Below are positions 1-64,000 of a stretch of DNA of 64,000 bases, in pieces (within the stretch, counting starts at the first letter, position 1; each line of letters starts with the position of its first letter). Both the position numbers and the translations under genes were made by a program. Origin of the DNA: a virus (taxonomy: Duplodnaviria > Caudoviricetes); IMG/VR virus record IMGVR_UViG_3300022377_000098, positions 1-64,000 of that record. One strand, given 5' to 3'. The notes beneath the pieces are model-generated. The model searched no databases, was not told the DNA's origin, and saw nothing but the letters and a program-made list of their open reading frames with translations.

Positions 1-28
1 ATGTTTACTGGGCTTCCGAGGATTTTTT

Positions 29-54
29 CTTTGGAGCAGAAGACGGGAATCGAA
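29..54 (-). repeat. att core (distal end of prophage 1); 3' end of tRNA-Gly from T-loop to CCA
   Basis: Identical to 23657-23682; reverse complement reads TTCGATTCCCGTCTTCTGCTCCA. Confidence 0.9.
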
Positions 55-169
55 TTATTAATCAGACTGTTTTTTATCAATTCTTTCGCTTCAGAAGTGC
101 TTAAGCCGCGCGAAATCACTGGCTTATTTTGTTTTTATAATTTTTCGTTTTCCAACGTTCCTGAAATTC

Positions 170-203
170 TAAAGGGTATTTTAAAGGGTAAATTTTAAGG
201 GTA
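170..203 (+). promoter_or_regulatory. Putative integrase arm-binding repeats
   Basis: TAAAGGGTA/TAAGGGTA three times near one att end; the same motif occurs twice at 23580-23600 near the other end. Confidence 0.6.
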
Positions 204-385
204 TTGGCAAATGGTTAGACCGGAACCATAAGAGCAGCTAGCTAACAAAGGACCCCCTGAAGCAATCACTTCCGACGGTTCACTTTTTGATATTATGCAT
301 GACCACATATCGTCATGTTTTATCTACATTCATGCGGATTCGAGGATTATCAATTCTGTATAAGTCCTATAATTACACTCGGGTC

Positions 386-427
386 AAAAGAAACCGCTTA
401 GGAATGCAATCTAAGCGGTATTTTTAT
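386..427 (+). terminator. Rho-independent terminator-like hairpin
   Basis: ACCGCTTAG-loop-CTAAGCGGT followed by ATTTTT. Confidence 0.55.
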
Positions 428-583
428 GCCTTTTGACCACTAAAGGGTTGTGGTGGAAAGGGGATGTGTTTTGACTCGGAGTCAAGAGACCGTGAGTTCA
501 AGTAACTTTGTGCATGTGCACAAGGGTAGGTTTTACTTAAAAATGAGTAAAATCCTAAAACCTGCTCATTTTGAACAAAAGGA

Positions 584-615
584 AAAAGGGTGTCGGAAAT
601 TCCGATGTCCTTTTA
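584..615 (-). terminator. Bidirectional terminator ending the prophage 1 late operon
   Basis: AAAAAGGGTGTCGGAAATTCCGATGTCCTTTT directly after the last tail gene. Confidence 0.7.
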
Positions 616-629
616 ATTTTAGCTTTTTT

Positions 630-2609
630 TTAATAATCACAGCTTGTAATTCTACCATCTTCACTTGTGGTAATGTGTAATACTCCGTTAATTCCCTGCA
701 CGTTTATAGGGTTGCTGGATGGACGATACAAACCATCCGATGGCAGCACATTCCTGCCGTTAACTGTAACGCCATCAGAATTGATTTCTAATCGACTATT
801 ACTGGCAGACAGCACAATTCTTGTTCCGTTGCCTGCCAGCGAAATGTTTGCCTCACCTTCGCCATTAATCCCTTGCGTCTGGATTGACAGCGAATTCCCG
901 CTTCCCGGTACTGGAATTTGCAGGCCGCTATGATATGTACTGCCGCTGCCATCTGGAATACCTGTATAGATATTCACATATCGCTTTGCCATTAAGCTAA
1001 AATCATTGTTTCCGTATGAGCCTATAATTCCGCATGGTGTGCCTTTTGTGCTGATTTCCATGCCGTCCATGCTGTATCCAAAGAGATCCTGACCGCCCAT
1101 TGTAGCACTGAAACTGCTGCCCTTGCCTATCAGCTTTGTAACTGCAGCTTCTCCAGTATCCAAATCAAAGTAGATGCTGTCATCCGCAGATTTCAGCCGT
1201 CCTGCCGTAATATCACCAGCGACAATTTGCAGAGCATATATAAATTTTCCCAAGATGTGGCCATCCATTGTAATGGCGGTTTCATACGGACCGTTTATGC
1301 CGTTGCTGCTGTACCCGAATCCATTGATATTCCACCGCCAAACGTGCACGGCGGTGTTAATGTCTTCCGTGTCCATAATCAGGATTTCCTGCGGCTTTTT
1401 ATCTGCGTCCGTTTTAATGACAACGTGCCCTCCCTTAGCACCGGTAATCAAGCCTGTAGCTTTGCTGACCGCGCCATCAATCAGGGATTGTACCGACTGC
1501 GGCACTTTTGCAATCTGCTGCTGCAACTGTGTGTAACTGTCTACAAAATTACTTTTTGCGTCTCCCAACTCTGCTTCATCCACACGCTCTTGCAGCACAT
1601 TGTAGGTGATTTTGTTGACGCGCGCTTTTGCATCCACGCCTAGCCGGTCAAAACGCACGGTCACGGTGTCGCACAGATTCACACGTTCCAGCAGTGGGTT
1701 TCCCGCGTATTCCGGCAGCATCCAAAGTGGCACATACTTAATGGTAAGTGACACTTTCGGTACACCTACATCATTGTTTTTTATGTACTGCTCTGCATAC
1801 TCTTTCAGCTTATCTTCTGAAATGGCTGGCTGTGAATCACCGTCACTTTTAAACTTGTCTGAAAAATCGACAAGTAGTGCTTTTGGGCGGGCAAATTTAT
1901 CCGCATTCGGGGCGTTGACGTATTTGCCGGACAAGTAGTGGTATGCGTCCACACCGTCGCTGCTGGTCTTGACGTATGGCACGACGCAGGTATAGGTGCT
2001 GTCAATAGTTTCGTCCTGTGTCAGGTCAGTGAGATTCTTGCCGTACTCCACCGTTACCCCGTTATCGCGCCCACGGTGGGCGTGCAGTATAACCGTGTAA
2101 TTATCCCATTCGTATTCGCCGCCGAACGTGTCCAGAACAGATCCATCCGTGCCACCCATAATTTCACGGACGTTATGCGGCCCCGCAAATTTTACCGCAT
2201 TGCTTCCGGTAATATCAGATACAACCTCAAATTTGTGACTGAATGTGGCTTTGCTGAACAAATCCTGCAAAACCGTTCCGGCAGAACCGGAGCAGTTAAA
2301 ATCCAGTACTGGATTTCCGGCCAGTTCATAACTGATATGTTCCGCGTACACTGTGATTATCTGGTTTAGCGGTTTCGTAATGTGGTAAATCCGAAACAAC
2401 TGTGGATTAGCGGTGTCGTTTGGCTTTGCTTTGATGATGCACTGGTTTTTAATGCTGTCATACAGCTGACCGCCTACCGGATAAGTCATTTCCAATTCAT
2501 AGGGGCCATTGCGCTCCTCGGTCACCGTACAGGTGAGCACATCTGTTAAGCATCCCAACCCGTCAGAATCAAATTCATTGGTATCCAGTTTGTATAAAAT
2601 AGGTATCAT
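630..2609 (-). CDS. Phage tail spike / tail endopeptidase (Tal-like) with C-terminal extension
   Basis: N-terminus MIPILY..GLGCLTD..C.V.EERNG.YELEM.YP is typical of prophage tail endopeptidases; follows the Dit gene. Confidence 0.85.
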   Translation of the reverse strand: MIPILYKLDTNEFDSDGLGCLTDVLTCTVTEERNGPYELEMTYPVGGQLYDSIKNQCIIKAKPNDTANPQLFRIYHITKPLNQIITVYAEHISYELAGNPVLDFNCSGSAGTVLQDLFSKATFSHKFEVVSDITGSNAVKFAGPHNVREIMGGTDGSVLDTFGGEYEWDNYTVILHAHRGRDNGVTVEYGKNLTDLTQDETIDSTYTCVVPYVKTSSDGVDAYHYLSGKYVNAPNADKFARPKALLVDFSDKFKSDGDSQPAISEDKLKEYAEQYIKNNDVGVPKVSLTIKYVPLWMLPEYAGNPLLERVNLCDTVTVRFDRLGVDAKARVNKITYNVLQERVDEAELGDAKSNFVDSYTQLQQQIAKVPQSVQSLIDGAVSKATGLITGAKGGHVVIKTDADKKPQEILIMDTEDINTAVHVWRWNINGFGYSSNGINGPYETAITMDGHILGKFIYALQIVAGDITAGRLKSADDSIYFDLDTGEAAVTKLIGKGSSFSATMGGQDLFGYSMDGMEISTKGTPCGIIGSYGNNDFSLMAKRYVNIYTGIPDGSGSTYHSGLQIPVPGSGNSLSIQTQGINGEGEANISLAGNGTRIVLSASNSRLEINSDGVTVNGRNVLPSDGLYRPSSNPINVQGINGVLHITTSEDGRITSCDY

Positions 2610-3382
2610 AGTGTACACCACCTCGGAGTTATCATAACATTGTCACATCCTGAATAGCGAATCCCGCAATCACCGGGCGGCAGTTCTGGATAGCCATCAC
2701 CATGCTTGCTTCCAGAAAGATTTTGCGTACCCTTGTAAATCTGCATCCGTTCGCTGTCAATAGTGGCATTTCCATCAACAGCAATCGTCCATGACCGGTC
2801 ACCGACTTCAAGTGTGGCTGTTCCGTTCCCTAGAATTTCAATTAACGGTTTCGCTGTGAATGGGAATGGATTGTTTAAAACAGTGCCACTTTGTACTGTT
2901 TGCGGTTCCATGCCCCTTATGGAATAAGCAAAAGGTTTGCAGTCAAAGGAAAGTGTCTGTTTTAAAATGGTGTTTGCTTCTGCATTAGCATTAAACTCAC
3001 CTTTAAAACGTCCATACCGAACAAAAAGTGTATCATAAGTGTCCCATAGTGGACGGTATACGCCCGGTTGACTTTGCAGCCATCCTTTTATAGAATGTGC
3101 CCATGCGTATTGACTGGAATATTTGCATACATGAGGATTTATGTAGTTGTTGGCAGGGGACATATAAGACCATGTATCATAAGATACAGTAACATTCTTA
3201 AAATAGCCTTTGTCGATTAATAGGGAGCCATCCCGTCCGGGGATGCTTACCTCTTCAACGTCACGCTCTGCACCGCTTATCTGTGGCGGTGCTTCAATAA
3301 CAATCCCATAATTGTAGGACGGTTCACCCCCAAAATTGAAACTATTGATAATTCCGTCAAACCACCGATGTGTAATTTCCAT
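2606..3382 (-). CDS. Distal tail protein (Dit-like)
   Basis: Lies after the TMP; motifs VSIPGRDG, F.CKPFAY, N.....AKPLI.I.G.G and terminal ITPRWCTL. Confidence 0.8.
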   Translation of the reverse strand: MEITHRWFDGIINSFNFGGEPSYNYGIVIEAPPQISGAERDVEEVSIPGRDGSLLIDKGYFKNVTVSYDTWSYMSPANNYINPHVCKYSSQYAWAHSIKGWLQSQPGVYRPLWDTYDTLFVRYGRFKGEFNANAEANTILKQTLSFDCKPFAYSIRGMEPQTVQSGTVLNNPFPFTAKPLIEILGNGTATLEVGDRSWTIAVDGNATIDSERMQIYKGTQNLSGSKHGDGYPELPPGDCGIRYSGCDNVMITPRWCTL

Positions 3383-6158
3383 ATGCTGCCGCCCTTCTGC
3401 GCTGTAAAAAATCTAATTCTTCGCCTATTTGCTGTGCTGTACGCTTTGGATTGTTGATGTCCTGTGCATACACATTAATGTTGTACTGTGGCTGCACAGT
3501 GGCAGCAGTTGACTGCGTATTCTGTGCGGGGCTTCCCGCATAATACCCGGTCCCAATATTTGCAGTTACTGGTACATTTGCCGTAAGGCCGTTAATGGAC
3601 TGGTGCAGACTGTCTGACATGGTGCTTGTTACGCTCTGCATATTGTTTGCAAAGCCCTGCCCGATACCCAGCACCATGTTTTTACCGACAACGTCAGCCA
3701 TTACGCGGGACGGAGAGTGGATACCCAAGGCACTTTTGATGCCATTTACGATGCCATTGCAGAATCCAGTAATCTGATTCCATAGCCAACCTGCTGCACC
3801 ACTGATACCGTTCCAAATTCCGGTAACAATGTTTCTGCCGATGTCCAGCATTTTACCGGGTATGGACTGGAAAAAACCCACAATGCTGCTGACAATGCGT
3901 GGAAAATTAGATGCAATAAATGAACCCATGTTTCCAATCCATGTTCCGATGTTGGTTACAATCTTGCAGAGTTCAGTCCAAATCCTCCCCGGAAGCTGCT
4001 GGAAGAACGAAACAACTGATTGAACGAAACGTGGGAAATTAGAAGCAACATAGGAAATGCAGTTGCCGCCCCATGTCGTAACTTTTGTAAACGCCTGTAC
4101 AAGGAAATTCCATATCTTTCCCGGAAGCTGACTAAAGAATGTGCCAATATTATTTATCAGCTGCGGAATTGCTTGACCAGCCCACGCGATTGCATCCGCA
4201 CCAAATTTAATCAGTTTGCCGATTGCAAATCCCAATGCATAGCCGATATTTTCAGGCAGCTTCATAAACCACGTTTTCAAATTATTGAGAAAATTCGGAA
4301 TGCCCTGCGTAAAGAATGTTACAATGCTATTCCAAAAACTTTGAAGCGCAGTTGTGATTGTAGTCCACAAACCGGAAAAGAACTGCGGAAGCGTTTGAAA
4401 AAACGTAACAACCGACTTGACCGCATTGACAATGCCATGGAATATTGTCCCGAAAAATGTGCCAATCGTACTGAAGAAAGCTTTAATGCCGTTCCAGATG
4501 TTTATAACGGCGGTACGGAATCCAGTATTTGTATCCCACAAGTGCTTTATTGCAACTACAGCTACACCAATAATTGCGATTACCGCACCAACTGGATTCA
4601 TCAGCATCCCCACCACTTTTACGATTGAACCTATTGCCGTTATCATCTTTCCGGCTATTAGCAGCGCAGGCCCCACCGCTGCAACCACGGCTGCTATTTT
4701 CACAATTTGCTGCTGTTGCCCTGCTGAAAGTGCAGAAAACTTATCTACCAACTTCCCAATGAGAGTAGCGATTTTTGTAATTGTGGGCGCTAATGCGGTT
4801 TGAATTTTAATAGCGGCTGTTTCTAATGAACCTTTCATCTGCTCGATTGCGCCTTTTGTATTGCCTTGCATTGTAGTAGCCATCTGCTGCGCTGCGCCAT
4901 TGGAGTTTTTTAGTGCAGATGTTAATTGATTAAGGTTGCCACTCCCATCTTTGAGTAATACTTGCATTCCACTCAAAGCATCTGTACCCATAATGGTTGC
5001 AATCTTCTGGTCGCGTTGCTGGTCTGTCAACCCTTTTGTTTTTGTACCCAACTCTTGTATAATTGTTGACAATGATTTCATTTTGCCAGATGAATCATAA
5101 GCAGAAAACCCAATACTGCTCATTGCGTCCGCTGCCGTACTGGATGGATTCATAAGATTTGTTAATGCGCCGCGCAAAGTAGTACCTGCCTGTTCGCCTT
5201 TGATACCGGAGTCAGCCATTTCACCAATTGCAGCGGTAACTTGTTCTAAACTCCATCCTGCATTCTGCGCAACAGGTGCAATGTACTTCATGGCTGCACC
5301 TGTATCCGCAACAGCGGCATTTGTCTTAGCAGCATTTTGTGCTAACACGTCTGCAACGTGTCCTGCATCACTAGCAGCCAAGCCAAAACCTCTTAAAGTA
5401 GATGCAGCAATATCAGATGATGTCGCTAAATCTTCTCCACTGGACGCTGCAAGGTTAAGCATGCCCGGCATTGCTTCCATAATTTCTTTTGTGGAAAATC
5501 CTGCGGATGCAAGGTTTTCCATGCCTTGTGCAACTTCACCCGCACTATAAGCTGTGCTCTGCCCTAAATCAAGCGCTTGCTGTCTTAATTTATCAAAGTC
5601 ACTGCCTGTTGCACCACTGATCGCTTTAACTCTGCTCATTTGTGCTTCAAAGTTGTCGCCTACTGTAACGGCGGCTGTACCAATAGCAAGAACAGAACCA
5701 GTAACAGGCAAAAGTTTTTCACCCATGCCGCTGATTTTATCACCGGTATTTTTAACTTTTTCACCTGCAAGCTGAAACTTTTGCCCTGCAACAGAGCCAA
5801 ACTCGCTCGCCTGCTTTTTCAGACTTTTTAGCTTATCCTCGGTTTGCTCAATTTCACGCTCAAAGGCACGGTACTTTTCTTCCCCAAGGTTTCCGCTTTC
5901 AAACTGCTGCTTTACCTGCGACTCCACAGATTTCAGCTGTTCAAGCTTTTGCTTAGTTGCGTCAATGGATTCTTTCAGAACCTTTTGCTTTTGCGCAAGC
6001 AGTTCCGTGCTACCGGGGTTAAACTTCAACTGCGTGTTAATCTGCTTCAGCTCACTTTGCAGACTGTAAGTTTCTTTGTTGACATCTTTCATAGCCGTTG
6101 AAAGCTTCGTGGTGTCGCCGCCAATTTCAACGGTAATGCCCTTTATGTTATTTGCCAT
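3357..6158 (-). CDS. Tape measure protein (TP901 family)
   Basis: MANNIKGITVEIGGDTT start, FEAQMSRVKAISGATG core and Trp/Phe-periodic repeats. Confidence 0.92.
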   Translation of the reverse strand: MANNIKGITVEIGGDTTKLSTAMKDVNKETYSLQSELKQINTQLKFNPGSTELLAQKQKVLKESIDATKQKLEQLKSVESQVKQQFESGNLGEEKYRAFEREIEQTEDKLKSLKKQASEFGSVAGQKFQLAGEKVKNTGDKISGMGEKLLPVTGSVLAIGTAAVTVGDNFEAQMSRVKAISGATGSDFDKLRQQALDLGQSTAYSAGEVAQGMENLASAGFSTKEIMEAMPGMLNLAASSGEDLATSSDIAASTLRGFGLAASDAGHVADVLAQNAAKTNAAVADTGAAMKYIAPVAQNAGWSLEQVTAAIGEMADSGIKGEQAGTTLRGALTNLMNPSSTAADAMSSIGFSAYDSSGKMKSLSTIIQELGTKTKGLTDQQRDQKIATIMGTDALSGMQVLLKDGSGNLNQLTSALKNSNGAAQQMATTMQGNTKGAIEQMKGSLETAAIKIQTALAPTITKIATLIGKLVDKFSALSAGQQQQIVKIAAVVAAVGPALLIAGKMITAIGSIVKVVGMLMNPVGAVIAIIGVAVVAIKHLWDTNTGFRTAVINIWNGIKAFFSTIGTFFGTIFHGIVNAVKSVVTFFQTLPQFFSGLWTTITTALQSFWNSIVTFFTQGIPNFLNNLKTWFMKLPENIGYALGFAIGKLIKFGADAIAWAGQAIPQLINNIGTFFSQLPGKIWNFLVQAFTKVTTWGGNCISYVASNFPRFVQSVVSFFQQLPGRIWTELCKIVTNIGTWIGNMGSFIASNFPRIVSSIVGFFQSIPGKMLDIGRNIVTGIWNGISGAAGWLWNQITGFCNGIVNGIKSALGIHSPSRVMADVVGKNMVLGIGQGFANNMQSVTSTMSDSLHQSINGLTANVPVTANIGTGYYAGSPAQNTQSTAATVQPQYNINVYAQDINNPKRTAQQIGEELDFLQRRRAAAYGNYTSVV

Positions 6159-6229
6159 AAATTCTATCATCTCTGCTTTCATTCAAAATAAGGCTGTCTC
6201 CAACTACAGGAGCCAGCCCTATCAATCCA

Positions 6230-6840
6230 TTATTTCTGCCCGAACAGTTTGCGAAGTGTTTCTCTGTCCGGCTCTGTCTGCTGCTGCACCCAGCAGCGTT
6301 CCAGCCAGTCACGGCCATCCTCTGTCATAGACGCATTGTAAATCACAGCATCCCGCAGATACAGCCAAAACACAAATACATTCAGCTTGTCAAGCTGTGC
6401 AAAATTCATGCCGGTAAACCGCTGCACAAGCTTTCTGTCCAGAGTGGATATGCTGTAATGCCCCTCCGCTTCGTTTACGTCCCCATGGCAAGAGGGAGGG
6501 GCTAATTCTTTTTTGTGTCAGCCATCCAAGTAAAAAATGCGTCAAGCAAACCGTTCAGTTCGTCAAAATCCATTGCTTCAATGTATTCCCGCGGAATTTT
6601 AAAACCAGCTTTGTTGCTGTCAAGCAGCTTTTCCACAGATTCCCGCAGGGCTTTAATTACGTCTTTTTCACTGTCTGCGTTACCAACACCGTTTACGGAC
6701 TCCATCAAATCTTCCATGACTTTCAGCTTCGGCGGCTTGACTTCAACCGTTGTGGTGTGGTCTTGCCCATCCTCATCTGTAACGTGCAATTTCACCGAAA
6801 AATAACGGCGCTTAATTGCGGATACGTCATACATAATCAA
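6230..6840 (-). CDS. Tail assembly chaperone, long form via -1 frameshift
   Basis: Slippery A AAA AAG at 6514-6508 just before the TAG of the short ORF; the -1 frame stays open into ORF 6230..6427. Confidence 0.75.
6502..6840 (-). CDS. Tail assembly chaperone, short form
   Basis: 112 aa between major tail protein and TMP; ends in TAG. Confidence 0.8.
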   Translation of the reverse strand: MIMYDVSAIKRRYFSVKLHVTDEDGQDHTTTVEVKPPKLKVMEDLMESVNGVGNADSEKDVIKALRESVEKLLDSNKAGFKIPREYIEAMDFDELNGLLDAFFTWMADTKKN

Positions 6841-7424
6841 GCACCTACCTTAGTTTCGGTAGTTGCGGCTGTAGTGGTAGGCAGCGTTTCATCATAAATA
6901 ATTAGCGTACCTTCGCCATCGCTCGGCTGTGCCTTTACCTCAATGTCCATGTTTCCGGAATCGTCAGCCTTAAAGCCCAGTTTGAAGCCGCCGGACTGCG
7001 TACCAACCACTGTCAGACGAACATCTCCATACTGTGCATCTTTGTGAACGAATCGAAACAGGTACAAAGTGTTGTCCACATTGCCAAGGCCGCCAATTTT
7101 TACAACGCGGTGCCCGGGCTTTGTGGATTCATCCACACGGGCAGTCGGGGCAAATTTTTTGAAGTCGAAGCTGCTCCACGCAATCATGGAAGCTTTCAGC
7201 GTGGCTTCTTCGGCCGTTACAGCGTCGCGCACATATACGCCCAAATCATCCTTGAACTCTTTGATGGTCGGCTTGTACTCGCATTCAGCACCTTTTTCAA
7301 TGCCGCCCATCAGATTATCTGCCGTTTCGATAACAGAATCTTCCGGGACTTTTCCCGATGTAAATGCAACTGCGTAAAGCTTGCCGCTTCCCAGCGGGAT
7401 ATGAATATTTTTATTGTCAGCCAT
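6837..7424 (-). CDS. Major tail protein
   Basis: 195 aa, I.LGSGKLY start, G...GG....YKP motif; position in tail module. Confidence 0.8.
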   Translation of the reverse strand: MADNKNIHIPLGSGKLYAVAFTSGKVPEDSVIETADNLMGGIEKGAECEYKPTIKEFKDDLGVYVRDAVTAEEATLKASMIAWSSFDFKKFAPTARVDESTKPGHRVVKIGGLGNVDNTLYLFRFVHKDAQYGDVRLTVVGTQSGGFKLGFKADDSGNMDIEVKAQPSDGEGTLIIYDETLPTTTAATTETKVGA

Positions 7425-7426
7425 AG

Positions 7427-7747
7427 TTAAACCCTCTCATTAATTTCAAAGCTGTATATTGTTTCAAACATTGCTTCATTCGAAAGCCATATTTGTTCAC
7501 GGCGGTATTTCACAGCCGCATCATTCAGCAGTTTTTCAAGTGCTTCTCCGTATTCACTGCTGTCTGAATAACGTTCCACAGTAACCGAATGCTTGTACAG
7601 ACTGTTTTTTAAGTCCTCGCCGCCTGCTGTTGTGTTATCGAAATAACAGATATATGGAAGCAGCGGTGCATCATCCGGTAGGAAGCAGGTCTTTGCAACT
7701 GGTTCCCCCGTCTGCTCCAGCCATGCCTGAATATCAAGCATTTTCAA
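7427..7747 (-). CDS. Tail terminator / tail completion protein
   Basis: 106 aa in the head-tail module; P.LPYICY motif. Confidence 0.65.
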   Translation of the reverse strand: MKMLDIQAWLEQTGEPVAKTCFLPDDAPLLPYICYFDNTTAGGEDLKNSLYKHSVTVERYSDSSEYGEALEKLLNDAAVKYRREQIWLSNEAMFETIYSFEINERV

Positions 7748-8138
7748 TCACTTCTCTTATACGCTTTTCAACTGCCGCGTTTGCTTTTTCCTCATTCGGC
7801 TTAATATGTACAATGGCTTCAACCCGCCCGCCATTGCGCTTGGCATGCCCATTTTCCAGCAGGTGCGTCAGCTGATAGTCAGTAGAATTGTGCACAGTAC
7901 AGGTCACAGAAAGCGGCGTTTCAGCCGTTTGCACTTTCCAGCCGCGCTTATACTTTCCGCCGCCCTTTTTCCGAACCGGGCTGTCTGCCTTAATGCCCTC
8001 GCAACACTCCGCTGCGGTTGCTTTGACAGCTGCTTTGGTACCGTCAATTACTTTATCGGTATAGCCTGCCAGTACTGCCGAAATGGTCGCTCCCAGATTG
8101 TCCGCACTGCATTTTATATTGTCAGCCATGCTGTTCAC
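7734..8138 (-). CDS. HK97 gp10-like neck protein
   Basis: SPVR..G.Y..GW and YQLTHLLENGH..RNGGRV motifs. Confidence 0.8.
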   Translation of the reverse strand: MNSMADNIKCSADNLGATISAVLAGYTDKVIDGTKAAVKATAAECCEGIKADSPVRKKGGGKYKRGWKVQTAETPLSVTCTVHNSTDYQLTHLLENGHAKRNGGRVEAIVHIKPNEEKANAAVEKRIREVIENA

Positions 8139-8433
8139 CTTTTTTCATAGTCAGGTACAGTTCCACTGTGTCACCTTTAAAATAGGTACGATACACGGTG
8201 TAACGCCCAGCGGCAAGCTGTGGACTTCCGATATACTGCACAATGGTTTCGCCCGCATAGTCCTCTGCGTGAACTGCAGCACGGGCGGAAGGCTTTATGC
8301 TATTTTGCCGTGCATTTGCGTCCTCTGTACCGGTAACACTGCTAATATCGCAAAACGCAGTTCGTGCCGTTTCATTCGCTGTACTGCCGGTATATGTACG
8401 CTTAACCAGCGTGATTTCATCCGAAAAATACAA
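8122..8433 (-). CDS. Head closure / head-tail adaptor protein
   Basis: 103 aa; Y.VYRTY..GD.VELY motif; synteny. Confidence 0.7.
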   Translation of the reverse strand: MYFSDEITLVKRTYTGSTANETARTAFCDISSVTGTEDANARQNSIKPSARAAVHAEDYAGETIVQYIGSPQLAAGRYTVYRTYFKGDTVELYLTMKKGEQHG

Positions 8434-8494
8434 GTGGCTGTTTCCTCCCCTATCACGACTTACCGGGCACTGCCCGGCAGTATCGTGATTTGAT

Positions 8495-8788
8495 TTATTC
8501 CGGCTGCCGCATCTTGCGAATGCCGTCAGCCATCAATAAGTAGTCTTCACGGTTTCGGTCTGCATCGTCGCCGTTAATGCCAAACTGCCAGCGGGCAAAG
8601 CAGCGAACAGCGCCAAGAATCAGCGGATTGGCTTCATCTTCTGCAACTGCTTCCGCTACTCCCAGCCGCTCCAAATCAGCGCGGCACTGCTGCACAATAT
8701 CGGTCAGTTCTGCATCAACATGCGTTCCGCTGCTTCGGCGAACCGCAAAGCGGACTTTATCCAGATATTCAGGAGTTACCGCTTTCAT
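8495..8788 (-). CDS. Head-tail connector (gp6-like)
   Basis: 97 aa after the capsid gene; D.EL..I...CRADL.RLGV. Confidence 0.7.
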   Translation of the reverse strand: MKAVTPEYLDKVRFAVRRSSGTHVDAELTDIVQQCRADLERLGVAEAVAEDEANPLILGAVRCFARWQFGINGDDADRNREDYLLMADGIRKMRQPE

Positions 8789-8798
8789 TGGCTATGCC

Positions 8799-9935
8799 TC
8801 ACTTGCCGGAAGCTGCTGCCGCCTGCTTAATAATCTGCATACCGTGATATACAGCAAGGTCAGCATTTGCAGTTGCAAGGCCGCGAACCGCCATCAGATT
8901 CTTTGCAAAATACTCGCCGCCCTCATCAGTGGAAACTTCATAATCACCCCACATCGGCATTTTAATAGCTTTCGGCTGCCCATAAAGCTGGGTACCATCT
9001 GTCAGACTGGAATTGATAGAAAATGGCACACTCAAACCACCATCTGTAATAGTGCCATTGTTTTCATCTGTGAATTTAATATCGTACAGCGCACGCTTTT
9101 CATTTGTGCCGCGAACCTTGCCCAGCGTGTACAGGTCACCTTTTGTAAGGTACAGCTTTGTGCCGCCGCCAACGGATTCATCCGAACCAAAACCAAGTAC
9201 AACATTACGCAGATAGTCCGCATCCAGTGCAATACCGTTTCGGGTTTCAGCAAGCGCAGAAGCCAGAACAGCCGCAACAATCTTTGCTTTTGCGGTACGG
9301 CGCAGAGCCGTGCGGGCACTGTTTTCCACATTTGCGGCATAGTTCACGTTTGTCATCTTAGCAACCTGATTGCTGATAGTGTCCACAATACCCCAAGTGG
9401 CCGGGTTAATGGTAACGTAATCATAATCCGCTCCGGTTCCAGTAACAGCGCTGCCATCCGTCACATCTGCTGCGATGGCATCCGTCTTTTTATACGGGAT
9501 TTTCCAAGAGCCGGTACCGGTCGCGTCAATCGCTTCAACATCATCCACAATGGAAGATACAGCCTGCGACAGGTCGCCAATGGTTTCAGAAATGCCAGCA
9601 GGTGCTGCGATTTTGCCGGTAGCAAGTACAGAACGCTGCTCAATGCTCATATGTCCAGTACTGCGGAAAACATCTGCACGCTTCTCAATTCCGGACTTCT
9701 CAGCGGCACGGCTCTGCGGGACTTTTCCGGGCTTCAGCTGGTCGGTCAAATCCATGTGGGAACGAATCTCTTTTTCCTCCGAGGCCAGCGCATCCGCTTC
9801 TGTTTTGATTGCCTGCATACGCTCTGTGGTAGCAGTCAGTTTGCCATCATCGCCTCGCTTTTCAACCTCTGTGCGAAGTGCTGTTTTACGGCTTTCGATT
9901 TCTTTCAAACGTTCCATTTCGGTTGTCATAATCAA
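8799..9935 (-). CDS. Major capsid protein (HK97 fold)
   Basis: 378 aa with coiled-coil delta domain; between protease and connector. Confidence 0.85.
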   Translation of the reverse strand: MIMTTEMERLKEIESRKTALRTEVEKRGDDGKLTATTERMQAIKTEADALASEEKEIRSHMDLTDQLKPGKVPQSRAAEKSGIEKRADVFRSTGHMSIEQRSVLATGKIAAPAGISETIGDLSQAVSSIVDDVEAIDATGTGSWKIPYKKTDAIAADVTDGSAVTGTGADYDYVTINPATWGIVDTISNQVAKMTNVNYAANVENSARTALRRTAKAKIVAAVLASALAETRNGIALDADYLRNVVLGFGSDESVGGGTKLYLTKGDLYTLGKVRGTNEKRALYDIKFTDENNGTITDGGLSVPFSINSSLTDGTQLYGQPKAIKMPMWGDYEVSTDEGGEYFAKNLMAVRGLATANADLAVYHGMQIIKQAAAASGK

Positions 9936-9961
9936 ATTACCTCATTTTTCAATAAAATTGT

Positions 9962-10594
9962 TTACAGGCTCAAAAGTACACCGCACTCTGCGGCCAGTTT
10001 CTCACGTTCTGCCAGATTATCAGCAAACTCCTGCTGCTCTTCTGCGGCTCTCCGCTCGCAGTAGCTTCTGGCGCTTATATTGGTAGCCGGGTTTGCAGGA
10101 ATGGAAACAGCGGATACATCATACACTTTGCCGATTTTCAAAATTGTGCGTGTGTGTGTAGCTGCATCGTAGCTGTCCGCATTCACTGTAAAAGCCCAAC
10201 TCATGCCCTGAATCAGTCCGGCGGAAATATCATTAAAGATGTTCCGTGCCGCATCGCTTTTGGATAGGTCAGCGGCTACAAAAATGCCGTGCGGGTCGCT
10301 CGGGTCAACCAGCAGCGTATGATTGCTCTGCCGCGCCAATACGCGTCCCTCGTGGTCGTACTGCATAATCACATCTGACAAATCTGCTTCGTCTAATGCG
10401 TGCCGGTCAATCTGCTCTTTATAGTCCACACCGTCAATGCTGCCCAGCACATAAGGCTGGTTGTATGTAGTGGCATAACCCTCCACATAATTTTCTGTGT
10501 CAAACTTTTTATCTGCACCATCTGTCGGTGCAGCAAGAATCTGCATGACACGGTATTCACGTTCTTTCGGTTTAAACGGCATTCTCGCCATCAT
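9962..10594 (-). CDS. HK97-family prohead protease
   Basis: VEGYATTYN, YDHEG.VLAR, GMSWAF, VYDVSAVSIPANP motifs. Confidence 0.9.
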   Translation of the reverse strand: MMARMPFKPKEREYRVMQILAAPTDGADKKFDTENYVEGYATTYNQPYVLGSIDGVDYKEQIDRHALDEADLSDVIMQYDHEGRVLARQSNHTLLVDPSDPHGIFVAADLSKSDAARNIFNDISAGLIQGMSWAFTVNADSYDAATHTRTILKIGKVYDVSAVSIPANPATNISARSYCERRAAEEQQEFADNLAEREKLAAECGVLLSL

Positions 10595-11783
10595 CCTTTC
10601 CGTTTGTTTGATGTTTGGTCATATCCTCTGCCTTGATATAATTAAGACTTACAAGGCGCTTGTCGCCGTTCTCTACCGGTGCATATCCCAGCAGTTCGCG
10701 GTATTCATTTGTAGTCAGTAAACCAAGTTCTTTAGTATCCGTTACAATATTCAGCTTCGTCTGCCAGCTTGCGCCGGTGGCTGCACCGCCAAAAATCAGA
10801 ATTTTATTGCCGAAGTTCTTTTCTGATTGGCTGAACAGTGCCGTTGTAAACGCCTGACTCATAGCCAGCCAGCGTGGCTCAATAATTGCGTCATAGTAGT
10901 TCTGCATGGTTTGTTCTGATGCTGTGTTGTTCACAACTTCGCGCGGCGTACGCCAGTAACTGTAAAGCCTGTCTGTAATCTGCTGCATTTGCGCGGCGTT
11001 TGCTGCCCATGTTGACACAGACAGTGGAACATAATTTTCCGTTGCATCCAGTGAAACAATGCCGCCGTTTTTGGCCGCGTCGCTCATACGTGATACAAAT
11101 TCATCCTGTGATTTCTTTACATCATCCGGTGAAAGCATGGTCTCCTTTTGCTTAATCATTCCGAAAATCTTTCCGGAAACATTGGTTGCAGAGGACAAAC
11201 CTTCATCTATGTTCTGCACCATTTGAATTGTTTCAGTAACAGGTGCATTTCCATTACCCGCAATGCCCGAAGCGTCATAATGTCGGCGCAGGATTACCAT
11301 ATCTTCCAATGGTAAAAGGTGCTGTTCTCCGTCCATATCGTAAAACTGCACTGCGTACCCGCCGCCAATAATTTGCCGAAATTCAAACTGCTGATAAGCA
11401 ATCGGCCATATTGCTTTCGGGTTTATGGCTTCATCCCACTGAATCCACGCAAGTGCTGTGTTTTTTAAGTCCAACTGCCAACTCGTCGCATACAGGAAAT
11501 CGTAAGTAGACATTAAAGGGTTTGGCTGCTGAAACAGCTTCGTGTAAGGGCTGCTGCGGTTGATTTGCTTTACACGCCCCTGTTTGTCCTGCACAACGTG
11601 GAACACTTGTGCTTTTGCCGTGTGTGTAGCATTACAATCCAAAATCGCCCGCGTGATTTCCTGCCCGTCAATAGCCCCGTTCCACAGTTTTGAATGTGCA
11701 CCGATGCCAGAAATATATGTTGTTTGTTGATTTGTTTTCTTTGGAAAAAACCTGCTGAAAATTCCCACTGTATCACCTCGCAA
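10572..11783 (-). CDS. Portal protein (HK97 family)
   Basis: PNPLMSTYDF; 403 aa; directly after TerL. Confidence 0.9.
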   Translation of the reverse strand: MRGDTVGIFSRFFPKKTNQQTTYISGIGAHSKLWNGAIDGQEITRAILDCNATHTAKAQVFHVVQDKQGRVKQINRSSPYTKLFQQPNPLMSTYDFLYATSWQLDLKNTALAWIQWDEAINPKAIWPIAYQQFEFRQIIGGGYAVQFYDMDGEQHLLPLEDMVILRRHYDASGIAGNGNAPVTETIQMVQNIDEGLSSATNVSGKIFGMIKQKETMLSPDDVKKSQDEFVSRMSDAAKNGGIVSLDATENYVPLSVSTWAANAAQMQQITDRLYSYWRTPREVVNNTASEQTMQNYYDAIIEPRWLAMSQAFTTALFSQSEKNFGNKILIFGGAATGASWQTKLNIVTDTKELGLLTTNEYRELLGYAPVENGDKRLVSLNYIKAEDMTKHQTNGKDDGENAV

Positions 11784-13452
11784 GACTTAAAATATACTCG
11801 GAATGATTTTGCAAGCCTACCCATGCATTCAGCAGTGAAATCATTCCATCTATGCGCCGGTTGCGGGCGCTTTTCACTGGCATAACGGAGTCTATGCCGT
11901 CTTTATTTCTGCTTTTTACAGCCGTGTTTAAAAGGCACCAGCGAAGCATTGGATTATTCTGATAAATTACCCGGTGTTCCTCAAATGTGCCTTGCAACAG
12001 CTTCATTGGGTAAGTCCACGTAAAAGGTCCCTGCCGGATTTTTTCCATGTTAAAGCCTGCTTCCGTCATTTGCGGTGCCCAGTAACCAGACAGCGCCGCA
12101 TCATAGCACACCCTCAAAGGACGAATGTCATGCTGTTTCACCATGTCTACAAACCACGCTGTAACGGCATTGTAGTCAACAGTTGCACCGGGGCATATCG
12201 TAAGCCATCCCAATTCTGCCCAACGCTGATAAGGCGCTTCACGGTCACTGTTGCTTGCACCACCCAACGCGTCTATTTTAGACTGCGGAATAAAATACTT
12301 TTGCAGAACGTAATAGTTTTCATCTTTCGGCTTCACAATCAGCAGTGTGGCACAGGTAAGGTCTGTTGTTGCTGACAGGTCACACCCGCCGATTGCGTAA
12401 CTGTGTTCCAGATAAGACATCGGTATCACGGCTTCATTGACTGCCTGTTCAAATGTAAGCCAGCCGGTACTGCTGTTTTCAAAAATATTGAAGTCTTTTG
12501 TCAGCAGTGTAGGGAGAAACGACGGGTCACGTTTAGCTTGTTCAACGTGTTCCCGCAGTGTTTGCAAACTCTTAATTTGTCCAAGCCCCGGGTTTGCCTT
12601 TTCCCAGCAGTCTTCTTTTGTCCATTCATCCCGGCTGTCCAGTTCGTAAATCAGCGGAAGCGTGCGGAAATCATGGAAACCATCATCCCACATTGCAATA
12701 TGAGAAGCGAATGTATATTTATCGTCGAAGAATGCTTCCCTTCGGAAACCGTTTGTAGAAATCATCCAGTAAAGCGGCTGTTCTCGGAAAGACTGGGATT
12801 GCTTCATTACGTCATATAGTTCAGAGTCCGGTTGTTCGTGCCATTCATCCTGACAAACAAAGGAAGCGTTTAAACCGTCCAGATTGTTTGACTTTGCGGC
12901 AAGGACTTTAATGATTCCAAAATTGTGGCTGCAATAAATATCACACCGCCGCTTTCGCTCTGTATCCTTTAGAGCCGGTGACTGTGCCCGCATATTACAG
13001 ACTTCCTGAAATACCTGTCCTGCTTGGTCGCGGCTGTTTGCAACGCAGTAAATTTCGGGGCCGTTCTCTTTGTCATCCAGCAGCATATCATGCAGCACTG
13101 CGGCTGTTTCTGTGGATTTCCCACACTTTCGCCCCCGCACGTCTATAACCTCACGAAAGCGCCGCAAATTGTCCTTGTCTACCCAGCCAAAAACAAGTTG
13201 TAGTTTTGCCAGCTGAAATAATTCAAACTGGATTGGCTGACCGCCGCGCTTCCCCTTACTCTGCTTACAGAAATGCTCCATAAAGTCAATGTGGTGCTGT
13301 CCAAGTGCCGCATCAAAATGATAAGGGAAATTGGGCGGTGGATTGTCCATCCACCTGCATTCCCGCTCATAAACAGCAGTAACTTTTTTATCAGATGCTA
13401 TTTTGCCGTCTTGAATGGCTTCCAGATACTTCTTTGGCCAATTCACAATCAC
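11773..13452 (-). CDS. Terminase large subunit
   Basis: GRKCGKS Walker A, DG.NAS...QDEWH, RRIDGMISLL motifs. Confidence 0.93.
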   Translation of the reverse strand: MIVNWPKKYLEAIQDGKIASDKKVTAVYERECRWMDNPPPNFPYHFDAALGQHHIDFMEHFCKQSKGKRGGQPIQFELFQLAKLQLVFGWVDKDNLRRFREVIDVRGRKCGKSTETAAVLHDMLLDDKENGPEIYCVANSRDQAGQVFQEVCNMRAQSPALKDTERKRRCDIYCSHNFGIIKVLAAKSNNLDGLNASFVCQDEWHEQPDSELYDVMKQSQSFREQPLYWMISTNGFRREAFFDDKYTFASHIAMWDDGFHDFRTLPLIYELDSRDEWTKEDCWEKANPGLGQIKSLQTLREHVEQAKRDPSFLPTLLTKDFNIFENSSTGWLTFEQAVNEAVIPMSYLEHSYAIGGCDLSATTDLTCATLLIVKPKDENYYVLQKYFIPQSKIDALGGASNSDREAPYQRWAELGWLTICPGATVDYNAVTAWFVDMVKQHDIRPLRVCYDAALSGYWAPQMTEAGFNMEKIRQGPFTWTYPMKLLQGTFEEHRVIYQNNPMLRWCLLNTAVKSRNKDGIDSVMPVKSARNRRIDGMISLLNAWVGLQNHSEYILSLAR

Positions 13453-13832
13453 TTAGCACCGCCGCCATTGACAAAATCTATCATTTCGGCTGCTGCATCT
13501 CGGTCGCCTGTATCCGGCAGCAGTTCCAGCAGCTGTCGTGTCACAGCGCTGTATGTTTTTGTGTACCGCTCCACCAAATCGGCTGCAACGCTTTTTTTCG
13601 TGCCGGACTGGTGTTCCCCGTTCTGATAAACGTCCACAAAGCCATCACGCATGATGATTTTGTTCAGTTCGTCCAAACATACAGCCAGAAAAGCGGCCTG
13701 CTCAATCAGTCCTGCAGCAGCTTTCAGCTTCACCGCGTCTGCATCTTTCAGAATTTTCTTGAATTCGGAACGCTTTCTTTTAATCATCTTTTCGCGCTCC
13801 GCTTCGGTATAAATATGCTCAAAATTTGCCAT
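13449..13832 (-). CDS. Terminase small subunit (P27-like)
   Basis: G...YQNGE.QSGTKKS.A motif; upstream of TerL. Confidence 0.75.
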   Translation of the reverse strand: MANFEHIYTEAEREKMIKRKRSEFKKILKDADAVKLKAAAGLIEQAAFLAVCLDELNKIIMRDGFVDVYQNGEHQSGTKKSVAADLVERYTKTYSAVTRQLLELLPDTGDRDAAAEMIDFVNGGGAK

Positions 13833-13954
13833 TTCCCATCACATCCTAACTGCTTTTTACTACACCCACGCGGCAAAATCGCAATCGGTTTTTGGGAGGA
13901 GCATTGCAACGGTCTTCTCTCTGCTTCCCAAATCCGGCACCCGGGGGGGGATAG

Positions 13955-14275
13955 TCATTTCCTAAATTTCGTAAGTTGCCCGTTCTCATCAAAGTAATAC
14001 CGCATATCGCAGTCAATGCTTTTTCTCCCATGCTCTGCCATCGTTAATGTCGTGTGGCACTTATGGCACAGACATTGAAGATTATCAATGTTAAGTGCTA
14101 TGCTCGGGTTGCCTATATTCTCCGGTGTCAGTTCCCGTATATGGTGAACCTCCGTTGCTCTGGCTCCGCAAAAAACGCAGGTAAACATATCGCGCCTTAG
14201 TGCCTGCTGCCTGACTGCTTTCCATACAGCACTGCGATAGAAAGGCTTTGCCCATTCTTTAGCCACTGGTGGCAC
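13955..14275 (-). CDS. HNH endonuclease (cos packaging-associated)
   Basis: FYRS..WK..R, C..C..EVHH...NL..LC..CH; followed by a C-rich cos-like tract at ~13940-13950. Confidence 0.85.
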   Translation of the reverse strand: MPPVAKEWAKPFYRSAVWKAVRQQALRRDMFTCVFCGARATEVHHIRELTPENIGNPSIALNIDNLQCLCHKCHTTLTMAEHGRKSIDCDMRYYFDENGQLTKFRK

Positions 14276-14894
14276 CTTGCTTTTCAGCAGTAGCTTTCAT
14301 GTTTTTGAGTGCCATTAACTTTAATTTGGAAATATAACAGCGTGACACCCCGAACTGTTTTGCAATCTCCTCCTGCGTAAATCCATAAAAGAAATCTAAA
14401 ACAATTACTTGGCGTTGCTTTTCTGGAATGGCAGCAAGTAATGATTGAAGATATATCCGTTTATCACTGTTTACATAAACTTCTTCTGATTCAGTGTCAG
14501 GCAAAATATTTTCGAGCGTACCATTACCATCTTGCAGCGTCGACACATCTAAACTCGTACAATGATTTAACGTTCGCGGCGCAAGGTTTCCTCTAATTCC
14601 TATCAGCTCATTAAAGCAATTCTTTAATGGAAGATTCAAGAACGTTGTAAACTTCCAACTGTTTTCTGGATTGAAATCTCTTATAGCATCTAGCAACGCG
14701 AAAAATGCTGCTTGATTACAATCGTCCAATTCAACGCCACAACTTGCACATTGGTTTTTGTGAGAGTTAAAAAAAAAGTTTGCTTTCTGAAAACAAATTT
14801 TCTTCACGTTTTCCCACAGTTCCGCAATCGCTTCTTTATCTCCGCCTTTGGCTTTTATCGCCAGTTCTTCGTTTGTCATATTTAAAATCACCAT
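14259..14894 (-). CDS. Sigma-70-like late transcription factor
   Basis: MTNEELA..AK.GD..A..ELW, region 2 (DAIRDF....KFTT) and region 4 HTH (TQEEIA..FGVSR..IS). Confidence 0.8.
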   Translation of the reverse strand: MVILNMTNEELAIKAKGGDKEAIAELWENVKKICFQKANFFFNSHKNQCASCGVELDDCNQAAFFALLDAIRDFNPENSWKFTTFLNLPLKNCFNELIGIRGNLAPRTLNHCTSLDVSTLQDGNGTLENILPDTESEEVYVNSDKRIYLQSLLAAIPEKQRQVIVLDFFYGFTQEEIAKQFGVSRCYISKLKLMALKNMKATAEKQGATSG

Positions 14895-15044
14895 TCGGCT
14901 AAAATCAAATTAAAGGGGCATGGAAAATACCCCACATTTGTTAAGCTGCCCTGAAAGGCTTTCGCACGCTTAGAGTGCTATCCAATTTCGCTTGGCTCTC
15001 CGTTTGCGTCCGGCTTTCACGGAAGGATACTGCCCTGCATTGTT

Positions 15045-15103
15045 TGCACTCAGTGGGAGTTGAACCCACAACCGACTAGTGCGGCCACTCCGGTTTAAGC
15101 GCA
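15045..15103 (-). ncRNA. tRNA-like element without D arm or CCA
   Basis: T-arm GTGGG-TTCAACT-CCCAC closing an acceptor-like stem, with one long internal hairpin. Confidence 0.4.
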
Positions 15104-15213
15104 TGGTAAGTGGTAGGTTTTATAGCAACCTGCCACCTTAAGGAGGATAAAATACAGATATAGAAAAAAGGAAACAGATTGGAGGAGCGCAGCGCTGAAT
15201 TTGACGCTGCGCT

Positions 15214-15289
15214 TGGTACGCCATCGGGGACTCGAACCCCGGCTTTCCGAATTTAGAGTTCGGCGCTCTCCCAACTAAGTTAATGACGC
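15214..15289 (-). tRNA. Amber suppressor tRNA (anticodon CUA), tRNA-Lys-like body
   Basis: GCGTCAT TA ACTT AGTTGGGA GAGC G CCGAA CTCTAAA TTCGG AAAGC CGGGG TTCGAGT CCCCG ATGGCGT A CCA; full 76-nt cloverleaf with encoded CCA. Confidence 0.92.
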
Positions 15290-15351
15290 ATAAAGAAAAG
15301 AACCGAAGCAGACAGCCTATTGGCTGAAAGTTTCGGTTCTCTTAGGAACTC

Positions 15352-15504
15352 TTATTTTATGTACCCACTCTGCATATTCCCACAACGCGGGCATTTGACT
15401 TCATAGTATCCGTTAAACTCACCCAGTTTTTTGTTGCACTTTCGGCACCGGGCTTCTCTTAGGACTAATTCCGCTTTTAAGAACGCTTTTTGCTTTTCTA
15501 TCAT
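15352..15504 (-). CDS. Com-like zinc-ribbon regulator (50 aa)
   Basis: EARCRKCNKKLG....EVKCPRCG, Mu Com family pattern; not in the ORF track; near-identical C-terminal part at 45161-45265. Confidence 0.75.
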   Translation of the reverse strand: MIEKQKAFLKAELVLREARCRKCNKKLGEFNGYYEVKCPRCGNMQSGYIK

Positions 15505-15518
15505 CCCATGCACACTTT

Positions 15519-16199
15519 CTATGCCGCTTTAGAAGCAGTGAGTCTAACTTGATACGATTCAAGCAAATGCTTTCTTTGCTGGAAATCTGAAACCGAAACC
15601 AGCAACCCAACGTCTACTTTTTGCAGTAGGTCAAGCATTTTAATTTGTTCGTCTGCCAGATATGGGCGGATGCTCTTTCCCTTTCCAATACCATTAACAA
15701 GTCTGAACTGTTTTGCCGTCATTCCAAGCACAATGCGGTTTAGCATATCAACTTCATTACTGTAATGATATGGTTTTGGATTGTCATACAGTAACTTGAT
15801 GTTTTCGGTTAGCAAGGGAAATTCCTGTTTTGCAGCTTCCAGCGTTTTAATGAATTTCTCCATCTCGTTGAAACGATTGATGTAGAGTTCCTTGAAATGC
15901 ATGGCTTTCTGCCCGGTATATCCCATCGCCAGCATGGTAAATCCGTCACGGGTCATGCAGTAGCACGGCTGCTTTTTATGCTGATTGTTGGTGTATGAGG
16001 ACAGCGCAAAATTGCGCTGTCTAAATTCTTCACTCATCCCAGATGTAGGGCCAGTGATTTTGCGAATATCGCGCAGTACCTCTTTGTGATTTTTCTCAAA
16101 GGAATCAGCCACATACAGGCTGTCTACCCTCGCTGTATCATGGGTATCTGCAAACACTCCGTACTCGTCTTTTGGAATCAGTTCATTCAATATATGCAT
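15519..16199 (-). CDS. Rha-family phage regulator / antirepressor
   Basis: DSLYVA..F.K.H..VLRDI, NFA.SSY, C..MTRDGFTMLAMGYTG.KA..FKE.YI motifs. Confidence 0.85.
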   Translation of the reverse strand: MHILNELIPKDEYGVFADTHDTARVDSLYVADSFEKNHKEVLRDIRKITGPTSGMSEEFRQRNFALSSYTNNQHKKQPCYCMTRDGFTMLAMGYTGQKAMHFKELYINRFNEMEKFIKTLEAAKQEFPLLTENIKLLYDNPKPYHYSNEVDMLNRIVLGMTAKQFRLVNGIGKGKSIRPYLADEQIKMLDLLQKVDVGLLVSVSDFQQRKHLLESYQVRLTASKAA

Positions 16200-16561
16200 A
16201 CCTCCAAAAATAATACTTAAGTAGAGGGAGCGGCAGGGGCTTATCCTGCTCATTCATTATTCCCATAAATACTTTAAACCGTTTCGGTGCCGCTCCCGGT
16301 TCGTGCACCGTTTGCAACATATAATGGGCGGCACAGAAAGGAGTGTAAAGAGCGCCGCCCTGCTTTTACTATATATTAATTGTACATCACAAAAAAATAT
16401 TTCGCATCTAAAAAGCCATTACGAAATTGTGAACACGTACAGGAATTTTTTCTGCTTCAGCTGTCCTGTCTGAAAGCTAAACTTACTGAGAAGCCTTGGT
16501 TGAATCTTCCACTTGGGAAGTGTATACTGAAATTGAAATTATTTTAAAGAAGAGGATTACA

Positions 16562-16780
16562 ATGGGTCAATTTATATTATTGATTATTTCGCGGCTGATA
16601 ATAGGAATTGCTGATAGCATTCAGCAGAAATACCGGAAGCACAAGATGGAGCGTGTCAGGAAGAAACACGAGAAGAGAAACACTCAATCAGGGCTGTGCA
16701 GCACAATGTGTCGTGATATTGCAAACGATGCAGTAGACACAACGCAAGCGCTGATACAGTCACAGCAAAAAGAGCAATAA
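16562..16780 (+). CDS. Small protein with N-terminal hydrophobic helix (homolog at 52929)
   Basis: 72 aa, followed by a hairpin terminator; paralog in prophage 2. Confidence 0.65.
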   Translation: MGQFILLIISRLIIGIADSIQQKYRKHKMERVRKKHEKRNTQSGLCSTMCRDIANDAVDTTQALIQSQQKEQ

Positions 16781-16825
16781 AAAGGGCGGCCTTGCGGTCG
16801 CCCCTCTCGTTTTTAAACTGTGCCT

Positions 16826-17032
16826 TTACTTGCGCCGGATTTCCGGCGGTGCGGTTTTAAAGACAGGGCAGTTATTTGCTGTAGCGCACTTTCCAAAGGC
16901 CGCCAGATCGCACTCGAATCTTCCTTTGGAAAACTTGTTGAAGTCGTCCAGCGTATGTGCATCCATATATTCCACAAAAATTCCATGTTGAGCGTGAAGC
17001 GTTGGGCATTCCCCAAAGACTTTCAAATGCAT
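16826..17032 (-). CDS. Hypothetical protein
   Basis: ATG with GGAGG RBS; co-oriented with the early operon. Confidence 0.5.
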   Translation of the reverse strand: MHLKVFGECPTLHAQHGIFVEYMDAHTLDDFNKFSKGRFECDLAAFGKCATANNCPVFKTAPPEIRRK

Positions 17033-17060
17033 ACAAAATCATCCTCCATACTATTTTAAT

Positions 17061-17687
17061 TCATTCACCCTGCGAGTCGTCAATTTCCTGCAAAGCATCC
17101 CTGATTTCATTCAGATGGTCGAGGTTCATGTTACCGACTTCCTCCTGAATACCGGAAATTTCCTGCAAAATCCTTTGTTCTTCCGTCAGTTCGTCAATGT
17201 CGATACTTCCAATCTGCTCCTGCAATTCCGCAATCTCCTGAAGCAAGTCGCGTTTTGCGGTTAGAGCTGCAATATCGGCATCGGGTTCAACAGCAATTTT
17301 TTGCAGGTCATGTTGCGTATCGGGGCTTGTAGTAGAATCCGCAATAACCAGTGTACCCCCTTCAATCAGCACGTCCACCATTTCAAGTTCATCGGTTCCC
17401 AGTTTCGTTTCGTGCTTAGCTTCTGGGTCGAGGTCGCGTTGCACCTGTGCCCAATCTCCGGAATTGCCAACGGAAATAGTCAGTCCATAGATAGGCGCAT
17501 CCTCCGGGGAAATCGGTTCAAGGTCAACTTCAAACACATTTTCACCGTTTGGGGCTTCATCATAACCTTCATTGGATACCAAACTTGCCGCTACAATTTC
17601 ATAGCAAACTTCTGCGGATTTCCCGGTTTCGCGGTCGAATGTGGTTTTACGAATCTTTCTGAAATTAAACATAGTATGTACCTCCAA
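17061..17687 (-). CDS. Hypothetical acidic protein with C-terminal coiled-coil repeats
   Basis: 208 aa ORF; repeated LQEI motif. Confidence 0.65.
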   Translation of the reverse strand: MEVHTMFNFRKIRKTTFDRETGKSAEVCYEIVAASLVSNEGYDEAPNGENVFEVDLEPISPEDAPIYGLTISVGNSGDWAQVQRDLDPEAKHETKLGTDELEMVDVLIEGGTLVIADSTTSPDTQHDLQKIAVEPDADIAALTAKRDLLQEIAELQEQIGSIDIDELTEEQRILQEISGIQEEVGNMNLDHLNEIRDALQEIDDSQGE

Positions 17688-17843
17688 AAAATTAATGTAA
17701 GTTTTCCGCCAATTCGCGGCGGTTTGCGCTTATGCGGCCTGTGCGGCTCTGTGCCGCCTTTTCCTGCTTGTACTGGTAGTTTTGCTTCTGCTGTGTAAAT
17801 AAGCAGTCCTGCGAATGCGCAGGCAAGAAGAAAACCTATTTCT

Positions 17844-18056
17844 TCAAACATCTTTCTGCCCTCCAATTTCAGAAGCCAGAGCAGCAATATTGTCGCTCAA
17901 TTTTTCAATTGATGTTTCCAACACTTCGAGTGCGGCGGCGGTATCCTTATTAGATGCAAAGGCCAGCGCCCATATTAACACCCGGCATCCGTCAATCCCA
18001 TGAATATTCGTGTACAGGTCACTGCCAATCAATTTCAAGTCACGCATGGTGTGCAC
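17844..18056 (-). CDS. Hypothetical protein
   Basis: 70 aa; overlaps neighbours operon-style. Confidence 0.5.
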   Translation of the reverse strand: MHTMRDLKLIGSDLYTNIHGIDGCRVLIWALAFASNKDTAAALEVLETSIEKLSDNIAALASEIGGQKDV

Positions 18057-18501
18057 CTACTCTTTCAAACTGCCCTGCTACAGGCACACACCCCATTTTA
18101 TAAACTTCAGCCGGTGTAATATCCAAAACATGTGACAGGCAAAATAGGTTGTCCAACGTAAAAACTGATTTTCCATTCAGCTTGCGGCTAATCGTTCCGC
18201 AGGATAAATTCATTTTAACCGCTAACGAATCCTGTGTTATGCGTCTGCGCCTCATTTCTGTTTTGACTGACCGTGCAAGCGTGTCATCGCTATAAGAACG
18301 CGCTTCCAGCATATGCATGAGCCTGCTCACTTCCTGCGCAGGAAGTGATTCAAGCAACCGTGTAGCTTCTTTCAGTTCTGCTTCACAATCAGAATTCGCT
18401 TGCTTTTTCTGTTTCGTTGTGGTATTATTTTCAAATAAAGTGTTTTTACTTGCGCCCTGTGTAGCTGTAGCTGTTGGGGCGCTTTTTTTCTGTTCACTCA
18501 T
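18040..18501 (-). CDS. HTH (XRE/Cro-like) DNA-binding protein
   Basis: EMRRRRITQDSLA.KMNLS.GTISRKLNG..FTL motif. Confidence 0.75.
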   Translation of the reverse strand: MSEQKKSAPTATATQGASKNTLFENNTTTKQKKQANSDCEAELKEATRLLESLPAQEVSRLMHMLEARSYSDDTLARSVKTEMRRRRITQDSLAVKMNLSCGTISRKLNGKSVFTLDNLFCLSHVLDITPAEVYKMGCVPVAGQFERVGAHHA

Positions 18502-18731
18502 GATTGAATCCCTCCTTTTTTAAGTCCCGTAAGCAGTTCCAGCGCCGTTTCAAAACCTTGCTTGAAAGCATCCTGAACACTCTGCAGGTGGCTCTTGACC
18601 ATCAGGTCAACAAGTGTGTCGTTCTGCTCTGTGGAAAGCGGCAAGTCTTTCAAGTAGTCCGAAACAGCCTGAACGGTTTGTATGTATTCCGGCGTTTTTA
18701 CAATTTCAAAAGTTGGCAAAGTATTATTCAT
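18498..18731 (-). CDS. Hypothetical protein
   Basis: ORF in the early operon; overlaps the next start. Confidence 0.55.
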   Translation of the reverse strand: MNNTLPTFEIVKTPEYIQTVQAVSDYLKDLPLSTEQNDTLVDLMVKSHLQSVQDAFKQGFETALELLTGLKKGGIQS

Positions 18732-18756
18732 TTTTGAGTTCCTCCGTTTTGTTTTG

Positions 18757-18972
18757 TTAAGCATTGTTTCTTCCTGCGTTTTCCACAAGCCATTTTTCCA
18801 ACGATTCTTTGGGAATGATGTACCGGCAACCAACTTTCAACGCTGGAAATCCCTGAATATGGCAAAGATTGTTTGCCGCCGGGTAACCAATTCCTAAAAC
18901 GGTGCCCAGTTCTTCAACCGTGTAAGCCAGCTTTTCGGACAGGTCTGCAACGTGTGCTGTTTTCATACGCAA
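18757..18972 (-). CDS. Excisionase-like HTH protein
   Basis: YTVEEL..VLGIG...A..L....GFPALKVG.RYIIPK motif. Confidence 0.75.
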   Translation of the reverse strand: MRMKTAHVADLSEKLAYTVEELGTVLGIGYPAANNLCHIQGFPALKVGCRYIIPKESLEKWLVENAGRNNA

Positions 18973-18999
18973 TTCTTCCTTTCAAATCTGTAGTAGGTT

Positions 19000-19107
19000 T
19001 CACATTTCCGCTGCGCTTGTGGTCTGTTGTCCTTTCCTCACTATGTAGCGGTCTGTATCATCTTCCGGCTTTTCACTTGGCAACTGTCTTGTACTGACAA
19101 TGTCCAT
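19000..19107 (-). pseudogene. 35-aa ORF copying the first ~26 codons of the prophage 2 terminase small subunit-like gene
   Basis: MDIVSTRQLPSEKPEDDTDRYIVRKG is identical to the start of 54497..55378, RBS region included. Confidence 0.6.
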
Positions 19108-19335
19108 GCTTTATTATTCCTCCAAATTTTATAATCAGTGCGTGTTTGTATCTTCGTGTGTCTTTTCCCTTGACCGTGCATCCGTAAGGATGCATTGAGC
19201 AGCGCCGCAGGCGACCTTGACCTAAACATTATTGTTTCAATACGGTATGCGAACAGTAGTTGGCTTGTCTTCTGACAACTCAAAAGCTGGATGCCTGTTA
19301 GAAATCCCTTGACCTGAAAGCGAAGCGCCTTACTA

Positions 19336-19472
19336 TAAGGTCTTATAATATTTAAGGTCTATAGACAATAAGGTCTTTGTATGGACTTTTTATGCCAACG
19401 GTATGGCATTAAAATGCCAACCCTCTTACCATTTTTATGCCTACCGGTTGGACTTTTTATGCCAACGGTATG
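19336..19472. repeat. Origin-like iteron cluster
   Basis: TGGACTTTTTATGCCAACGGTATG twice (19382-19405, 19449-19472) plus AAGGTCT three times, right after the Rep gene. Confidence 0.5.
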
Positions 19473-19481
19473 AGTCTAAAT

Positions 19482-20297
19482 TTATGGCAGATAGTCGCCT
19501 TTCCCTACTGTACTTTCTGGCTCGCGGTATTTATATCTTCCTTCATTTTCTTTGACAGCTGTTTCACATAAATCGAGCACCTTGTCCTTTGAAAAATGAT
19601 AAATTAACGTGTTTCCCGTTCGCTCTTTGGGGTAAAATGACCTGTCAAAATAGATATCAACGACTTTTCTTTCCACTCCTCCAAGTTGTTTGTTCAGCAA
19701 ATCAATTCTTTCTTCTGGAATCTCGGAATGCTCTTCTGCAAAGGTTTCCTTGTACCTTTTGAAAAAGTATTGTATTGTATCACATATAAACGGATTATTA
19801 ACTTTTCCACGTTGAAAACCACTTTGAGTCGGCGATACTAATCTAGCGCTTTCCTGACCTATACTATACTTTTCTTTCCTAACCTGACCTATACTTACCT
19901 TACCTGTGTCCGACGTTTGTAATACACTTTGTCCACATGAAGTATTTCCACTATTTAGCAATTCATAAGACTTGGCGCTTGTCTCTGTCAACAGTGATTT
20001 TTCATCAAGGTATTGTGTTTCATTATATCGTCCTGGATTTATATAATTGTGCACTTTCCAGTGACGAATAACACACACTCCGCTTTCAAACGGAATCAGG
20101 TATTTTTTTGAAATCAGCAATTTTATATCATCATCACTTGCCCCAACCATTCGAGTGATTTTTTTAGGACTGCCTACAAAACCATCATCATCTGCACGAA
20201 CCAACAAATCATAATACAAAAGTCTGGATGTCACAGGCATATCAAGGAAATTGTCTGTATCTACTATACGCTTTGAAACCATCCTGCGTTCAGCCAT
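19482..20297 (-). CDS. Phage replication initiation (replisome organiser) protein
   Basis: MAERRM.SK.I.DTD.FLDMP....LYY.L...ADDDGFV N-terminus. Confidence 0.85.
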   Translation of the reverse strand: MAERRMVSKRIVDTDNFLDMPVTSRLLYYDLLVRADDDGFVGSPKKITRMVGASDDDIKLLISKKYLIPFESGVCVIRHWKVHNYINPGRYNETQYLDEKSLLTETSAKSYELLNSGNTSCGQSVLQTSDTGKVSIGQVRKEKYSIGQESARLVSPTQSGFQRGKVNNPFICDTIQYFFKRYKETFAEEHSEIPEERIDLLNKQLGGVERKVVDIYFDRSFYPKERTGNTLIYHFSKDKVLDLCETAVKENEGRYKYREPESTVGKGDYLP

Positions 20298-20302
20298 TCA
20301 TA

Positions 20303-20500
20303 TCATACCTCCTTTAAAATTTCAGTAACATCCACACCCAGCACATCCGCAATCTTTCCGATTGTGGACGGCTTTGCTTTTCCGTCCTTGGCCGCCCGGA
20401 TTAGCGTCGGGTAGCAAATGCCCGCCTGTTCAGCTAACGCTTTCGGGTCTATGCATTTCCTCGCCATTGCAATTTCAAGTTTTGACTTGTCCAATTTCAT
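20303..20500 (-). CDS. Cro-like HTH protein
   Basis: 65 aa, divergent from the repressor; HTH pattern. Confidence 0.8.
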   Translation of the reverse strand: MKLDKSKLEIAMARKCIDPKALAEQAGICYPTLIRAAKDGKAKPSTIGKIADVLGVDVTEILKEV

Positions 20501-20672
20501 TTGAATTACCTCAATTTTAAATAAATTATTGATTATATCACGCGGTGATGCATAAGATTTATCTTATGAACATATAATATCATAAGTATTTTATTGTGTC
20601 AATAGAAAAAACAAGATTTTTCTTTTGTTTTGCGAGAAAATCTGTTACTATATGTTCAGGAGGTGTTTATCA

Positions 20673-21143
20673 TTGACTTCTGGTGAAAAGATGCGCACGC
20701 TACGCATTGAAAAAAAATTAACACAAAAACAATTAGGGGAACGATTAGGAATATCGCAGTCCGCAGTTGGTCAACTGGAAAACAGTAAAAGGCCTATACG
20801 AATTGACACATTAGAAAAAGTATCTGCCGCTCTAGAAGTTCCAATTGTCCGCCTTTACGATGATGTGATGCTTTCCGAATGGGACAAACAATATGAGGAC
20901 ACAGAAAAGTATATATTTGAAATGTACCGAGAAATATGCTCATATTTAGACACATATGCCGAGGATGCTATTTCAAACGTTTTTGAACAAGAAACACTGC
21001 GGTGCATTTCTCAAAAATCTGGGATGCTTACGAACCAGCGCGAAGTTGATAGATTTATTGAAAAATATTCAAACTTTTTTCAGTCCAATGCTATAAACCA
21101 GTGCCATTCCTCAACAGATGACGCAAGTAATAACAACCCATAA
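20673..21143 (+). CDS. CI-like XRE repressor
   Basis: LR.EKKLTQKQLG..LGISQSAV.Q.E motif; AGGAGG RBS before TTG at 20673. Confidence 0.85.
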   Translation: MTSGEKMRTLRIEKKLTQKQLGERLGISQSAVGQLENSKRPIRIDTLEKVSAALEVPIVRLYDDVMLSEWDKQYEDTEKYIFEMYREICSYLDTYAEDAISNVFEQETLRCISQKSGMLTNQREVDRFIEKYSNFFQSNAINQCHSSTDDASNNNP

Positions 21144-21353
21144 TATAAAAAGTACAACTTAACTTTTCATCAGCATCTTTGGGGAAAGGTCTTAGAAGCT
21201 GTTTCTCGTAATAAGCTTTTATTTTATTAATATAATAAACAGATAAAATTTGCAACGACATAAAAGCACATTTGCACATATAAACAATAATCAACTACAA
21301 CGTTCTGTAACATTTTGTTGAAATTAAATCAATTTCATGGAGGGATTGCTAAA

Positions 21354-22568
21354 ATGCCAAAGCGTAACGCTCCGGGCGCGGGAACCATACGGAAGCGGCC
21401 TAACGGCTCATGGGAAGCGCGCTTCACTGTTGGACGTGACCCCGGTACCGGAAAGCAGATACAAAAAAGCGTTTACGGAAGAACGCAAAAAGAAGTCCGT
21501 CAGAAACTTTCTAAGGCCACTGCTAGTATTGACGCGGGCATTTATAAAGAACCATCACGCCTGACCTTTGGGGAATGGCTGGACATCTGGACGGAAAATT
21601 ATTGTCTGAATGTAAAGCCCCGCACGCTTCAAAGCTATAAGAGTTCCTGCGCCTACCGAATAAAGCCCGCTCTTGGCGCTGTACAGCTTAAAAAGCTTAA
21701 ACCGCCGATTATTCAAAAGTTTATCAATGATGGCCTACAGGGCAATCTAGCAGGGCGTAAAGGCTCACTAAAGAATCGCCGGTCAGATGACAGCGCCGCG
21801 CTTGTCCCCTTGTCTGAGAAAACTATGCGGAATCTGTACGGCGTTATTCATAAGGCTTTAGAGCAGGCTGTTGCCGTGGGATACATTCCGGTTAATCCAG
21901 CCAGCGGCTGTACACTGCCACGCAAAACGAAACCGGAAATCAATCCGCTGGATGAACAGCAGACACGGGATTTTCTGCAAGTCATTCAAGAGGATGACTA
22001 TGAACTTGTTTTTAAAGTAGACTTATTCACCGGCCTGCGGGAAGGTGAAATTATTGGCTTGCCATGGGATGCTGTGGATTTTGAAACTGGAACAATACGG
22101 ATTTATCAACAGTTGCAGAATCAAGGCAAAGCCGGTTTTCACTTTGCACCGCCCAAAAACTCAAAAGAGCGCATTATTACTCCGGCACCTTTTGTTATGG
22201 AACTGCTGCGGCAGCAAAGAGCCATACAAAACCAATGGAAGCTGATTGCCGGTTCAGCTTGGGAAAATTCCGGTTTAGTTTTTACAAATCAATTAGGCGG
22301 TCATCTGTACGGCGCAACAATTTACAGACACCTGAAAGAAGCGGCGGCAGCTATCGGTTATCCAACACTCCGCTTCCACGACTTACGGCACACCTATGCA
22401 GTTGCCTCTATTCGGGCGGGTGATGACATCAAAACCATATCTGAAAATCTCGGTCATGCAACGGTCGCTTTCACATTAGACGTTTATGCCCATGTTACAG
22501 CCGACATGAGAAAAAGCAGCGCCCAGCGGATGCAAAACTATATCAACAGAATTTGCGCAACAAAATAA
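21354..22568 (+). CDS. Tyrosine integrase
   Basis: Arm-binding N-terminus G.G.IRKR.NG.WE.R; catalytic R (TGLREGE), H-x-x-R (FHDLRH), H (LGH) and Y motifs. Confidence 0.95.
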   Translation: MPKRNAPGAGTIRKRPNGSWEARFTVGRDPGTGKQIQKSVYGRTQKEVRQKLSKATASIDAGIYKEPSRLTFGEWLDIWTENYCLNVKPRTLQSYKSSCAYRIKPALGAVQLKKLKPPIIQKFINDGLQGNLAGRKGSLKNRRSDDSAALVPLSEKTMRNLYGVIHKALEQAVAVGYIPVNPASGCTLPRKTKPEINPLDEQQTRDFLQVIQEDDYELVFKVDLFTGLREGEIIGLPWDAVDFETGTIRIYQQLQNQGKAGFHFAPPKNSKERIITPAPFVMELLRQQRAIQNQWKLIAGSAWENSGLVFTNQLGGHLYGATIYRHLKEAAAAIGYPTLRFHDLRHTYAVASIRAGDDIKTISENLGHATVAFTLDVYAHVTADMRKSSAQRMQNYINRICATK

Positions 22569-22632
22569 CCCTTAACTCAAATCGAACTCATGCATGTGAC
22601 TATATCGCACAAAAGCCAGTAGAAAATCGACA

Positions 22633-23541
22633 GTGATGCAGAAAGAAGTGATGATTTTGTCAAATGAAAAAGAGGTAAAAGAAACTATTCACGCTGAAGG
22701 AACCGATATTTCTGTAATTTCCTTTACTGATGGCAGGGACGATTATATATGTTTGACCGATTTAGCAAGACACCGTAATCATGAATTTCCTGCTGATGTA
22801 GTGAAAAACTGGATGAGACTTAGGAGTACTGTTGAATATCTCGGTCTTTGGGAAAAATTAAATAATGCTGATTTTAAACTGGTCGAATTCGACCAGTTTA
22901 AAACTGCCTGTGGCTCAAACGCTTTTGTTCTCTCCCCTCAAAAGTGGATTAAAGAAACAAATGCCATCGGTATGATTTCTAAATCAGGAAGGTACGGCGG
23001 CGGTACTTATGCCCATAAAGATATAGCCTTTGAATTTGCGTCATGGTTATCCCCTGAATTCAAATTGTATGTTATCAGGGACTATCAGCGGCTAAAGCAA
23101 GATGAAAATCATAGGCTGTCGCTTGACTGGAATGTAAAGCGCATTTTATCGAAAGCAAACTATCGCATTCACACAGATGCCATCAAAGAAAATCTAATTC
23201 CGCCCGAATTAACCCCAAAACAACAGGGATTTATTTATGCAGATGAAGCAGAAGTTTTGAATGTTGCCATTTTCAATAAAACTTCTAAACAATGGAGAGC
23301 AGAGAATCCGGAAAATACTGGGAATATACGTGATTACGCGTCAATAGAACAACTTCTTGTTTTGTCAAATCTGGAAAGCATGAACGCCTACTTAATGGAA
23401 CAAAAAGTTGACCAAGCTGAACGGCTGCGCAGGCTTCGCTCAATGGCTGCAGACCAACTGACAAGGCTAACTGGAAATAAAAGTATAGACACACTCAAGA
23501 AACTTCATGACAATCTGAAACTTCCCGGTATGGACAAATAA
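22633..23541 (+). CDS. KilA-N domain DNA-binding protein
   Basis: DYICLTDLAR, NWMR...T.E.LG.WE, GRYGGGTYAHKDIAFEFASW motifs. Confidence 0.85.
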   Translation: MMQKEVMILSNEKEVKETIHAEGTDISVISFTDGRDDYICLTDLARHRNHEFPADVVKNWMRLRSTVEYLGLWEKLNNADFKLVEFDQFKTACGSNAFVLSPQKWIKETNAIGMISKSGRYGGGTYAHKDIAFEFASWLSPEFKLYVIRDYQRLKQDENHRLSLDWNVKRILSKANYRIHTDAIKENLIPPELTPKQQGFIYADEAEVLNVAIFNKTSKQWRAENPENTGNIRDYASIEQLLVLSNLESMNAYLMEQKVDQAERLRRLRSMAADQLTRLTGNKSIDTLKKLHDNLKLPGMDK

Positions 23542-23575
23542 AGCCCCGGCCGTTATGGTCGGGGCTTCTTTTTAC
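23542..23575 (+). terminator. Terminator after the KilA-N gene
   Basis: AGCCCCGGCC-loop-GGTCGGGGCT followed by a T-run. Confidence 0.7.
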
Positions 23576-23659
23576 CTGCAAAGGGTAAGTTAAAGGGTAA
23601 GCGCATTCCAATAGATATAAAAATAGCCCCGCAGGGTGCATTCCTACGGGGTTTTCCTT

Positions 23660-23707
23660 TGGAGCAGAAGACGGGAATCGAACCCGCATGACCAGCTTGG
23701 GAAGCTG
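23660..23707 (-). pseudogene. 3' half of tRNA-Gly(CCC); att junction between the two prophages
   Basis: CAGCTTCCCAAGCTGGTCATGCGGGTTCGATTCCCGTCTTCTGCTCCA; the 5' half (GCAGAAG, D arm) is missing. Confidence 0.88.
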
Positions 23708-23845
23708 TGCAATAATGGCTTACCTATGCGGAAATATTGTATTTTGACGCACCGGCTGACTCACCTATCTGTTTTTCTATTATAGTCCTGTTAAGCCAAG
23801 CAATCAACACATTACCAATTTTTTTAAAATATTTTGCAAAACCTA

Positions 23846-23874
23846 TTGACTTTTTATAGCCAAAAGGTTATAAT
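23846..23874 (+). promoter_or_regulatory. Sigma-A-type promoter
   Basis: TTGACT-N17-TATAAT upstream of 23909. Confidence 0.7.
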
Positions 23875-23908
23875 ATATACATAAGATAAAGCAAAGGAAG
23901 TAATCAAA

Positions 23909-24286
23909 ATGAAAGCAAAAGTGATGTATCGCAATAAGCATGAGCGTAACAACATGTTTTTTACGCTCAATCAGATTCTTGCAGCGGATAAAAAACAGTT
24001 CTTGTCTGATATTAGAGAGGGACAATATAACGATGATGTCGAATCAGAAATGGCAACAAAGAATTGTGATCATGAAACGGCAGTAAAAAATATCCTTGAT
24101 TCCATGCTTGAAAACGATATTATTACAGATGACTTTGAACAAGTAATTGTTGATGAAAGCAAAACAAATGTTTTGTGTGATGAATTTGAAGATGATGGCA
24201 CGCCAATTTATCCCGCTGATTCTGAAATCAAAAAAGCAGATGACAATGACACGCTTGAAATCGTTGATTTAACGGTCGAAGAATAA
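23909..24286 (+). CDS. Hypothetical acidic protein (moron)
   Basis: 125 aa ORF with its own promoter. Confidence 0.7.
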   Translation: MKAKVMYRNKHERNNMFFTLNQILAADKKQFLSDIREGQYNDDVESEMATKNCDHETAVKNILDSMLENDIITDDFEQVIVDESKTNVLCDEFEDDGTPIYPADSEIKKADDNDTLEIVDLTVEE

Positions 24287-24413
24287 ATCTCTATGTTGTG
24301 TATGGAAATTTGAAATGTAGGCTAAAAATATTGTAGGTCAGACTTTTGGCGATGTTTTGGTACTTTCGCTGGAGAAGAAGCTGTGCTAACAGGCTATACG
24401 GGCGGGTGAAAAA

Positions 24414-25073
24414 ATGAATGATATTATTGGGAAACGTTTTGGCAAACTTACGGTTATCAAAGATAGCGGTCAACGTTATAACAAAAAAATACTGTATCTT
24501 TGCAAATGCGATTGTGGCGGGGAAAAACTGGCAATGTCGTTTCAACTAAAACGAGGACTCATAAAAAGTTGCGGTTGTTTACAGCATGAAAAATCAAACG
24601 ATCTTATTGGAAAACGCTTTGGAAGCTTGGTTGTAATAAAGTGTGCTGGATCCCAAGGGAAAAATGCAAAATATCTTTGCAAATGTGATTGCGGGAATAC
24701 TTGTACGGTTTTAAGAGGCTCTCTGCTGTCAGGAGACACGCAAAGTTGCGGATGCCTTAAAAAGTCAGTTTTTGATACTAAAAAATTGCATGAGTTAGCT
24801 GGGTTTAAAGATGGTTCGTCTGCTAGTATGTTCGCTAGCAAAAAAATTTCAGTGGCAAACACATCCGGATATCGTGGCGTGACATGGGACGCCGACCGAA
24901 ATGTGTGGAAAGCTCAAATAAAGTATAGGGGTAAAACTTATTTTCTTGGGCGATATCCAGATAAACAAAGCGCAGAGCATGCACGGCTGGATGCGGAAGA
25001 AAAAATTGGAATCAATTCGTTTGTGGAATGGTATAAGGAATTCAAGAAAGGACAAAAGGGGAATGGAAATTAA
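24414..25073 (+). CDS. AP2-domain protein with two Cys-rich GKRFG..CKCDCG..SCGC repeats
   Basis: NTSGYRGV.W.....W.AQI...GK..FLG.Y AP2 motif; repeats as seen in HNH-AP2 endonucleases, but no HNH core is visible. Confidence 0.75.
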   Translation: MNDIIGKRFGKLTVIKDSGQRYNKKILYLCKCDCGGEKLAMSFQLKRGLIKSCGCLQHEKSNDLIGKRFGSLVVIKCAGSQGKNAKYLCKCDCGNTCTVLRGSLLSGDTQSCGCLKKSVFDTKKLHELAGFKDGSSASMFASKKISVANTSGYRGVTWDADRNVWKAQIKYRGKTYFLGRYPDKQSAEHARLDAEEKIGINSFVEWYKEFKKGQKGNGN

Positions 25074-25518
25074 AGATTTGCTCCGCAATATGAGAACAGC
25101 GCATGGCTGGACGACAACGGAAATCGCCCAAAAAGCAGGCATGGCACAGTCCACATACTCCCGTCTGGAAAACGGCGGGCGTGTACCAAAACCTGCAACC
25201 CTGTCAAAAATAGCTGCCGCTTACGGCTTGCCTGACAATTATTTTACGTTTGAAATAGCGCGACAGCAGAGCGACACAGCGCAGTTTGGCGATACAAACA
25301 ATGCTGTATTTGCGCAAATACCAGATACTCTCGCCAGTTTCTTAACATCAGACAAGCTGACAGAGGTTGCAGATTGCATTAATGCAGCTTATCACAGAGG
25401 CAAGGCCGATGCGGGCGCGGAAATGATTGACAGTAATTGTGTGTATATTAACTCAACCGGTCGCATGATCGAGTGGGATAAAAATTTTGTTCCAAAATTT
25501 ATTGATGAAAAGAGATAG
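25063..25518 (+). CDS. XRE-family HTH protein
   Basis: LR..R...GWT..EIA.KAG..QSTYSRLENG motif; ends in TAG. Confidence 0.75.
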   Translation: MEIKDLLRNMRTAHGWTTTEIAQKAGMAQSTYSRLENGGRVPKPATLSKIAAAYGLPDNYFTFEIARQQSDTAQFGDTNNAVFAQIPDTLASFLTSDKLTEVADCINAAYHRGKADAGAEMIDSNCVYINSTGRMIEWDKNFVPKFIDEKR

Positions 25519-25819
25519 AAAGGTAATGAAAGAAATTAATCGTACGCAAGTGCTTGAAACGCTAGAAAAAGCTTTGCTGTAATAATCGAAGATGAAGATT
25601 TGGAAGGATATCTTGATAGAGCCATTGACGGAGTGTAAAATAGCATTTGCACAGCGAAAAAAGTGCTAAACCCTCTTGACAAACGTTTTTGCAGAGTGTA
25701 TTATATGTTTGTCAGGAGGGAAACCTCCCGTGGATTGAAATTTTGTCATATAGTGCAATGTTAATGTACTGTACGGAAAAGTCCCCGACTTACCAATTAA
25801 AAGGTAGGCCAGGGATTTT

Positions 25820-25966
25820 TTATTTCAATTTACTTTTCTGTCTGTCGTTCAGTTCTGCCCGCTTCGCGTTGTTCCAGCGGTCGGTGGTGCCAACCAAATA
25901 CCCGGTGATTCGCCGTATGCGGTCAAACTTAACACCCTTGCCAACCATGCCGTTTGCTGATTTCAC
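25820..25966 (-). CDS. Small protein resembling the NrdD C-terminal peptide
   Basis: VGKGVKFDRIRRITGYLVGT.DRWNNAKRAE..DR; coupled to the holin stop codon. Confidence 0.6.
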   Translation of the reverse strand: MKSANGMVGKGVKFDRIRRITGYLVGTTDRWNNAKRAELNDRQKSKLK

Positions 25967-26232
25967 GCTTGCCCACCAGATTTCGGATTGCTGTACTGCA
26001 ATGCCTGCGTACTGTCAGACACCCCGGCAGTAGTCGGGTCATTCACCACGCCAAGCAGCGTCAGCAGACCAAACACAGTGCCTACAATCGCCAATAGCTG
26101 ATTGCTCAGCCCCGCAAAGTCAACGGTAACGCCGAATAGCTGTAACACCTGCGCAACCAGCAGCAACAGTGCGGGGATAGCAGTTACCCAAAAAGCCTTG
26201 TTTTTGATTCGTACAGTCCAATTAATTTTCAT
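25963..26232 (-). CDS. Phage holin
   Basis: MKINW.VR.KNK.FW, two hydrophobic segments, LGVV.DPTT.G.SDS..AL.Y motif. Confidence 0.9.
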   Translation of the reverse strand: MKINWTVRIKNKAFWVTAIPALLLLVAQVLQLFGVTVDFAGLSNQLLAIVGTVFGLLTLLGVVNDPTTAGVSDSTQALQYSNPKSGGQA

Positions 26233-26247
26233 TATGTATTACCTCCA

Positions 26248-26520
26248 TTATTTTAATTCGTCAAGTCGGTGGTGCGCTTGTTTGGCAGAACTTTCTACCG
26301 CGGTCAATCGTTCGCCATGCTCATTCAGAGTTGCATTGATTTTTACAAGTTCTGCCGTTGTACCTGACACGCTGGATTTGATATCATCCAGTTTTGTATT
26401 TACCGTACCTTTCCACTCGCCGTCATTCGTCAGCTTTTTGTCCCGCCCACTAAGCCAGCCCGCCAAACCCACAAAACAGCCGACTACTGCAATCAGCAGT
26501 CCAATATCTATTGCACCCAT
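26248..26520 (-). CDS. Lysis-module membrane-anchored coiled-coil protein
   Basis: N-terminal hydrophobic helix; ER...VE.S.KQAH.R.D C-terminus. Confidence 0.7.
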   Translation of the reverse strand: MGAIDIGLLIAVVGCFVGLAGWLSGRDKKLTNDGEWKGTVNTKLDDIKSSVSGTTAELVKINATLNEHGERLTAVESSAKQAHHRLDELK

Positions 26521-26524
26521 CACA

Positions 26525-27376
26525 TCATACCACCTTAAAAACAAAAATCTTTTTGCCGCCTACAAAGATACCCGCCGCGCCACGCCGCTTGCCGGTCAGC
26601 TTGAAAAAATAGTCCCGGCCAGATGCGCCTGTTCGAGTAATATCCACAATAGACCCGTTGCCCGCAGTCACAGCAGGGCATCCAGCAGCGCAGGTCAGCT
26701 TGACGGTGTAAGACTGCCCGACCGGCTTTGCCACGTCCATTGTGGTATCAGAACGCACAGCGGCAGATGCAGGAGCATACCGCAGCGTCGGCTTTGGTGC
26801 GGCAGGCACAGCAATGGGAACGCCGAAATACTTGCAGATGCCCACATAGATTCCGCGCGCGTACTTGTCCGCATTCCAGCCATTCATGTCAGTCGGGTTG
26901 TCGATAAATCCGCATTCCACAAGGCAAGCGGGCATATTTGTTTCGCGAATTACGCAAATCCAATCCCTGCCACCGTCACCGATTTTGGTTTTAACCGGTT
27001 CACCGTGTGCGGGCATACCGGTTGCGGCTTGCACTGCATTCTGAATATTCGTCGCAAGGGTAGTTGACTTTCCACCTGCAACACTGCGATAGGTTTCCAC
27101 TCCATGCCCATGTCCGGCATTCAGATGGATGGACACAAAAATGTCTGCACCCCATGCGTTTGCTTCGGCGGCACGTCTGCCAAGGTCTGCGTTAGGGTTG
27201 CTGTCATTTGGTGTGTGGTTGGAACTGCGGCTCATTTTGCAGTCGAAATATTTGCTCGGCAGGAGGGCGCACACGCGCTTTGCAACGTCCAATGCACAAT
27301 CTGCTTCACGTTTCCCGCACCCAGTCGCGCCGCTGTCATAGCCACCGTGTCCGGGGTCTAAATATACTTTTGCCAT
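26525..27376 (-). CDS. Endolysin, N-acetylmuramoyl-L-alanine amidase (Amidase_3)
   Basis: LDPGHGG.D.GA, E, SIH.NAG, PACLVECGFIDN motifs. Confidence 0.92.
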   Translation of the reverse strand: MAKVYLDPGHGGYDSGATGCGKREADCALDVAKRVCALLPSKYFDCKMSRSSNHTPNDSNPNADLGRRAAEANAWGADIFVSIHLNAGHGHGVETYRSVAGGKSTTLATNIQNAVQAATGMPAHGEPVKTKIGDGGRDWICVIRETNMPACLVECGFIDNPTDMNGWNADKYARGIYVGICKYFGVPIAVPAAPKPTLRYAPASAAVRSDTTMDVAKPVGQSYTVKLTCAAGCPAVTAGNGSIVDITRTGASGRDYFFKLTGKRRGAAGIFVGGKKIFVFKVV

Positions 27377-27393
27377 TATGTATCAGCCTCCAA

Positions 27394-29415
27394 TTATTTC
27401 AGCAGTACTTTAATGTGCGTGCTGTCTAACCGTGTCATCACACGGCAGTTTGTCTTTGTATCAGATTTGGTTGCCGTGCCATCCCCTGTTGCCGCAGGCT
27501 GTGCATAACCATTGACTGCACAGGTGCCATCATCAATCAGCACCAACTTACCGAGCATACCGACCGTGCTCCACTCAGGGCGCTTTTCACGATTTTCGTA
27601 CTCGTTTTCTTTTGTGGGGTCATAGTTTGGATTGACTTTAAACCTTGTTTCTGTGTGCTCTGGTATAGCGGGCATAATTTCCACACCATTTTCATCCATC
27701 TTTGCAGGCTGTGCTGGAATTGTAACTTCCTCCAAAATGCGCCGCCCGAAAACGTCACAAGCGTAACGCTCTTTCCATGAGTCAGCAGGAGAGTCACCAA
27801 TAATAGCGGGTAAAGCGGACACAATCCCTAACACATCATCATCTGGTTTTGCGTAACGGATTTTTTCGCCATCCAAAGTCACAAGTCGCCCGACTCTATC
27901 CTCCTTATTCGGGTTGCCGTCAAGCCACTCGAAGTATTCTGAATAATCAGCGCCGGAGGAATTGAAAGCAGACAGGCCATAGACGGAACCATTGAATTTA
28001 ACGCGAAAGCAGTTAGAACGTGCTGTATCAGATGTGCCATTACCAATCACTAAAGCATCATTAGTTGTGGAAAATTCAGATGGGTTTCCTACTGAATTTT
28101 TGTTGTATTCACCCATAGAAAATTCGGATTTATCATGAGCTACGGAACAGTAGCCTAACGCTGTGGAACAGTAGCCTAACGCTGTGGAGCCTCCTCCTAA
28201 CGCTGTGGAACAGTAGCCTGACGCTACACAACCCCATCCTGACGCTGTGGATGCATATCCTGACGTTGTGGAACCCAATCCTGACGCTGTGGAATAGTGG
28301 CCTGACGCTGTACAATCCCGCCCCATACATACAGCATGGTCACCTAAAGTTGTACCTGCTTTTTGCCCTGCTGTTGGATTTTGTGACTTTAGCTGATAAT
28401 CTGTAAGACTAACACTTGTAGCTACCCATGCTGTGCCGTCCCAAACATACGCTGTACCATTAACCAGATGCCCCTTTGTATCGCCAGTCAGGTATGCGGC
28501 TTGCAGCGCATCAACCGTTGTATACGACTCACCATACGCAAATGCCGCGCCAGTGTCGCCTTTTTCGCCTTTCCACTGGTCTGCACTGTTTTTGTACGTC
28601 TGACTTTCGGTGTCCCAATCTTTCCACACACCACTTGCATCACGCTGCGGCACATGGCTTGCTTTTTCTGTGGCAGCGTTGGCGGCAGTGATGGCAGCTT
28701 GTGAGTCTGTTTCACGCTTTGTTTCTGCTGTCTGCCGCGTTTGCTCCGCTGCTATACGTGACTGCTCTGCCGCAACTCTGCCCGACTCGGCTGTGACGCG
28801 CCCTGACTCGGCGGTTACGCGGTTGCTCTCCGCAGTGTCCATAGCTGCTTGCTTTTGCGTAATGTCTGTAATTGCTGTAGTGGCGTTTGTTACGGCTGTT
28901 TGTGAATCTGACACGGCTTTATCAGCTTTCTGCTCTGACTCCTGCACAGACCCGAGTGCCTCAGCCAGTGAAACGAACTCGCTCGTAGATACGATTGTTT
29001 GTTCCATATCGTCAGTAGCAATGTCCAGCGTAATGCCGGTAGCTTTCAGTTCCGTGCCGTTGCTGCCGAAAATTGCTACTGTGCAATGCGCATTGCCCGC
29101 CGCTGCCGTCGTCTGCTGTGTGAGAACAAATGTAACGGTATTCGGGTTTCCATCTGCTCCATTCGCAACGATTGTGCCATTAATAAACGTTGCATTACCG
29201 TCTGGCTTTTTTGTGTACAACCGCGCCGTGCATCCGGTCAAGTCAAGCGGCTTCTGCCGGATTTCTGTCTGTTGCAGTGCAGTTACTGTCTGTACGTTTT
29301 CCACAAGGTGAAGGGTCAGCATGCGGCTGTTTTCCTCACCCTGCACGGCGAATTTATTGATTAAATTTTCTTGCGATACATTTACCTGATATTCAGGTGA
29401 TTCAATTCCTGCCAT
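27394..29415 (-). CDS. BppU-like baseplate / tail fibre protein with beta-repeat head and peptidase G2-like chaperone domain
   Basis: N-terminal QGEENSR..PDG domain, coiled coil, STASG repeats, C-terminal DYSEYFEW.DGN...EDRVG. Confidence 0.8.
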   Translation of the reverse strand: MAGIESPEYQVNVSQENLINKFAVQGEENSRMLTLHLVENVQTVTALQQTEIRQKPLDLTGCTARLYTKKPDGNATFINGTIVANGADGNPNTVTFVLTQQTTAAAGNAHCTVAIFGSNGTELKATGITLDIATDDMEQTIVSTSEFVSLAEALGSVQESEQKADKAVSDSQTAVTNATTAITDITQKQAAMDTAESNRVTAESGRVTAESGRVAAEQSRIAAEQTRQTAETKRETDSQAAITAANAATEKASHVPQRDASGVWKDWDTESQTYKNSADQWKGEKGDTGAAFAYGESYTTVDALQAAYLTGDTKGHLVNGTAYVWDGTAWVATSVSLTDYQLKSQNPTAGQKAGTTLGDHAVCMGRDCTASGHYSTASGLGSTTSGYASTASGWGCVASGYCSTALGGGSTALGYCSTALGYCSVAHDKSEFSMGEYNKNSVGNPSEFSTTNDALVIGNGTSDTARSNCFRVKFNGSVYGLSAFNSSGADYSEYFEWLDGNPNKEDRVGRLVTLDGEKIRYAKPDDDVLGIVSALPAIIGDSPADSWKERYACDVFGRRILEEVTIPAQPAKMDENGVEIMPAIPEHTETRFKVNPNYDPTKENEYENREKRPEWSTVGMLGKLVLIDDGTCAVNGYAQPAATGDGTATKSDTKTNCRVMTRLDSTHIKVLLK
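28142..28318. repeat. 21-bp tandem coding repeats in the tail fibre
   Basis: About 8 units of ACGCTGTGGAACAGTAGCCT(A/G)-like sequence, encoding 7-aa STA(S/L)G repeats. Confidence 0.8.
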
Positions 29416-29416
29416 A

Positions 29417-31813
29417 TTAATTCCACCCCGTCATAACGCCACCATTAAAGTTTATTGTTACGGTACCGCCATCAGATTTTGTCAGTGGCCCGATTGAGCC
29501 ATTCCAGCCATTTGTACCGTTAATCGTAAGCCCACTACAATCTACTGTGCCACTCGTGGCAATCAATCCGTTTGCGTGCAGTTCATTCGCTTTCAGCGCG
29601 CCCATGATTACCTGTGCATAGCTGCCACTGTTACTAAAATATGTGCCATGCCCGCTTGTGGGCTGAAAGCACATATCATATGTGCCCGTTTCAGGGTTGC
29701 TGCTCACGCCCAAATGTCCCAGCTTAGAGCCGTTATAGTAAAAGTCAAATCCGTCACCAGTAAACTGTACGGATTGGCTTGAACCGTCCTTGTGGTTGAA
29801 CGCGTACACAATGGCATCTGAACTCTGCGTAATCGCTGTGCTAACAACCGAATTAACTTCTGTCCTCGATACCTTGCTGCTGATTTCATCCGCCTGCTGT
29901 GTAATCTGCGACTGCAAACCGCCCACCTTGTCATTGACGGATGACGTGATAGAGTCGGCAGTCATTTTTATTTCTGCGTTGGTTTTCGTTTCGGAGTTCG
30001 TCACAGACAAATCAATCGTGTTGTACAGTTGCTTAATGTCGCTCATTTCGTCACCGTGTGACACCGTGCTTTCCAGCCCGTCAGCAAGCTTCTGAATTTT
30101 GATGCGCAGTTCTTCAGATTTCGTGTTCAGCGCTTGTAATTCATCCCACAGCTTTTCGGATTCAGAATAAAAATCGGAGGAATTTTCGGCCTGCGACTTT
30201 GCTTCACAGGAGATTGCTTCGGCAGAGTTCAGCTTATAAGTCAGATTGGTAATGACTGACTTGCGTCCCTCAATGTCCACAATGTCCCCCGCTTCCAGTG
30301 CAGGGTTGCTGTAAATCGTTGCGCTGTATGGCGTAATGGTGTTGCCTATCAGGTGTGGAGCTATATTGTCCACAATCTGCTGCACATTTGCCACATCACG
30401 GTGCTGCCGGACTGTTACCAGTCTGCCGGGTAAATCCGAAAAATCAGCAGACGTCAGCAGCTTGCCTTTGTACTCAATCTTTGCCGCATCAATTCCAGCA
30501 AAGCAACTATCCGACTGCAAGCGTGCAATGTCGTTATACAACACATCTACCAGCGCATTTATGCACGTCCATGCGTTTGTGCCGCTTTCCTTGTCCGTCT
30601 TTTTTGTGATATATCCTAAGTCAGCGGTTAAGTCCGCTTCTTCCTGTGCCATGCTTGACTGCGCAGTTTCGTAATAACTGGTAATGTACTTTGTCAATCC
30701 GTCTGGCAAGTCCTGCTTTGGCTCAAATGCGGCCGTTGCAACAGTTTTCGCACTGTCCTTTAGGTATGCAATGCAGGACTTCACATCTGAATCATACTGT
30801 TTTGCGCTGTCCACAAAGGTTTTACGCTCCGCGTCCGTGGGATTGTATGTACCGCCGTACCGGCTGCAATAGTTTTGCAGTTCCACGCACTGCGATTTGA
30901 TTCCCGCCAGTCGCGCAGGTACATCCGTATCCTTGCTTTTGATGGCGGAGTTGATGTTGACCGCCCATTCGTCGCAAATAACCTGTTCATATATTGCAGC
31001 TTGCAGTAGCTTATTGTCAGAATCTTTCAGGGTAATTACATACCCATCGTTGCCGGACTTCGCGTCAACATTTTTACTGTCAATCTTAACGCCGGTCACG
31101 GTAATATTGTCTTTTGCAGGCTCATACTTCTGGTAACTGCTGATATTGTACGGTGCGGTTGAATAGTCAAACCACTTGAATTCAAGTTCTCCGTCCGCAT
31201 TGCATTGCGCATAACATCCTGCCAACTGTGCAATGTTCGCAATCACATCGTGATATGTGGAAGATGAATACTGCGGGTCTCTGAAAATCTGATAATCACT
31301 ATTATGAAAAGTTTTAGTTTTCAGTGAAATTCCGCACTTGTCACAAACCTGCTGTGCAAGGTTTCCCAATGTGACCGGATAAGTAACATCCATGTCAACT
31401 TTGCTGTCTGACTTAGAGAGATTTCCATATGCAGAAACCGTTATTGTATTGCGACCCTTGTAGTCATATGCGTTGTATACACCTTGCTTCACCCATTCTA
31501 CCGTGTCGCCGGTATAATCGCGCTTGACAACCATGCCAATGTACACGGTAATGCTTGCTTTGCAGAAATCGCACTGCGTAAACTTTCCGTCAAAGTTATT
31601 CAGCATGATTGTACATAAGTCTGTAATCGCGGAGCCTACTGTATAATCAGACTTTGAAGAAACTCCGCTATCAATGGTTACACTGCCTTGCATGATGTCT
31701 GCATCTTTTAGCGGGAATTCTGTTCCGTTTGCCAACTTCACATCTGCTTTGAAGTGGAATTCTCTGCCATTTAGCAGAACAAATTTCTAAAAATCATCCG
31801 ATACTGGTTTCAA
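29417..31813 (-). CDS. Minor tail / baseplate hub protein (1 in-frame TAG at codon 9)
   Basis: TTG start with AAGGTGG RBS; MKPVSDDF*KFVLLNGREFHFKADVKLANG continues into track ORF 29417..31741. Confidence 0.75.
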
Positions 31814-31826
31814 TCTATCGCCACCT

Positions 31827-32204
31827 TTACACTTCGACAAAGTCAAATTTTATGTTTGAAATCATGGACTGGCTAAACCGCCCATTTTGCTTCACAAAAT
31901 AATTGACTGGCGCGCTTCTGTCACCCACATAAAATGTTGCTGTGCGGTATCCTCCAAGCCTTATGTCCGGATATGTCAGCAGGAATGTTTCTGGCTGAAC
32001 GTGCTGTAACAGCACAGATGCTCTTGCTTCCGTCATAGGAGCCCATGTGCAAGTAAGCTTCACCTACTGTGCCACTCTATCTTTGTGCATTAACCCCTAC
32101 TGGTCGCGCCCTGCTTCTGAATCTGATATGTCTTGCAATGCCCATTCCATGGACTGCGGGGTTTCAATGGTGTTTCCGTTTACCATCAATGTTGACTGTG
32201 CCAT
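31827..32204 (-). CDS. Distal-tail-type (DUF6711-like) protein (in-frame TAG at codons 36 and 47)
   Basis: W.LQDISDSEAGRDQ*GLMHKDRVAQ*VKLTCTW ... TFYVGDRSAP; one continuous conserved domain across the TAGs at 32097-32099 and 32064-32066. Confidence 0.85.
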
Positions 32205-32330
32205 TCAGCTTCACCGTCCTTTACAATAAAAAAAGAGTATCACACTCATTTCTGAATATGACGCTCTTATGGCGCTCTATGAAAACATAAATTTTTTTAA
32301 TTATATTTTTATTTTAGCATGCTTGAACTG

Positions 32331-32351
32331 ATTTCGTCACTCAAAACCTGT
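32331..32351 (-). promoter_or_regulatory. Repeated phage promoter / regulator box
   Basis: ACAGGTTTTGAGTGACGAAAT is identical at 48953-48973 with a near copy at 58885-58902; each is followed by an AT-rich -10-like tract. Confidence 0.55.
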
Positions 32352-32380
32352 GAACTCAATGTTAATAGTTGCTTCCATTT

Positions 32381-32469
32381 GGTAGTCAATTTTTTTGACT
32401 AGGTGGTCTAATTTCTTGACTAGGGGTAGTCAAATAATTTGACTAGGGTAGTCTAGTTTCTTGACTACC
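32381..32469. repeat. Four ~22-bp palindromic iteron-like units next to an AT-rich tract
   Basis: GGT(A/G)GTC-N9-TTGACTA repeated four times, then TATAATATAATTATAATATATATA. Confidence 0.65.
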
Positions 32470-32634
32470 TCTAATCCTTTATTTAAATATAATATAATTA
32501 TAATATATATAAAGCGCGGAGTTTTTAAAAAAATCTCCACGCAAAATCTAAAAAACGCTTCGCAAAAAAAATTCTGGTCAAAGGGAAAAAGACAAAAGAA
32601 AAGACCCACTTGAAAAATCAAGTGAGCCTAATCG

Positions 32635-35600
32635 TTAATGAGTTGGAACGTAACGTCTACTATCGATTGCTTTGTAATTTTGAGTTGAATCGTAAATGCT
32701 CTTGCCGTCAAGGTCTGCTGTAACATGAAGTTGAATTGGTTTTCCGCTGTTACTTTGCAGAATTGCAAGGATTGCGCCAACCTGATTTACAAGTTCATTC
32801 TGATTGGATGAATTTGCTGAATTGCCATTTGTCTGCTGTTCAGCAATGCCCTGTGCAATCTCTGCATAGGACTCTTTACGCATTGGTAAAGCGGCTTCTT
32901 TTCCTTTTTCACCTATGCCTATCAGCGTAGGTGCGTCATAGATGCCTCCATTTGCGTTCCAACCGCCCCAATCGATGTTTCCGATACCTTTTGCGTATCC
33001 GTGTCCTTGTCCCCACACGCCGTCAGGAGAACCATAACGCGCCCATGTGTAACGGATGGACGCGAGGATGTTTGATAACGGGTCAAGAATGTTCGTGTTG
33101 TATCCGGGCAAAGCGTAAGTCGAAAATGTTTCAGGGATTAATTGCATCAAGCCTTTAGACGGATGCCCAGCGTAATAATTTACGTCATGCAGGTCTGACG
33201 GGTCGACCTGCCCACTGGATTCAGTGTTCATCTGTGCCAGCAGCAAATCCACATTGTGCGTGGAATAATGTCCAGTCATCATAAGCGCCTTAGATGCAAG
33301 GCTTCTCCACTGTTCAACTCCAGAGCCAACATTTGCAACCGCACTCATTGCAACTTCCATTGCACTCTTGAAGTTCGGAATGCCATAGCCAAGAATGTTT
33401 CCAGAGTTTGAATTGCGATGCTTTCTGAATACACCCTCTGCGCCATCGCTTCCACTTGTGTTGCCCTCAATCGTATTTACAAGACCGCTTGCAATGCTCT
33501 CAACGATGCCGATATGGTCGGCGGTACCGTTCTTGTCCCAATCATAGAAAATCAAATCGCCGCGTGCAGGATTGTTAGTCCAGCGGTTGGCTGACTTGAA
33601 ATGGCTCATGGAATCCTCGCAGGAAGCAGATAGATATTCATCCACTCCCGCACGTTTCAAACACCAAGACACGAACATATCGCACCAAGCGGCACCGTTC
33701 ATTCCGAAGTCGCGCCCAAACTTTGTGAAGTCTGCATGACCGGCATTGGCTGCTTTATCGTCCAGACTGCTGTTTGAACCTTTTTCGAGATAGCCCAATT
33801 CCGATTCTGCAATCTTTAGGAATGCTTCCACGGTGCCGTTTCCGGGTGCTGTAAACTCTGCGAGTTGCTTTTTGATGAAGTCAACGGAATGACTTGTCAA
33901 GAACTGTACTGTGCTCTTTTCCATCTCGTTCCATGGGAAGTTAATGGATTGCATAGCCGTGTTTTTGTCTATAGCGGCGTGTAAGAGCATTTCGGGTTTG
34001 TCTAGGTAATTCCATATGTTTGTAGAAAAAGTGTCTAGAACGGCCTTAGAAGTGCCGAAAAAGTCGCCTATACCGTTCGCATAGTGTGGGAACATCTGCT
34101 TTGTCTGTTTTGCAGGCAGTACAGACGAACCGGCAGGCAAATCAGGAATCAGCACATTGCGCCCTTGCGGAATAAATGCGTGACCGTTTGGGAGCTGAAC
34201 CATTTCGCGATAAGTAGAGCCGGATTGGTCGTTGACAAGTGCTGCTCCGCCCGGATGATGCCCTGAACCATAGGCATAGTGTTTGATGCTGATTGGCTTT
34301 ACAGTTGCTTTAGAACCGACCGCAGACAGCACAGAGTTGATGCCCGCCACTACACCATTAATTGCGCCACCAATTTTATCAGCAACATTGTTGTTGATGG
34401 CTTTGGAATGCTGATTCACAATGTTGTCAGAATCGCTCATGTAAATCTGTGCCGACTGTTTCACTTTACTGAAATAAGTACTTGCATCAGATGAAATTGC
34501 TTTGAATTTACCGGAAGCATTGCTGTACATGCTGGAAGCTTTGGAACTCACATCACGTTCAGCAGACGCAAAGTTGCTCTGTTCAAAAGACTTTGCAGCA
34601 GAGAAATTTGCATTTGCACTTTTGGAAATCCCACTGAACTTTCCATCAATGAATGTGCTAATCCCATTCCACTTTGTGTTTGTGTCTGTCTGGATAGTGG
34701 CAGATGTATCAGAAACATTTGCACTGATTCCTTTCAGAAGCGTAGGCACAGAATTGTTCAGGCTTGCAGAGATTTCCTGATACTTTTTTGCGGTATAGTC
34801 TGTTTCGTCTGAAACAATTTTCTTGCGGGTGTCGGCAGAAGTGCGAAGATTGTCTGTAATCTGCTTAACCTTTGCACCGGATTCTCCCAAAATGCTGGAA
34901 TCGGTCTTTCCATTAACATTGAACACATTAGCAATAACTGTGCTTCCACTTTCGCCAGACGTTTTAGAATTTTCCACAATTCCCTTTGCGAGAGCGGAAA
35001 ACGTGCTGCTGTTCAATGGTAAAATAGCTTCGGAACCGGCCTCACCGACAACAGATAAAATTGGAGATGTTGTAATGCCACCCCTTGCTGAAAATGCAAC
35101 ACCAAGCAATTTAAGGATTTTGGGTATTGCCCCACTTATTAATCCTGCTCCACCAAGAGCGCCAGCTAAATCAGAACCGGCTTTTGGCGGGTTTGTCTTT
35201 TGTATGGCTGCAGTCTGCTTTCCAGCCGAGTTCCACGCTTGACTAAACCAGTTTCCCACACTTTGCAGTGCTTTCCCAATGTTCTGAAATACAGTTGAAA
35301 AAGCAGTAAGCTGATACTGACAAGTCTTTTGCGTGTTGGTCTGCAGATTTGTTCCAAACTTTGCAAAATCGTCTGATATGCCTTTCAGCTTTGCGTTAAC
35401 CCGGTTGTGAGTTTCTCCGAGATAATATGATGCACTTGTGAGCACAGCTAACCATGTTGTTTTTGCCAAAGTCGGTATGCTTTTTGCGATATCCTGAAAA
35501 CTCTGATTTGCGCCTTTTGAAAAGGCACTTACCTTATTGCCTGTTTGAGAATTGAGTTTTGATGACGTTTGAGAAAGTACGCTTTGCCACATTGCACTTG

Positions 35601-37749
35601 TAGCAGCAGTGACAGTACTTTCCATTCCACTAAATATCGATTCTGAATTTGCACTAAATCCAGATAACTTTTTTTGTGCTGACTGTGACTTTAGGCTCGT
35701 TTCAGAGTCAATATGGCTCCACGACTGCGCCCATGATGCTGCCATTGCAGTACCTGCCGCTCCAAATGAAACCTGCATATTGGTTGATAGAGAATTTACT
35801 TTTTCTTCTACAGGCTCAAATGATGGCAGAAATAAAGAAGAATCGAGCGCTGGAATTACTGCCGGCTGTACTTCTGGAGCGGAAATTGGCTGCTGATACA
35901 AAGCTTTACCATATAGAAAATAATCAAGCACAACCGCAGGAGCGATCAGAGGTTCAAATACTGGTGCTGCTACAGGCTCCTGATACCTGCCTTTTGACTT
36001 CTGGTAATCTCCATCATCCAGAGGCGGCACATACACTGGAGGAATTTCAAGGCTAGGAACCGGAATCTGCTGAACTGCTTTTGCAACAGCTTCTGCTCCC
36101 TCTTTAACCTTTTGAGTAACGGTTTCAACGCTTTTCTTAGTTGCCTTTTCTTCCTTATCCCTTTTGTCGTCAATCTTGTCAAAAACACCTTTAATGTTCT
36201 TGAAAAGGTCGTTAAAATTCCAGTTTGACTTTGGAGTAGGAATTGTTTTGAACATTTTACTATAGTCAGGGTCACTACTCTTTTTACTGTCAGAATCAGA
36301 GGACTCTTTTTTATTCAGAACATTCAGTTCATCAAACCCCATAACCGTTCTCTGGAGTTCTTTTACTTTCTTCTTTGCCTTATCAGCACTGTCGCCTGTT
36401 TTGTCAAGTGAAGCAGCATAGTCAACATTCGTCTTTGTTGCAATAGTGACAGTCTTTTGCCCTGTAATCTGTGCAATGAAAATTGCAAGCTTATTAGCCG
36501 CTGCCGCAATCCCGTCTACAATATTAGTTATTGCCGGAGAAATTGCTTTCAATATTGCTAAAAGCGGTGCTGCAATCGCATTTTTTAGGTAGGTGAAACT
36601 GCTCATATACTTTGACAAAGTATCATTTGCGTCTTTATTACCTAGCGCAGCGTCTTTGAACCCTTCTGTAATACTGTTAAGTACGCCCTGAAACGCAGTG
36701 AATGCAATCATTCCAGTCATCATGTGCTTGATAATCGTTAGAGTGCTTTGGCCTGCGCCTTTTGCTTTGTTCCCCGCTCTTTCTGATTTATTACCAAACT
36801 TATCCATAGCAGAACCAGCTTCATTCGTAGTGGAAGCAATCTGCTCCATCTTCTCCGCAACTTTCTGCTGCTTTGCGGTTAGGCTGTTCATGGAATTTCC
36901 AGCCTTTAATACTCTGCTTTCCAGCTTTAAGTATTCCTCACTGCCAACGCCCTTTGAAGCGCCTGCTTCTTGTGCCTTTACTTTCAGATTTTGGTACGCA
37001 GTGGCGGCATTGTCAATCTGTGCAGCAAGTGACCGCAACTGTGCTTCAAGATTTGCAAATTGTGCGGCAGAATCACCAGAAATACCATTCATAGAGGATT
37101 TCAGACGTTCAATATACTGCGTCACTTCCTCAATGGCTTTTGTAGAATGGCTCGTGTTAACTTGCGCTTGCGTAGGCTGGCTCATAGCCTTTCTCAAATC
37201 AGAAACGTTCGGTTGCATAGAATGGTTTGCACTCACAGATTCACTTGCTTGACGCTGCAACGCAGACTGTGCAGCTTCGGTTGACATTTTATCAGTGCCA
37301 CCATTGACATATCTGTCTACGGCTTTTGCCGCTAAATCAGTAATGGAATTGTCAGAATCCGCCATAAATTTTTTAGCCTGCGCCGTCTTTTCAAGAGCAG
37401 CAGACAATTTTTCTGCTTGAATCTGTGAGCGTTGCATGGACACGTTTGCACGGTCAAGGCGCGCCTGATACATAGCCATGTTTGATTCTGCTTTTTTGGT
37501 GGCCTGCACATTTTTGTTTGTAACGTCTGCCCCCTCTTTTTCTGTATCATAGAACTTTTTAAGAGAAGCAAACGCTTTTGAAGATGATGCAATTTTGTCC
37601 ATTTCTGCCGTAAAAGATTTCAGTGCAGGAATTGACTTAGTTAATGATGATTGGAAAGACTCAATCTTAGCAATCAGTTTGTCTAATGCACTATTTGCTT
37701 TTGTGGCAGAAGCCTATATTTCAATGTCAAGGCTGTTATCTTCTCCCAT
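32635..37749 (-). CDS. Tape measure protein with CHAP-like and lytic transglycosylase-like C-terminal domains (in-frame TAG at codon 12)
   Basis: MGEDNSLDIEI*ASATKANSALDKL joins track ORF 32635..37602; WCDMFVSW/HIGIVE and ESSG..GLMQLIP.TF motifs. Confidence 0.88.
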
Positions 37750-37813
37750 AAATAATCACACTCCATCTATATAAAAATAGGGATACAGCACGTCTGCCAT
37801 ACCCCTGTTTTCG

Positions 37814-38185
37814 TTAACATCTTCGTTCTCCCGTAATGACTTTGGGAGCAGTGCCGTTAAGCATTTTATCAATCTCCTCTGACCGCTTACGGAAGTATGT
37901 TTCCATTGACTGTTGCTGCTCTTTTACAGACTCTTGCTTGCTCTTGGGAGCAAGCATTGATTCTGGCTTTGTCGGATACTGTACGCTGTCAGTTAAACAA
38001 GCGCCAACAGCCTGCATTACATAGTAGCCTTGCAACCATGCAGCCGTATCAGCCCGCTGCTGCCATAACTCAATTTCAGCTTCATGCTTTATGTTGTAGG
38101 CATTCACATAAAGCCAAAACAATTCTGGTTCAGCGTTCCAAAACTCGTCATAGCTACACCCTGCTATTACGGCCAATGGGAACAA
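37814..38185 (-). CDS. Tail assembly chaperone-associated ORF
   Basis: G.SYDEFW..EP......Y..AY...AWLQG.YV..AV motif; between chaperone and TMP; true start uncertain. Confidence 0.7.
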   Translation of the reverse strand: MFPLAVIAGCSYDEFWNAEPELFWLYVNAYNIKHEAEIELWQQRADTAAWLQGYYVMQAVGACLTDSVQYPTKPESMLAPKSKQESVKEQQQSMETYFRKRSEEIDKMLNGTAPKVITGERRC

Positions 38186-38235
38186 TTCACATTCAAATTG
38201 TTCAGTTGCAGTTTTGTACTGCTTTTGCGGTTCTG

Positions 38236-38571
38236 TTACGCTGTTTTCTTCGGAGCCACGAGAAATGTCTTGCTCTTTGCAGACTTCCCGCCCTCGGTAA
38301 AAACCTCCATGAAAGGCTCTACCAGAGCACTGTAAATTTCATCCACTCCGAATTCTTCGATTGCCTTATCGGAAATTTCAACAGCTTCGGAATAGCTGAT
38401 ATTCGGGTGGAACTTACCAAGCCCGCAGTAAAACAGTTTGTCGGCAGAAGTGTAGATTTTGTCCTACAGGTCGGAAACATTGCCGCCGATGCTCTCAAAC
38501 TTACGAACAGAAGCGCGGTCATAGAACAGTTTGTAGGTCTTTTCACCCACATTTACATCAAAAGAATTCAT
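38236..38571 (-). CDS. Tail assembly chaperone (in-frame TAG at codon 36)
   Basis: GGAGG RBS; MNSFDVNVGEKTYKLFYDRASVRKFESIGGNVSDL*DKIYTSADKLFYCGL; missing from the ORF track because of the TAG at 38464-38466. Confidence 0.8.
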
Positions 38572-38613
38572 ATTGTTATACCTCCGTTACATTCCTTAAA
38601 ATTTTAGTTTCTG

Positions 38614-39051
38614 TTAAACAGTAGCAATCATTGTGCTTGTGTCTGCTACATGGTCGTGACTGGAAACGTTGACTGCCAGAGAGCACTTGCCTGCCTGCCC
38701 AGCAGAATAACCACTAATCCATGTTGCACCGGTTCCGACAAAGTGTTCGCCGCTGCCATCCTGATAGACAATGAGAAAATCCTTTGGAATTTTCAAACTT
38801 ACATATCCGCTTACAGCCGTATAGTTTGCTTCGGTGTGGTTGTACTCGAAATCATATGTAGGCGTGTCGGGACGGTCGGAAACGTACTGCTTGTATTCAC
38901 TGTCCAATGTGGTAACTTCCAGTTTGTTAGGAGTGCCACCGGTGTCAGGAGTCTTAACAACGGATACCAGCTTTTCATACTAGCCAGCATCGTTCTTTTT
39001 CATCAGTTTAATGCCAATATCAGTAAGTGCAATAACATTTGCATCAGCCAT
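38614..39051 (-). CDS. Major tail protein (in-frame TAG at codon 24)
   Basis: GGAGG RBS; MKKNDAG*YEKLVSVVKTPDTGGTPNKLEVTTLD; TAG at 38980-38982. Confidence 0.85.
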
Positions 39052-39068
39052 ATTTTATACCTCCGTAT

Positions 39069-39467
39069 TTACGAATAGATTTTGTTTCGGTAAGCGTCAT
39101 ACCGGCATGAATACCGCATAACGTACCTATAAATTGTCGTGTCTGAAACGTTCTGCATTGTGCCGGAAAACTCGCACTTCATGTGCAAGTCATTTTCCAG
39201 AGAATCAGCAATAGCAGAACGGATTTTCATAGCTGTGGTTTCAGCAGTGCCGCCTTTAGTGTAAATCTCAATTTGGCAGGTAAATGAATACTTGCGTTCT
39301 CCATAATCAAGCGTGTGCTCAATTTCAGGGAAGTCAACATTCTGCACTGTGACATACGGGAATTGTGTGGACTGATTCTGAAAAGGCTTTACAACCAGTG
39401 CAGCAGGACATACAGAAAGTACCGCTTTCTTGACATATGTATAAACTGCATTTGTAAGGTCAACCAT
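39069..39467 (-). CDS. Tail terminator protein
   Basis: 132 aa; FPYVTV, QIEIY motifs; synteny. Confidence 0.7.
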   Translation of the reverse strand: MVDLTNAVYTYVKKAVLSVCPAALVVKPFQNQSTQFPYVTVQNVDFPEIEHTLDYGERKYSFTCQIEIYTKGGTAETTAMKIRSAIADSLENDLHMKCEFSGTMQNVSDTTIYRYVMRYSCRYDAYRNKIYS

Positions 39468-39951
39468 TCACAATCACTCTCAATTCCTTATCGGTTAGTT
39501 CTTTTGCACGTTGTTTCAAATACTGTGCCGTCTTGTAAACAAAAGCGTTAGCAGGTTGTCCTTGCGTCCAACGTAGTTTCTGCGCCTTTTCATCAAAGTA
39601 CCACCATCCGGCAGTGCCATGACTGTTTGAATCATACACCCATCCGGGAGCAGGATTAGGATGTGGACTGGTTGCGCCTTTAATCCCGGTTCCATACTCA
39701 ACAAAGATAGCGTAGTCTGAACCAACCGAAATTCTTCCAGTACAGGTTGATTCATCAAACGTGCTGGAAATGCTGTCTGACAGTTCCCCCGTAGAGCGTT
39801 TGACGACTGACTTCATGTAATCGCGCCCCTCTTGCGTAAGCTGCGAAATCACGCTTGCAAGGGTAGAATCAACCTTGGAATTCAGACTTTCCAGTTGCTT
39901 TTTTGCTTCTTCCACAGACTATGGAGAAAGTGCATCAAAAGAGATTTTCAT
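39460..39951 (-). CDS. HK97 gp10-like neck protein (in-frame TAG at codon 11)
   Basis: MKISFDALSP*SVEEAKKQL; TGELSDSI, YAIFVEYGTG motifs; TAG at 39919-39921. Confidence 0.85.
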
Positions 39952-40352
39952 GTTTCTGTGCCTGCGACCTTTTTAATGTACACAGCATACTGCCAACCAG
40001 TGAAAATTACCTGTTTGACTGTATAGTTGTTGTTCATCGGGTGCTCTGCATCATCGTCCCGCAAGTTTCCGTTTGGTGTGACTCCGTACCATGCCGCTTC
40101 AAATTCCTCTGGAGAATACCCCTCAACATCAAACGGTGTGAACACGCATTTCTGCATTTTGGAAACGTCAGCGCCGTACTCTTGAATGTCTGCCGTATCG
40201 GTTATTGGCTGCACGTTCACATGGAATTCGGCAGGTTCGTCATAGCAGGAAATCATGTTCCCTGTTTCGAGCCCATTTTCGTCTTTTTCAGGAACAGGCG
40301 GCAGTTTCTTCGCAAACCAGATTGACTTTTTATCTTTGTTCAGGCTTCTCAT
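39948..40352 (-). CDS. Head closure protein
   Basis: MRSLNKDKK..W, DENG.ETG....Y..P motifs. Confidence 0.75.
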   Translation of the reverse strand: MRSLNKDKKSIWFAKKLPPVPEKDENGLETGNMISCYDEPAEFHVNVQPITDTADIQEYGADVSKMQKCVFTPFDVEGYSPEEFEAAWYGVTPNGNLRDDDAEHPMNNNYTVKQVIFTGWQYAVYIKKVAGTET

Positions 40353-40669
40353 GAAACCATCACCGCCATAGGAATGACTTCTTTCAGCAGGGAATCAGGA
40401 ATATCAGCATTTTCATAAGAGCGGTTGACTCCGTTCTCATTGTGAGCCGTTTCCCCCTCCGCTCCTTGCTTGTTATAAAGAAAAATTGCAATCTGAATTT
40501 GCAGTTCGTTATATTGGCTTTCCAGTGGAGCGTCAGGCGGTGACCGTCTGCGCTCTTTAATTCTCGACTCTGCCCGGTCAAGCATAAGGTTCAGCTTTTC
40601 ATCCTAGGAAGTGTCGATTACTGGAATATCAAGCCATACTTTCAGCTAATCAAGCTGTGTAGTAGTCAT
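40349..40669 (-). CDS. Head-tail connector (in-frame TAG at codons 8 and 22)
   Basis: MTTTQLD*LKVWLDIPVIDTS*DEKLNLMLDRA ... NKQGAEGET.H.ENGV.RSYE. Confidence 0.85.
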
Positions 40670-40674
40670 TGATA

Positions 40675-40830
40675 TTATCCTTTCCGCGTTACTCGTTTCT
40701 TCTCTGTGACGGCTTCTGCTACAGCGGGCTTAGAATCTGTATGCACCGGCTGTTTTACCGGCACATCTTCACCCGCCATATAAAACTTGTCACCATGTTT
40801 TACAATGTGGTCGAATTTCACAGCAATCAA
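40675..40830 (-). CDS. Small hypothetical virion-module protein
   Basis: 51 aa, H.VKH.G.FY.AGE.VP; overlaps the capsid stop codon. Confidence 0.5.
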   Translation of the reverse strand: MIAVKFDHIVKHGDKFYMAGEDVPVKQPVHTDSKPAVAEAVTEKKRVTRKG

Positions 40831-41906
40831 GCCACCTTTGCAACATAGACTTCGTCCATACGCTCATAGGACGGCGCAAGGATTTCGGAAGCGGTGGTAA
40901 TGGTCTGGTACGGCGCTTCTTTTGTGGTACTTACGGTGATGGTGATACCTGTGTTGAAGATAGCAAGCTGGTTGCCAGCCTGACGTGCAGAGCGTTCCTC
41001 CGGTGTCATGCCATACCACATAGTGCCAACGGAGCCGCCAGCGGGCAGGAAAGTAACATAACCATCCGGCATAAACGGATGTGCAGTGCCATCAATGCCC
41101 TTGTACATCTTATCGTAGACAATAATATCAATGCCGCACTTGATACGTAAGAACTGTGCAAGCAGATTATCATCCATGAAGATGTTTGCAGTAGCGTTCT
41201 GCGCCAGAATTGCAGACTTAATCTGTGCATTCTCCGGCAGATTATCAAACGTTGCCTGTGACATAATGGCAGTGGACAGCACTGTTCCGTTCTCTTTCAG
41301 AGCATTGCGCTTGATGGTACGAATGTCAGATAGCGGCTTAGAATTAGCCGTATCACTCCACAGGTTTGTGCCGGTCAAAGCAGTGTAGTGCTTTGCTTTC
41401 CATGTGCCGTCAGCATCATAGTTCATGGTGTAACTTGCACCATCTTTTCCAGTCAAATTGATAATGGGACTTCCGTCAACTGGTGCAAGCAGACTGAATG
41501 CCATAATTTCAGGCACTACCATAGCACCATCACGCAAAGTACCAGCATCATCAAAGATGCGGTTCAAAACGTCCTGCACAAACGGGTCGTTTGCATCACG
41601 ATTCTGCACTTCCATCAAATCCTGAATGTCCTTTTCTTTGACAATCATAGACTCACGGAAGAATGCCAGTTCCGTTTCAGAACGGCTCACACCTGCACGG
41701 TCGCGGAATGTCGGCTTTGCATCAAAGCTAGACAGATTGATTGCAACCGGAAGTCCCTTTGTGCCTTTCAGCCAAGACACAGTTAGCCCGGTTTTCTTTC
41801 GCGGTGCGAAGAAAGCACTGCCAAGATACGGGATTTCATTGGAATACGCAGTTGTCCAATCGTTTGCAACTGCATTTGCCGTAAAAATGTCCTAAAGTTC
41901 AGCCAT
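40827..41906 (-). CDS. Major capsid protein, lambda gpE-like (in-frame TAG at codon 5)
   Basis: AGGAGG RBS; MAEL*DIFTANAVANDW...IPYLG..FF..RKK.GL.VSWLKG; TAG at 41892-41894. Confidence 0.9.
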
Positions 41907-41921
41907 ATTTTATTCCTCCTA

Positions 41922-42236
41922 TTAGCCGATAAACTGAATATCTTTCAGTGCGGTTTTTGCTTCTGCTGCCGGTGCTGCCGGAAGTGCCGCGCTTTTGATA
42001 AATCCGTGGATAACAATAGTTGCGGTGCGGTCACCATCTGTAACATTTGTGTCAAACAGCAACACACCCTCTGCTGTTGCATCGTTTGCGGGGAGAATTG
42101 TGCCAGCCGGTACAATCTTTTTTCCCTCTGAATTCGCGGTTACGCCAGTAGCACTAACGGTGTACGGCTTGCCAACATAATGGTCGTTGTACAAAATTTC
42201 TTTTGTTGCAGTAACCGTTTCAGTTTTTACATTCAT
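41922..42236 (-). CDS. Head decoration-like protein
   Basis: GKKIVPAGT..P....A.GVLL.D.NVT.GD....IV.HGFI motif. Confidence 0.7.
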   Translation of the reverse strand: MNVKTETVTATKEILYNDHYVGKPYTVSATGVTANSEGKKIVPAGTILPANDATAEGVLLFDTNVTDGDRTATIVIHGFIKSAALPAAPAAEAKTALKDIQFIG

Positions 42237-42919
42237 TTATTTGTACCTCCCAATCTGTAGTGGTCGATTGCGGACTTTGCTGCTTTTGCGTGTTCAGTAG
42301 TGTCCCTACCTAGCACTTTGAGAATGTTAGTAGAAGAATCACCTGCAGGCTTACTGTCCGCATTCCCTGCTTTTGGCGGCTTTGCGCTCGCCATTTCAGC
42401 CTTGATTTTATCATTGGCAATCTTTTCCGACTGCGCCTTAATAACGTCAATCACGGACTTCACGGCTGCATCAGTGGTATCCTTGTCGGCTGTTACAACC
42501 GTGTCAAGAATCTTCGAGTATGCCTTTTCATCAACGCCTGCAAGCACGAACTGGCGCTCTGCTGAAAGCCTGTTGCGGTCTTTCGCAAGGCCGTTCTTTG
42601 CGGCTTCAATTTCCGCTTTTGCATCATCAATCTGCTTTTTAGCCAACTGGTCTGCGGTCATTTTGGACTCTACTTCCATTTGACTCTTGATTTCTTCGCG
42701 CAGATTGGTTTCGCGGGTTTTCAATGCCTGCTGAATCGCGCGGTCATAATCTCCCTGTGATTCAAAAGTCTTAAAAGGCTCTGACTTTACTGTAATTCCG
42801 TCTGCTTTTTGCGTTACAACCGTTGAATCGCCTGTTGATGCATTAGCAACGGCGCTTACATTTGCGTCAGCGCTGGACTGAACAGCGGTTCCGACTGCTG
42901 TATTAGCTTCTTCTGCCAT
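42233..42919 (-). CDS. Capsid scaffold protein (DUF4355-like)
   Basis: F..Q.D.DR.I..AL.T, coiled coil; upstream of the capsid gene. Confidence 0.75.
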   Translation of the reverse strand: MAEEANTAVGTAVQSSADANVSAVANASTGDSTVVTQKADGITVKSEPFKTFESQGDYDRAIQQALKTRETNLREEIKSQMEVESKMTADQLAKKQIDDAKAEIEAAKNGLAKDRNRLSAERQFVLAGVDEKAYSKILDTVVTADKDTTDAAVKSVIDVIKAQSEKIANDKIKAEMASAKPPKAGNADSKPAGDSSTNILKVLGRDTTEHAKAAKSAIDHYRLGGTNK

Positions 42920-43033
42920 TTTTCTTTCCTCCGTTGTGCCGCACCGTAACAGATATATAGTCCTCATAAGTGTTCAATCTGTGCCGTTGCGTCTGATTGT
43001 TTTTGATTTATAAGTAAGTGGAATCCCACATAC

Positions 43034-43420
43034 TCACGAATTTAAATAGTCTGCGATTTCAGACAAACTCTTGAAATATTTTCCACCATTTCGCTGAACC
43101 ATAAGGCCAACCCTATCAAGGGATTTATACTGTCCAATGCTGAACTTCAAATCTGGTTCATCAATAAAGGCGAATACGGTCTTTTCAGGGCGTTTGTTGC
43201 TATCGTCAACGACTTCTGCAATGCTGTAAACTCCCTGCATTCGTGGAGTGATAACGTACAAGCAAAAATCATCATTTGTGCGCTCCTGCAATTCCTACTG
43301 ATAGCATTCTTCTGTCCAGTCAGGTACAACCGGATTGAAATAATCAATCTACAGCATTGAAATCAGTTTTTTACGCCATTTGCTTTCTGCACAGGTGCCG
43401 CCTAAAAACACTTTCTACAT
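43034..43420 (-). CDS. Nucleoside 2-deoxyribosyltransferase-like protein (in-frame TAG at codons 2, 24 and 42)
   Basis: M*KVFLGGTCAESKWRKKLISML*IDYFNPVVPDWTEECYQ*ELQER..DFCLYVITP.M.GVYSIAEVVDDSNKRP. Confidence 0.85.
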
Positions 43421-43438
43421 ACTGTTATGTCCTCAATT

Positions 43439-44245
43439 TTATAGACAAGCGGAAAATTTCTTCCGTGTGCCGTCTAGGTAAATTATCGGTGTATCTTTTG
43501 AAGATGGTTTGAATTCACCAGTCTGCCCATAGCCACCATAATCAAGGCAAGCAGACGTGTTTACAAATAGCTTGTCTACCGATGACACGGTGCTATTGCG
43601 AATGTCTGCCCTAAAGAAAGATTCTTTTAATACCATAGGCAAGTGCGTATGGCTATGAATGTAAACGTCTGCATCAACAATGCTTTCCATATCAGCAAGG
43701 CGATTTATCTTTGAACCCTCTTTGCGGCCACCACCACTTCCATGCGTGGCATAAATGGTGTAGCATACCATTCTACTTTTGCCACTTCCATTGGTTTCCT
43801 TGTGGCCGTCAGACGTACTCCCAAATCTAAGGAATATGAAGTTTCCCTCTGCACAATATCTATCTTCTATGCCGAGTTCCCTCGCAATCAGCCTTGAAAT
43901 ATCAACACCATCCTGCCGGTAAACTCTCCGTTCGTGATTTCCGTCCTGCATAGAAACAATCTTGTCTTTTATTGGAAAAAGCAAGTTGCAGCATTCTTCA
44001 ATCTCTTGCATTGGGGAGAGCCTTTCAGCATAGCAATCTGATACGCTTGTTTTAGTTGCCGTGTTCATTAGGTCGCCATTAAGAATGCAATATGCATTTT
44101 CGGTGTCATGAATATGGTCTATGCGTTGCTGAATCAGCTTCCTGTCACAGGCTTTATCACCAATATGTAGGTCGCCTATTACATTCAATTCAACCGAACT
44201 TAGATTTCGTGAAAGGTCTGCTTTAACAATGTGAATTCTAATCAC
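43439..44245 (-). CDS. Calcineurin-like metallophosphoesterase
   Basis: GDLH.G, GDL.N, GNHE, H, H.H metal-binding motifs. Confidence 0.85.
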   Translation of the reverse strand: MIRIHIVKADLSRNLSSVELNVIGDLHIGDKACDRKLIQQRIDHIHDTENAYCILNGDLMNTATKTSVSDCYAERLSPMQEIEECCNLLFPIKDKIVSMQDGNHERRVYRQDGVDISRLIARELGIEDRYCAEGNFIFLRFGSTSDGHKETNGSGKSRMVCYTIYATHGSGGGRKEGSKINRLADMESIVDADVYIHSHTHLPMVLKESFFRADIRNSTVSSVDKLFVNTSACLDYGGYGQTGEFKPSSKDTPIIYLDGTRKKFSACL

Positions 44246-44270
44246 TTCCTTTGCTTATGGTTCTATAACA

Positions 44271-44344
44271 TGGAGCGAATAACCAGAATCGAACTGGCAC
44301 CGTCTGATTGGAAGTCAGAAGTTCTACCGTTGAACTATATCCGC
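44271..44344 (-). tRNA. tRNA-Gly (TCC)
   Basis: GCGGATATAGTTCAACGGTAGAACTTCTGACTTCCAATCAGACGGTGCCAGTTCGATTCTGGTTATTCGCTCCA. Confidence 0.88.
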
Positions 44345-44411
44345 ATAAGTGAATAGCTTTACCGCACGCTGTGGCGGTCGTTTTGCAGGCAGTAGGCTAT
44401 TAGACTTGCCG

Positions 44412-44463
44412 TGGTGGAAGATTGAGGAATCGAACCTCACTTCATGTGCACACCTTTTCTTCC
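44412..44463 (-). ncRNA. Miniature tRNA-like RNA (acceptor + T arm + CCA)
   Basis: GGAAGA...TGAGG TTCGATT CCTCA ATCTTCC A CCA; 52 nt; no D or anticodon arm. Confidence 0.5.
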
Positions 44464-44476
44464 ATAAAGCGGCATT

Positions 44477-44635
44477 TCAGCCGCAATGATTTCTTCCAAT
44501 TTGCAGAAGCGTTTGCTTTTTGATTTCTTGCAGCCGTTCAAGTTCTGCAATCTGCTCTGCGTTTGGGCGTGGCAAAGAGCGGATGTTATCTATCTGCTTA
44601 TTTACATCACGCCACTGTTTCACGCTGTCATTCAT
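44477..44635 (-). CDS. Small hypothetical protein
   Basis: 52-aa ORF coupled to the upstream stop codon. Confidence 0.4.
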   Translation of the reverse strand: MNDSVKQWRDVNKQIDNIRSLPRPNAEQIAELERLQEIKKQTLLQIGRNHCG

Positions 44636-44852
44636 CTGCTTTTGTAAGGTCGATGTCTTTTAAAAACTTTTCAAAGCTGTCACGATAACGAGCAATTATA
44701 ATTGTCATTGCCACATATGCCACGGCAAAGAATGCAGTTACAACAATCAGGGGCAAGAATACTACCGCCCACGGAATAGCAGGAAGTGCAAGCAGCTTCA
44801 AGAGCAAAATCAGCGCTGTAAGAACCGAAGTTGGAATATAAATCTCTTTCAT
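44628..44852 (-). CDS. Small membrane protein
   Basis: Two hydrophobic segments; LLKL...I.W..VFLPL. Confidence 0.65.
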   Translation of the reverse strand: MKEIYIPTSVLTALILLLKLLALPAIPWAVVFLPLIVVTAFFAVAYVAMTIIIARYRDSFEKFLKDIDLTKADE

Positions 44853-45082
44853 TTTTTCTCCTTTTCCACATTAGCTCGCAATTTCTTGATATAAGCGTCA
44901 GATAAGCTTGTTTCGCAATTTGTTGCATTGAGTTCAAGTTTTAGTATGGGAAGCGAATGGACGGAATCCTGCAAGAGCGTAAAAGACCTTACGTCATGAA
45001 TCTCATGTCCATCTATGAAGATGCGGGTAATTGCGCAGTTGGTCTTAGCTTGAACCTCACCTTTAATCTGAATATTTTGCAT
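44849..45082 (-). CDS. Hypothetical protein
   Basis: 77 aa with GGAGG RBS. Confidence 0.6.
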   Translation of the reverse strand: MQNIQIKGEVQAKTNCAITRIFIDGHEIHDVRSFTLLQDSVHSLPILKLELNATNCETSLSDAYIKKLRANVEKEKK

Positions 45083-45160
45083 TTTAAATACCTCCGTTAA
45101 TTAAAAAATAGCCGAAGCAGACAGCCTATTGGCTGCAAGTTTCGGTTCTCTTAGGAACTC

Positions 45161-45328
45161 TTATTTTATGTACCCACTCTGCATATTCCCACAACGCGGG
45201 CATTTGACTTCATAGTATCCGTTAAACTCACCCAGTTTTTTGTTGCACTTTCGGCACCGGGCTTCCTTTAGATTCGGTGTTGTTTGTTGGATTCGCAAGT
45301 TGTTTGCTGTCTGAACTTCCTTTAGCAT
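45161..45328 (-). CDS. Com-like zinc-ribbon regulator (55 aa)
   Basis: EARCRKCNKKLGEFNGYYEVKCPRCGNMQSGYIK identical to the prophage 1 copy; overlaps the portal 3' end. Confidence 0.75.
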   Translation of the reverse strand: MLKEVQTANNLRIQQTTPNLKEARCRKCNKKLGEFNGYYEVKCPRCGNMQSGYIK

Positions 45329-46829
45329 CTGATTCCTCATTTCCTGTAGGAATTGTGTTGTTTGTAGGCGCAAGCATAGCCGCCGCTTCATCCGTTTTCT
45401 GCTTCCAATATTCTTCTCCACGCTTTGCCATTTCGTTAGGCATTTCTGTAAAGTTGGAAAGCTCAATCGCATCTGTAGGAGTAAGAACTTTAGTCGCCAT
45501 CAAAGTTGAAAGTGTCTGCGACTTGTTAAGCATATTGTTTGTGCGGTTACGGACAAAGTTTACCTCAACATCCATCGGCTTGATGTCAATGTTGCTGAAT
45601 CGCTTTAAAATCTTGCAAACCATACGGAGCATTTGCTTTTCTGACTTCTTGAAATTTCTCTGCTTACACCGTGCTACAACTTCAAGGCTCTGGTATCCGT
45701 CACGCAGATAAACTGCATCCCCTGTGTCGCCAGTGCCGCCGCCCTTTGCCTTACGGTCAGGAATTCCGGTAATGGCGTACACATAGTCAATCAAAGTCTG
45801 TGCAAGCGTTTCAGCTTCGTTCTGATTGACGCCGGAATTTACATACTTCACGTCTGCTGGATTCTGCTGGTCGGAAGTCATTTCAAGAGCCATGCCTTGC
45901 TTCATCTTTTCAAAATCAGAAGTCCCACCATTCTCTTTTGCCGTTTTCAAGTGGCAGTTCACAAACACAAGCAGGCTGTTTACAAGCTGTTCAACACTGT
46001 TTACACGGTCACTGTGCAGCTTGTTCAACGCGTCAAGAATTGTCAACACGGATTCAAAGTCGCCCATACGGCACTGATTGTTTTTGTACTCCACAATTGG
46101 AACAGCACCAAGCAAATGTGCTTTTGGATATCCGCTTACAAGGTCTTTTGCAGTAATAGTTGTCTGTACTCCAGCGACTTCATACTGATATTGGTATGTG
46201 TTGTCATACACCGTGTACACTCTGCCGGTTGCGTTTCCGTAATCATCTAAAATATCAGAGAACGTAACGCCAAGTACAGGCTTTTTTACAGAATCAGTGG
46301 AATAAATGACGAATGTTGAACGTGCATCAAGTGTCGGAATCTCAAATGGTGCTTCATCCTCATCGCATTTTTCATCCACCGCAACAAGACGATATCCAAC
46401 GCCACAAACGGAAGCACTTTCGCCAACGTCCATGTCGTTTGCGGCTTTATCTTCGCTGTCCATATACTCATTTAGAGAGTCAATATCGCTGCGCTCTTTA
46501 TCGCTACCGCCTTTTGAAGTGTACTTGATTGGCTCGCCGAGGAAATAGCCGTTTGCGTTACGCACAATAGCCAGAGCGTTGTTAATCACGATGCGGTTAT
46601 TGATTTCCGGCCTAACCTTTTTTTCGCGGTAAATGATTGGCTGATTGCCTTTGTAGTAATTATACAGATATTCAATTTCCTGCTGATTATTTGCAAACTG
46701 TACCATAGCGCCGTTTACGATTCCCGGTATGGTTTCTTCACTGATTTCATTTGAAGTGCATAATTCCTATCTACCTAAAAATGTATGGTCTTCACCATAC
46801 CATGCAGTGGATAGAATATCTTCAATCAT
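45228..46829 (-). CDS. Portal protein, SPP1 gp6-like (in-frame TAG at codon 21)
   Basis: HTFLGR*ELCTSNEISEE..; YY.G.Q.I...NNRIV.N.A..IV....GYF.GEPI motif; TAG at 46767-46769. Confidence 0.9.
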
Positions 46830-47042
46830 TTATTCTTCACTTCCTTTAAGTCTATCTGGTGGACAAGTCTTACATTTCCCATCATCATCAAGGACTATGT
46901 AAAATCCGGCTGGAGCGCTGTATCTGGTGAATTTGTTGCCAGCTTCACACCATCCGTCTGTCTTGAAGATAACGTTTCCTGCGTCAACAAGAGATTTTAC
47001 CCATTCAGGAACTGGTTTGCTCCCAATTTCGTATGACTTCAA
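46830..47042 (-). CDS. Hypothetical protein
   Basis: TTG start after AGGTGA; between the suppressor tRNA and the portal. Confidence 0.55.
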   Translation of the reverse strand: MKSYEIGSKPVPEWVKSLVDAGNVIFKTDGWCEAGNKFTRYSAPAGFYIVLDDDGKCKTCPPDRLKGSEE

Positions 47043-47063
47043 CAAATCACCTGAATATTTTTT

Positions 47064-47139
47064 TGGTGCGCCATCTGCGGCTCGAACGCAGGCCACCCGG
47101 ATTTAGAGTCCGGTGCTCTTCCAACTAAGTTAATGGCGC
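47064..47139 (-). tRNA. Amber suppressor tRNA (anticodon CUA), tRNA-Lys-like body
   Basis: GCGCCAT TA ACTT AGTTGGAA GAGC A CCGGA CTCTAAA TCCGG GTGGC CTGCG TTCGAGC CGCAG ATGGCGC A CCA; 76 nt. Confidence 0.93.
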
Positions 47140-47326
47140 ATATAATAGCGGTATGGCATAATTGGACGGCGCAAAATTGCGCTGTCTAAATTCTTCACTC
47201 AATCCAGATTTGGTGTCAGTGATTTTTGATAATTATTTTAAACTGGTCGATTTCGACCACTTTAAATTCAGAGTACCTATCATGGTGAGAATTATTAATA
47301 GACGCGATAGGCTTTCCTAAAGACTT

Positions 47327-47383
47327 TGGTGAGATACCCCGGTCACGACCCGGCGGACACGTCCTATTGGACTGCCGTAACTC
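47327..47383 (-). ncRNA. Miniature tRNA-like RNA with CCA end
   Basis: GAGTTAC..GTCC-AATA-GGAC..CCGG GTCGTGA CCGG..GTATCTC A CCA; 57 nt. Confidence 0.45.
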
Positions 47384-47542
47384 ATAATAAGCGGGCTTTA
47401 TTCCATGTGCCTGCTAGTCATGGTCAAACTTTCTAGGTAAGTTTGCGAATCCAATCCAGTTCGCATGGACTAGCGCCCTGTTGACGGGGACTAGCATATT
47501 TCAGCTATAATATTCACCCTGTACGCCATCAGCTTTGGGAAT

Positions 47543-47630
47543 TGGCGGAAGATAGAGGATTCGAACTCCTGTTGCGTTACCGCTTACCTGCTTTCAAGGC
47601 AGGCTCTTTAAACCGCTCGGACAATCTTCC
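47543..47630 (-). tRNA. tRNA-Ser (TGA)
   Basis: GGAAGATTGTCCGAGCGGTTTAAAGAG CCTGC CTTGAAA GCAGG, long variable arm, G73-CCA. Confidence 0.88.
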
Positions 47631-47681
47631 ACAAAGATACCCGCCATTGTGCACATTGTTAAGAGGTGAGGTGGGTTTGTT

Positions 47682-47757
47682 TGGATGCGGATGCAGGATT
47701 CGAACCTGCGACTTCTAACTCATGGGGCTAGCGAGCTGACCACTGCTCTAATCCGCA
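47682..47757 (-). tRNA. tRNA with CAT anticodon (Met/Ile2-type), atypical
   Basis: TGCGGAT..GAGC AGTGGTCA GCTC G CTAGC CCCATGA GTTAG..ATCCGCA T CCA; C at position 33. Confidence 0.75.
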
Positions 47758-47820
47758 ATATATTGGGCGGCTACCTGCGCCGCCCGCTGCCAGTTTTCAT
47801 GGCAAAGTTTCAAGAATTGG

Positions 47821-48579
47821 TTATGCCGCTTTTGATTCTCTTTCAATTACAGGAAGTATTCCATGCTTTTTGAGCAACTCGTAAAGGAACAGTCGGCCTT
47901 TTTGTGTCCATCTGGTGTGAAGCACACTTCCGGGCGTTCCATCGTGATGGATTATCTGCTTTGTTGTACTCTTTGTATAGCCCTCATGCTGATATTTGCC
48001 GTACAAGAGCCATTGCCCACCCAATTTGTACTGTATGCCTTTATCATGGAGCAACTTATTCATACTTTCGCCACTCATGCCGTAATCTTTGGCAATTTGG
48101 GTGATGTTCACTGCATCCCTGCTGCTAAGTATTTCGTCAACATAGTTTGCCTTTGGCTCATACTCCGCGATTAACTGCTTTTGCTGTGTATTCTCTAAGC
48201 TAAGCGACTTTATGGTATCGTTAGCAATTTGCAAAGCGCGTGCCATAACCTTTTCAGGGCTGTTCCAGTTTTTCTCAATCTGCAAGAAATACTGTCGTGC
48301 TTGCTTTCCACGTTCCGTGCGCTGAATCATGCAGAGTTCTTTTGCCATGTCAATAGAGAGCGAATAGTCTGTGATTTCAGTCCATGGATTTTTAGGATTA
48401 TTGGTCGGACATTTTTGTCCGGGCAATTTTGCAAAGTCCACATTTTCTAAAAATCCATATTCGCACATTCTCGAAAACCAATGTGGAAAGTCTGTTTTGA
48501 CTTCAATGAACTTATGCAGTTCCCGTGCCGAAACTGCCGGTCTGTCGTTCTCATACTTGATTGGAATTAGTTCGTTCAT
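47821..48579 (-). CDS. Phage antirepressor (AntA/AntB + KilAC)
   Basis: VSARELH.F.EV.T.F..WF.RM.EYGF.E..DF; SIDMAKE.CMIQRTE.GK; ITQIAKDYGMS...WTQKGR.FLY. Confidence 0.88.
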   Translation of the reverse strand: MNELIPIKYENDRPAVSARELHKFIEVKTDFPHWFSRMCEYGFLENVDFAKLPGQKCPTNNPKNPWTEITDYSLSIDMAKELCMIQRTERGKQARQYFLQIEKNWNSPEKVMARALQIANDTIKSLSLENTQQKQLIAEYEPKANYVDEILSSRDAVNITQIAKDYGMSGESMNKLLHDKGIQYKLGGQWLLYGKYQHEGYTKSTTKQIIHHDGTPGSVLHTRWTQKGRLFLYELLKKHGILPVIERESKAA

Positions 48580-48988
48580 TTTATAGGTACCTCCAAAAAT
48601 AATGTTCACATGGAGGGAATGGCAGGGGTTTATCCTGCTCGTTCGTTATTCCCATAAATCTTCAAACCGTTTCGGTGCCACTTTCGGTTCATACGCCGTC
48701 TGTGGCATATTTAGCGGCACTGTTGCGAAATACAGTACCGCTTTTCTTTACCGGCTGCATCCGGTAGCTGTGCTTCATGCAGTTGCACAGGTTGTAATTG
48801 CCAATTCCCGGATTCCAACCGAGGTCTCCCAATCAAATGGCGCTCTCTCAACTAAGCTACATTGGCATATTAGACGGCGCAGAAAGGAGTGTAAAGAGCG
48901 CCGCCCCATAAGAAATTTCTTACTCTATTTATATTTTAACGTCTGAAAAGAAATTTCGTCACTCAAAACCTGTTACAGAATTATGAAC

Positions 48989-51727
48989 TCACAGAGGAAT
49001 TTGACTTCTATCTATCATCCGTATGCTGTAGGCAGTCAGATTCTTTACAAGGTTGCTCAACATGGACAGTGCATCCGGTGCATCATCATGCTTTGCTTTT
49101 CCGTTCGTGGTAAAACTGCACACGTTGCGCATGAAAGCCTTATATTCTCTGCTCTGCTTTGACGGTTGAAGGAAAACGAAGTGCTTTATGATGTAGTCCG
49201 ACTCTGTAACAATACGTGTGATTTTATTGGTAGATGAAAAGAACGTCCTGACGGATGTATTGCCGTTGCCTTGTGAAATCATGTCACTAACGCTTTCGGC
49301 ATAGTACCCGCCACCGTTGTTCACCTCAACATCAAGCCGTGATACTTTATTCCTGACGCATAGTTTTGCAACCATAGGCTTTGTGACATCTGGCAAACCG
49401 TTATTGAATACCAAATCGCGTATGTACACCGTATCGCCGTAAACATAGCCACAAATTGCTGCCACATAGTCTTTACCCTGATTTTTAGAGTCGCAGACCG
49501 CCACAATGGAATCAGGTTTTGCATCTGGCGGCAGTTTGCCATCAAAATAGTGGAAATCGTCCTCATGATAAAGCACGCCCTCACGCTCTATTGGCCTTTG
49601 CTGATAGATTGCACCCCATGAGATATCGTCCATATTGTCACGGATATCCTCAAAATAGTCCCGTGAGAATCCAACATCATAATCATAGTCAAAATTTGAA
49701 CTTCCATCCTCATTTAGTGCAGGGATACGCACGAACTTGCTATATCCGTCACCCTCATACCTTGATTCAAGCCGCCCCAGCGGGTCATATACAGACCAAC
49801 GAGTGCCAATAATCAACATCTTGCAGCCCATTTTCATACGGCTCATAAGGTCATTCGTGAACTTATACCATAGCGTGTCCATGCGGTCACGGTTCATTGC
49901 TTCCTCAATACCGGAAACCATATCATCCGCATACAGCAAGCTTTCACAACGTGTGGCGCCGGTCAAGCCGCCATCAATAGAGCGGCAAGTAAGCGTTTTA
50001 AACCGGTGCTGATTCCGTAAGTCGAGCGTTTCCTCTTTTGAGTTTGTGTTTACCAGCTTTGAACCCGGAAAGATGTCTTTGTAAGTGTATTCATCATCTT
50101 TAATAAGCTGCAGCACGCCAGTGTAGAAAGAATTTGTCAGCTTGTCTGCATAAGCGGATGCCAAGCAAGGCATATCAGGATGTTTTCCAATCACCCATGC
50201 CATGAAAAATATACCTAGAGTGGTATTGTGCGTAATGATGTAATCATCCGTCACATAAAGCTGTGAGGGGTCGTCAACCATAATGCACTGGCACTCTTGT
50301 TTTCCAACATATTCCACCCTGTCAATGAATTTTTTGAATACTTTCCGCTTAGGAGAAAACTTATTTGCTTTTCGTGGCAAGTAAAACGGATGTGCAGAGC
50401 TGTTGAATTCAATGACAATTCTGTACACCAACTTGCCAAATACTTTTTCCCCTGCTTGATTTCTGTAATAATTTCCGTGCTTTTCTTTTACGTTTGCTTT
50501 GCCACCTAAAGAACGCACCAATTCCAACATCCCATCTCTCAACATAGGAGAAACGGTTGTGTATTCTATATCATTTCCGTCTGTATAACCATCTGTATCA
50601 AGCAACCCGCGTAAAAGTTCCCACCGACTCTATGTATCCGCATATTGATAGTCTTGCGGGATAAACTTTGTTTCGCTGTTTTTGCCTATGAGTCCATAAT
50701 GTAAAAGTGCTTGTTGCGTTTTGGACTTTATCATATATCCGTGGCTGTCACGAACAGTGTTATCCACTTTGCAAATATTGTATCCATATTTTGAAGTCCT
50801 TTTGTGTAGCGTATCCCCCTCTGGAAGAAGGCTCTTTAACCTTTCAACGAGTTCCGGGTCTGCGCTTGTAATATCAAGGTTTCCACTAGTAAGGCTTCCA
50901 TCCCCAAGCAAAGCGCCAACAATATACGGATGAAGCATAAGATCTCTATGATGAAATTCAACAGGGCTTACGTAATCAATGGAATAGTTATTACGTTTGC
51001 CATGTTCAACTCGCAAGTTTTCCATCATATCTTGAAGCTGAATATCTCTGTACTTATTCCCTCTAACCCTATCATCACGGGTCTGTACGTGCCAAATGTG
51101 TTCTTTGCAACATTCCGTGGATGTTCCATCGTTAAACACAACACGGTATACGTCTTTTACGCCTTGAGGAAATACGCCGATAACATTGCATTCGTTTCCA
51201 GAGCCGGATATAATTCTATCTCCGACTTCTACATTACCCATCTTTTTGAATCCGGTTGGTGTCAACACCTTGCAATACAAAGGCTGTGCTTTGCCAGCGC
51301 CCGGAGGAACTGAAAGCCCAAACCGCTTTAGTTTCCCATCTTCTAAGTTTTGCAAGTCTTGCACGATTGGCCGCAGCACACGCTCACGCGGCGGGTAGAA
51401 TTTCTTGTCAGGTTCCCTGTTCCTCTCCATATAAATCAAGTAGGAGTGGAAGTCATACGGAGCTGCAAAAAGAAATGTCTACCAATATTTATCTGTGTAG
51501 TTCTGCATCTGCACCGGTTTTAGTCCCTTTGGATTGCTCAAAATGATGTTTAGCGCTTTTCGCAGCCCCTCATTCTCCAACAGTGCCGCAGGCATATTAT
51601 TTTCTTTGTGATAAATTGACCGCAACGCTTCTCGCTTCAATGCCAATTCAGGCGCATCCATATCGTACATATGATATTTGACGTCATGTACCAGTTGCTT
51701 CTTTGCCCTTGTATAATCTACTGCCAT
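48989..51727 (-). CDS. Terminase large subunit with intein (in-frame TAG at codons 83 and 366)
   Basis: Three track ORFs (51479..51814, 50630..51439, 48989..50605) are one frame separated only by TAG; PPGAGK/T Walker A, DDM.SG.EEA, HDDAPD nuclease motif. Confidence 0.9.
50225..51289 (-). mobile_element. Intein (355 aa) with LAGLIDADG homing endonuclease, class 3-type
   Basis: Inserted at GAGK|AQPL...ITHN|TT; blocks GALLGDG and RGLLDTDG; Ala1 plus W (EHIW), C (ECQCI), T (ITHN) triplet. Confidence 0.88.
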
Positions 51728-51776
51728 AAAAAAAGAACGCCTCCATATTGGTAGGCGCTCTAGGCACTCTATTTTT

Positions 51777-52019
51777 CTATTTCTTTCTTCCAAGTGGTTC
51801 ATCCAGTATATCAAATATTGAGCAGCCGAGTGCTTTTGCTACTTTCAGCAAGGATGATATTGACGGTTCACACACGCCGCACTCAATTTTTGCAAACCAT
51901 TGTCTTGTAACTCCGATTTTTTCAGCGGCTTCCCTGCCACTCATTCCAGCCTTTTCTCTAAGCTGTTTTACTTTAAGCCCTATCGCTTTGGACAAGAATT
52001 CGCTCCCTGCTTGTTTCAT
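51777..52019 (-). CDS. XRE-family HTH protein
   Basis: VKQLREKAGMS..EAAEKIGVTRQW..KIE.G..PS motif; ends in TAG. Confidence 0.8.
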   Translation of the reverse strand: MKQAGSEFLSKAIGLKVKQLREKAGMSGREAAEKIGVTRQWFAKIECGVCEPSISSLLKVAKALGCSIFDILDEPLGRKK

Positions 52020-52300
52020 AGTTGCAACTCCATTCTTCTTGAATTATATCATGTTAATTTGGAGTTGTCAACTAATAAGTGTTGCTTATTTTATGAATTT
52101 GAAACGGTTATATGAATATATATGCATAAATTTATGAATAATTGTATTTTGCGTTTGTTTTTTGAGGGTGGTGAGGGACGTCCTCCCGCCGAAAGAATAG
52201 GCTTGAAATAGGGGTACGCCCTGCATCTGTCAGTTGAATGTGTGCGTGCGACTGCTCTGTACCGGGCAAAAAAATAATTGAAAAAATATGCAAAAATCTA

Positions 52301-52329
52301 TTGACAACCAATGAGTTGACGACTATAAT
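52301..52329 (+). promoter_or_regulatory. Consensus sigma-A promoter
   Basis: TTGACA-N17-TATAAT. Confidence 0.8.
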
Positions 52330-52405
52330 AAATCATATAATCAAGACATACAAAAGCAGCTGCCCCGGAAGAACCGGAACGGCACAACTGAAAGGCGGTA
52401 TTGAT

Positions 52406-52894
52406 ATGACATTGATTAACGCGTTGGAAGAGCTGAAAGCGAATGGTGTTACAAGGCTGGTTGGCATGGCAGGGATAACCGACATTGACACATACATTGA
52501 GCATGCCACAGAGAACCATAAGAACGCCGTAACGTACGCCGCCAAGGGTATACAGACTTGGCAGTACGAGCTTGACCATGAGGACGATAGCTACATAGTA
52601 GATATGGCAGACGGACATCACATCATTGCCACACACTACGGTACATTTGACATGGCAACATACAGCGACTACGAAACCGAAGAAGAAATGAATACGGCAT
52701 TTGACGCATGGGAAATCGCGCAGCAGGCCGCAGAAATTGCAGATGAGAAAGTAAAGCAAGGCAGTTCGCTCCCCCGTGAAGCATGGATACTCGTTGCCAC
52801 TGCCGAACTCACTGCGGTAAGAAATGCCGCTGCAGCAGAGTTTGAACGCACATACTGCAAAAAGCAGCTGCAAAGCGTGCAACGTGCGCAATAA
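52406..52894 (+). CDS. Hypothetical protein
   Basis: 162 aa from the ATG after AAAGGCGG; downstream of the consensus promoter. Confidence 0.7.
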   Translation: MTLINALEELKANGVTRLVGMAGITDIDTYIEHATENHKNAVTYAAKGIQTWQYELDHEDDSYIVDMADGHHIIATHYGTFDMATYSDYETEEEMNTAFDAWEIAQQAAEIADEKVKQGSSLPREAWILVATAELTAVRNAAAAEFERTYCKKQLQSVQRAQ

Positions 52895-52928
52895 TGCAAT
52901 GGCGCGGTAGCCCAGTGGAGGCGATGCA

Positions 52929-53390
52929 ATGGGCGGCGTATTGCTATTAGTAATAGCACGGATGCTGCTGGGACTGATTGACAGCATCCAGCAGGAGCAC
53001 AAGCAGCGCAAACAAAAGCGCGGGGAAAAGAGACAGCATAAGGAGAACGGAACTCAACAATTAGGGCTGTGCAGCACAATGTACCGTGATATTGCAAATG
53101 ATGCAGTAGACACAATGCAAGCGCTAATACAGTCACAACGACAGCCGGACGACAAACCGGCAGGAGGTAACACAATGAGGACAGCTATCGCAACGATTGA
53201 CACAGATGCAGGCACAATGACTATCTACTATAACGGCAAGGGCGAGGCACTCACAGCGGAGACAGCAGACGGCAACACAGTAGATGAGTGTGAGTACACA
53301 GCACAGAGCTTGCAGGATGCGCGTGACGCGGCACGCATGATGTGGGGATATGATGGCGGCAATGTATGGGGGTATCAGGAGATTGCATAA
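52929..53390 (+). CDS. Hypothetical protein; N-terminal half homologous to 16562..16780 (possible internal second start)
   Basis: GLCSTM.RDIANDAVDT.QALIQSQ shared; internal GGAGG-ATG at ~53174. Confidence 0.65.
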   Translation: MGGVLLLVIARMLLGLIDSIQQEHKQRKQKRGEKRQHKENGTQQLGLCSTMYRDIANDAVDTMQALIQSQRQPDDKPAGGNTMRTAIATIDTDAGTMTIYYNGKGEALTAETADGNTVDECEYTAQSLQDARDAARMMWGYDGGNVWGYQEIA

Positions 53391-53486
53391 GCACAACGTT
53401 CCAGCGGGTTACCAGTGTAGCCCGCTTCCATTGCCCCTATTTCAATTCACGCTCCCGCACAGGGAGCGACACAAAAAAATAAACGC

Positions 53487-53723
53487 ATGAAGCACAAACA
53501 GGAGGAAAAACAAATGGAGCGTTACAACATAACAGCGGTCAAGGATAATGACATAATCTATTTGTCGGTCATGGCTGATTGCCATGAGCAACACATCTGG
53601 AGCGAGGACATCTTGGTAGGAGTATCTAAGCGGGGTGCAAAAAAGCTTGACGCCTTAGCCGAGGCCGGATACTCAATGATAGATGATACTCCATACCGTC
53701 CTAAGGTTGTTGGTTGGAGGTAG
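53487..53723 (+). CDS. Hypothetical protein
   Basis: GGAGG RBS before an internal ATG; TAG stop followed by a terminator hairpin. Confidence 0.55.
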   Translation: MKHKQEEKQMERYNITAVKDNDIIYLSVMADCHEQHIWSEDILVGVSKRGAKKLDALAEAGYSMIDDTPYRPKVVGWR

Positions 53724-54496
53724 GATAAACACCCCCTGTGGGTGCTTTTTTATGCCCAAATGTTGGTGTATGAGGACGGCGCAAAATTGCGCAGTCATAC
53801 ATTTAGCAGCCGCTGCAGGCTGCTTTTTTATTGCCTAACCGTCTGCCCGTGTTTTGCTATGCTTTAATACAATGCCCTGCAATCGATTCTAAGCCGCTTT
53901 TATTTGAGTGCGTAAAGTTAATTATGAGCGTCAAAACGTTGCACAGCGGCTTTGCAAGCCTGCTTTATTCGTGCCGTGTAGCGTTGTCCACATCTCATTC
54001 AGCCGAATGCAACTTCATTTTGTCTGTAAACTTTCTCTTATAATTCAAATTCTCATTCCAATTTTCAAAAATTTTTCGCTGAATTTTTTCTTTCACAGCG
54101 GTTCCTCTTACTGCGATTTGCTCTTACTGCAAAAAGCATGCTTACTTTCTCCTGCATATTCATTCGTACTGGAAAGCACACTTATTTCTCAATGCATACA
54201 GGCTTACTGCCTGAAAAGTCTTGAAAGTGGCTTATTTACTGGGCTTTTCTAATTATACAAAATGAGCATTTTGGATAATATGCAGATTATATACAGAAAA
54301 AGCCGCCCAAACAGGCGGTTTTATTCATTTATGCAGTTTTTCCTAGCAAGTTAAGGATTCAGCAACTTACTGCATCCAAAAAATCTATGCAGCGGTATAC
54401 ATTTTCCCCTCCTCATGCTCTTTCCCTTTACAATGTTGCGCGTACGCATATATTACTATATATAATATATATACAGTAATAGTGCAAGTTCTTGCA

Positions 54497-55378
54497 TTAC
54501 TTCGGCAGGTTACCGGCAGCAGCTAATATCTCACCATCATCCATATCCATGTTTGTTCGCGGCGCTTCCAGTGCAACTTCCTGCCTATCAGTGTAATGCA
54601 TGGTCGCTCCACACTTGTTTTTCAGCATGAAAATTGGCAATGCTGGGTTCCTCATGTTATAACCTTTTGAAAGGGTCGCTTGCTCAAGCAATCCCATAGT
54701 TGGTGCCATTACATCTTGGTAAGTCAGCGTGCTATAGCTTTCCTTTATAATACCTTTATCTATAGCTAACGAGACTTTCATAGAACTTCCAGCGATTATG
54801 CTTTCTTGCTTTCCATTTTCCTCTGTGTTCGTTTTTTCTTCATTTCCGGTTAGTTTACCGCTATCACTTTTTTCTTCGCTTACAGACGGTTCTAGCACGT
54901 CCTTCTTACTTACTGGCAAATCATCAACAATGTAATGCGTTTCTGCAAACCTATCCACTTTATCCTGACTAACAGAAGAAAACACATATTCCCCTGTTTC
55001 TGCATCTGTCAGAGTGATTACTTCAAATGTTTCCGTATTCCTTGCATAAGACAATAAATCATTCTTTGATATGTTCAGATACAAAGCCAAAGAAACGAAA
55101 GACGGTACAATGTTTTTTTCTATCGTCCATTGTTCAAATCCCTGTATAGATGCAGCCATCTGTACTGGGTTCTCGAATGTCTTTCTCCCCATTCCTCTGG
55201 CTACACTCATAATCATTTTGTCCGTTCCTAAATTTAGTGGAGCATTTTCTCCTCTTTGTGCTATACAAGTTGCATTAACCTTTGACTCGTTATCTGCATG
55301 TCCTTTTCTTACTATGTACCGGTCTGTATCATCTTCCGGCTTTTCACTTGGTAACTGTCTTGTACTGACAATGTCCAT
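54497..55378 (-). CDS. Terminase small subunit-like (DNA-packaging gp3 type)
   Basis: F.NP..M...I..F......P.F.SLA.YL.IS...L..Y and C-terminal N.A..IF.LKN..G..Y.DRQEV motifs. Confidence 0.6.
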   Translation of the reverse strand: MDIVSTRQLPSEKPEDDTDRYIVRKGHADNESKVNATCIAQRGENAPLNLGTDKMIMSVARGMGRKTFENPVQMAASIQGFEQWTIEKNIVPSFVSLALYLNISKNDLLSYARNTETFEVITLTDAETGEYVFSSVSQDKVDRFAETHYIVDDLPVSKKDVLEPSVSEEKSDSGKLTGNEEKTNTEENGKQESIIAGSSMKVSLAIDKGIIKESYSTLTYQDVMAPTMGLLEQATLSKGYNMRNPALPIFMLKNKCGATMHYTDRQEVALEAPRTNMDMDDGEILAAAGNLPK

Positions 55379-55384
55379 GCTTTA

Positions 55385-56128
55385 TTATTCCTCCATTTCA
55401 GTTCTAACATCTTCGTCTGCTCTTTTTACTCTGTTCTTCAATATCCCTGTAACTGCAAATAGAAATATTCCTCCGTCCCCATGGTCTTGACTCAAAAAGA
55501 ATTCTTTTGCTGCCGCTTCCAAGTCACTTTCATCAAGTCCTAGTTCTTTCATGCTCTTTTCAATTTTCAGCATTGCTGCTCTACCTGATGCTGGGTTAAG
55601 TACCATTTTGCTTCCGGTATGTTCTTTGTATAGCTTTGGATACGTTGACTTTACGAATTTTACTACTTCATTTGAAATCCCATTGAAAATTTCATCGTCA
55701 CTGGAGCTACATTTATTAGCTCCGGTGCATTGTAAGTTTTTTAATTCATAAGTACAGTTATTAGTAACTAGTGCTTCATTTTCCGTTTTCGCATTTTCCG
55801 TTTTCGCGTTTTGCATAAACGGAGAATGTGGTTTCGGAATTTCATCGTTTTCTTTGCTATAAGCGTGGTCGTAAACATCATACTCATATCCTGCGAACTT
55901 GCTTCCATCTCGCATTTTTCTGCGGACTATGTAGCCTTTCTCAATGAGTTCCTTGATTCCTGAACTGATTGACCGGTTACCGTCTGAAAATTCGGAAGCA
56001 ATCGCTGACTCGTAAAACTTCCAGTCATCTGGCTTTGCTAGCATTTGAAGCAATATGCCTTTTGCCTTTGCCGATAGTGACTTGTCCTCAATGAATGTTT
56101 CTTTCAACTGAATGTGCAAATAATTCAT
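55385..56128 (-). CDS. Phage replication-initiator-like winged-HTH protein with internal iteron-like repeats
   Basis: D..LS.KAKGIL..ML.KPDDW.F......G..SI.SG.KEL.E.GY; (NAKTE)n linker. Confidence 0.7.
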   Translation of the reverse strand: MNYLHIQLKETFIEDKSLSAKAKGILLQMLAKPDDWKFYESAIASEFSDGNRSISSGIKELIEKGYIVRRKMRDGSKFAGYEYDVYDHAYSKENDEIPKPHSPFMQNAKTENAKTENEALVTNNCTYELKNLQCTGANKCSSSDDEIFNGISNEVVKFVKSTYPKLYKEHTGSKMVLNPASGRAAMLKIEKSMKELGLDESDLEAAAKEFFLSQDHGDGGIFLFAVTGILKNRVKRADEDVRTEMEE

Positions 56129-56151
56129 TGCGCTATTCTTGCTGTGATGAA

Positions 56152-56493
56152 TCAATCTGCTTTTCCTCCGCTGACTACGTGAATACGAACAAATGCAGAA
56201 TTTAGAAAATACCATATTTCCTTATGCTGCTGGCTGTTAAGCAACAGAAAAGTTTCTGCTCCTGCTTTAATGCTATCAATAGTGGCAAGGCCACATTCAA
56301 TCAGCCCCGATATAAGTGTAATACACGTATCGTCATTCTCTCTGGAATATTCGGTTCCGGTCACTTTTGTGTACGCGTCCGGATATGTATGGTACACAAA
56401 TTCTTTTATTTCAAGCTTCACCTGTGGGTTAACTTTTCCCATACCGTTGTTCCTTTTGGCCTGCTGGTTGAAACCGTAAATTGTGTTGTTCAA
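56152..56493 (-). CDS. Hypothetical protein
   Basis: 113 aa in the early operon. Confidence 0.6.
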   Translation of the reverse strand: MNNTIYGFNQQAKRNNGMGKVNPQVKLEIKEFVYHTYPDAYTKVTGTEYSRENDDTCITLISGLIECGLATIDSIKAGAETFLLLNSQQHKEIWYFLNSAFVRIHVVSGGKAD

Positions 56494-56771
56494 TGTGTTT
56501 CATCGCCTTTTAAGTGATTAACTTTGCGGGATTCGCTAACCAGATACTTCCCATACTTCTTTTGCAAATGCTGCATTTGCTCTTTTGTGACGACTGGAAT
56601 GTTTTCAGCTTGTTCCTCTGGAACTATGAAAACATGATTCTGCGCAAGCTGTTCCATATCCAATTCGCCACAAGGAACTCCATTAATCATTGGCTCATGC
56701 TTTCCCTCAATCCATTCAATTCCCATTTCGTCACAAAGCTGTTTCATCAATTTTTCTTCGCGCAAAATCAT
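56490..56771 (-). CDS. Hypothetical protein
   Basis: 93 aa with overlapping stop/start. Confidence 0.55.
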   Translation of the reverse strand: MILREEKLMKQLCDEMGIEWIEGKHEPMINGVPCGELDMEQLAQNHVFIVPEEQAENIPVVTKEQMQHLQKKYGKYLVSESRKVNHLKGDETH

Positions 56772-56823
56772 TTCTCCTTCCCCCCTGATTGCTTCCTGTA
56801 TTTGATGTTCTTAACGCTCGTTG

Positions 56824-57147
56824 TCATCCTTCCTTTCTCAACTCAAACAATCTGTCAAAGTTTTCTCCGGGTGCGAACATAGCAAATGTTCCACCATCTC
56901 TTACTGTCAAATGCTTCAGCACTCCTGCATCAACCAATCTCTTTATTGGGAACTTTTGGAGTGATTGCTTTTTCATTCGCAGAGTCGGTAAATCGTCAAG
57001 AATTTTCTGGTACTGAATACTTTTATAATCAGTACCATGTGTATTAAAATACTGTCTGAACCATGTTGCAACTGCTAAATCATTCATGGATAGATTCAAT
57101 TCAAAAGCTGTCTGTTGGTTCACGTTTATTCTTACTCTTTTTCGCAT
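56824..57147 (-). CDS. Rep N-terminal-like HTH protein
   Basis: I.Y.KILDDLP.L...K.......LV..GVL.H......GGT...F..G.NFD.L pattern. Confidence 0.55.
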   Translation of the reverse strand: MRKRVRINVNQQTAFELNLSMNDLAVATWFRQYFNTHGTDYKSIQYQKILDDLPTLRMKKQSLQKFPIKRLVDAGVLKHLTVRDGGTFAMFAPGENFDRLFELRKEG

Positions 57148-57473
57148 TGTTCACCGTCCATTTTTGCACCGCACTGCGGGCAGTAATGCGAACCTGCAAA
57201 CGCCAACGGATTTATTTTTGTGTTTGCTGGCAAGTTGTTATTCCTCGTGTGGCAGTTTGAACAAAGATAAGCACCGAGTCCCCAATCAATTCCGTCTTTG
57301 TCGTACTCCCAGTGTGCGTGTACTACTGGCGCATATTCACTGGATGCAATCTTTCTAAGACAATTGATTGCTGTATTAATGGCATCACAATAATTAACGT
57401 TGTTCCTGATATCATCCAAGCATAGCATGTAATTCAGCAGTTTAATTGCTTCTTTCGGTGTAAGGTCAAGCAT
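57132..57473 (-). CDS. Hypothetical zinc-finger phage protein
   Basis: PVVHAHW...Y.CSNC...YCP.CGAKMDG motif. Confidence 0.7.
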   Translation of the reverse strand: MLDLTPKEAIKLLNYMLCLDDIRNNVNYCDAINTAINCLRKIASSEYAPVVHAHWEYDKDGIDWGLGAYLCSNCHTRNNNLPANTKINPLAFAGSHYCPQCGAKMDGEQCEKE

Positions 57474-57738
57474 TATTATCCTCCATTTCTGCCCTCAAAG
57501 TATTCCAGCCGTCAGGGTCATTTGCAAAAATTTCTCCGAAATCCGTTTCGTCGCCATATTCAAAATAGCGGTGCATATATTCTTGACATGTTTTGCACCA
57601 ATAGCACCCATCTACGGAACCATCCTCCGCATATGCAGCACTAACCATTTTCGATCCGGCAGGATATGCCTTTCCACATCCGAAACAACGGTGTGGCTTT
57701 CGTGTAGTTCGTTCCTCCCAATGAAGAATTTCGCTCAT
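57466..57738 (-). CDS. Hypothetical Cys-rich phage protein
   Basis: TRK.H.C.GC...Y.C..C motif. Confidence 0.7.
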   Translation of the reverse strand: MSEILHWEERTTRKPHRCFGCGKAYPAGSKMVSAAYAEDGSVDGCYWCKTCQEYMHRYFEYGDETDFGEIFANDPDGWNTLRAEMEDNNA

Positions 57739-57920
57739 TTCTTTTCCTCCTTTACTTCAATAAGTTGGAATGTAATAAGCTCTAAATTTTCTTTTCTGCG
57801 TGACCTTATAATAGCCTTTTCACAAGTTCCTCTTTTTTCCCAAAACTTATGACGAGGATTAGTAATATTGCTTACAAGTTTCCCTGTAATTTTGTCACGG
57901 GCACCATAAAGATACATCAC
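57735..57920 (-). CDS. Hypothetical protein
   Basis: Coupled start/stop. Confidence 0.55.
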   Translation of the reverse strand: MMYLYGARDKITGKLVSNITNPRHKFWEKRGTCEKAIIRSRRKENLELITFQLIEVKEEKK

Positions 57921-58456
57921 GTTTTATTCGCTTCCTCCTGCTCCTGTGCCTGCTGAATGTAATGATTCACAAATTCTGAAACTGGGCTGTCTTCCACATG
58001 CGGAAATATTCCCATCTCCTGCAATTTGTGCATAGCATCAATAATTGATTGTGATTCCAATTCCAATGCCTTTTTCAGCGTGGCAATCTTATCATCTTTA
58101 GCAGACTTTTCAAGAATCAATTTCACAATCTTGTCTTTGTCTGCTGGGTCGTACCCATTCTGAATAACGGACTCTTGGATCATGGAATTTGCTCTCCAAC
58201 CTTGATTCTCCTTTTGCAGCCGTTCCACCTCGGCAAGCAGTTCAGGAACATCGGTACGAGAATGGGCGATAAATTCAGCATCTTCATGTTTGAGCCAACA
58301 TTCACGACCTTTTACGTGTGATACAATCGGAGTATAACGAGCGCCACGTGCATTTTCATGTGAATTTACAATTTCATCTTCAAATGCAATCCATTCTCCT
58401 GCTGTTGCTTTTTCGCACCGTGCCTTGATTTCTTCCAGATATTTAGCGTCCATCAT
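57917..58456 (-). CDS. Hypothetical phage protein (ead/Ea22-like N-terminus)
   Basis: L.EIKARCE.AT.G.W...DAEFIAHSR.DVP.LL.EVERL. Confidence 0.65.
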   Translation of the reverse strand: MMDAKYLEEIKARCEKATAGEWIAFEDEIVNSHENARGARYTPIVSHVKGRECWLKHEDAEFIAHSRTDVPELLAEVERLQKENQGWRANSMIQESVIQNGYDPADKDKIVKLILEKSAKDDKIATLKKALELESQSIIDAMHKLQEMGIFPHVEDSPVSEFVNHYIQQAQEQEEANKT

Positions 58457-58758
58457 TGTCCCTCCTTTCTATAATTATCAATCGCTTTCTGTGCTGCTTC
58501 CTCAAAGTTTGGGAAAGGCTTTGAAAGCTGCACCAGCAAAATGATTTTATCTCCTGTGTCCGGCACAATTTGAACCAGTTTCATCTTTACTGTGCTTGCC
58601 AATGTTGCGACTATGCTTTCATCTGCGCAATTTGCCATCACCAGATAAATATGCATCCGGTTTTTACGCATAAAAGAAACCGATGTTTCGTTGAAAGCAT
58701 TTTTATCCATCACAGCCAAATATTGTCCGTTCCCTTTTGGACTCTTGGCCATTTTCAC
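58453..58758 (-). CDS. Hypothetical protein (may extend to an ATG-TAG start at 58860)
   Basis: Track ORF; the frame stays open upstream to ATG TAG at 58860-58855. Confidence 0.55.
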   Translation of the reverse strand: MKMAKSPKGNGQYLAVMDKNAFNETSVSFMRKNRMHIYLVMANCADESIVATLASTVKMKLVQIVPDTGDKIILLVQLSKPFPNFEEAAQKAIDNYRKEGQ

Positions 58759-58958
58759 GTCGAAAAGGATTACTGGATTTCCGAACTTTTTGAACCTTTT
58801 CTTCTTGCAAAACTCATAAGAAATATCCGTGTAATCATCCCCATAATTATTTTTCTACATATATATTGTATATAATTTGAACGGATTTCGTCACTGAAAA
58901 CCCATGAACAGGATGTGAAGTGGTAAAGAAAAGGCACCCATTTCTGAGTGCTAATTCA

Positions 58959-59204
58959 TTACCACAAATACCATTCGTAATCAACATACTTCTGATATCC
59001 GCCGTAATTCGGAATATTTGAAGTGTGCCTGATTTTTCTGTTAGTTGTGTTTTTCGCAAGTGACCTGCATCCACTAATGTACATTTGCTTCAAACGGTTG
59101 TCACTGCTATAGATGTAATAGCAGCCCTGTGCCTTTAGCTTTTCAATTCTATGCTTGTCCTCAACCGTTCTTGCATGTCCGTTGCCCTTCTTCCAGTGAA
59201 CCAT
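58959..59204 (-). CDS. Hypothetical protein
   Basis: GGAGG RBS; basic 81-aa ORF. Confidence 0.55.
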   Translation of the reverse strand: MVHWKKGNGHARTVEDKHRIEKLKAQGCYYIYSSDNRLKQMYISGCRSLAKNTTNRKIRHTSNIPNYGGYQKYVDYEWYLW

Positions 59205-59250
59205 ATGTGCCTCCTTTACGGCGGATGAATGTGTATGTACCGGCTCTTAC

Positions 59251-59598
59251 TCACAGCTTCTTGCCGCCATGACGATACGGTCTTGACTTGTTGTAAATAT
59301 CTTTCTGTTTGACGATTGATTCCATGTCAATGCCGTTTTGCCCTGCCCAGTCCAAAATGCGGATAAGGCAATCAGCCATTTCCACGGCGACTCCATCCGG
59401 TTTGCCTGAATTGTGTCCTGTACCATCTTGAATCCAATAATAATTTGGCTGTCCCTCTCTGTACGCCTGCAACGCTTCTGAAAGTTCGCTGTGACAGAGT
59501 GCCACAACTTCACCGAATGACGGTTCCTTGTCCGGCTCGTGCCATCCGTGCTCGGTTGCTGTTTTGTTTACTTCTTTAGACCATTCTGTAAGATTCAT
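59251..59598 (-). CDS. MazG-like nucleotide pyrophosphohydrolase
   Basis: HGW....L.HSE.SEAL...E.AD..IRILD....K..YN..R.YRHGGK motif. Confidence 0.75.
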   Translation of the reverse strand: MNLTEWSKEVNKTATEHGWHEPDKEPSFGEVVALCHSELSEALQAYREGQPNYYWIQDGTGHNSGKPDGVAVEMADCLIRILDWAGQNGIDMESIVKQKDIYNKSRPYRHGGKKL

Positions 59599-59662
59599 GT
59601 ATTATTTTCCTCCATATATTTTGGCCTGTACCACCACACCCACCCAGCCAAACTATTCTACT

Positions 59663-60100
59663 TTAGAAAGGCAAATCCGAGTCATCCGGCAGACTTTCAA
59701 AGTCGCCCGAATTGTTGCCTTTACTGCGCTCTGACTTTGGCTGTGTAGCTGCCTTTTGCGGAGCGGGTGAACTGTTACCACCATTGCCTTTAGAGCCACA
59801 GAATGACACGTTATCCGCGACAACTTCTGTTTTTTTACGCTTGTTTCCATCCTTGTCGGTGTATGTATCTGTGTGCAAATGCCCCTGAATTGCAATCATG
59901 GAGCCTTTGTCAAAGTACCGACTGATAAATTCCGCTGTCTGCCGCCATGCTGTGCAGTCGATAAAGTCTGCTAGTGAATCTTTCTTCATACCGTCAACGG
60001 CCAGTGAGAAACTGCACACTGCAATGTCGCTCTGCGTGTGACGAAGTTCCGGGTCTGCTGTAAGTCTGCCGGTCAATGCTACAACGTTCAAATTACTCAT
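59663..60100 (-). CDS. ssb: Single-stranded DNA-binding protein
   Basis: N.V.L.GRLT.DPELR.T...ADFI.C.AW; acidic DDSDLPF tail. Confidence 0.93.
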   Translation of the reverse strand: MSNLNVVALTGRLTADPELRHTQSDIAVCSFSLAVDGMKKDSLADFIDCTAWRQTAEFISRYFDKGSMIAIQGHLHTDTYTDKDGNKRKKTEVVADNVSFCGSKGNGGNSSPAPQKAATQPKSERSKGNNSGDFESLPDDSDLPF

Positions 60101-60172
60101 TATTATTTATTACCCCCAAAATGTTTTAGTACACATTCATGTGCGCTGTGTGTTAGGTAATGCGCGCATGAG

Positions 60173-60403
60173 CTATTCAACTTCATCCGACTCTTTTTCG
60201 ATTGGCATTACTTTGTCGAGATACCACTTCGCTTTTTCAAGGTCTTGCGTACCACCTTTGTCTTTCCATCGAAAAAGATACTTGATAGCGTTACCGATGC
60301 AGAATCCCTCAAATCCATTACAATGTGCCACTGCTGATTCAATAGCATCAATGCACTCGACTTTTCCTGCATTGTATCGGTCTGGATGATTTACTTCGCT
60401 CAT
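60173..60403 (-). CDS. DUF3310 / SaV-like protein
   Basis: VNHP..Y..G..ECID.I...F..GN..KY..R...KG...DL.KA.WYL; ends in TAG. Confidence 0.8.
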   Translation of the reverse strand: MSEVNHPDRYNAGKVECIDAIESAVAHCNGFEGFCIGNAIKYLFRWKDKGGTQDLEKAKWYLDKVMPIEKESDEVE

Positions 60404-60723
60404 TTGTCCATCACCTCATAATTTTCTTTTGGAAGCAGGTCTCCCAATCTCAATTCTTCATGGCACACCGTGTCAACGTGCTCCCAAAATATTTCATCTT
60501 CCTGCCGCTCATCTGCCATCTGCACGAACTCGTTCAAAATGGTTCTGCATTTCTCTCCGTCAAACTCATACTTATCACGCAGAGCCACGCAGAACATTTT
60601 CATAGTGCGTCTGGCCGTGTCCTGCTTAATCTGTTCTGCACGCTCGTTTACGTACTTTTCACACTCGCGTGAAATTGTGGATTTCAGCTGCTTTGACGGT
60701 CTGTTACATATGTTTGCTTTCAA
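60400..60723 (-). CDS. Hypothetical protein
   Basis: 107 aa in the early operon. Confidence 0.6.
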   Translation of the reverse strand: MKANICNRPSKQLKSTISRECEKYVNERAEQIKQDTARRTMKMFCVALRDKYEFDGEKCRTILNEFVQMADERQEDEIFWEHVDTVCHEELRLGDLLPKENYEVMDK

Positions 60724-60818
60724 TGCTTTATCACCTACTTTTTATTTGCATTTTATGTGCTTGCCGTGGCAGCCCAGTGCGCGCCGCTGGCAGAGATAGC
60801 AGGCGTTGTCCGGCGCGG

Positions 60819-61007
60819 TCATGGGGTAGGCTCCTTTTTAGCCTCTCTGAATCCCAAGAAATACGCAGTTGAATCTTTAACTGTTTCATAATTAGCGCAG
60901 CTTGAAGCATCTGTGCTTTCTAAGTTTCCGCAATTCCACGCAGAGCAAGCGTTTATATGTATACATTCGGAACACGTTTTCAGCGGAATGTGCTTTTTCC
61001 TATTCAT
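60819..61007 (-). CDS. Hypothetical Cys-rich protein
   Basis: C..C.H...C motif; coupled stop/start. Confidence 0.55.
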   Translation of the reverse strand: MNRKKHIPLKTCSECIHINACSAWNCGNLESTDASSCANYETVKDSTAYFLGFREAKKEPTP

Positions 61008-61441
61008 CCCTTTTCACCTTCTTCCGGCGGGCGGACGTAGGCTTTCCGGCCATCTGCTAATACATCATCCAGCCATTCCCACCCGTGCGCAAAACCAACA
61101 ACGTAGCGATATATTGGTTTGCCATCATCGTCAGCATCAACGCCTTTACGTCCAAGTATCCCGTACCGATTCCACCCGCTTATCCATACCGACTCCCCGT
61201 CCATCTGCCGGAGCTGTTCCAGCGTCAGTGGTTCGTTCGGCTGCTGGGCGCGGCGGTTCCATGCTTCTGCTGCTTGGATTTTCATGGAGTTTTCTATTGC
61301 TATCGGGCTAGTAAAAACGGGTGCCGCTGCTCCACATTGTTCACAATCGTAGCCAACAAGTATGCATTCCTGTAACAACTGCTTTCTGTTATAACGTGCT
61401 TCCCCACCGCAAAACGGGCAAGGCTTCAATTCTTCACTCAT
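61004..61441 (-). CDS. Lar-family (restriction alleviation-like) protein
   Basis: ELKPCPFCGGEA...C..CG...A.EAWNRR motif. Confidence 0.75.
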   Translation of the reverse strand: MSEELKPCPFCGGEARYNRKQLLQECILVGYDCEQCGAAAPVFTSPIAIENSMKIQAAEAWNRRAQQPNEPLTLEQLRQMDGESVWISGWNRYGILGRKGVDADDDGKPIYRYVVGFAHGWEWLDDVLADGRKAYVRPPEEGEKG

Positions 61442-61451
61442 TGGTTTCCTC

Positions 61452-61715
61452 CTATCGTAACTCGTTGTAAATTATTATGCTTAACTTTTCTCCCAGCCAA
61501 TTCAAACCTTCGTGTGTAAGCCAGCAACTACCTTTCCCATCATCTGCTGCATAACCAGCGTCAACCATCACTTTCCACGCTTCATCTAACTTTTCTCCGC
61601 AATCAAAGTAATTCCGGTACGGCTTGTAAAACGCTTTGCCATGCCGATGATAAGGCTTCTTATAGTCAAGTCCGATGCAGTGCTTTGCAAGTTCAATGTA
61701 CTCACTTTCAGGCAT
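61452..61715 (-). CDS. Hypothetical phage protein
   Basis: HCIGLD.K.PY.RHGK.FY.PYRNY; ends in TAG that overlaps the next RBS. Confidence 0.65.
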   Translation of the reverse strand: MPESEYIELAKHCIGLDYKKPYHRHGKAFYKPYRNYFDCGEKLDEAWKVMVDAGYAADDGKGSCWLTHEGLNWLGEKLSIIIYNELR

Positions 61716-62190
61716 TATTTTCCTCCTTCGGCGCTTCCGGCAGTGGCATCCAATATAAAACCGTGCTCATTAAACGCCCTCCATCTTCATATTTAAATTC
61801 CTTTGATTCCTTACCAAACTTAACTGGATATACATCTCCATCTTCGTCACAGATAATAATAGGAATGAAGATATCTTCGGCATAATCTGGTAAATCTTCG
61901 TCAACTTCCGGCAGCCTGTCCTTAACGCTAATCCAGTGCGGGACCTGCTGTGCCAGCCGGGTATTTTCGGCAAGCGCGGCTTTGAGCTTGTCCCTGTAAG
62001 CATCACGCTCGGCGGCAAGGGATTCCAGTGCGTCGGCGGTAGCAAGATTCATACGTTCTGTGTAATCCATCACGGTTACCCCAAATGGACAGTCTTTCTG
62101 CCCGGTAACGCAGGTTTCACCATTTTTTGTTTTCTCGGCACACAGGCGCATTGCCTTAACCAGTTCTTCTACGGTCAATTCTTCGCTCAT
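61708..62190 (-). CDS. DUF551-domain protein
   Basis: WISVKDRLPE...V.YWMPLPE.P motif. Confidence 0.75.
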   Translation of the reverse strand: MSEELTVEELVKAMRLCAEKTKNGETCVTGQKDCPFGVTVMDYTERMNLATADALESLAAERDAYRDKLKAALAENTRLAQQVPHWISVKDRLPEVDEDLPDYAEDIFIPIIICDEDGDVYPVKFGKESKEFKYEDGGRLMSTVLYWMPLPEAPKEENNA

Positions 62191-62465
62191 TATTTACTCG
62201 CTTTCTGGCACTCCAGTGCCTTAATCAGCGTCGGAACATCCATCATTGAATCAAAAATAGCGTTCACAGATGCACCTCTTTGCCTTGCCTTTTCAAAGCG
62301 CATCTTTATGGCAAGTAACTGCTTTTCATCCATTGAAAGCCCTCCTGATTCTTCTCCAAGCGCATTCAAACCAGCTATCCCATGCACTGCATTTGTGATG
62401 GTCGTTGCACCCTGCATTCTTAATTGGACACGTTGCACATGGGTAGATACTCTCAATCCACTCAC
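62190..62465 (-). CDS. Hypothetical protein
   Basis: 91 aa, coupled to the helicase stop codon. Confidence 0.5.
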   Translation of the reverse strand: MSGLRVSTHVQRVQLRMQGATTITNAVHGIAGLNALGEESGGLSMDEKQLLAIKMRFEKARQRGASVNAIFDSMMDVPTLIKALECQKASK

Positions 62466-63721
62466 GCAATTTGTTTTCCATTTGGTTCACCCGCTTTCGC
62501 ATCAATCCATGTAAATCTCTGAAAATCCCCATTGAACGAAAAAGGTATTTTCCCAATCCTACCTTTCTTGTTCTTAACAATGCACAAGTCGCGCTTGTCC
62601 GGCTGCTTATCATCATAGTTAAGCAACATGATTGCATCTGCGTCCTGCTCAATTTGTCCAGACTCTCTTAGGTCTGTCATTTTCGGGTCTGCAGCACCGG
62701 CTCTGTTTAACTGTGACAGCGCAACAATCAATACGTTATCTGCCTGTGCCATTGTGTGCAAGTCAATAGAAATGTTTGTTGCTTTCTCCACGCGGTCTTT
62801 ACCGTAGCTTTTTAGCAGTTGCAAGTAGTCAATAAAGATAATGTCATATCCTTTTACAATCGTTTCTGACCGTACCTTTTCAACACTCCAACCAGCCGCT
62901 GGAATCACCTCAAACTGCAATTTCATGAAGCTATCGCCGGATTCCGTCATAGCAATGAAATCTTCATCATCCATTTTGCCAGTTTGAATTGCATTGTAAG
63001 AAATCCGTGCATAGTTTGAAATCAGTCTGTCGGCAACAGTCTTTTTCCCGGTTTCCAGAGAAAAATATCCAACCTTATATGGCCTATCGTTTTTCTTTGG
63101 GTTTGCCATGTGCAGCATTAGCTGCAAAGTGAAAGCCGTTTTGCCTGCGGACGGTCTACCACCAACGACTACATAGTCTCCTTTGTCCATAAATATGTAA
63201 TCATCCAGCTTTTTGAATCCACTTGAAATATGATGTTGCTCCCCTTGATGGTCTGCCCGGTGCGTAAAATCAATGAACAATTCTGCGGCGCTTGACGCTT
63301 TGGAGTCTGACCGGTCAACAAACGATTTTGTAATTTCTGCCGCCATCTTTCGGCAATCGTCAACTGGTGTAGACTCGTCAATTCCAGAAAGCATATTAGC
63401 AGCTTTCGTGTACGCTTCCTGCTTCTCTGAACGTTCTCGCACTTGCTGAATGTACTCTGCCGTATGACTAAGTGTGGGTACGCTTTGTGATGCCTCCAAA
63501 AGCACTTGCCTGTATTCTGGAGTTAGGTGTGACATGACAGTGACAAAATCAATCGCCGTTCCTGCTTTGTAAAGTTCCTCACAAACGGAATACGCCGTGT
63601 GGAACTCTGGTACAAGAAAATCATCACTTGACAAATGCATTGCAGCAAGTGGCATAGTCTTTTTTGAGTCAAGGAACAGTGCGCCAATAACTGCCTGCTC
63701 TGCTTCGTAATTAGGTTTCAA
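62462..63721 (-). CDS. dnaB: DnaB-like replicative helicase
   Basis: EAEQAVIGAL, GGRPSAGKT, FSLE, IDYLQL, LSQLNR, DLRESGQIEQDAD motifs. Confidence 0.93.
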   Translation of the reverse strand: MKPNYEAEQAVIGALFLDSKKTMPLAAMHLSSDDFLVPEFHTAYSVCEELYKAGTAIDFVTVMSHLTPEYRQVLLEASQSVPTLSHTAEYIQQVRERSEKQEAYTKAANMLSGIDESTPVDDCRKMAAEITKSFVDRSDSKASSAAELFIDFTHRADHQGEQHHISSGFKKLDDYIFMDKGDYVVVGGRPSAGKTAFTLQLMLHMANPKKNDRPYKVGYFSLETGKKTVADRLISNYARISYNAIQTGKMDDEDFIAMTESGDSFMKLQFEVIPAAGWSVEKVRSETIVKGYDIIFIDYLQLLKSYGKDRVEKATNISIDLHTMAQADNVLIVALSQLNRAGAADPKMTDLRESGQIEQDADAIMLLNYDDKQPDKRDLCIVKNKKGRIGKIPFSFNGDFQRFTWIDAKAGEPNGKQIA

Positions 63722-64000
63722 GGCAGATAATCACCTACCCCAACTGTACTTTTCGGTTCTTCTTTCTGACGATAGCTGCTGTAACCGCCATTGTTGCTTC
63801 CCCCTCTGTCCTGTTTGCGCGACAACCATGAATTTGCAAACCGTACAATGCCTTTTCTGGTTTTGCGCTTTGTAGGATTTGAGTCAAGCCAGCCTTTCAT
63901 GTTGCGTAATTCCTGCATTACATCAACCGCCGGATACAACTGATACCATTCGTCAACTTGCTTTTGCGTAACGCCAAACTCCGATTTGTCATTCAGCATA
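63718..64000 (-). CDS. C-terminal part of phage replication initiator (5' truncated by window edge)
   Basis: W...YPAVDV.QEL..M.GW...NP.KRKT..GI.RF...WL.R.QD.GG motif; directly upstream of dnaB. Confidence 0.8.
   Translation of the reverse strand, partial: MLNDKSEFGVTQKQVDEWYQLYPAVDVMQELRNMKGWLDSNPTKRKTRKGIVRFANSWLSRKQDRGGSNNGGYSSYRQKEEPKSTVGVGDYLP

Follow-up and report, generated by a model that had tools for sequence, protein, structure and literature searches.

A tRNA(CUA) without UAG codons of its own to read in a small standard-code prophage of Caproicibacterium amylolyticum, and its kinship with the tRNA(CUA) of a tandem prophage

Why does a temperate phage that keeps to the standard genetic code carry a tRNA with the anticodon for UAG? 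The question is raised by prophage P1 of Caproicibacterium amylolyticum, a 23.6-kb temperate siphophage bounded by a 31-bp direct repeat (positions 24 to 54 and 23652 to 23682), next to which lies a second prophage, P2, extending from ~23.7 kb to past the end of the record. The stretch of DNA analysed as a whole (the window) was the first 64 kb of this single viral record of 72,269 bp. Five tRNAs were found in the window by ARAGORN, of which two have anticodon CTA, one in P1 (positions 15214 to 15289) and one in P2 (47064 to 47139), both on the minus strand. The former is the sole tRNA of P1.

A preliminary description of the locus had taken the sequence at 15214 to 15289 for a second CUA tRNA related to that of P2, and this reading was confirmed: the sequence is a genuine tRNA(CUA). 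It scored 57.4 bits against the Rfam tRNA model RF00005 (56.1 bits for the P2 tRNA; gathering score, 29) and forms a canonical cloverleaf with 20 of 21 stem pairs standard, the single mismatch (A10xC25) being common to the P2 tRNA. Its CCA end is encoded, the discriminator is A73, and the scaffold is of the lysine type, with full-length matches to tRNA-Lys(CUU). The anticodon lies in a 7-nucleotide loop (CUCUAAA) with U33 and a purine at position 37, and this loop is identical in all four members of the tRNA family described below. ARAGORN labelled the tRNA 'Pyl' on account of the anticodon only; a Pyl-type architecture has a short D loop, a 3-nucleotide variable loop and a 6-bp anticodon stem, whereas the P1 tRNA has 7/4/5/5 arms, a 5-nucleotide variable region and 79% identity to tRNA-Lys. 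No Rfam family other than tRNA (ribozymes and T-box elements were looked for) came near its gathering score close to the P1 tRNA. Matches at E <= 1 beside it were far below gathering, the most notable being a short match to the 3' end (T arm) of tmRNA at 15053 to 15069. Judged from its sequence, the gene has the look of a working amber suppressor, with transcription, processing, aminoacylation and UAG suppression predicted.

The P1 and P2 tRNAs are identical at 62 of 76 positions (82%), and the 14 differences are distributed in a way that leaves every helix unbroken. All 8 stem differences retain pairing: three pairs show compensatory changes (P1 versus P2: 30:40, A-U versus G-C; 50:64, G-C versus U-A; 52:62, G-C versus C-G) and two pairs (4:69 and 1:72) show changes to G-U wobble. 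The remainder consists of a swap at the tertiary pair 26/44 and four positions in loops or the variable region. The compensatory changes in the anticodon and T stems reported earlier were thus quoted correctly. In simulations, the probability of no broken pair was 4e-4 given 14 random substitutions and 7.5e-5 given 8 stem substitutions. The earlier claim that these changes imply selection for function is upheld in part: the comparison with P2 argues for structural constraint on the P1 tRNA (P = 4e-4), but support from within the P1 lineage was modest, as detailed below.

The best full-length match of the P1 tRNA in a BLAST search with its 76 nucleotides against six whole genomes (five host-type genomes and that of the host isolate) was tRNA-Lys(CUU), at 75 to 79% identity. 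We compared host tRNA-Lys(CUU) with the P1 tRNA, a P1-lineage variant (L075), the P2 tRNA and the tRNA of a P2-like prophage in the isolate (L104). Five derived states relative to the host tRNA (A10, U13, G29:C41 and A36) are common to all four. The U-A pair at 50:64 is common to the P2 tRNA and the isolate's P2-like tRNA, which have diverged from each other by 13 positions, whereas the host T stem is retained in the P1 type. Because the five derived states are shared and the T stems differ, the comparison indicates that the suppressor family arose once, from tRNA-Lys(CUU), and that the P1-type branch separated before the P2 tRNA and the isolate's P2-like tRNA diverged; the P1 tRNA is accordingly placed as a sister lineage and not as a copy of that of P2. 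The identity elements of Escherichia coli LysRS are U35 and A73, both of which are retained in the P1 tRNA, where position 36 is A instead of U. The P1 and P2 tRNAs have the same lysine-type scaffold, and since their anticodon loops, D arms, U35 and A73 are identical, they should be charged alike, and each could in principle substitute for the other. The isolate's CUA tRNA (L104:1496-1571) differs over much of its acceptor stem (GGGGAAU/AUUCCCC versus GCGCCAU/AUGGCGC), despite which its D arm, anticodon arm and A73 are unchanged; the alignment points to fast turnover of the acceptor stem in this family through compensatory changes.

Close copies of the P1 tRNA elsewhere in IMG/VR were not found by exact and degenerate pattern scans, and a pattern scan of JGI metagenomes for the P1 tRNA found nothing. 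A lysine-like CUA pattern matched 35 IMG/VR loci, whose CUA tRNAs were at most 79% identical to that of P1. Among 401 genomes of the host family, the A10/U13 signature occurred in the host isolate only.

The genes of P1 are those of a complete temperate phage in all but one respect. The plus strand carries a tyrosine integrase (21354 to 22568; phrog_1), a repressor-like gene listed in the gene tables (20673-21143) and a KilA-N gene. On the minus strand, the early genes run in the order DnaD-like, small regulators, Rha-type and Com-like zinc ribbon, followed by the tRNA, the sigma factor and HNH. The sigma factor, of the sigma-70 region-4 type (14259 to 14894, minus strand; phrog_351 and Pfam Sigma70_r4), is the first gene of the late block, and the late operon (630 to 14275, minus strand), in standard code, encodes HNH, TerS, TerL, portal, protease, capsid, connectors, tail tube, G/GT chaperone, tape measure, Dit and Tal. 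The distal att repeat (24 to 54) equals the 3' end of tRNA-Gly(CCC), as seen in the 31-bp direct repeat and in comparison with the intact tRNA-Gly of the related locus L078. At the integrase end, which forms the junction with P2, the repeat (23652 to 23682) is joined by more tRNA-Gly(CCC) sequence (23652 to 23707 in all, minus strand), which comprises only the 3' part of that tRNA; homology to L078 at this end extends to 23707. No holin, endolysin or multi-pass membrane protein was found between the att sites. Head, tail and packaging genes are thus complete in P1, the integrase is present and the att sites are intact, yet a holin or endolysin gene for exit from the cell is lacking (55-23650).

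Within P1, we found nothing for a UAG-decoding tRNA to act on. The structural ORFs had been described as intact, and this holds for all called genes, an internal stop being absent from every one of them (0 of 32). Late genes abut or overlap one another, so that there is no space for amber-bearing N-terminal extensions, and reading TAG as sense shifted the coding density of the late region by only +0.006. With no internal TAG and no such gain, P1 was not classed as a stop-codon-recoded (TAG-sense) phage. Its genes end in TAA (15), TGA (15) or TAG (2). The preliminary statement that nearly all end in TAA or TGA is therefore accurate (30 of 32) but unremarkable, given that TAG makes up 6.7% of host stops (10 of 149 across 200 kb sampled from the isolate genome); 2 of 32 equals the host level, and depletion of TAG stops as an adaptation of P1 was rejected.

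The two TAG-ended genes are those of the tail chaperone G (6502-6834) and Rha (15519-16190), and both TAG stops are backed by a second stop within 5 to 8 codons, so read-through would add 8 residues to G and 5 to Rha. The G-gene TAG is retained in L078, but the sequence of the 8-residue extension is not conserved; the Rha stop is TAA or TGA, not TAG, in relatives. The end of the G gene (6502-6520, minus strand) reads A_AAA_AAG AAT TAG, with a classic -1 slippery heptamer one codon before the TAG, and the -1 frame after it is open to 6232, which is the usual layout of G/GT frameshifting. A suppressor would give a third G/GT product here, G plus 8 residues. No UAG-gated gene or leader was found in the neighbourhood of the tRNA, no TAG-bearing ORF in the 319 nucleotides between the tRNA and the sigma-factor gene, and no Pth2-like gene in P1. 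Two kinds of candidate target were considered and rejected. An in-frame TAG upstream of the Com gene in L078 and L079 precedes the ATG, and this P1 has TAA there; other TAG-extended ORFs were not conserved between variants.

The setting of the tRNA bears on when it might be made. On its 5' side, a branched hairpin with a U-run, resembling a terminator or attenuator (15296 to 15343, minus strand; predicted folding energy, -24.2 kcal/mol; z = -5.0), ends 3 nucleotides before the tRNA, and a second predicted hairpin (15186 to 15213, minus strand; -18.7 kcal/mol; z = -6.1) lies directly 3' of it. In the alignment with L075, pairing in the latter survives several changes on both arms. Farther upstream on the same strand are the Com-like zinc-ribbon ORF of 53 amino acids (15352 to 15513; matches to phrog_6417 and Pfam Zn_ribbon_Com just below cut-off) and the Rha-type regulator (15519 to 16253; phrog_2657/Phage_pRha). 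The tRNA has no good promoter of its own; a promoter scan found promoter-like sites upstream of it only at or inside the Rha gene, the nearest at 16321-16349. Because these are the only such sites, the tRNA looks to belong to an early unit of the lytic cycle, with transcripts that read through the upstream hairpin to reach it, and not to be expressed in lysogeny. Sabotage of amber-locked phages by mistimed expression from a lysogen, one of the roles first suggested, fits this layout poorly, as the tRNA belongs to an early unit running in the lytic direction behind a Rha-type gene and not to the lysogeny module.

Downstream, the sigma-factor gene is preceded by a conserved leader (14895 to 15120, minus strand). 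Conservation between P1 and L075 over the ~210 nucleotides before the sigma gene is far above that of the 100 nucleotides just 3' of the tRNA. The leader contains a 43-codon basic ORF without a ribosome-binding site, a T-arm-like piece (15044-15082) that is a weak match to the tmRNA 3' end, and, immediately ahead of the ATG, a hairpin (14915-14933) that resembles a terminator. This stretch may serve the late sigma gene as a leader or attenuator. No tRNA was found upstream of distant sigma-factor homologues, and hence no conserved linkage of tRNA and sigma factor there.

Loci of the P1 lineage were fetched with the exact sigma-factor protein and its 96% relative, which gave ten loci from ten samples. 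The tRNA occupies the same place, ~320 nucleotides upstream of the sigma-factor gene, in all ten, and these include variants that differ around it: L079 has another integrase and other early genes, the L078 type has another Com cassette, and L075 has a 450-bp insertion beside the tRNA. The late genes of the lineage are 0 to 5% divergent. Compared with P1, the L075 tRNA has five changes, of which one restores C4-G69 and four lie in the D and T loops. The probability of so benign a pattern was 0.056, or 0.009 if invariant positions were also counted. The substitution rate of the tRNA is below that of the adjacent spacer, and combined with the benign pattern this gave a p of ~0.006 to 0.03, a value that comes from one divergent relative (L075). 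These figures lend modest support to purifying selection on the tRNA within the P1 lineage. The identity of the tRNA in L078-type copies was withdrawn as evidence of selection, the whole block from tRNA to TerL being identical there.

Beyond the lineage, 24 distant loci (Lachnospiraceae, Oribacterium and others) have TerL proteins that are 42 to 79% identical to that of P1 and align over nearly the full length, and share only HNH-TerS-TerL-portal with P1. None of the 24 has a CUA tRNA or a homologue of Rha, Com or the sigma factor, and reading TAG as sense raised their coding density by at most 0.05. The suggestion that the tRNA is a relic of a formerly locked genome is disfavoured because these distant late-gene relatives have neither the tRNA nor TAGs. 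In-frame TAGs of their own in close relatives, which the preliminary description had named as the sign of such a relic, were looked for in the P1 variants and close relatives, and none was found.

P2 differs from P1 in precisely this respect. Its TAGs fall inside regions that align to homologues, and P2 does use UAG as a sense codon. P2 TerL is broken by TAGs into three pieces in the same frame, and terminase homology is found on either side; the HMM match of a tail protein spans its TAG; and the portal UAG lies just after a DHxFLGR motif, conserved in homologues. Across the late operon, UAGs occupy the first codons of read-through virion genes (capsid, tape measure, tail protein and portal, and also TerL). 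The endolysin and holin genes have no TAG, and the lysis cassette forms the distal end of this amber-bearing operon. Phages with portals ~60% identical to that of P2, considered as donors of the tRNA, have no CUA tRNA. Two of them carry ordinary tRNAs (Ser-CGA, Gln-UUG and Ile-UAU; L127:8188-8489 and L128:8384-8459) downstream of the portal gene, roughly in the slot that the Com cassette and tRNA-Gly occupy in P2, and since their code is apparently standard, the recoding of P2 looks recent and local to Caproicibacterium phages.

Two further features of P2 were observed. Read through its two TAGs, TerL (48989-51814, minus strand) has 941 amino acids, the middle of which matches helicase-loader or primase-type families, and a LAGLIDADG-like motif lies beside the second TAG; this suggests the insertion of an intein or homing endonuclease. 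A degenerate tRNA-like sequence with an abnormal anticodon loop (48798-48867, minus strand), reported by ARAGORN only at a lowered threshold, lies within an insertion of ~160 nucleotides that is absent from the homologous P1 control region.

The order along the host contig is Cupin/ars genes, a prophage remnant, att, P1, a 3' fragment of tRNA-Gly(CCC), P2, intact tRNA-Gly(CCC), DUF4358 and ABC transporters. The tandem of P1 and P2 at tRNA-Gly(CCC) recurred in many assemblies, and empty att sites were seen in 6 of 10 host loci examined. A P2-like phage occupies the site alone in a complete C. amylolyticum genome, which has no P1 terminase and only the P2-type CUA tRNA, and in another assembly P1 adjoins the intact tRNA-Gly without an intervening P2 and has host genes as its neighbours. 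Either phage can thus lack the other as a neighbour, and the two are independent users of one integration hot spot. Their integrases are 23% identical and their sigma factors 20%, and identities among sigma factors, integrases and Rha proteins range overall from 20 to 37%; shared late control through the sigma factors was rejected on the basis of the 20% identity. Just outside the distal att of P1, before the host Cupin/ars genes, a Phage_holin_1 gene (73 amino acids) and a gene for 106 amino acids (L121:12609-13181) lie on the strand opposite to the P1 late operon and look like the remnant of an older prophage at the hot spot.

Recombination between the two phages is visible around the tRNA, which is flanked by short P2-like blocks. 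The cassette of Com and hairpin in P1 (15296-15462; 167 bp) is 97% identical by blastn to a P2 copy (45105-45271, minus strand), which in P2 precedes a 450-bp block and tRNA-Gly(UCC). The same P1 cassette is only 85.5% identical to that of the sibling L078, the next 3.5 kb of which is otherwise 99.7 to 100% identical. Ahead of the tRNA(CUA) in L075 lies a block of 450 bp, 93% like the one before tRNA-Gly(UCC) in P2. Because the cassette is P2-like in P1 and the 450-bp block is P2-like in L075, the 5' edge of the tRNA is read as a recurrent recombination junction, and on its 3' side the tRNA is always kept together with the hairpin, the leader and the sigma gene. Homology also links the control region ahead of the P1 Rha gene to that ahead of the P2 tRNA cluster. 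Elsewhere, a 97-bp block (P1 19000-19124, minus strand; P2 55299-55395) is 96% identical between the two; by its coordinates it covers the start of a 35-codon ORF of P1 (19000-19107) and the start and upstream junction of a gene for 293 amino acids in P2, and it looks like a scar of past recombination.

P1 offers no UAG, and in the phages of this host that were examined, sense UAGs were found only in P2-type virion genes; a selected effect of the tRNA, if there is any, is therefore most likely exerted in trans. The likeliest single role under selection, with a probability that we put at roughly 40%, is an effect on the UAG-containing genes of P2-type phages developing alongside P1, and the preliminary idea of a key to the neighbour's lock is plausible in this sense. 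The tRNA, derived from a host-type tRNA-Lys(CUU) and in one small family with the P2 suppressor, would be held in a mosaic early or regulatory module exchanged with P2-type phages. From the order of Rha, Com, hairpin with U-run, tRNA and hairpin ahead of the late sigma gene, it would be made in the lytic development of P1, once the upstream hairpin is read through. Where P1 and a P2-type phage develop in the same cell, it would add lysine-type UAG decoding, which would raise or advance translation of the amber-gated late genes of the other phage. P1, having no lysis genes, would have an interest in the P2 programme running to completion. The tRNA itself, its lysine scaffold, its kinship with the P2 tRNA, its constancy in the P1 lineage, the lack of targets in cis, the tandem layout and the recombination with P2 are established, whereas we infer expression of the tRNA, its charging with lysine, any effect on P2 and any benefit to P1. 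Counting for a role in trans are the absence of a use in cis, the evidently frequent encounters of P1 with P2, the lack of lysis genes in P1 and the position of the P2 lysis cassette downstream of amber-bearing genes. Counting against it, the P2 suppressor is intact, so that of P1 is redundant for P2; the P2 endolysin and holin genes have no TAG; each phage is also found without the other beside it; with sigma factors, integrases and Rha proteins only 20 to 37% identical, no shared late control is seen beyond short cassettes; and the within-lineage signal of purifying selection is modest.

It is quite possible, if still tentative, that the tRNA is instead an orphaned passenger. It would have been acquired with a regulatory module from the gene pool of recoded phages, or an amber-bearing late module of P1 would have been swapped for a standard-code one, and the tRNA would since have been carried by its linkage to the essential leader and sigma block, harmless because lytic-only and too young to decay; the case in which a suppressor is gained first, ahead of recoding, is included here. 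Absence of the region from Rha to sigma factor in 24 of 24 distant relatives, several P2-like blocks around the tRNA, the youth of a lineage with 0 to 5% late-gene divergence and a within-lineage constraint of modest significance are all as expected of a passenger, and the 6.7% share of TAG among host stops fits a model in which a rare stop is recoded first. There is also a precedent in the Agate clade, where a standard-code relative of recoded phages gained a TGA suppressor tRNA, an event interpreted as a move in the direction of recoding (Borges et al., bioRxiv 10.1101/2021.08.26.457843). Harder to reconcile with a passenger is that the tRNA is intact in four mosaic backgrounds although junctions fall exactly at its 5' edge, and that 5 of 5 changes in L075 spare pairs and invariant positions. 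The P1-type branch, moreover, is older than the split of 13 positions between the P2 and isolate tRNAs, which argues against a very recent pick-up from the neighbour.

The role in trans can be taken further, to a reading of P1 as a new, semi-dependent type of phage which would make its own virions, lack lysis genes, settle next to amber-recoded phages and use the tRNA as a master key to switch on or speed up the amber-gated late operon of its neighbour; with UAG suppressed, translation would resume and polarity would be lifted as far as the lysis genes, which P1 needs for its release. We regard this extension as unlikely. P1 resembles P4, PICIs and capsid-forming PICIs in being a small integrative element beside a larger phage, with shared short regulatory cassettes and an essential late function (lysis) missing, but it differs from them in its full set of head, tail and terminase genes and fits no described satellite class. 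Encoding terminase, portal, protease, capsid, connectors, tail tube, tape measure, Dit and Tal, and missing only lysis genes, P1 was not classed as a phage satellite.

A role apart from phage UAGs is improbable. The tRNA might serve read-through of host genes ending in TAG during lytic growth, or act as RNase P/Z 'punctuation' between the early transcript and the sigma leader, with the anticodon incidental; it does lie between two strong hairpins, linked to the leader and sigma block in every variant, and ~7% of host genes end in TAG. Yet the CUA anticodon loop is identical in 4 of 4 family members, including that of P2, the evident function of which is decoding, no host gene can be singled out as the target, and distant sigma homologues have no upstream tRNA. 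Least probable is a use in cis, whether as programmed read-through of G and Rha or through a small leader or gene, gated by UAG, in the neighbourhood of the tRNA, for although the G stop has a suggestive context, is kept in L078 and, like that of Rha, is backed by a second stop, the gains would be 8 and 5 residues, the former unconserved, the Rha TAG is replaced in relatives, the G stop follows a canonical frameshift site, and neither a Pth2-like gene, an amber-gated Com gene in this P1, a TAG leader ORF nor a conserved TAG-extended ORF was found.

Orphan suppressor tRNAs in standard-code phages are already known. The Agate relative resembles P1 in having a suppressor tRNA without in-frame recoded stops, a close tie to recoded phages and a rare-stop background; it differs in that its suppressor reads TGA and its genome is a single large one of virulent type, whereas P1 is a small temperate phage with a lysine-type UAG suppressor that every lineage member seen retains and that has its sister in an unrelated, recoded prophage sharing the att site in tandem. 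XacN1, a virulent Xanthomonas phage of 384 kb with a full tRNA set, has two CUA tRNAs, and in silico read-through of its own amber stops gives no target (PMC5852040). P1 is like it in having a CUA tRNA without an amber target of its own, but the 23.6-kb P1 has no tRNA besides this one, and obvious UAG targets exist in a co-resident phage. The Garnet and Topaz prophages (code 15) are TAG-recoded temperate phages of standard-code Bacillota and Bacteroidota, which depend on a suppressor tRNA of phage origin for their lytic genes (Borges et al., bioRxiv 10.1101/2021.08.26.457843); P2 is of that kind, and P1 differs in having no in-frame TAG. Glutamine is the amino acid described for TAG suppressors of recoded phages (Borges et al., bioRxiv 10.1101/2021.08.26.457843), in contrast to the lysine-type scaffold of the P1 tRNA. 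New, then, are this scaffold, the constancy of the tRNA across a temperate lineage without recoding, the presence of its sister, as the suppressor, in a recoded tandem prophage unrelated to P1, and the P1/P2 recombination visible at its edge.

The system is testable whichever reading is right, since the host species has been cultured and one sequenced isolate carries a P2-like phage alone. Recoding is currently viewed as a private timing device, in which a phage's own suppressor unlocks its own late genes, and P1 is an unrelated standard-code phage with a sister key. That such keys might be shared or stolen has been touched on only briefly, by Borges et al. (bioRxiv 10.1101/2021.08.26.457843), in whose view the gain of a suppressor is a step before recoding. 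If the P1 tRNA were a passenger, it would be a clean natural example of that 'suppressor first' stage and would mean that suppressors spread in a local phage gene pool by modular recombination. If it acted in trans, recoding would no longer be private, and keys could be shared, stolen or turned against their owner; and were P1 semi-dependent as well, two phages in the same cell would be competing or cooperating over the genetic code itself.

Follow-up and report, generated by a model that had tools for sequence, protein, structure and literature searches.

Phages that read the amber codon as sense have been described, and the residue they insert is glutamine. Borges et al. (bioRxiv 10.1101/2021.08.26.457843) saw no recoding other than TAG to Gln and TGA to Trp, and phages and prophages using TAG as Gln (code 15) include Topaz (Oscillospiraceae) and Garnet (bioRxiv 10.1101/2021.08.26.457843; Pfennig et al., 10.1101/2022.06.29.495998). 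As an earlier note on this DNA had stated, the phage recoding literature that we searched gives only Gln for TAG, and a phage TAG to Lys reading was not found in it. Amber suppressors inserting lysine have been engineered in E. coli (Normanly et al. 1990, as described in PMC1483225 and PMC9976931), and TAG is read as pyrrolysine (Pyl) in archaea (bioRxiv 10.1101/2024.09.30.615893). The suppressor tRNAs that gut phages encode beside theta ribozymes have predicted isotypes Gln, Trp, Ile and Tyr, none of them Lys (bioRxiv 10.1101/2023.06.13.544163).

Here, in a window of 64,000 nucleotides (positions 1 to 64,000 of IMGVR_UViG_3300022377_000098), a temperate phage whose host is an anaerobe of Clostridia type carries 16 TAG codons in 11 of its late genes, all in frame and on the minus strand (29417-51727; Table 1). 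The earlier note had placed these codons correctly, and had rightly seen no other disruption: the genes contain zero TAA, TGA or frameshift. Sequence comparisons make it very probable that the virion proteins are made by amber suppression with lysine, the TAGs probably acting as a lock on the late genes.

In sequence, the locus has the features of a stop-recoded phage with a suppressor tRNA: in-frame stops, a phage tRNA, a standard-code host (as judged on a relative's) and late enrichment. Like code 15 phages, it combines a phage tRNA(CUA) and in-frame TAGs in late structural genes with a standard-code host; its integrase and most early genes are readable without suppression, neither a class IIb synthetase nor a release factor was found in the phage record, and a lytic/lysogenic switch can be proposed. 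Unlike them, it appears to insert Lys, its TAGs are rare (16 sites) and crowded at gene starts whereas theirs fragment genes throughout, its GC content (44.6%) is not low and its lysis genes lack TAG. It shares with the engineered Lys suppressors the CUA anticodon and the two nucleotides, U35 and A73, that class II LysRS accepts; those are laboratory constructs, whereas this tRNA occurs naturally in phages and is conserved, as are the codons it would read, including a catalytic one. Archaeal Pyl decoding also reads TAG as a lysine-related residue, but the present system is phage-borne, its tRNA is not of Pyl type and no PylRS was found in the phage record or in G001, the genome of a relative's host (best pylS match in G001 23 bits, against a cut-off of 178). 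The theta-ribozyme-linked tRNAs are likewise phage amber suppressors, some with predicted non-Gln bodies; here, however, the body is of Lys type and Rfam gives no ribozyme match near the tRNA.

Table 1. Features of the amber-containing phage region and neighbouring elements (window coordinates).
Feature	Position	Strand	Remarks
Second tRNA(CUA), Lys body	15214..15289	-	in neighbouring prophage 1; 59/76
Tail hub protein	29417..31813	-	TAG codon 9 (31787-31789); corrected start most likely
Dit-position protein (DUF6711)	31827..32204	-	TAG codons 36, 47 (32097, 32064)
Tape measure protein	32635..37749	-	1704 aa; single TAG, codon 12 (37714-37716)
Tail assembly chaperone-like protein	38236..38571	-	TAG codon 36 (38464-38466); function from position
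Major tail protein	38614..39051	-	TAG codon 24 (38980-38982)
Neck / HK97 gp10-like protein	39460..39951	-	TAG codon 11 (39919-39921)
Head-tail adaptor	40349..40669	-	TAG codons 8, 22 (40646, 40604)
Major capsid protein	40827..41906	-	TAG codon 5 (41892-41894)
Nucleoside 2-deoxyribosyltransferase-like (NDT; PF15891)	43034..43420	-	TAG codons 2, 24, 42 (43415, 43349, 43295)
Portal, SPP1 type	45228..46829	-	TAG codon 21 (46767-46769)
tRNA(CUA) on tRNA-Lys(CUU) body	47064..47139	-	ARAGORN, Rfam; presumed amber suppressor
Conserved promoter-like box	48953..48973	-	precedes antirepressor-tRNA-portal run; putative function
Terminase large subunit	48989..51727	-	912 aa with intein; TAG codons 83 (51479-51481), 366 (50630-50632)
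Intein	50225..51292	-	directly after Walker A lysine; absent from G001, G002, L173, L175
Walker A lysine of terminase	51293..51295	-	AAA in window; aligns with Walker A of PDB 8dgc_E
Hairpin + T run, terminator-like	51728..51765	-	z -4.7; putative function
HTH gene preceding terminase	51777..52019	-	ends in TAG
Perfect sigma-70-type promoter	52043..52071	-	precedes HTH gene

Family profiles span the TAGs of the terminase and its intein, capsid, adaptor, major tail and Dit-like proteins. Contigs assembled from two other runs (X4 and X6) cover 11 of the 16 sites with zero differences, and the orthologous codons are also TAG in G001, G002, L015-L017, L173 and L175. Same-site TAGs occur in at least five related genotypes, at up to 15% DNA divergence. 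Since the same bases recur in other runs' contigs and relatives keep the TAG, these codons are not assembly errors. The complete genome CP060696.1 (3.0 Mb), which we take to be the type strain Caproicibacterium amylolyticum LBM18003, holds a related prophage with TAG at the same sites. A cultured lysogen very likely exists, and a search for literature naming CP060696 or LBM18003 found none. Compared with G002, the stretches that can be translated only by read-through show 118 synonymous and 44 non-synonymous changes, much as in the rest of the genes (832 synonymous and 349 non-synonymous); by this measure they are under purifying selection, so the genes are not dead. TAG83 of the terminase is kept in all relatives, TAG366 sits in the LAGLIDADG part of the intein, and among the NDT-like TAGs only codon 2 is kept clade-wide.

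TAG makes up 16 of the 573 late Lys codons (2.8%), and the first 50 codons of genes hold 14 of the 16 TAGs vs 109 of the 573 Lys codons, a crowding reached in none of 200000 draws. In-frame TAG is found in 11 of 25 late vs 1 of 33 early genes (p=0.0002); the small terminase gene, like the lysis genes, has none. Recoding is not entirely limited to the late genes: further along the record, outside the window, a RusA gene (67071-67493) carries TAG at codon 30, where it is conserved. As had been claimed, TAG terminates none of the late genes (13 end in TAA and 12 in TGA), but this is uninformative (0/25 late vs 2/33 early, p=0.5). The HTH gene that precedes the terminase does end in TAG, and because the read-through extension beyond it is not conserved, TAG is a true stop there, as proposed earlier. 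Other genes also end in TAG, and the code is not reassigned genome-wide. The 'new phage code' of the earlier note is therefore an overstatement; with TAG rare, start-crowded and still a stop elsewhere, the system is better named suppressor-dependent amber-to-Lys read-through. The 5' crowding of the TAGs could also reflect early stops being least harmful.

Homologs indicate which residue is probably inserted. The Walker A lysine of the terminase binds the phosphates of ATP, and HK97 does not survive its replacement by Ala (PMC13595956); this position is Lys in 65/65 homologs and is encoded by TAG in the four intein-free relatives (G001, G002, L173, L175). Codon 47 of the Dit-position protein, an invariant family Lys, is Lys in 20/20 homologs retrieved by a query that carried Gln there. 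Distant gut phages compared pairwise by tblastn had Gln at this codon, at only 27-30% identity; these pairs were set aside because closer homologs give Lys in a multiple alignment. Over the 16 sites, the column score is +19.1 for Lys, -1.1 for Arg and -3.1 for Gln. Control sets of true Lys codons have a median of 18.3, and none of 5000 sets drawn from true Gln codons gets as high as 19.1; without the NDT-like sites and Dit 47, Lys scores +11.4 and Gln -0.3. Codon 36 of the chaperone-like protein is Lys in 5/6 homologs. Such a tally had been set beforehand as the check on the reading, and it returns Lys, not Gln. The Lys consensus given in the earlier note holds for the columns overall, but not for capsid 5, tape measure 12, NDT 42, Dit 36 and intein 366, which are not Lys-rich. 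RusA codon 30 is not Lys-rich either: its column is variable (E53, A19, Q3, R2, K1, T1) and it was not used for the residue call. With the Walker A and Dit 47 positions, the columns and the tRNA body all pointing to it, lysine is strongly favoured, which upholds the earlier view of TAG as sense and most likely Lys.

The tRNA folds as a standard 76-nt Lys-type cloverleaf with G1-C72, C2-G71, A73, A31-U39, A10, U13 and an encoded CCA. Its best match is host tRNA-Lys(CUU) (64/76), confirming the predicted Lys body, and this host tRNA is the nearest to all four suppressor variants compared. tRNA(CUA) is found in all related loci that cover its place. The Lys elements A73 and U35 are present, and of the Gln elements listed in PMC9976931, G73, U1-A72, G10, G36 and U38 are missing, as is G2-C71 in the window copy. 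All clade suppressors carry A10 in place of G10 and keep A73, A38 and A31-U39, the last of which favours LysRS over GlnRS (PMC1483225). The G001 suppressor has G2-C71 and G3-C70, and one host tRNA-Gln has A73; together with the host GlnRS, these make some Gln insertion possible. ARAGORN labels both tRNAs of the window Pyl, by anticodon. The late genes of prophage 1, which carries the second tRNA, have no in-frame TAG. Of the loosely similar CUA tRNAs in 21 other IMG/VR phages, none is clearly Lys-bodied (best 59/76, mixed isotypes).

G001 encodes lysS and prfA (both above cut-off) as well as GlnRS. Its prfA is intact and TAG ends 2/48 long flank genes; judged on this relative's host rather than the window's own, the host appears to use the standard code. 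The CUA tRNA pattern occurs in G001 only within the prophage and in 0/300 related genomes searched. Neither the capsid nor the tRNA pattern gave any match in GTDB scans, and 100 relatives of G001 gave only distant portals, without TAG.

We propose that a single anticodon change turned a tRNA-Lys(CUU) into the phage tRNA and that host class II LysRS charges it, allowing it to compete with RF1 at UAG. That LysRS charges this tRNA and that lysine is the residue in the proteins is highly probable from the tRNA and alignment data; that the TAGs act as a lock is favoured less firmly. In the lysogen, the tRNA would be scarce and leaky late mRNA would abort within the first codons. Upon induction, a late promoter at the conserved box (48953-48973) would transcribe the tRNA cluster and read-through would begin. 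Most virion genes have an amber near their start, and in the intein-free relatives a further one encodes the catalytic lysine of the packaging motor, so that neither a functional motor nor a particle would form before the phage tRNA appears. For the overlapping genes that lack TAG (head closure, tail completion and tail fibre), translational coupling may provide the restraint. Further copies of the box lie at 32331-32351 and 58885-58900; in G001 it occupies the same three places and is absent from 62 kb of host flank. The hairpin lies directly before the terminase start and covers its ribosome-binding site. A search for a late activator gene identified none.

The main alternative for the residue is code 15, with host GlnRS charging the tRNA and TAG read as Gln, the reading taken for granted by public gene callers on these contigs. 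The phage surveys consulted report no TAG reading other than Gln, the relative's host has GlnRS, and the clade's database proteins are either truncated or carry Gln at TAG, by default and without test. Sporadic clade TAGs stand opposite CAG three times, AAG once and CAT once; one transition suffices, however, to turn CAG into TAG, and two of those columns are rich in Arg, Lys and Glu. Code 15 would place Gln at the Walker A lysine of four genotypes and at the invariant Dit Lys, its column score is 22 log units under that of Lys, and the tRNA body is Lys, not Gln. With neither Gln columns nor the Gln identity elements apparent, we regard this reading as very unlikely. A mixed reading, mostly Lys with a real Gln share because both LysRS and GlnRS accept the CUA tRNA through U35, is improbable to a lesser degree. 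The two enzymes compete for E. coli amber suppressors (PMC1483225), the relative's host has both, and many TAG columns accept Lys, Arg, Gln or Glu. The clade-wide A10, A73, A38 and A31-U39 speak against it, and Gln at the Walker A of a multi-subunit motor would presumably be costly.

Nonsense mutations in a decaying prophage, or assembly errors, are scarcely credible given the shared TAGs, purifying selection, undisrupted frames, ever-present tRNA and identical bases in other runs. The near-identical assemblies L001 and L002 do differ in the portal by one AAG/TAG base, which may be an assembly error; as a substitution it fits Lys, with little weight. Equally implausible is pyrrolysine from a host Pyl system, to which the ARAGORN label and the nature of Pyl as a lysine derivative would point, but for which the tRNA fold is wrong and G001 has no pylS above cut-off. 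Pyl blocks the amine needed by Walker A. A more serious alternative, though still doubtful, keeps the Lys reading and denies it a regulatory job: once the phage had the tRNA, ambers would have accumulated by drift and survived only where an early stop is cheapest, the doubt here concerning only the lack of function. TAG is spread across the 11 genes no more evenly than chance would give (p=0.26), lysis genes are free of it and NDT sites come and go. Outside NDT, on the other hand, TAGs are kept in all relatives compared whereas 37% of AAG codons differ vs G002, a contrast that is overstated since TAG has fewer silent exits; and the longest genes have exactly one TAG each, at their first or second Lys codon.

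Returning to lysine read-through as a lock, we find it reasonable, with some reserve, to see here a natural TAG-to-lysine system in a temperate phage clade, in which a Lys-derived suppressor has been retuned against GlnRS (A10, U13). Phage amber recoding is annotated as Gln by default; this clade indicates that the residue can be Lys, and that coding-density screens miss recoding as sparse as this. Rarely does sequence alone identify the residue as cleanly as where TAG encodes a catalytic lysine. With the same prophage present in the complete genome CP060696.1, the proposed recoding-controlled switch from lysogeny to lysis is directly testable.

The provirus record, 72,269 bases long with the window as its first 64 kb, holds two adjoining prophages, a small one at ~1–22.5 kb (1–22568) and prophage 2 from ~23.6 kb onward. 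The 16 TAGs previously noted in 11 late genes of prophage 2 were all recovered in place, in frame on the minus strand, and these genes carry no other break, as had been claimed. PHROG profiles for the terminase, capsid, adaptor, major tail and Dit-position proteins span their TAGs. TAG makes up 16 of the 573 Lys-type codons in the late genes. Of these TAGs, 14 fall within the first 50 codons, compared with 109 of 573 for Lys codons in general (0 of 200000 draws); the capsid, portal and 1704-aa tape measure genes each have a single TAG, at their first Lys codon. In-frame TAGs occur in 11 of 25 late genes versus 1 of 33 early ones (p=0.0002). RusA is the only early gene found with one, and its codon-30 TAG is common to the three genomes compared (the record, G002 and G001, a complete genome carrying a related prophage, CP060696.1). 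TAG is still used as a stop, for example in the HTH gene ahead of the terminase, the read-through tail of which is not conserved. Prophage 1 late genes have no in-frame TAG despite a Lys-bodied tRNA(CUA) of their own, and one of them (6502–6840) has a TAG stop. That tRNA could suppress prophage 2 ambers in trans, or could be a swapped cassette; 15296–15462 is 97% like 45105–45271 of prophage 2.

Coordinates of tRNA genes and other features (window positions unless marked)
Feature	Position	Strand	Remarks
tRNA gene, CUA anticodon	47064-47139	-	prophage 2
tRNA gene, CUA anticodon	15214-15289	-	prophage 1; Lys body; beside Rha gene
RusA resolvase gene	G000:C1:67071-67493 (L266:3071-3493)	-	whole-record positions, beyond window; in-frame TAG at codon 30
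Intein	50225-51292	-	inserted directly after Walker A lysine
tRNA-like element	48799-48866	-	just behind promoter-like box; anticodon arm shortened; 36 bits to Rfam tRNA, not called by ARAGORN; 70% similar stretch at 16321-16448, prophage 1
CAU tRNA	47682-47757	-	odd anticodon loop (C33, G38 per ARAGORN drawing); U1-A72 pair
Weak abiF RNA motif match	47639-47675	-	between tRNA-Met and tRNA-Ser; 32.2 bits (gathering 37)
Perfect 32-base palindrome	22872-22903		inside KilA-N gene

Prophage decay and assembly error are excluded as sources of the TAGs, because these are repeated in other sequencing runs, are kept in relatives and lie in stretches under the same constraint as the rest of their genes. 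Contigs from two other runs extend over 11 of the sites, with zero differences. The TAGs are also old, standing at the same codons in related prophages (DNA difference from the window in these genes: L175 4%, G001 7%, L015/L016 11–12%, G002 and L173 15%); all TAGs outside the NDT-like gene are retained in every comparison, and a CUA tRNA is present in each relative whose locus spans the tRNA place. In comparison with G002, the read-through-only stretches (gene start up to the first alternative start beyond the TAG) have 118 synonymous to 44 non-synonymous changes, a ratio no different from that in the remainder of these genes (832 and 349). TAG is almost certainly read as sense. Sister phages (68–69% capsid identity) have neither TAG nor CUA tRNA in the loci retrieved. 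The relatives L015 (4228-5319) and L017 share the amber sites and the tRNA and have a different capsid (41% identity) without a match to the codon-5 TAG, and the head module of this lineage is apparently mosaic. Portal codon 309 is AAG or TAG in two near-identical assemblies, L001 (4853-6454) and L002, a single base difference in 16,145.

The main residue at TAG is very probably lysine, as the earlier note proposed. The strongest evidence comes from the terminase Walker A motif of four relatives, outside the window: the intein is absent, and the motif reads PPGSG-TAG-ST in 4/4, at a position that is Lys in 65/65 homologs. The window's intein-bearing allele has AAA there; the intein has a TAG of its own, in its endonuclease part. 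In alignment the motif coincides with the Walker A of a phage terminase of solved structure; this lysine binds the ATP phosphates, and its replacement by Ala is lethal in HK97 (PMC13595956). Dit-position codon 47 is Lys in 20/20 homologs found with Gln written in the query, and in 22/24 weighted clusters of a larger set. The residue tally suggested earlier, scored in the manner of Codetta at the 16 window sites, favours Lys (+19.1) and not Arg (−1.1), Gln (−3.1) or Glu (−3.3); sets of 16 ordinary Lys codons from the same proteins have a median of 18.3, and control sets drawn from Gln, Arg or Glu codons reached 19.1 in 0 of 5000 draws each. Without the NDT gene, whose homologs came from a query with Lys written in, and without Dit 47, the score is still Lys +11.4 and Gln −0.3. 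On the other side, the columns at capsid 5, tape measure 12, Dit 36, NDT 42 and intein 366 are non-Lys, and sporadic TAGs face CAG in three cases, AAG in one and CAT in one; since a single transition turns CAG into TAG and those columns are tolerant, this does not outweigh the catalytic Walker A site.

The suppressor tRNA agrees with the Lys body assigned to it earlier: among all G001 tRNAs, tRNA-Lys(CUU) is closest to every variant (64/76 for the 47064 copy; 59, 57 and 62 for the others), and CUA is one base away from CUU. Bacterial Lys identity elements are A73, U34, U35 and U36, and those for Gln are G73, U1-A72, G2-C71, G3-C70, G10, U35, G36, A37 and U38 (PMC9976931); the window suppressor has A73 and U35 and lacks G73, U1-A72, G2-C71, G10, G36 and U38. 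In all clade suppressors the host tRNA's G10 and C13 have become A10 and U13, and loss of G10 would work against GlnRS. The A31-U39 pair promotes lysylation in E. coli (PMC1483225). The G001 suppressor (L037:5410-5485) differs from the window copy in its acceptor stem and shares its D and anticodon arms, which suggests selection on these arms. G001 encodes a class II LysRS and GlnRS as well as RF1 and one further release factor; in the 72,269-base record neither a class IIb synthetase nor a release factor was found. The suppressor pattern occurs in G001 inside the prophage only, and in 0 of 300 related genomes searched.

Tests of TAG as Gln (code 15) and as pyrrolysine both came out against these readings in prophage 2, and PylRS was not found in G001. 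Some Gln may be inserted alongside Lys: A73 is likewise present in one tRNA-Gln of the host, the suppressor of G001 carries G2-C71 and, in E. coli, amber suppressors are divided between LysRS and GlnRS (PMC1483225). Public databases give clade proteins either truncated or with Gln at TAG. Amber was likewise taken as Gln by Pfennig et al. (bioRxiv 10.1101/2022.06.29.495998), and suppressors adjoining theta ribozymes have predicted isotypes Gln, Trp, Ile and Tyr (bioRxiv 10.1101/2023.06.13.544163). In the literature searched, which included few subscription papers, no phage was reported to read TAG as lysine. Among other IMG/VR contigs, 21 (L267–L287) have CUA tRNAs with mixed bodies, and in several (for example, L271, L276 and L282) coding density rises when TAG is read through.

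In its workings prophage 2 resembles the TAG-recoded prophages described by Borges et al. (10.1101/2021.08.26.457843), for which a lysogeny switch was proposed; however, no reading other than TAG to Gln and TGA to Trp was seen there, whereas the reading here appears to be Lys. The Lys reading put forward earlier as a candidate new phage code is supported, though as sparse, suppressor-dependent read-through and not as a genome-wide code. The 5′ crowding of TAGs could also arise without regulation, early stops being the cheapest; the spread over late genes does not go beyond chance (p=0.26), and the lysis genes and likely small terminase gene (54497–55378) have no in-frame TAG. A promoter-like box occurs at three places in prophage 2 and in the G001 prophage, with none in the host flanks; one copy precedes the run of antirepressor, tRNAs and portal. 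Upstream of the terminase lie a perfect sigma-70 promoter, the HTH gene and a terminator-like hairpin, which makes some leakage of terminase mRNA plausible in the lysogen. We consider it reasonably likely that the TAGs act as a regulatory lock, a second one added to transcriptional control. In the lysogen, without the tRNA, RF1 would halt ribosomes within the first few codons; once induction had let the tRNA build up and be charged by host LysRS, full-length late proteins would follow.

Follow-up and report, generated by a model that had tools for sequence, protein, structure and literature searches.

Amber codons cluster at the starts of late genes in an integrated temperate siphovirus with a lysine-type suppressor tRNA

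The window analysed here, a stretch of 64,000 nucleotides from IMG/VR virus record IMGVR_UViG_3300022377_000098, carries genes of Prophage 2, an integrated temperate siphovirus of about 53 kb from a gut bacterium. An integrase, CI/Cro-like genes and host flank were found, which identifies the element as a canonical integrated temperate prophage, and the lysogen context assumed in the initial annotation therefore holds. Genes were called independently on the minus strand, and the statistics below cover 23 late genes. The following features are relevant:

25963-26232, minus strand: holin (PF04531); no in-frame TAG
26525-27376, minus strand: endolysin (phrog_435 / Amidase_3); no in-frame TAG
29417..31813, minus strand: tail protein (798 aa, TTG start at 31813), phrog_6616 alignment spanning the site; TAG at codon 9 (31787-31789)
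31827..32204, minus strand: DUF6711 tail-associated protein (125 aa; phrog_1194, PF20458); TAG at codons 36 and 47
32635..37749, minus strand: tape measure protein, TMP (1,704 aa; TMP PHROGs); sole TAG at codon 12 (37714-37716)
38236..38571, minus strand: tail assembly chaperone-like gene (111 aa; orthologue alignment); TAG at codon 36
38614..39051, minus strand: major tail protein (145 aa; phrog_158); TAG at codon 24
39460..39951, minus strand: neck / tail-completion protein (163 aa; phrog_5); TAG at codon 11
40349..40669, minus strand: head-tail adaptor (phrog_132, residues 2-97); TAG at codons 8 and 22
40827..41906, minus strand: major capsid protein (phrog_29 / PF03864); TAG at codon 5 (41892-41894)
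43034..43420, minus strand: nucleoside 2-deoxyribosyltransferase-like gene (128 aa, non-virion; PF15891, residues 2-70); TAG at codons 2, 24 and 42
45228..46829, minus strand: portal protein (phrog_64); TAG at codon 21 (46767-46769)
47064..47139, minus strand: amber-suppressor tRNA, anticodon CUA (ARAGORN; Rfam tRNA, 56.1 bits)
48989..51727, minus strand: large terminase TerL with intein (PHROG terminase matches interrupted by the insertion)
52043..52071, minus strand: predicted promoter-like site, perfect sigma-70 consensus (12/12) with extended -10, called by consensus match alone
67404-67406 of the contig, outside the 64-kb window: TAG at codon 30 of RusA

The consensus promoter-like site at 52043..52071 precedes the HTH gene, TerL, Ant, the tRNAs and the portal gene, and the only strong promoter-like site of the late block is the one upstream of the suppressor tRNA. 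A second, spare copy of this tRNA is carried by a neighbouring 23.6-kb element; it is functional, yet not required by that element's own genes.

The suppressor that the initial annotation had presupposed is thus present on the phage, between TerL/Ant and the portal gene. It has a tRNA-Lys-type body with A73, among the annotated tRNAs of the phage collection it matches tRNA-Lys best, the closest full-length matches have the anticodon CTT, and it differs from the second copy by compensatory changes in the stems. A tRNA-CUA is also found in the relatives L001 and L002 and in none of the standard-code relatives. Engineered tRNA-Lys(CUA) suppressors insert lysine at amber codons in Escherichia coli. 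In the alignment column of the RusA TAG, lysine occupies 78 of 119 homologues (66%), and glutamine is outside the six commonest residues (at most 3 homologues). The tRNA-Lys body and the predominance of lysine at the TAG columns of RusA, DUF6711 and the major tail protein make lysine, not glutamine, the most likely reading of TAG, as was implied by the TAG-to-AAG replacement proposed in the initial annotation; at about half of the sites the aligned residues are polar and variable. NCBI genetic code 15 (TAG = Gln) was considered and appears not to apply, since the tRNA body is lysine-like, the TAG columns are rich in lysine, and a single-nucleotide AAG/TAG difference distinguishes L001 from L002. 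As in other recoded phages, the TAGs align with sense residues, a matching tRNA is present and the recoded genes never end in TAG.

The alignments with orthologues and the comparison with L001 and L002 give the following picture gene by gene. TerL, about 1.07 kb longer than in L001 due to the intein, shares its TAG at codon 83 (51479-51481) with L001 and L002, and its other TAG, at codon 366 (50630-50632), lies within the intein. Portal codon 21 is R or Q in relatives, with the orthologue alignment crossing the site, and is TAG in L001 and L002 as well. In L001 the deoxyribosyltransferase-like gene has TAG at codon 2, GAT at codon 24 and CGT at codon 42. The capsid ATG is preceded by an AGGAGG ribosome-binding site, the capsid alignments begin at residue 3, and the codon-5 TAG is common to L001 and L002. 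Both TAGs of the head-tail adaptor are kept in L001, and its orthologues have N at codon 8 and Q or K at codon 22. Codon 11 of the neck protein is K or S in orthologues (alignment from residue 2), codon 24 of the major tail protein is K in 3/3 nearest standard-code orthologues, codon 36 of the chaperone-like gene is K/K/R (alignment from residue 1), and codon 47 of DUF6711 falls in a column with at least 90% lysine (18 homologues). The TMP has, as originally described, a single TAG at codon 12, which is kept in L001 and crossed by an orthologue alignment starting at residues 1-5. An in-frame scan of the called genes found no TAG in the scaffold, the 134-aa head-tail gene, the tail terminator, the fibre, the endolysin or the holin; thus about half of the virion genes are without TAG, and endolysin, holin, scaffold and tail fibre are unlocked as the initial annotation had said.

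It could be argued that the starts are mis-called and the TAGs lie in 5' leaders, or that the prophage is gathering nonsense mutations, and indeed standard-code gene callers give shortened genes that begin after the TAGs. However, strong GGAGG-type ribosome-binding sites and tight gene packing are found at the upstream ATGs, and alignments with standard-code orthologues and family profiles run upstream of and through every TAG site, with codon 2 of the deoxyribosyltransferase-like gene at the extreme edge of its alignment. Because ribosome-binding sites are present and homology continues through the TAG sites, the starts are taken as genuine. Furthermore, the genes are interrupted exclusively by TAG, with not a single TAA, TGA or frameshift, a matching suppressor tRNA exists, and relatives with 82-88% nucleotide identity have the same TAGs, so that an artefact or decay is highly improbable. 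A decaying prophage with pseudogenes was rejected specifically, as the lesions are TAG-only and 10 of 12 comparable TAGs are shared with these relatives. Programmed read-through giving two isoforms, as in Q-beta A1, was likewise rejected, since TAGs at codons 2-47 lie ahead of any functional domain.

In total, 17 in-frame sense TAGs were counted: the 16 of the initial annotation, all reproduced at their codon positions by the independent gene calls, and the one in RusA. The position list was exact, but the interval to which it had been assigned (31787-46829) leaves out the two TerL codons. Codons 1-50 hold 15 of the 17 TAGs (14 of 16 in the original count) and make up 15.6% of the coding nucleotides of the 23 genes (binomial P = 8e-11), and only 2 TAGs lie elsewhere. 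In the same genes, out-of-frame TAG trinucleotides are length-proportional (17 vs 96; Fisher P = 3e-9). TAG density per 1,000 codons is 17.4 in codons 1-25, 8.7 in codons 26-50, 0.9 in codons 51-100 and about 0.2 further on, which is a roughly exponential decay and a 50- to 100-fold density gradient along the genes. The enrichment in codons 1-50 is 34-fold for TAG and 2.4-fold for the runner-up codon, and the same count found no 5' bias of Lys codons (80:422) or Gln codons (35:236). As a fraction of Lys-equivalent codons, TAG falls with position from 17% to 12%, 1.3% and 0.3%; in codons 2-25 it is nearly as frequent as AAG (10 vs 15). Overall, sense TAG amounts to about 0.2% of late codons. 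Without suppression, translation of 11 genes would end within 47 codons, in agreement with the cheap early abort described before. The clustering of ambers at gene starts is therefore a confirmed and unusual layout, which does not by itself prove a purpose-built lock: genes with at least one TAG number 11 of 23, compared to 11.0 expected under random scatter, and the claimed placement of one early amber per essential virion gene thus shows no detectable design.

The recoding is not genome-wide, as already noted in the initial annotation. TAGs are sparse in the late genes, and no sense TAG was found among 21 curated early genes of the prophage, whose apparent in-frame TAGs precede the true starts. 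TAG is the terminator in at least three genes (early genes and the HTH gene) and ends none of the 23 late genes, which shows that it stays a stop in early genes and is sense in 12 genes of the prophage. In the nearest standard-code relatives TAG stops are already missing, whereas more distant relatives use them in 15-25% of genes. The gene at 58453-58860 is ambiguous in this respect.

The recoded clade is narrow, with at least 98% capsid identity, and the next relatives (69% capsid identity) use the standard code; because the pattern is confined to this one clade, it is effectively one evolutionary sample. At 12-18% nucleotide divergence 10 of 12 comparable TAGs are retained. Among the TAGs common to the window and L001/L002, 9 of 10 lie within codons 1-50, whereas the six lineage-specific ones, including an AAG/TAG polymorphism at portal codon 311, are three proximal and three distal, which is expected if distal ambers are transient. 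In codons 1-50, conservation between the two lineages is 9/11 and does not exceed the synonymous baseline of about 0.7, so that positive maintenance is neither supported nor excluded.

Phages with recoded stop codons are known, and such recoding has been suggested to control the timing of late genes; a TAG that most likely means lysine and is biased to gene starts is a variant of it. The TAG-recoded gut prophages Garnet and Topaz, for which a late-gene/lysogeny-switch model is presented by Borges et al. (bioRxiv 10.1101/2021.08.26.457843), likewise have their own suppressor tRNA, TAGs in structural and late genes, an integrase and early genes compatible with the standard code, a lysogen context and relatives in which TAG stops were depleted before recoding. 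In contrast to them, TAG here most likely stands for lysine via a tRNA-Lys-derived suppressor instead of glutamine, the sense TAGs number only 17, with 15 in codons 1-50, and the lysis genes are not recoded; a term search of that preprint yielded no treatment of where within genes the TAGs lie. The typical TAG=Gln phage phAss-1 (OQ749652; PMC10607447) shares with the prophage a suppressor tRNA-CUA and virion genes interrupted by TAG. However, the first 50 kb of phAss-1 contain 214 in-frame TAGs, about 1.5% of codons, evenly spread along genes (14 in codons 1-50, which hold 8.9% of codons), whereas those of the prophage are start-clustered and sparse (about 0.2%). By analogy, the closest functional counterpart is the control of TTA-containing genes by the tRNA-Leu(UAA) bldA in Streptomyces (Chater & Chandra 2008, as cited in PMC4255298), where, according to that account, one dedicated tRNA gates a gene set and the gating codon is start-biased and missing from growth genes. 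Correspondingly, TAG is absent from the 21 early genes here and 15/17 lie within codons 1-50. Unlike here, bldA reads a rare sense codon and its failure leads to stalling, not release-factor termination, and it serves cellular development without a code change, not a phage.

Particle production of the classical T4 and lambda amber mutants of late genes depends on a suppressor host; different from those laboratory mutants, the ambers of the prophage are natural, multiple and conserved, and the suppressor is phage-borne. The layout is probably, though far from certainly, explained by position-scaled selection on late genes that would rely on the phage-borne tRNA-Lys(CUA), with the cheap-abort dependency as a by-product. 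Suppressor and release factor 1 (RF1) presumably compete for the ambers. Termination near the start would be cheap, with a peptide of fewer than 50 residues, and the cost may rise with the aborted length by wasted synthesis and by truncated structural proteins able to poison assembly. Selection scaling with codon position would then remove distal ambers and leave proximal ones in place; the roughly exponential decay matches such a removal in proportion to the cost of the aborted products. With too little suppressor, the terminase, portal, capsid, adaptor, neck, tail tube, chaperone, TMP and two tail proteins would stop within 9-83 codons. Since the tRNA sits in the late gene block and is probably co-transcribed with it, protein output may be more than linear with late transcription. 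The result would be a threshold filter and not the two-input AND gate proposed initially, which needs an independent input: a suppressor located between TerL and portal, inside the operon it appears to unlock, suggests feed-forward or threshold behaviour. Whatever regulatory benefit the layout may bring is one that we infer.

The initial annotation favoured a stronger reading, in which positive selection has placed early ambers in virion genes and thereby keeps leaky late expression in the lysogen silent until the suppressor is available; this might also bring strong nonsense polarity on the operon and hide capsid, portal and terminase from defence sensors. We regard it as possible but rather unlikely. 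Early ambers do occur in eleven genes, including eight core virion genes and the terminase (TerL at codon 83), the early genes lack sense TAG and use it as their stop, the element is a true lysogen, and a leak would be plausible from the predicted perfect promoter at the head of the late block. The retention of 10/12 TAGs despite the divergence, the functional spare suppressor kept by a neighbour whose own genes do not need it, and the start bias of bldA/TTA as given in PMC4255298 point in the same direction. Against this stand a gene occupancy equal to random scatter, a conservation not above the synonymous baseline, the missing TAG in half of the virion genes and in either lysis gene, and a suppressor that has no evident independent input. 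Ambers also lie in two non-virion genes, RusA and the deoxyribosyltransferase-like gene, and in the TerL intein, which speaks against one amber per virion gene and for position-scaled selection. Two observations speak against tolerance: TAG is not visibly disfavoured compared to AAG in codons 2-25, and the highly expressed capsid and tail tube carry it where yield loss should cost most, which fits a selected function better. What stands of the translational lock is thus sparse early ambers together with the tRNA in a lysogen, but the decay is equally expected from purifying selection against aborted products. A third possibility is incipient codon reassignment with no regulatory role, where a new tRNA-Lys(CUA) is on whenever the phage is active, TAGs drift in, and the 5' bias marks where the new codon is tolerated, such as loosely constrained protein N-termini. 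The very narrow recoded clade next to standard-code relatives, the prior depletion of TAG stops in these, and the half of TAG sites on variable polar residues agree with it. However, strongly conserved lysine columns are hit (RusA 66% K, DUF6711 at least 90% K, tail tube 3/3 K), Lys codons themselves have no 5' bias, and a 34- to 50-fold gradient requires position-dependent selection, which makes this explanation improbable.

With its suppressor of tRNA-Lys origin, only 17 sense TAGs and the steep density gradient, the prophage resembles an initial, or else a purposely sparse, stage in the use of a stop codon as sense. The gradient offers a natural record of how cost depends on position when decoding is ambiguous, and is directly relevant to the "ambiguous intermediate" route of codon reassignment. 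It is decidedly doubtful that the 5' ambers form a redundant lock under active maintenance, in a phage code (TAG = Lys) not described before. If true, ambers placed right at the beginning of many late genes would keep the aborted product minimal, maximal nonsense polarity on the long late operon would keep promoter leak off the unlocked lysis genes, and the tRNA would be a contested resource, since the neighbouring element holds an unneeded spare. The layout also offers a compact and testable design rule for tRNA-gated expression, with a parallel in the bias of bldA/TTA: the gating codon should lie no further than about 25-50 codons from the start. Annotation by the standard code and by table 15 both mis-translates such phages, and in the prophage gene callers shorten 12 genes at the N-terminus.

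The virus record comprises 72,269 bp in all, the first 64 kb of which form the window. Two elements lie within it, each transcribed mostly on the minus strand, and their main features are as follows:

About 0.03-26 kb, mainly minus strand: smaller tailed element with its own tRNA-CUA at 15214-15289
About 26 kb to beyond the contig end, mainly minus strand: prophage 2
54-72 kb: early and replication genes of prophage 2
52071-52043, minus strand: perfect sigma-70 consensus (TTGACA-17-TATAAT, 12/12), which by its match leads into the HTH-TerL-tRNA-portal block
52301-52329, plus strand: perfect 12/12 sigma-70 consensus, diverging from the minus-strand one and leading into a 2-kb plus-strand insert

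The early and replication genes of prophage 2 are followed by a small-terminase candidate, the plus-strand insert, which has no family matches, an HTH gene, TerL with a putative intein, and Ant. Then come tRNA-Met, tRNA-Ser, the suppressor tRNA-CUA (47064-47139), portal, tRNA-Gly, scaffold and capsid, and finally connectors, tail tube, chaperone, the 1,704-aa TMP, tail proteins, fibre, endolysin and holin. Prophage 2 is also present in bacterial contigs of 122-333 kb, where host ABC-transporter genes are found at its far end, together with a tyrosine integrase, RecT, RusA, and a CI-like HTH repressor opposite Cro-like genes. The joint presence of host genes, integrase and CI/Cro-like genes there marks prophage 2 as a canonical temperate phage, integrated and about 53 kb long. 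Between the holin of prophage 2 and the lysogeny genes of the neighbouring element there is a 48-aa piece of the anaerobic ribonucleotide reductase NrdD (16071-16217 of the further DNA stretch L026, equivalent to about 26.1-26.2 kb of the window), which points to an attachment site within nrdD, either shared or tandem. Past the window, the contig end (71932-72269; 9932-10269 of stretch L012) is an array of tandem repeats of about 24 bp, which falls within a 401-aa early gene that is intact in the larger contigs.

All 16 in-frame TAG codons listed in the initial annotation (codons 2, 5, 8, 9, 11, 12, 21, 22, 24, 24, 36, 36, 42, 47, 83, and 366 of their genes) were reproduced by our own gene calls with TAG read through. 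Codons 83 and 366 belong to TerL, beyond the region 31787-46829 to which the annotation had assigned the set, and codon 366 falls within the putative intein. An extra sense TAG is codon 30 of RusA, just outside the window. The proposed bias toward gene starts is thereby upheld: in the 23 genes, codons 1-50 account for 15.6% of the coding nucleotides but for 15 of 17 sense TAGs (binomial P = 8e-11). Out-of-frame TAG trinucleotides of the same genes track length, with 17 in the first 50 codons and 96 beyond, compared to 15 and 2 in frame (Fisher P = 3e-9). Per 1,000 codons, TAG falls from 17.4 (codons 1-25) to 8.7 (26-50), 0.9 (51-100) and about 0.2 beyond, and its share of the Lys-equivalent codons in the same bins is 17%, 12%, 1.3%, and 0.3%. 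The Lys and Gln codons of these genes have no bias toward the 5' end. A general rare-codon ramp is ruled out, because TAG is enriched 34-fold in the first 50 codons and the next codon, CGA, only 2.4-fold.

Reading through TAG might push open reading frames upstream and so create early TAGs by construction. This artefact is excluded by ribosome-binding sites and gene packing, orthologue alignments and family profiles, which all support the upstream starts. The upstream ATGs are served by GGAGG-type ribosome-binding sites and directly adjoin the stop codons of the preceding genes. Alignments with standard-code orthologues begin at residues 1-13 and run through the TAGs of portal, capsid, adaptor, neck, tail tube, chaperone, TMP, DUF6711, and TerL, and PHROG and Pfam profiles span the TAG sites of adaptor, DUF6711, a tail protein, RusA and the deoxyribosyltransferase-like gene. 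The sequence around the 17 sites has no common motif. A purine directly follows TAG in 14 of 17 cases (baseline 0.67; P = 0.13), and a nearby in-frame restart codon follows in 4 of 17, with about 2.7 expected from a rough hand estimate. Within portal codons 10-19, directly upstream of TAG codon 21, there is a terminator-like hairpin with a T-run (46783-46800, minus strand), which may be due to chance. The ORF 58453-58860 (minus strand) opens with ATG TAG AAA, as does the deoxyribosyltransferase-like gene (43034-43420); it has neither a ribosome-binding site nor a family match and is an ambiguous, possible 18th sense TAG.

Regarding the amino acid inserted at TAG, the best annotated matches of the suppressor among 50,697 phage records were all tRNA-Lys, and the two closest full-length matches carry the anticodon CTT, one base from CTA. 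No tRNA resembling it was found in the E. coli collection. The column aligned with the RusA TAG is K in 78 of 119 homologues, with Q outside the six commonest residues; no solved structure was matched by the RusA sequence. At DUF6711 codon 47 the column is at least 90% K, in the tail tube it is K in 3/3 nearest orthologues and in the chaperone K/K/R, and the remaining sites are aligned with variable polar residues (S, N, T, R, Q). Moreover, the recoded IMG/VR relatives L001 and L002 differ over 16,145 nt by a single nucleotide, at position 5776, which is portal codon 311 and reads TAG versus AAG; the window has AAG. From the tRNA matches and these alignments, lysine is the best-supported meaning of TAG and the suppressor is not Gln-like, so that NCBI table 15 would not fit this phage.

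The early ambers had been interpreted as a lock, with one amber per essential virion gene aborting translation cheaply until the suppressor is made, and thus as an AND gate. The cheap abort stands, since eleven genes would end within 47 codons without the suppressor and TerL at codon 83, so that by this layout the phage depends on the tRNA, with cheap aborts wherever it is lacking; the designed AND gate is not supported. A proximal TAG is present in 11 of 23 genes, which equals the 11.0 expected from random scatter rather than one amber for each virion gene, and TAG also occurs in RusA, the deoxyribosyltransferase-like gene and the TerL intein candidate. Furthermore, the suppressor is located inside the late block, between TerL and portal, and the single strong promoter-like site leading into this block lies upstream of it. 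Occupancy, non-virion TAGs and this location together argue against a designed gate with one lock per virion gene. So do the genes that are free of TAG: endolysin, holin, scaffold and fibre, as had been noted correctly, and likewise the tail terminator and another connector gene. In the promoter-site scan no convincing promoter of the suppressor's own was found, and apart from the two perfect consensus sites promoter-like sites occurred at chance frequency. Rfam gave no ribozyme or other known RNA adjoining the suppressor. A weak match to abiF RNA between tRNA-Met and tRNA-Ser (47639-47675, minus strand) scores 32.2 bits, under the gathering score of 37.

The best reading is a suppressor-dependent late translation in which the persistence of ambers would be set by how costly failed suppression is. 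Were the tRNA transcribed together with its targets, output would rise approximately as the square of late transcription, and the layout would act as a threshold filter and not as a gate with two inputs. Suppression would probably compete with RF1, and what a failure costs would decide where ambers may persist. The near-exponential fall in TAG density is what nearly neutral theory predicts if the selection coefficient increases as the aborted product gets longer. Classical genetics has found nonsense polarity to be strongest for promoter-proximal ambers, and polarity could possibly be an added benefit of early ones. A selected lock, in which early ambers are maintained as a designed block, is a live rival. 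TAG retention among the relatives (0.82) is not significantly higher than same-codon retention of Lys (about 0.7), and thus decides neither for nor against positive maintenance. Between the window and L001/L002, 10 of 12 comparable TAGs are common, namely nine proximal ones and TerL codon 83; these are all comparable proximal TAGs except codons 24 and 42 of the 128-aa deoxyribosyltransferase-like gene. Six are lineage-specific, three proximal and three distal (TerL 146, the polymorphic portal 311, and the TAG in the intein candidate). Young ambers anywhere and old ones only at the 5' end are what purifying selection on distal ambers would predict, though the numbers are small.

In prophage 2, sense TAGs are absent from all 21 curated early genes, and the in-frame ones that seem to occur there precede the actual start codons. 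TAG is the stop codon of at least three genes (60137-60403, 61434-61715 and the HTH gene before TerL), each with another stop 5-31 codons later, and no late gene uses TAG as terminator. The recoded relatives found are two IMG/VR contigs with 82-88% nucleotide identity and one fragment. Scans of viral contigs for the tRNA pattern returned only the two contigs already known, and neither the capsid scan of genome contigs nor megablast against phage records gave a match; the metagenome scan added a recoded fragment of 1.2 kb as well as standard-code relatives. In the list of capsid homologues, no cluster falls between 90% and 69% identity. From the sparse matches and this gap it follows that the recoded clade is narrow, and that the pattern is carried by one narrow clade only. 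The next relatives (capsid identity 68-69%) are without sense TAGs, have no tRNA-CUA within the 21-kb regions read around their capsid genes, and use TAG stops in 0/16 and 1/14 cases in the structural module. In a more distant group (47-49% identity) 15-25% of genes terminate in TAG. This fits the path from stop depletion via suppressor gain to accumulation of sense stop codons, as published by Borges et al. (bioRxiv 10.1101/2021.08.26.457843). In four sequencing runs, contigs from RNA libraries are identical to 37820-43198 and as contigs reveal neither expression level nor the tRNA. Relatives of 85-95% occur in manure and wastewater runs, in contigs that do not show the letters at their TAG sites.

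Prophage 2 is a member of the known class of stop-codon-recoded phages, but differs from them in lysine as the probable amino acid, in its sparse TAGs with strict 5' placement, and in lysis genes without recoding. In 50 kb of phAss-1 (TAG = Gln), 214 in-frame TAGs are spread evenly along the genes, 14 of them in the first 50 codons, which hold 8.9% of codons; judged on this one comparator, the 5' bias is not general. Literature searches found no analysis of stop-codon position within genes of recoded phages. The late-gene and lysogeny-switch idea is contained in the portions of the Borges preprint (bioRxiv 10.1101/2021.08.26.457843) matched by a term search, and an analysis of position within genes is absent from them. 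Functionally, prophage 2 resembles bldA/TTA control in Streptomyces, with which it shares the gene-start bias of the gating codon (TTA; PMC4255298).

The second tRNA-CUA (15214-15289, minus strand), in the smaller tailed element, is related to the suppressor and has compensatory stem changes relative to it, by which both copies look functional. The genes of the smaller element have no in-frame TAG, the apparent ones being upstream of true starts, and several of them end in TAG; its tRNA amounts to a spare key for which the element itself has no lock. The two elements share a 165-bp block with 97.6% identity (15296-15460 and 45105-45268), which lies just upstream of the tRNA-CUA in the smaller one and at the portal 3' end in prophage 2, where it holds a terminator-like hairpin (45126-45110). 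Further short blocks are common to both (19028-19124 and 55299-55395; 16685-16764 and 53058-53137). TerL (48989-51727, minus strand) carries an insertion of about 1.07 kb (about 50220-51300), which is absent from the close relative L001 and holds one of the two distal TAGs. Since its frame is kept open and it matches helicase- and primase-associated PHROG regions, the insertion is most likely an intein.

Follow-up and report, generated by a model that had tools for sequence, protein, structure and literature searches.

The window analysed here is a stretch of 64,000 nucleotides of viral DNA and covers bases 1-64000 of an IMG/VR provirus record. The full record is 72,269 bp long, and CheckV puts its completeness at 100%. 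It consists of two proviruses in tandem: element 1, at approximately 0.6-23.6 kb, and element 2, at approximately 25-72.3 kb. Element 1 is small, HK97-type and siphovirus-like (29-23682), and encodes an HK97 capsid, an S78 protease, a portal, TerL, a sigma-70-like gene, Rha, an HTH repressor and an integrase. Element 2 encodes an amidase, tail genes, a tape measure protein, a Phage_cap_E capsid, a DUF4355 scaffold, an SPP1 portal and TerL, and it also carries DnaB, RecT and RusA. A prophage in the cultured bacterium Caproicibacterium amylolyticum (CP060696.1), at about 1.039-1.089 Mb of its genome, matches element 2 at 82-98% nucleotide identity across ~47 kb; this genome has element 2 only and not element 1. 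When the region 44-52 kb was compared by blastn with cultured phage genomes, short antirepressor matches were the only ones found, with no close relative. The features of the window discussed below are given in Table 1.

Table 1. Positions of the tRNA genes, TAG-containing genes and neighbouring features in the window
Feature	Position	Strand	Remarks
Sigma-70-like gene, element 1	14259-14894		
Second tRNA(CUA), family copy in element 1	15214-15289	-	Between the Rha regulator gene and the sigma-70-like gene
Integrase, element 1	21315-22568		
Tail hub or tail-associated protein	29417-31846	-	TAG 31787, near the N-terminus
Dit-like tail protein	31827-32204	-	TAG 32097, 32064 (codons 36, 47)
Tape measure protein (CHAP domain)	32635-37749	-	TAG 37714 (codon 12)
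Putative tail assembly chaperone	38236-38571	-	TAG 38464 (codon 36)
Putative major tail protein	38614-39051	-	TAG 38980 (codon 24)
HK97 gp10-like protein	39460-39951	-	TAG 39919 (codon 11)
Head-tail connector	40349-40669	-	TAG 40646, 40604 (codons 8, 22)
Major capsid protein (Phage_cap_E)	40827-41906	-	TAG 41892 (codon 5); TAG kept in three relatives
Nucleoside 2-deoxyribosyltransferase-like (NDT) gene	43034-43420	-	TAG 43415, 43349, 43295 (codons 2, 24, 42)
SPP1-type portal	45228-46829	-	TAG 46767 (codon 21); TAG kept in relatives
tRNA(CUA), predicted amber suppressor	47064-47139	-	Almost certainly from Clostridia tRNA-Lys(CUU); ARAGORN, Rfam, sequence, covariation, best cellular relatives
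tRNA-Ser(UGA) and tRNA-Met(CAU)	47543-47757	-	Just upstream of the suppressor, same island; ARAGORN, Rfam
Antirepressor gene	47821-48609		Between TerL and the tRNA island
TerL	48989-51727	-	TAG 51479 (codon 83), TAG 50630 (codon 366, in intein); homology on both sides
LAGLIDADG intein in TerL	~50225-51289	-	~355 aa; contains TAG 50630
Small XRE-HTH gene	51778-52019	-	Ends in TAG just upstream of TerL
Sigma-70 promoter, perfect consensus	52045-52073	-	TTGACA, 17 nt, TATAAT; upstream of the XRE-HTH gene and late genes
Early-region ORF	58453-58860	-	TAG 58855 (codon 2); TAT in one relative, TAG in C. amylolyticum

The gene at 47064-47139 encodes a 76-nt tRNA to which ARAGORN assigns the anticodon CTA. 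It scores 56.1 bits (E=2e-9) against the Rfam tRNA family RF00005, thus passing the gathering threshold of 29 bits. ARAGORN found five tRNAs in the window, two of them with the anticodon CTA, and all five are above the Rfam threshold. The cloverleaf is canonical. Read from the sequence, it has the acceptor stem GCGCCAU/AUGGCGC, the discriminator A73 and an encoded CCA, an anticodon stem of 5 bp with the loop CU-CUA-AA, the T loop UUCGAGC, a variable loop of 5 nt and a D loop of 8 nt, while the D stem contains A10.C25 and U13.G22. The cloverleaf with its anticodon loop, and likewise the acceptor stem and discriminator, are as a previous model-made reading of the sequence alone (hereafter the sequence-only reading) had described them. 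Minimum free energy folding of the single sequence did not reproduce the cloverleaf and gave weak z-scores. We relied on covariation and on a covariance model instead. U36, which belongs to the anticodons UUU and CUU of tRNA-Lys, is absent from the anticodon CUA, so the gene would be a derivative of tRNA-Lys and not a reader of Lys codons. The label “Pyl” that ARAGORN gives to the gene arises because the label reflects the anticodon alone. The anticodon is all that the suppressor has in common with tRNA-Pyl, from which it differs in its D loop, anticodon stem and variable loop. A tRNA-Pyl was therefore rejected on the basis of the canonical cloverleaf and of the best PylS match in C. amylolyticum, which reached 23 bits against a cut-off of 178 bits.

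The suppressor gene is located in a tRNA island of element 2 (Met, Ser, CUA) between TerL and the portal gene. Both flanking genes are on the strand of the tRNA, so its placement inside the head operon, as first proposed, is correct. Relatives without the suppressor retain a Gly-Met-Ser tRNA island at the same spot. The tRNA-Met(CAU) of the island (47682-47757, minus strand) has U1 and a U discriminator, which is unusual for either an elongator or an initiator. At three related prophage loci (L015:3105-3185, L018:8366-8440 and L019:8362-8436) ARAGORN reports “tRNA-???” genes with four-base anticodons (actg, gacg and gaag); these are possibly frameshift-suppressor-like or aberrant tRNAs. Promoter and terminator scans around both tRNA(CUA) genes of the window returned weak sites only, at about the rate seen in shuffled sequences, and no strong dedicated promoter. 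A search of the whole 72,269-bp record for synthetase domains (class IIb and Ic, of the Lys/Asp/Asn or Glu/Gln type) and for a release factor found none. What had been stated for the window thus holds for the entire record. A separate observation concerns the small XRE-HTH gene. Its terminal TAG is AAG in two related IMG/VR contigs, L001 and L002, where the frame then continues for 30 Lys-rich codons; suppression would therefore lengthen this regulator.

The second tRNA(CUA), in element 1, shares the D stem with A10.C25 and U13.G22, a likeness between the two window suppressors that had already been pointed out. Element 1 has this tRNA yet contains no in-frame TAG. The G1.U72 wobble of the element 1 copy is also seen in several cellular tRNA-Lys(CUU) genes (L079, L081 and others). 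The covariation set comprised four distinct sequences: the two window copies, the copy in contig L001 (present also in L002) and the copy in the C. amylolyticum prophage. Among them, seven pairs show substitutions in both partners and 95% of cells were paired, a result that none of 500 shuffles matched. The sole unpaired position is A10.C25, which is unpaired in all four copies. No change is seen anywhere in the D arm (with A10.C25 and U13.G22), in A31-U39, in the loop CUCUAAA or in A73, and the anticodon arm as a whole is the same but for one compensated pair. Thus, covariation affects the other stems, whereas the D stem stays constant. The C. amylolyticum copy has an entirely different acceptor stem (GGGGAAU/AUUCCCC), which is not Lys-like, and a different T stem. 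Seven compensatory pairs together with invariant arms argue that the tRNA is under selection and is not a relic, and phage-encoded tRNA(CUA) very probably acts in functional amber suppression. The conserved D stem may tune the efficiency of suppression, as conjectured in the sequence-only reading.

The suppressor family is rare. It was found in the record of the window, in two IMG/VR contigs (L001 and L002) and in one cultured genome. Among 401 genomes of the host order, one carries the family and the other 400 were searched without finding a copy. Exact-pattern scans for the suppressor in GTDB representative genomes and in JGI metagenomes gave no match, and neither did a scan of IMG/VR for CUA tRNAs with the canonical Lys acceptor.

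To place the suppressors among cellular tRNAs, a covariance model was built on the suppressors and run on cellular genomes. In a sample of 151 genomes from the class Clostridia, all 30 of the best cellular matches were tRNA-Lys, 29 with the anticodon CUU and one with UUU. These best 30 tRNA-Lys matches scored 86-91 bits and were 79-86% identical to 47064-47139 outside the anticodon. Many of them carry exactly the same acceptor stem and discriminator (GCGCCAU/AUGGCGC-A), in line with the acceptor type that had been given for tRNA-Lys of Firmicutes, and their anticodon loop, CUCUUAA, is a single substitution away from that of the suppressor, again as claimed. In the complete genome of C. amylolyticum, the two tRNA-Lys(CUU) genes scored 90.1 bits and tRNA-Lys(UUU) scored 80.7 bits, while the best non-Lys isotype reached 69.2 bits, ~21 bits below Lys(CUU); tRNA-Trp reached 58.8 bits, and tRNA-Gln was beneath 47.5 bits, the floor of the scores listed. 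In five Clostridia metagenome-assembled genomes (MAGs) with related capsid genes, tRNA-Lys(UUU) ranked first in four and fell 0.6 bits short of tRNA-Phe in the fifth; in these genomes, tRNA-Gln scored 42 bits against the suppressor model. The tRNA-Gln of the host has U1-A72 and G73, in agreement with what the sequence-only reading had stated for bacterial tRNA-Gln.

The suppressor shares with Clostridia tRNA-Lys(CUU) (e.g., C. amylolyticum 365514-365589) A73, A31-U39, the anticodon-loop residues C32 U33 C34 U35 and A37 A38, the D loop and the T loop. It differs by U36->A, G10->A, C13->U and U20->A or G, and by compensatory substitutions at the 30-40 pair and in the T stem. A10.C25 together with U13.G22, invariant in the suppressors, is missing from cellular tRNA-Lys. 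Both C. amylolyticum tRNA-Lys(CUU) genes (365514-365589 and 772210-772285) have an acceptor-stem mismatch, C4.A69. Because the top scores belong to tRNA-Lys(CUU) and the identity extends outside the anticodon, the suppressor is taken to be a tRNA-Lys(CUU) derivative, and on these comparisons it almost certainly descends from a tRNA-Lys(CUU) of Clostridia. The derivation from tRNA-Lys put forward earlier is thereby strongly supported, both by the 30 of 30 matches and by the 21-bit margin in C. amylolyticum. We also considered tRNA-Trp as the source, which has a similar anticodon arm and is one step away (CCA->CUA); it was rejected, as the tRNA-Trp of the host reaches no more than 57-60 bits and carries A1-U72 with G73.

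Eighteen in-frame TAG codons were checked, in 13 otherwise open genes, mostly late ones, and 16 of the 18 lie within about the first 50 codons of the gene. All 14 sites that could be aligned with the C. amylolyticum prophage are TAG there too, and most are also TAG in L001 and L002. The reading frame ahead of the TAGs is likewise kept in three to four relatives at 82-99% identity, and read-through of the TAGs joins fragments of essential genes. In TerL, the TAG at 51479 is kept in L001, L002 and C. amylolyticum. The capsid gene begins with AGGAGG, 8 nt and ATG, followed by TAG at codon 5; the next in-frame ATG, GTG or TTG is at codon 43, while the match to Phage_cap_E already begins at residue 18. 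A purine stands 3' of the TAG at 15 of the 18 sites, compared with a background of 68%, an unconvincing excess. The intein of TerL directly follows the Walker A lysine (PPGAGK / AQPLYCKV ... ITHN / TTLG) and begins with Ala, and not with Cys or Ser. The TerL of C. amylolyticum, otherwise 93-99% identical, is without an intein.

Next, we considered which amino acid the suppressor would insert. In E. coli, Lys identity resides in the anticodon, above all U35, and in A73 (PMC9976931), which bears out the sequence-only reading on the use of U35 and A73 by LysRS. U36 is itself a LysRS determinant (PMC9976931). In addition, LysRS accepts C34 well and prefers A31-U39, while C31-G39 pushes a CUA tRNA toward GlnRS (PMC1483225). 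U35, C34, A73 and A31-U39 are all present in the suppressor and are invariant in the four copies. The host has a class II LysRS (679.8 bits).

The residues found at the TAG positions in homologous proteins were used as an additional source of evidence. For each of RusA, the NDT-like protein, the portal and the connector, 110-140 homologues were aligned; for the capsid, the column consisted of 31 distinct N-termini. K is the commonest residue in RusA (42%), at NDT codons 2 (73%) and 24 (48%) and at connector codon 8. The column of portal codon 21 has K in 42%, R in 21% and Q in 9%. Portal column 310, where L001 has TAG and both the window and L002 have AAG, is occupied by K in 78% of 120 homologues and by R in 16% of them. 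The columns that do not favour K are NDT codon 42 (E/R/Q), capsid codon 5 (S/R/T) and connector codon 22 (D/S/E). Summed over ten columns, the profile log-odds were +15.1 bits for K, +6.8 for R, +0.5 for Q and +0.3 for E; for the eight window sites alone, they were +9.9 for K and -0.2 for Q. As a control, sets of ten columns with a known query residue were drawn in 2000 trials, and the true residue was picked in at least 99% of them. The observed K-minus-Q difference of 14.6 bits falls inside the range of true K columns (13.4-39) as well as that of true R columns (5.3-19.6), and outside the ranges of true Q, E, S, T and D columns. True R sets always gave R, whereas the single best residue of the observed set was K. 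The codons that replace TAG in close relatives are mixed (AAG, CAG, TAT, GAT, CGT) and are uninformative alone. Most TAG sites lie in variable N-terminal stretches, which weakens inference from alignments. Taken with the identity elements, the columns make Lys the probable main residue inserted at UAG, and lysine is most likely what the UAGs of the capsid, portal, terminase and tail genes specify.

Charging of the suppressor could be inefficient or ambiguous, so that UAG would give Lys mixed with a little Gln or Arg, or would mainly terminate. The tRNA would then serve chiefly to limit the rate at which late proteins are made, as a weak gate, and would not bring about a clean reassignment. The loss of U36, as a LysRS determinant, should reduce the efficiency of LysRS, the TAGs cluster at tolerant N-terminal positions, and the K total of +15.1 bits is at the low end for true K columns. 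As for a mixture with Arg, the tRNA at 47064-47139 carries A20, and the profiles rank Arg second; against it, ArgRS of E. coli needs C35, which the suppressor does not have. Stoichiometric virion proteins such as the capsid, tape measure and portal need read-through, and TerL needs two such events. Furthermore, A73, A31-U39 and the anticodon arm were kept by selection across diverged copies. We therefore consider such leaky or mixed decoding unlikely.

Alternatively, the host GlnRS could charge the suppressor, despite its Lys-derived body, mostly with glutamine, in which case the phage would use the known TAG-to-Gln code (code 15). We rejected the argument that Gln is impossible because Firmicutes are without GlnRS: candidate host Clostridia encode it, and a true GlnRS was found in all six candidate host genomes, at 667-742 bits and above the family cut-off. 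Competition from GlnRS for the suppressor is therefore real. GlnRS recognises U35, and amber suppressors in E. coli are often glutaminylated (PMC9976931; Borges preprint); with A73->G, a Lys amber suppressor comes to insert Gln in part (PMC9976931). At Dit codon 47, Gln is also more frequent than any other residue, and NDT codons 42 and 45 encode Gln in close relatives. On the other hand, GlnRS relies on G73, U35 and G36 as well as on the acceptor stem and the 10-25 pair (PMC9976931), and nearly all of its determinants beyond C34 and U35 are missing here. Where the E. coli set has U1-A72, G2-C71, G73, a 10-25 pair, G36 and U38, the suppressor has G1-C72, C2-G71, A73, A10.C25, A36 and A38. The 10-25 pair is thus broken, and the conserved A10.C25 may exclude GlnRS. 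The retained A31-U39 favours LysRS over GlnRS. The TAG positions do not align best with Gln, which totals +0.5 bits versus +15.1 for K, and the K-minus-Q difference lies beyond the true Gln range. Glutamine as the main residue is accordingly improbable. Finally, it is very hard to believe that the tRNA is decayed and non-functional and that the TAG genes are pseudogenes or start after their TAGs, even though the automatic annotation of C. amylolyticum calls shortened genes beginning past the TAGs (portal, terminase) and a downstream start is conceivable for a few TAGs near the gene start, e.g., in the tape measure gene, given the cloverleaf kept intact by compensatory changes in four diverged copies, a capsid gene with no usable start between its TAG and the conserved domain, TerL TAGs with homology on either side, the conservation of TAGs and of the frame upstream of them in relatives, and a provirus rated as complete.

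We consider it likely that this locus is a functional, phage-borne gene for a Lys(CUU)-derived amber suppressor that is charged by LysRS and decodes ~18 UAGs, mostly in late genes, thereby gating virion proteins. The bearer would be a temperate siphovirus of Caproicibacterium-like Clostridia. The suppressor would have originated from tRNA-Lys(CUU) by U36->A together with G10->A and C13->U, both of which weaken the D stem. It would be transcribed with the tRNA island between TerL and the portal gene, in the late region, and then processed. A36-A37-A38 is a motif used by MiaA. The change U36->A creates this motif, so a modification of the i6A37 type is likely. The class II LysRS of the host would then charge the suppressor with Lys, using U35, C34, A73 and A31-U39, and the charged tRNA would put Lys at UAG in competition with RF1. 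In cells without the suppressor, very short peptides would be released from the late genes, while full-length virion proteins would be made in its presence. Since the UAGs come early in late genes, virion proteins would be made only with the suppressor present. More broadly, we lean toward the view that a lineage of temperate Clostridia phages has naturally reassigned UAG to Lys, that a UAG in the first few dozen codons locks the virion genes, that the altered D stem rejects GlnRS and/or boosts decoding against RF1, and that the copy in element 1 holds a key to the lock.

Phages recoded at TAG are known from the gut (crAss-like, Lak, Garnet and others; code 15), where a phage tRNA(CUA) operates in a host with the standard code (Borges et al. 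preprint; Peters et al., PMC9523058). The present phage resembles them in its tRNA(CUA), in the concentration of in-frame TAGs in structural and late genes and in the presumed charging by a host synthetase. A role in the timing of late expression was proposed for those phages too (Borges et al. preprint; PMC9523058). Only TAG-to-Gln and TGA-to-Trp have been seen in recoded phages whose code differs from that of the host, from which came the suggestion that GlnRS and TrpRS are the only synthetases open to co-option (Borges et al. preprint), and TAG-to-Gln in phages was validated by proteomics (PMC9523058). Unlike the code-15 phages, in which TAG is Gln, the suppressor described here has a tRNA-Lys(CUU) body and the TAG columns favour Lys. 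Moreover, while those are virulent phages recoded genome-wide, the present phage is a temperate Clostridia siphovirus of ~47 kb that has only ~18 TAGs, almost all of them close to the start of a gene.

In its Lys body, its CUA anticodon, U35 and A73, the suppressor is similar to the tRNA-Lys amber suppressors of E. coli (McClain et al. 1990 and Tamura et al. 1992, as described in PMC9976931). Those suppressors were laboratory constructs, according to the account in PMC9976931, whereas the present one occurs naturally, is carried by a phage and is under selection. Another comparison is offered by suppressors of the Hirsh type. The Hirsh suppressor is a tRNA-Trp with G24A, a D-arm mutation that reportedly enhances the decoding of stop codons. 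As in that case, the D stem here is altered from its cellular parent, and the alteration is strictly conserved. Unlike the Hirsh type, the anticodon here pairs with UAG itself, and an effect of the D stem on decoding or on the rejection of GlnRS is conjecture.

Phage suppressor tRNAs and the recoding of late genes are thus established; what would be new is the assignment of UAG to Lys, a residue that we infer from sequence. Full-text literature searches found no report of UAG being read as Lys in phages, and, to our knowledge, no NCBI genetic-code table assigns UAG to Lys. If this assignment is true, the range of natural stop-codon reassignments is widened, and LysRS is added to the synthetases that can be hijacked. 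The suppressor would also be of interest to genetic-code engineering, as a tRNA scaffold of natural origin already evolved to decode UAG and to avoid GlnRS. In prophages of this kind, gene callers and code predictors that test only Gln or Trp will cut genes short or translate them wrongly. Since a near-identical prophage resides in a cultured and fully sequenced isolate, C. amylolyticum, the claim is directly testable. A further TAG was noted in the record outside the window, at the end of an ORF at 71855-72256 (minus strand) with tandem VQPQPV(I/N)(T/P) repeats. This TAG is kept in C. amylolyticum, while the number of repeats differs between C. amylolyticum and the record.
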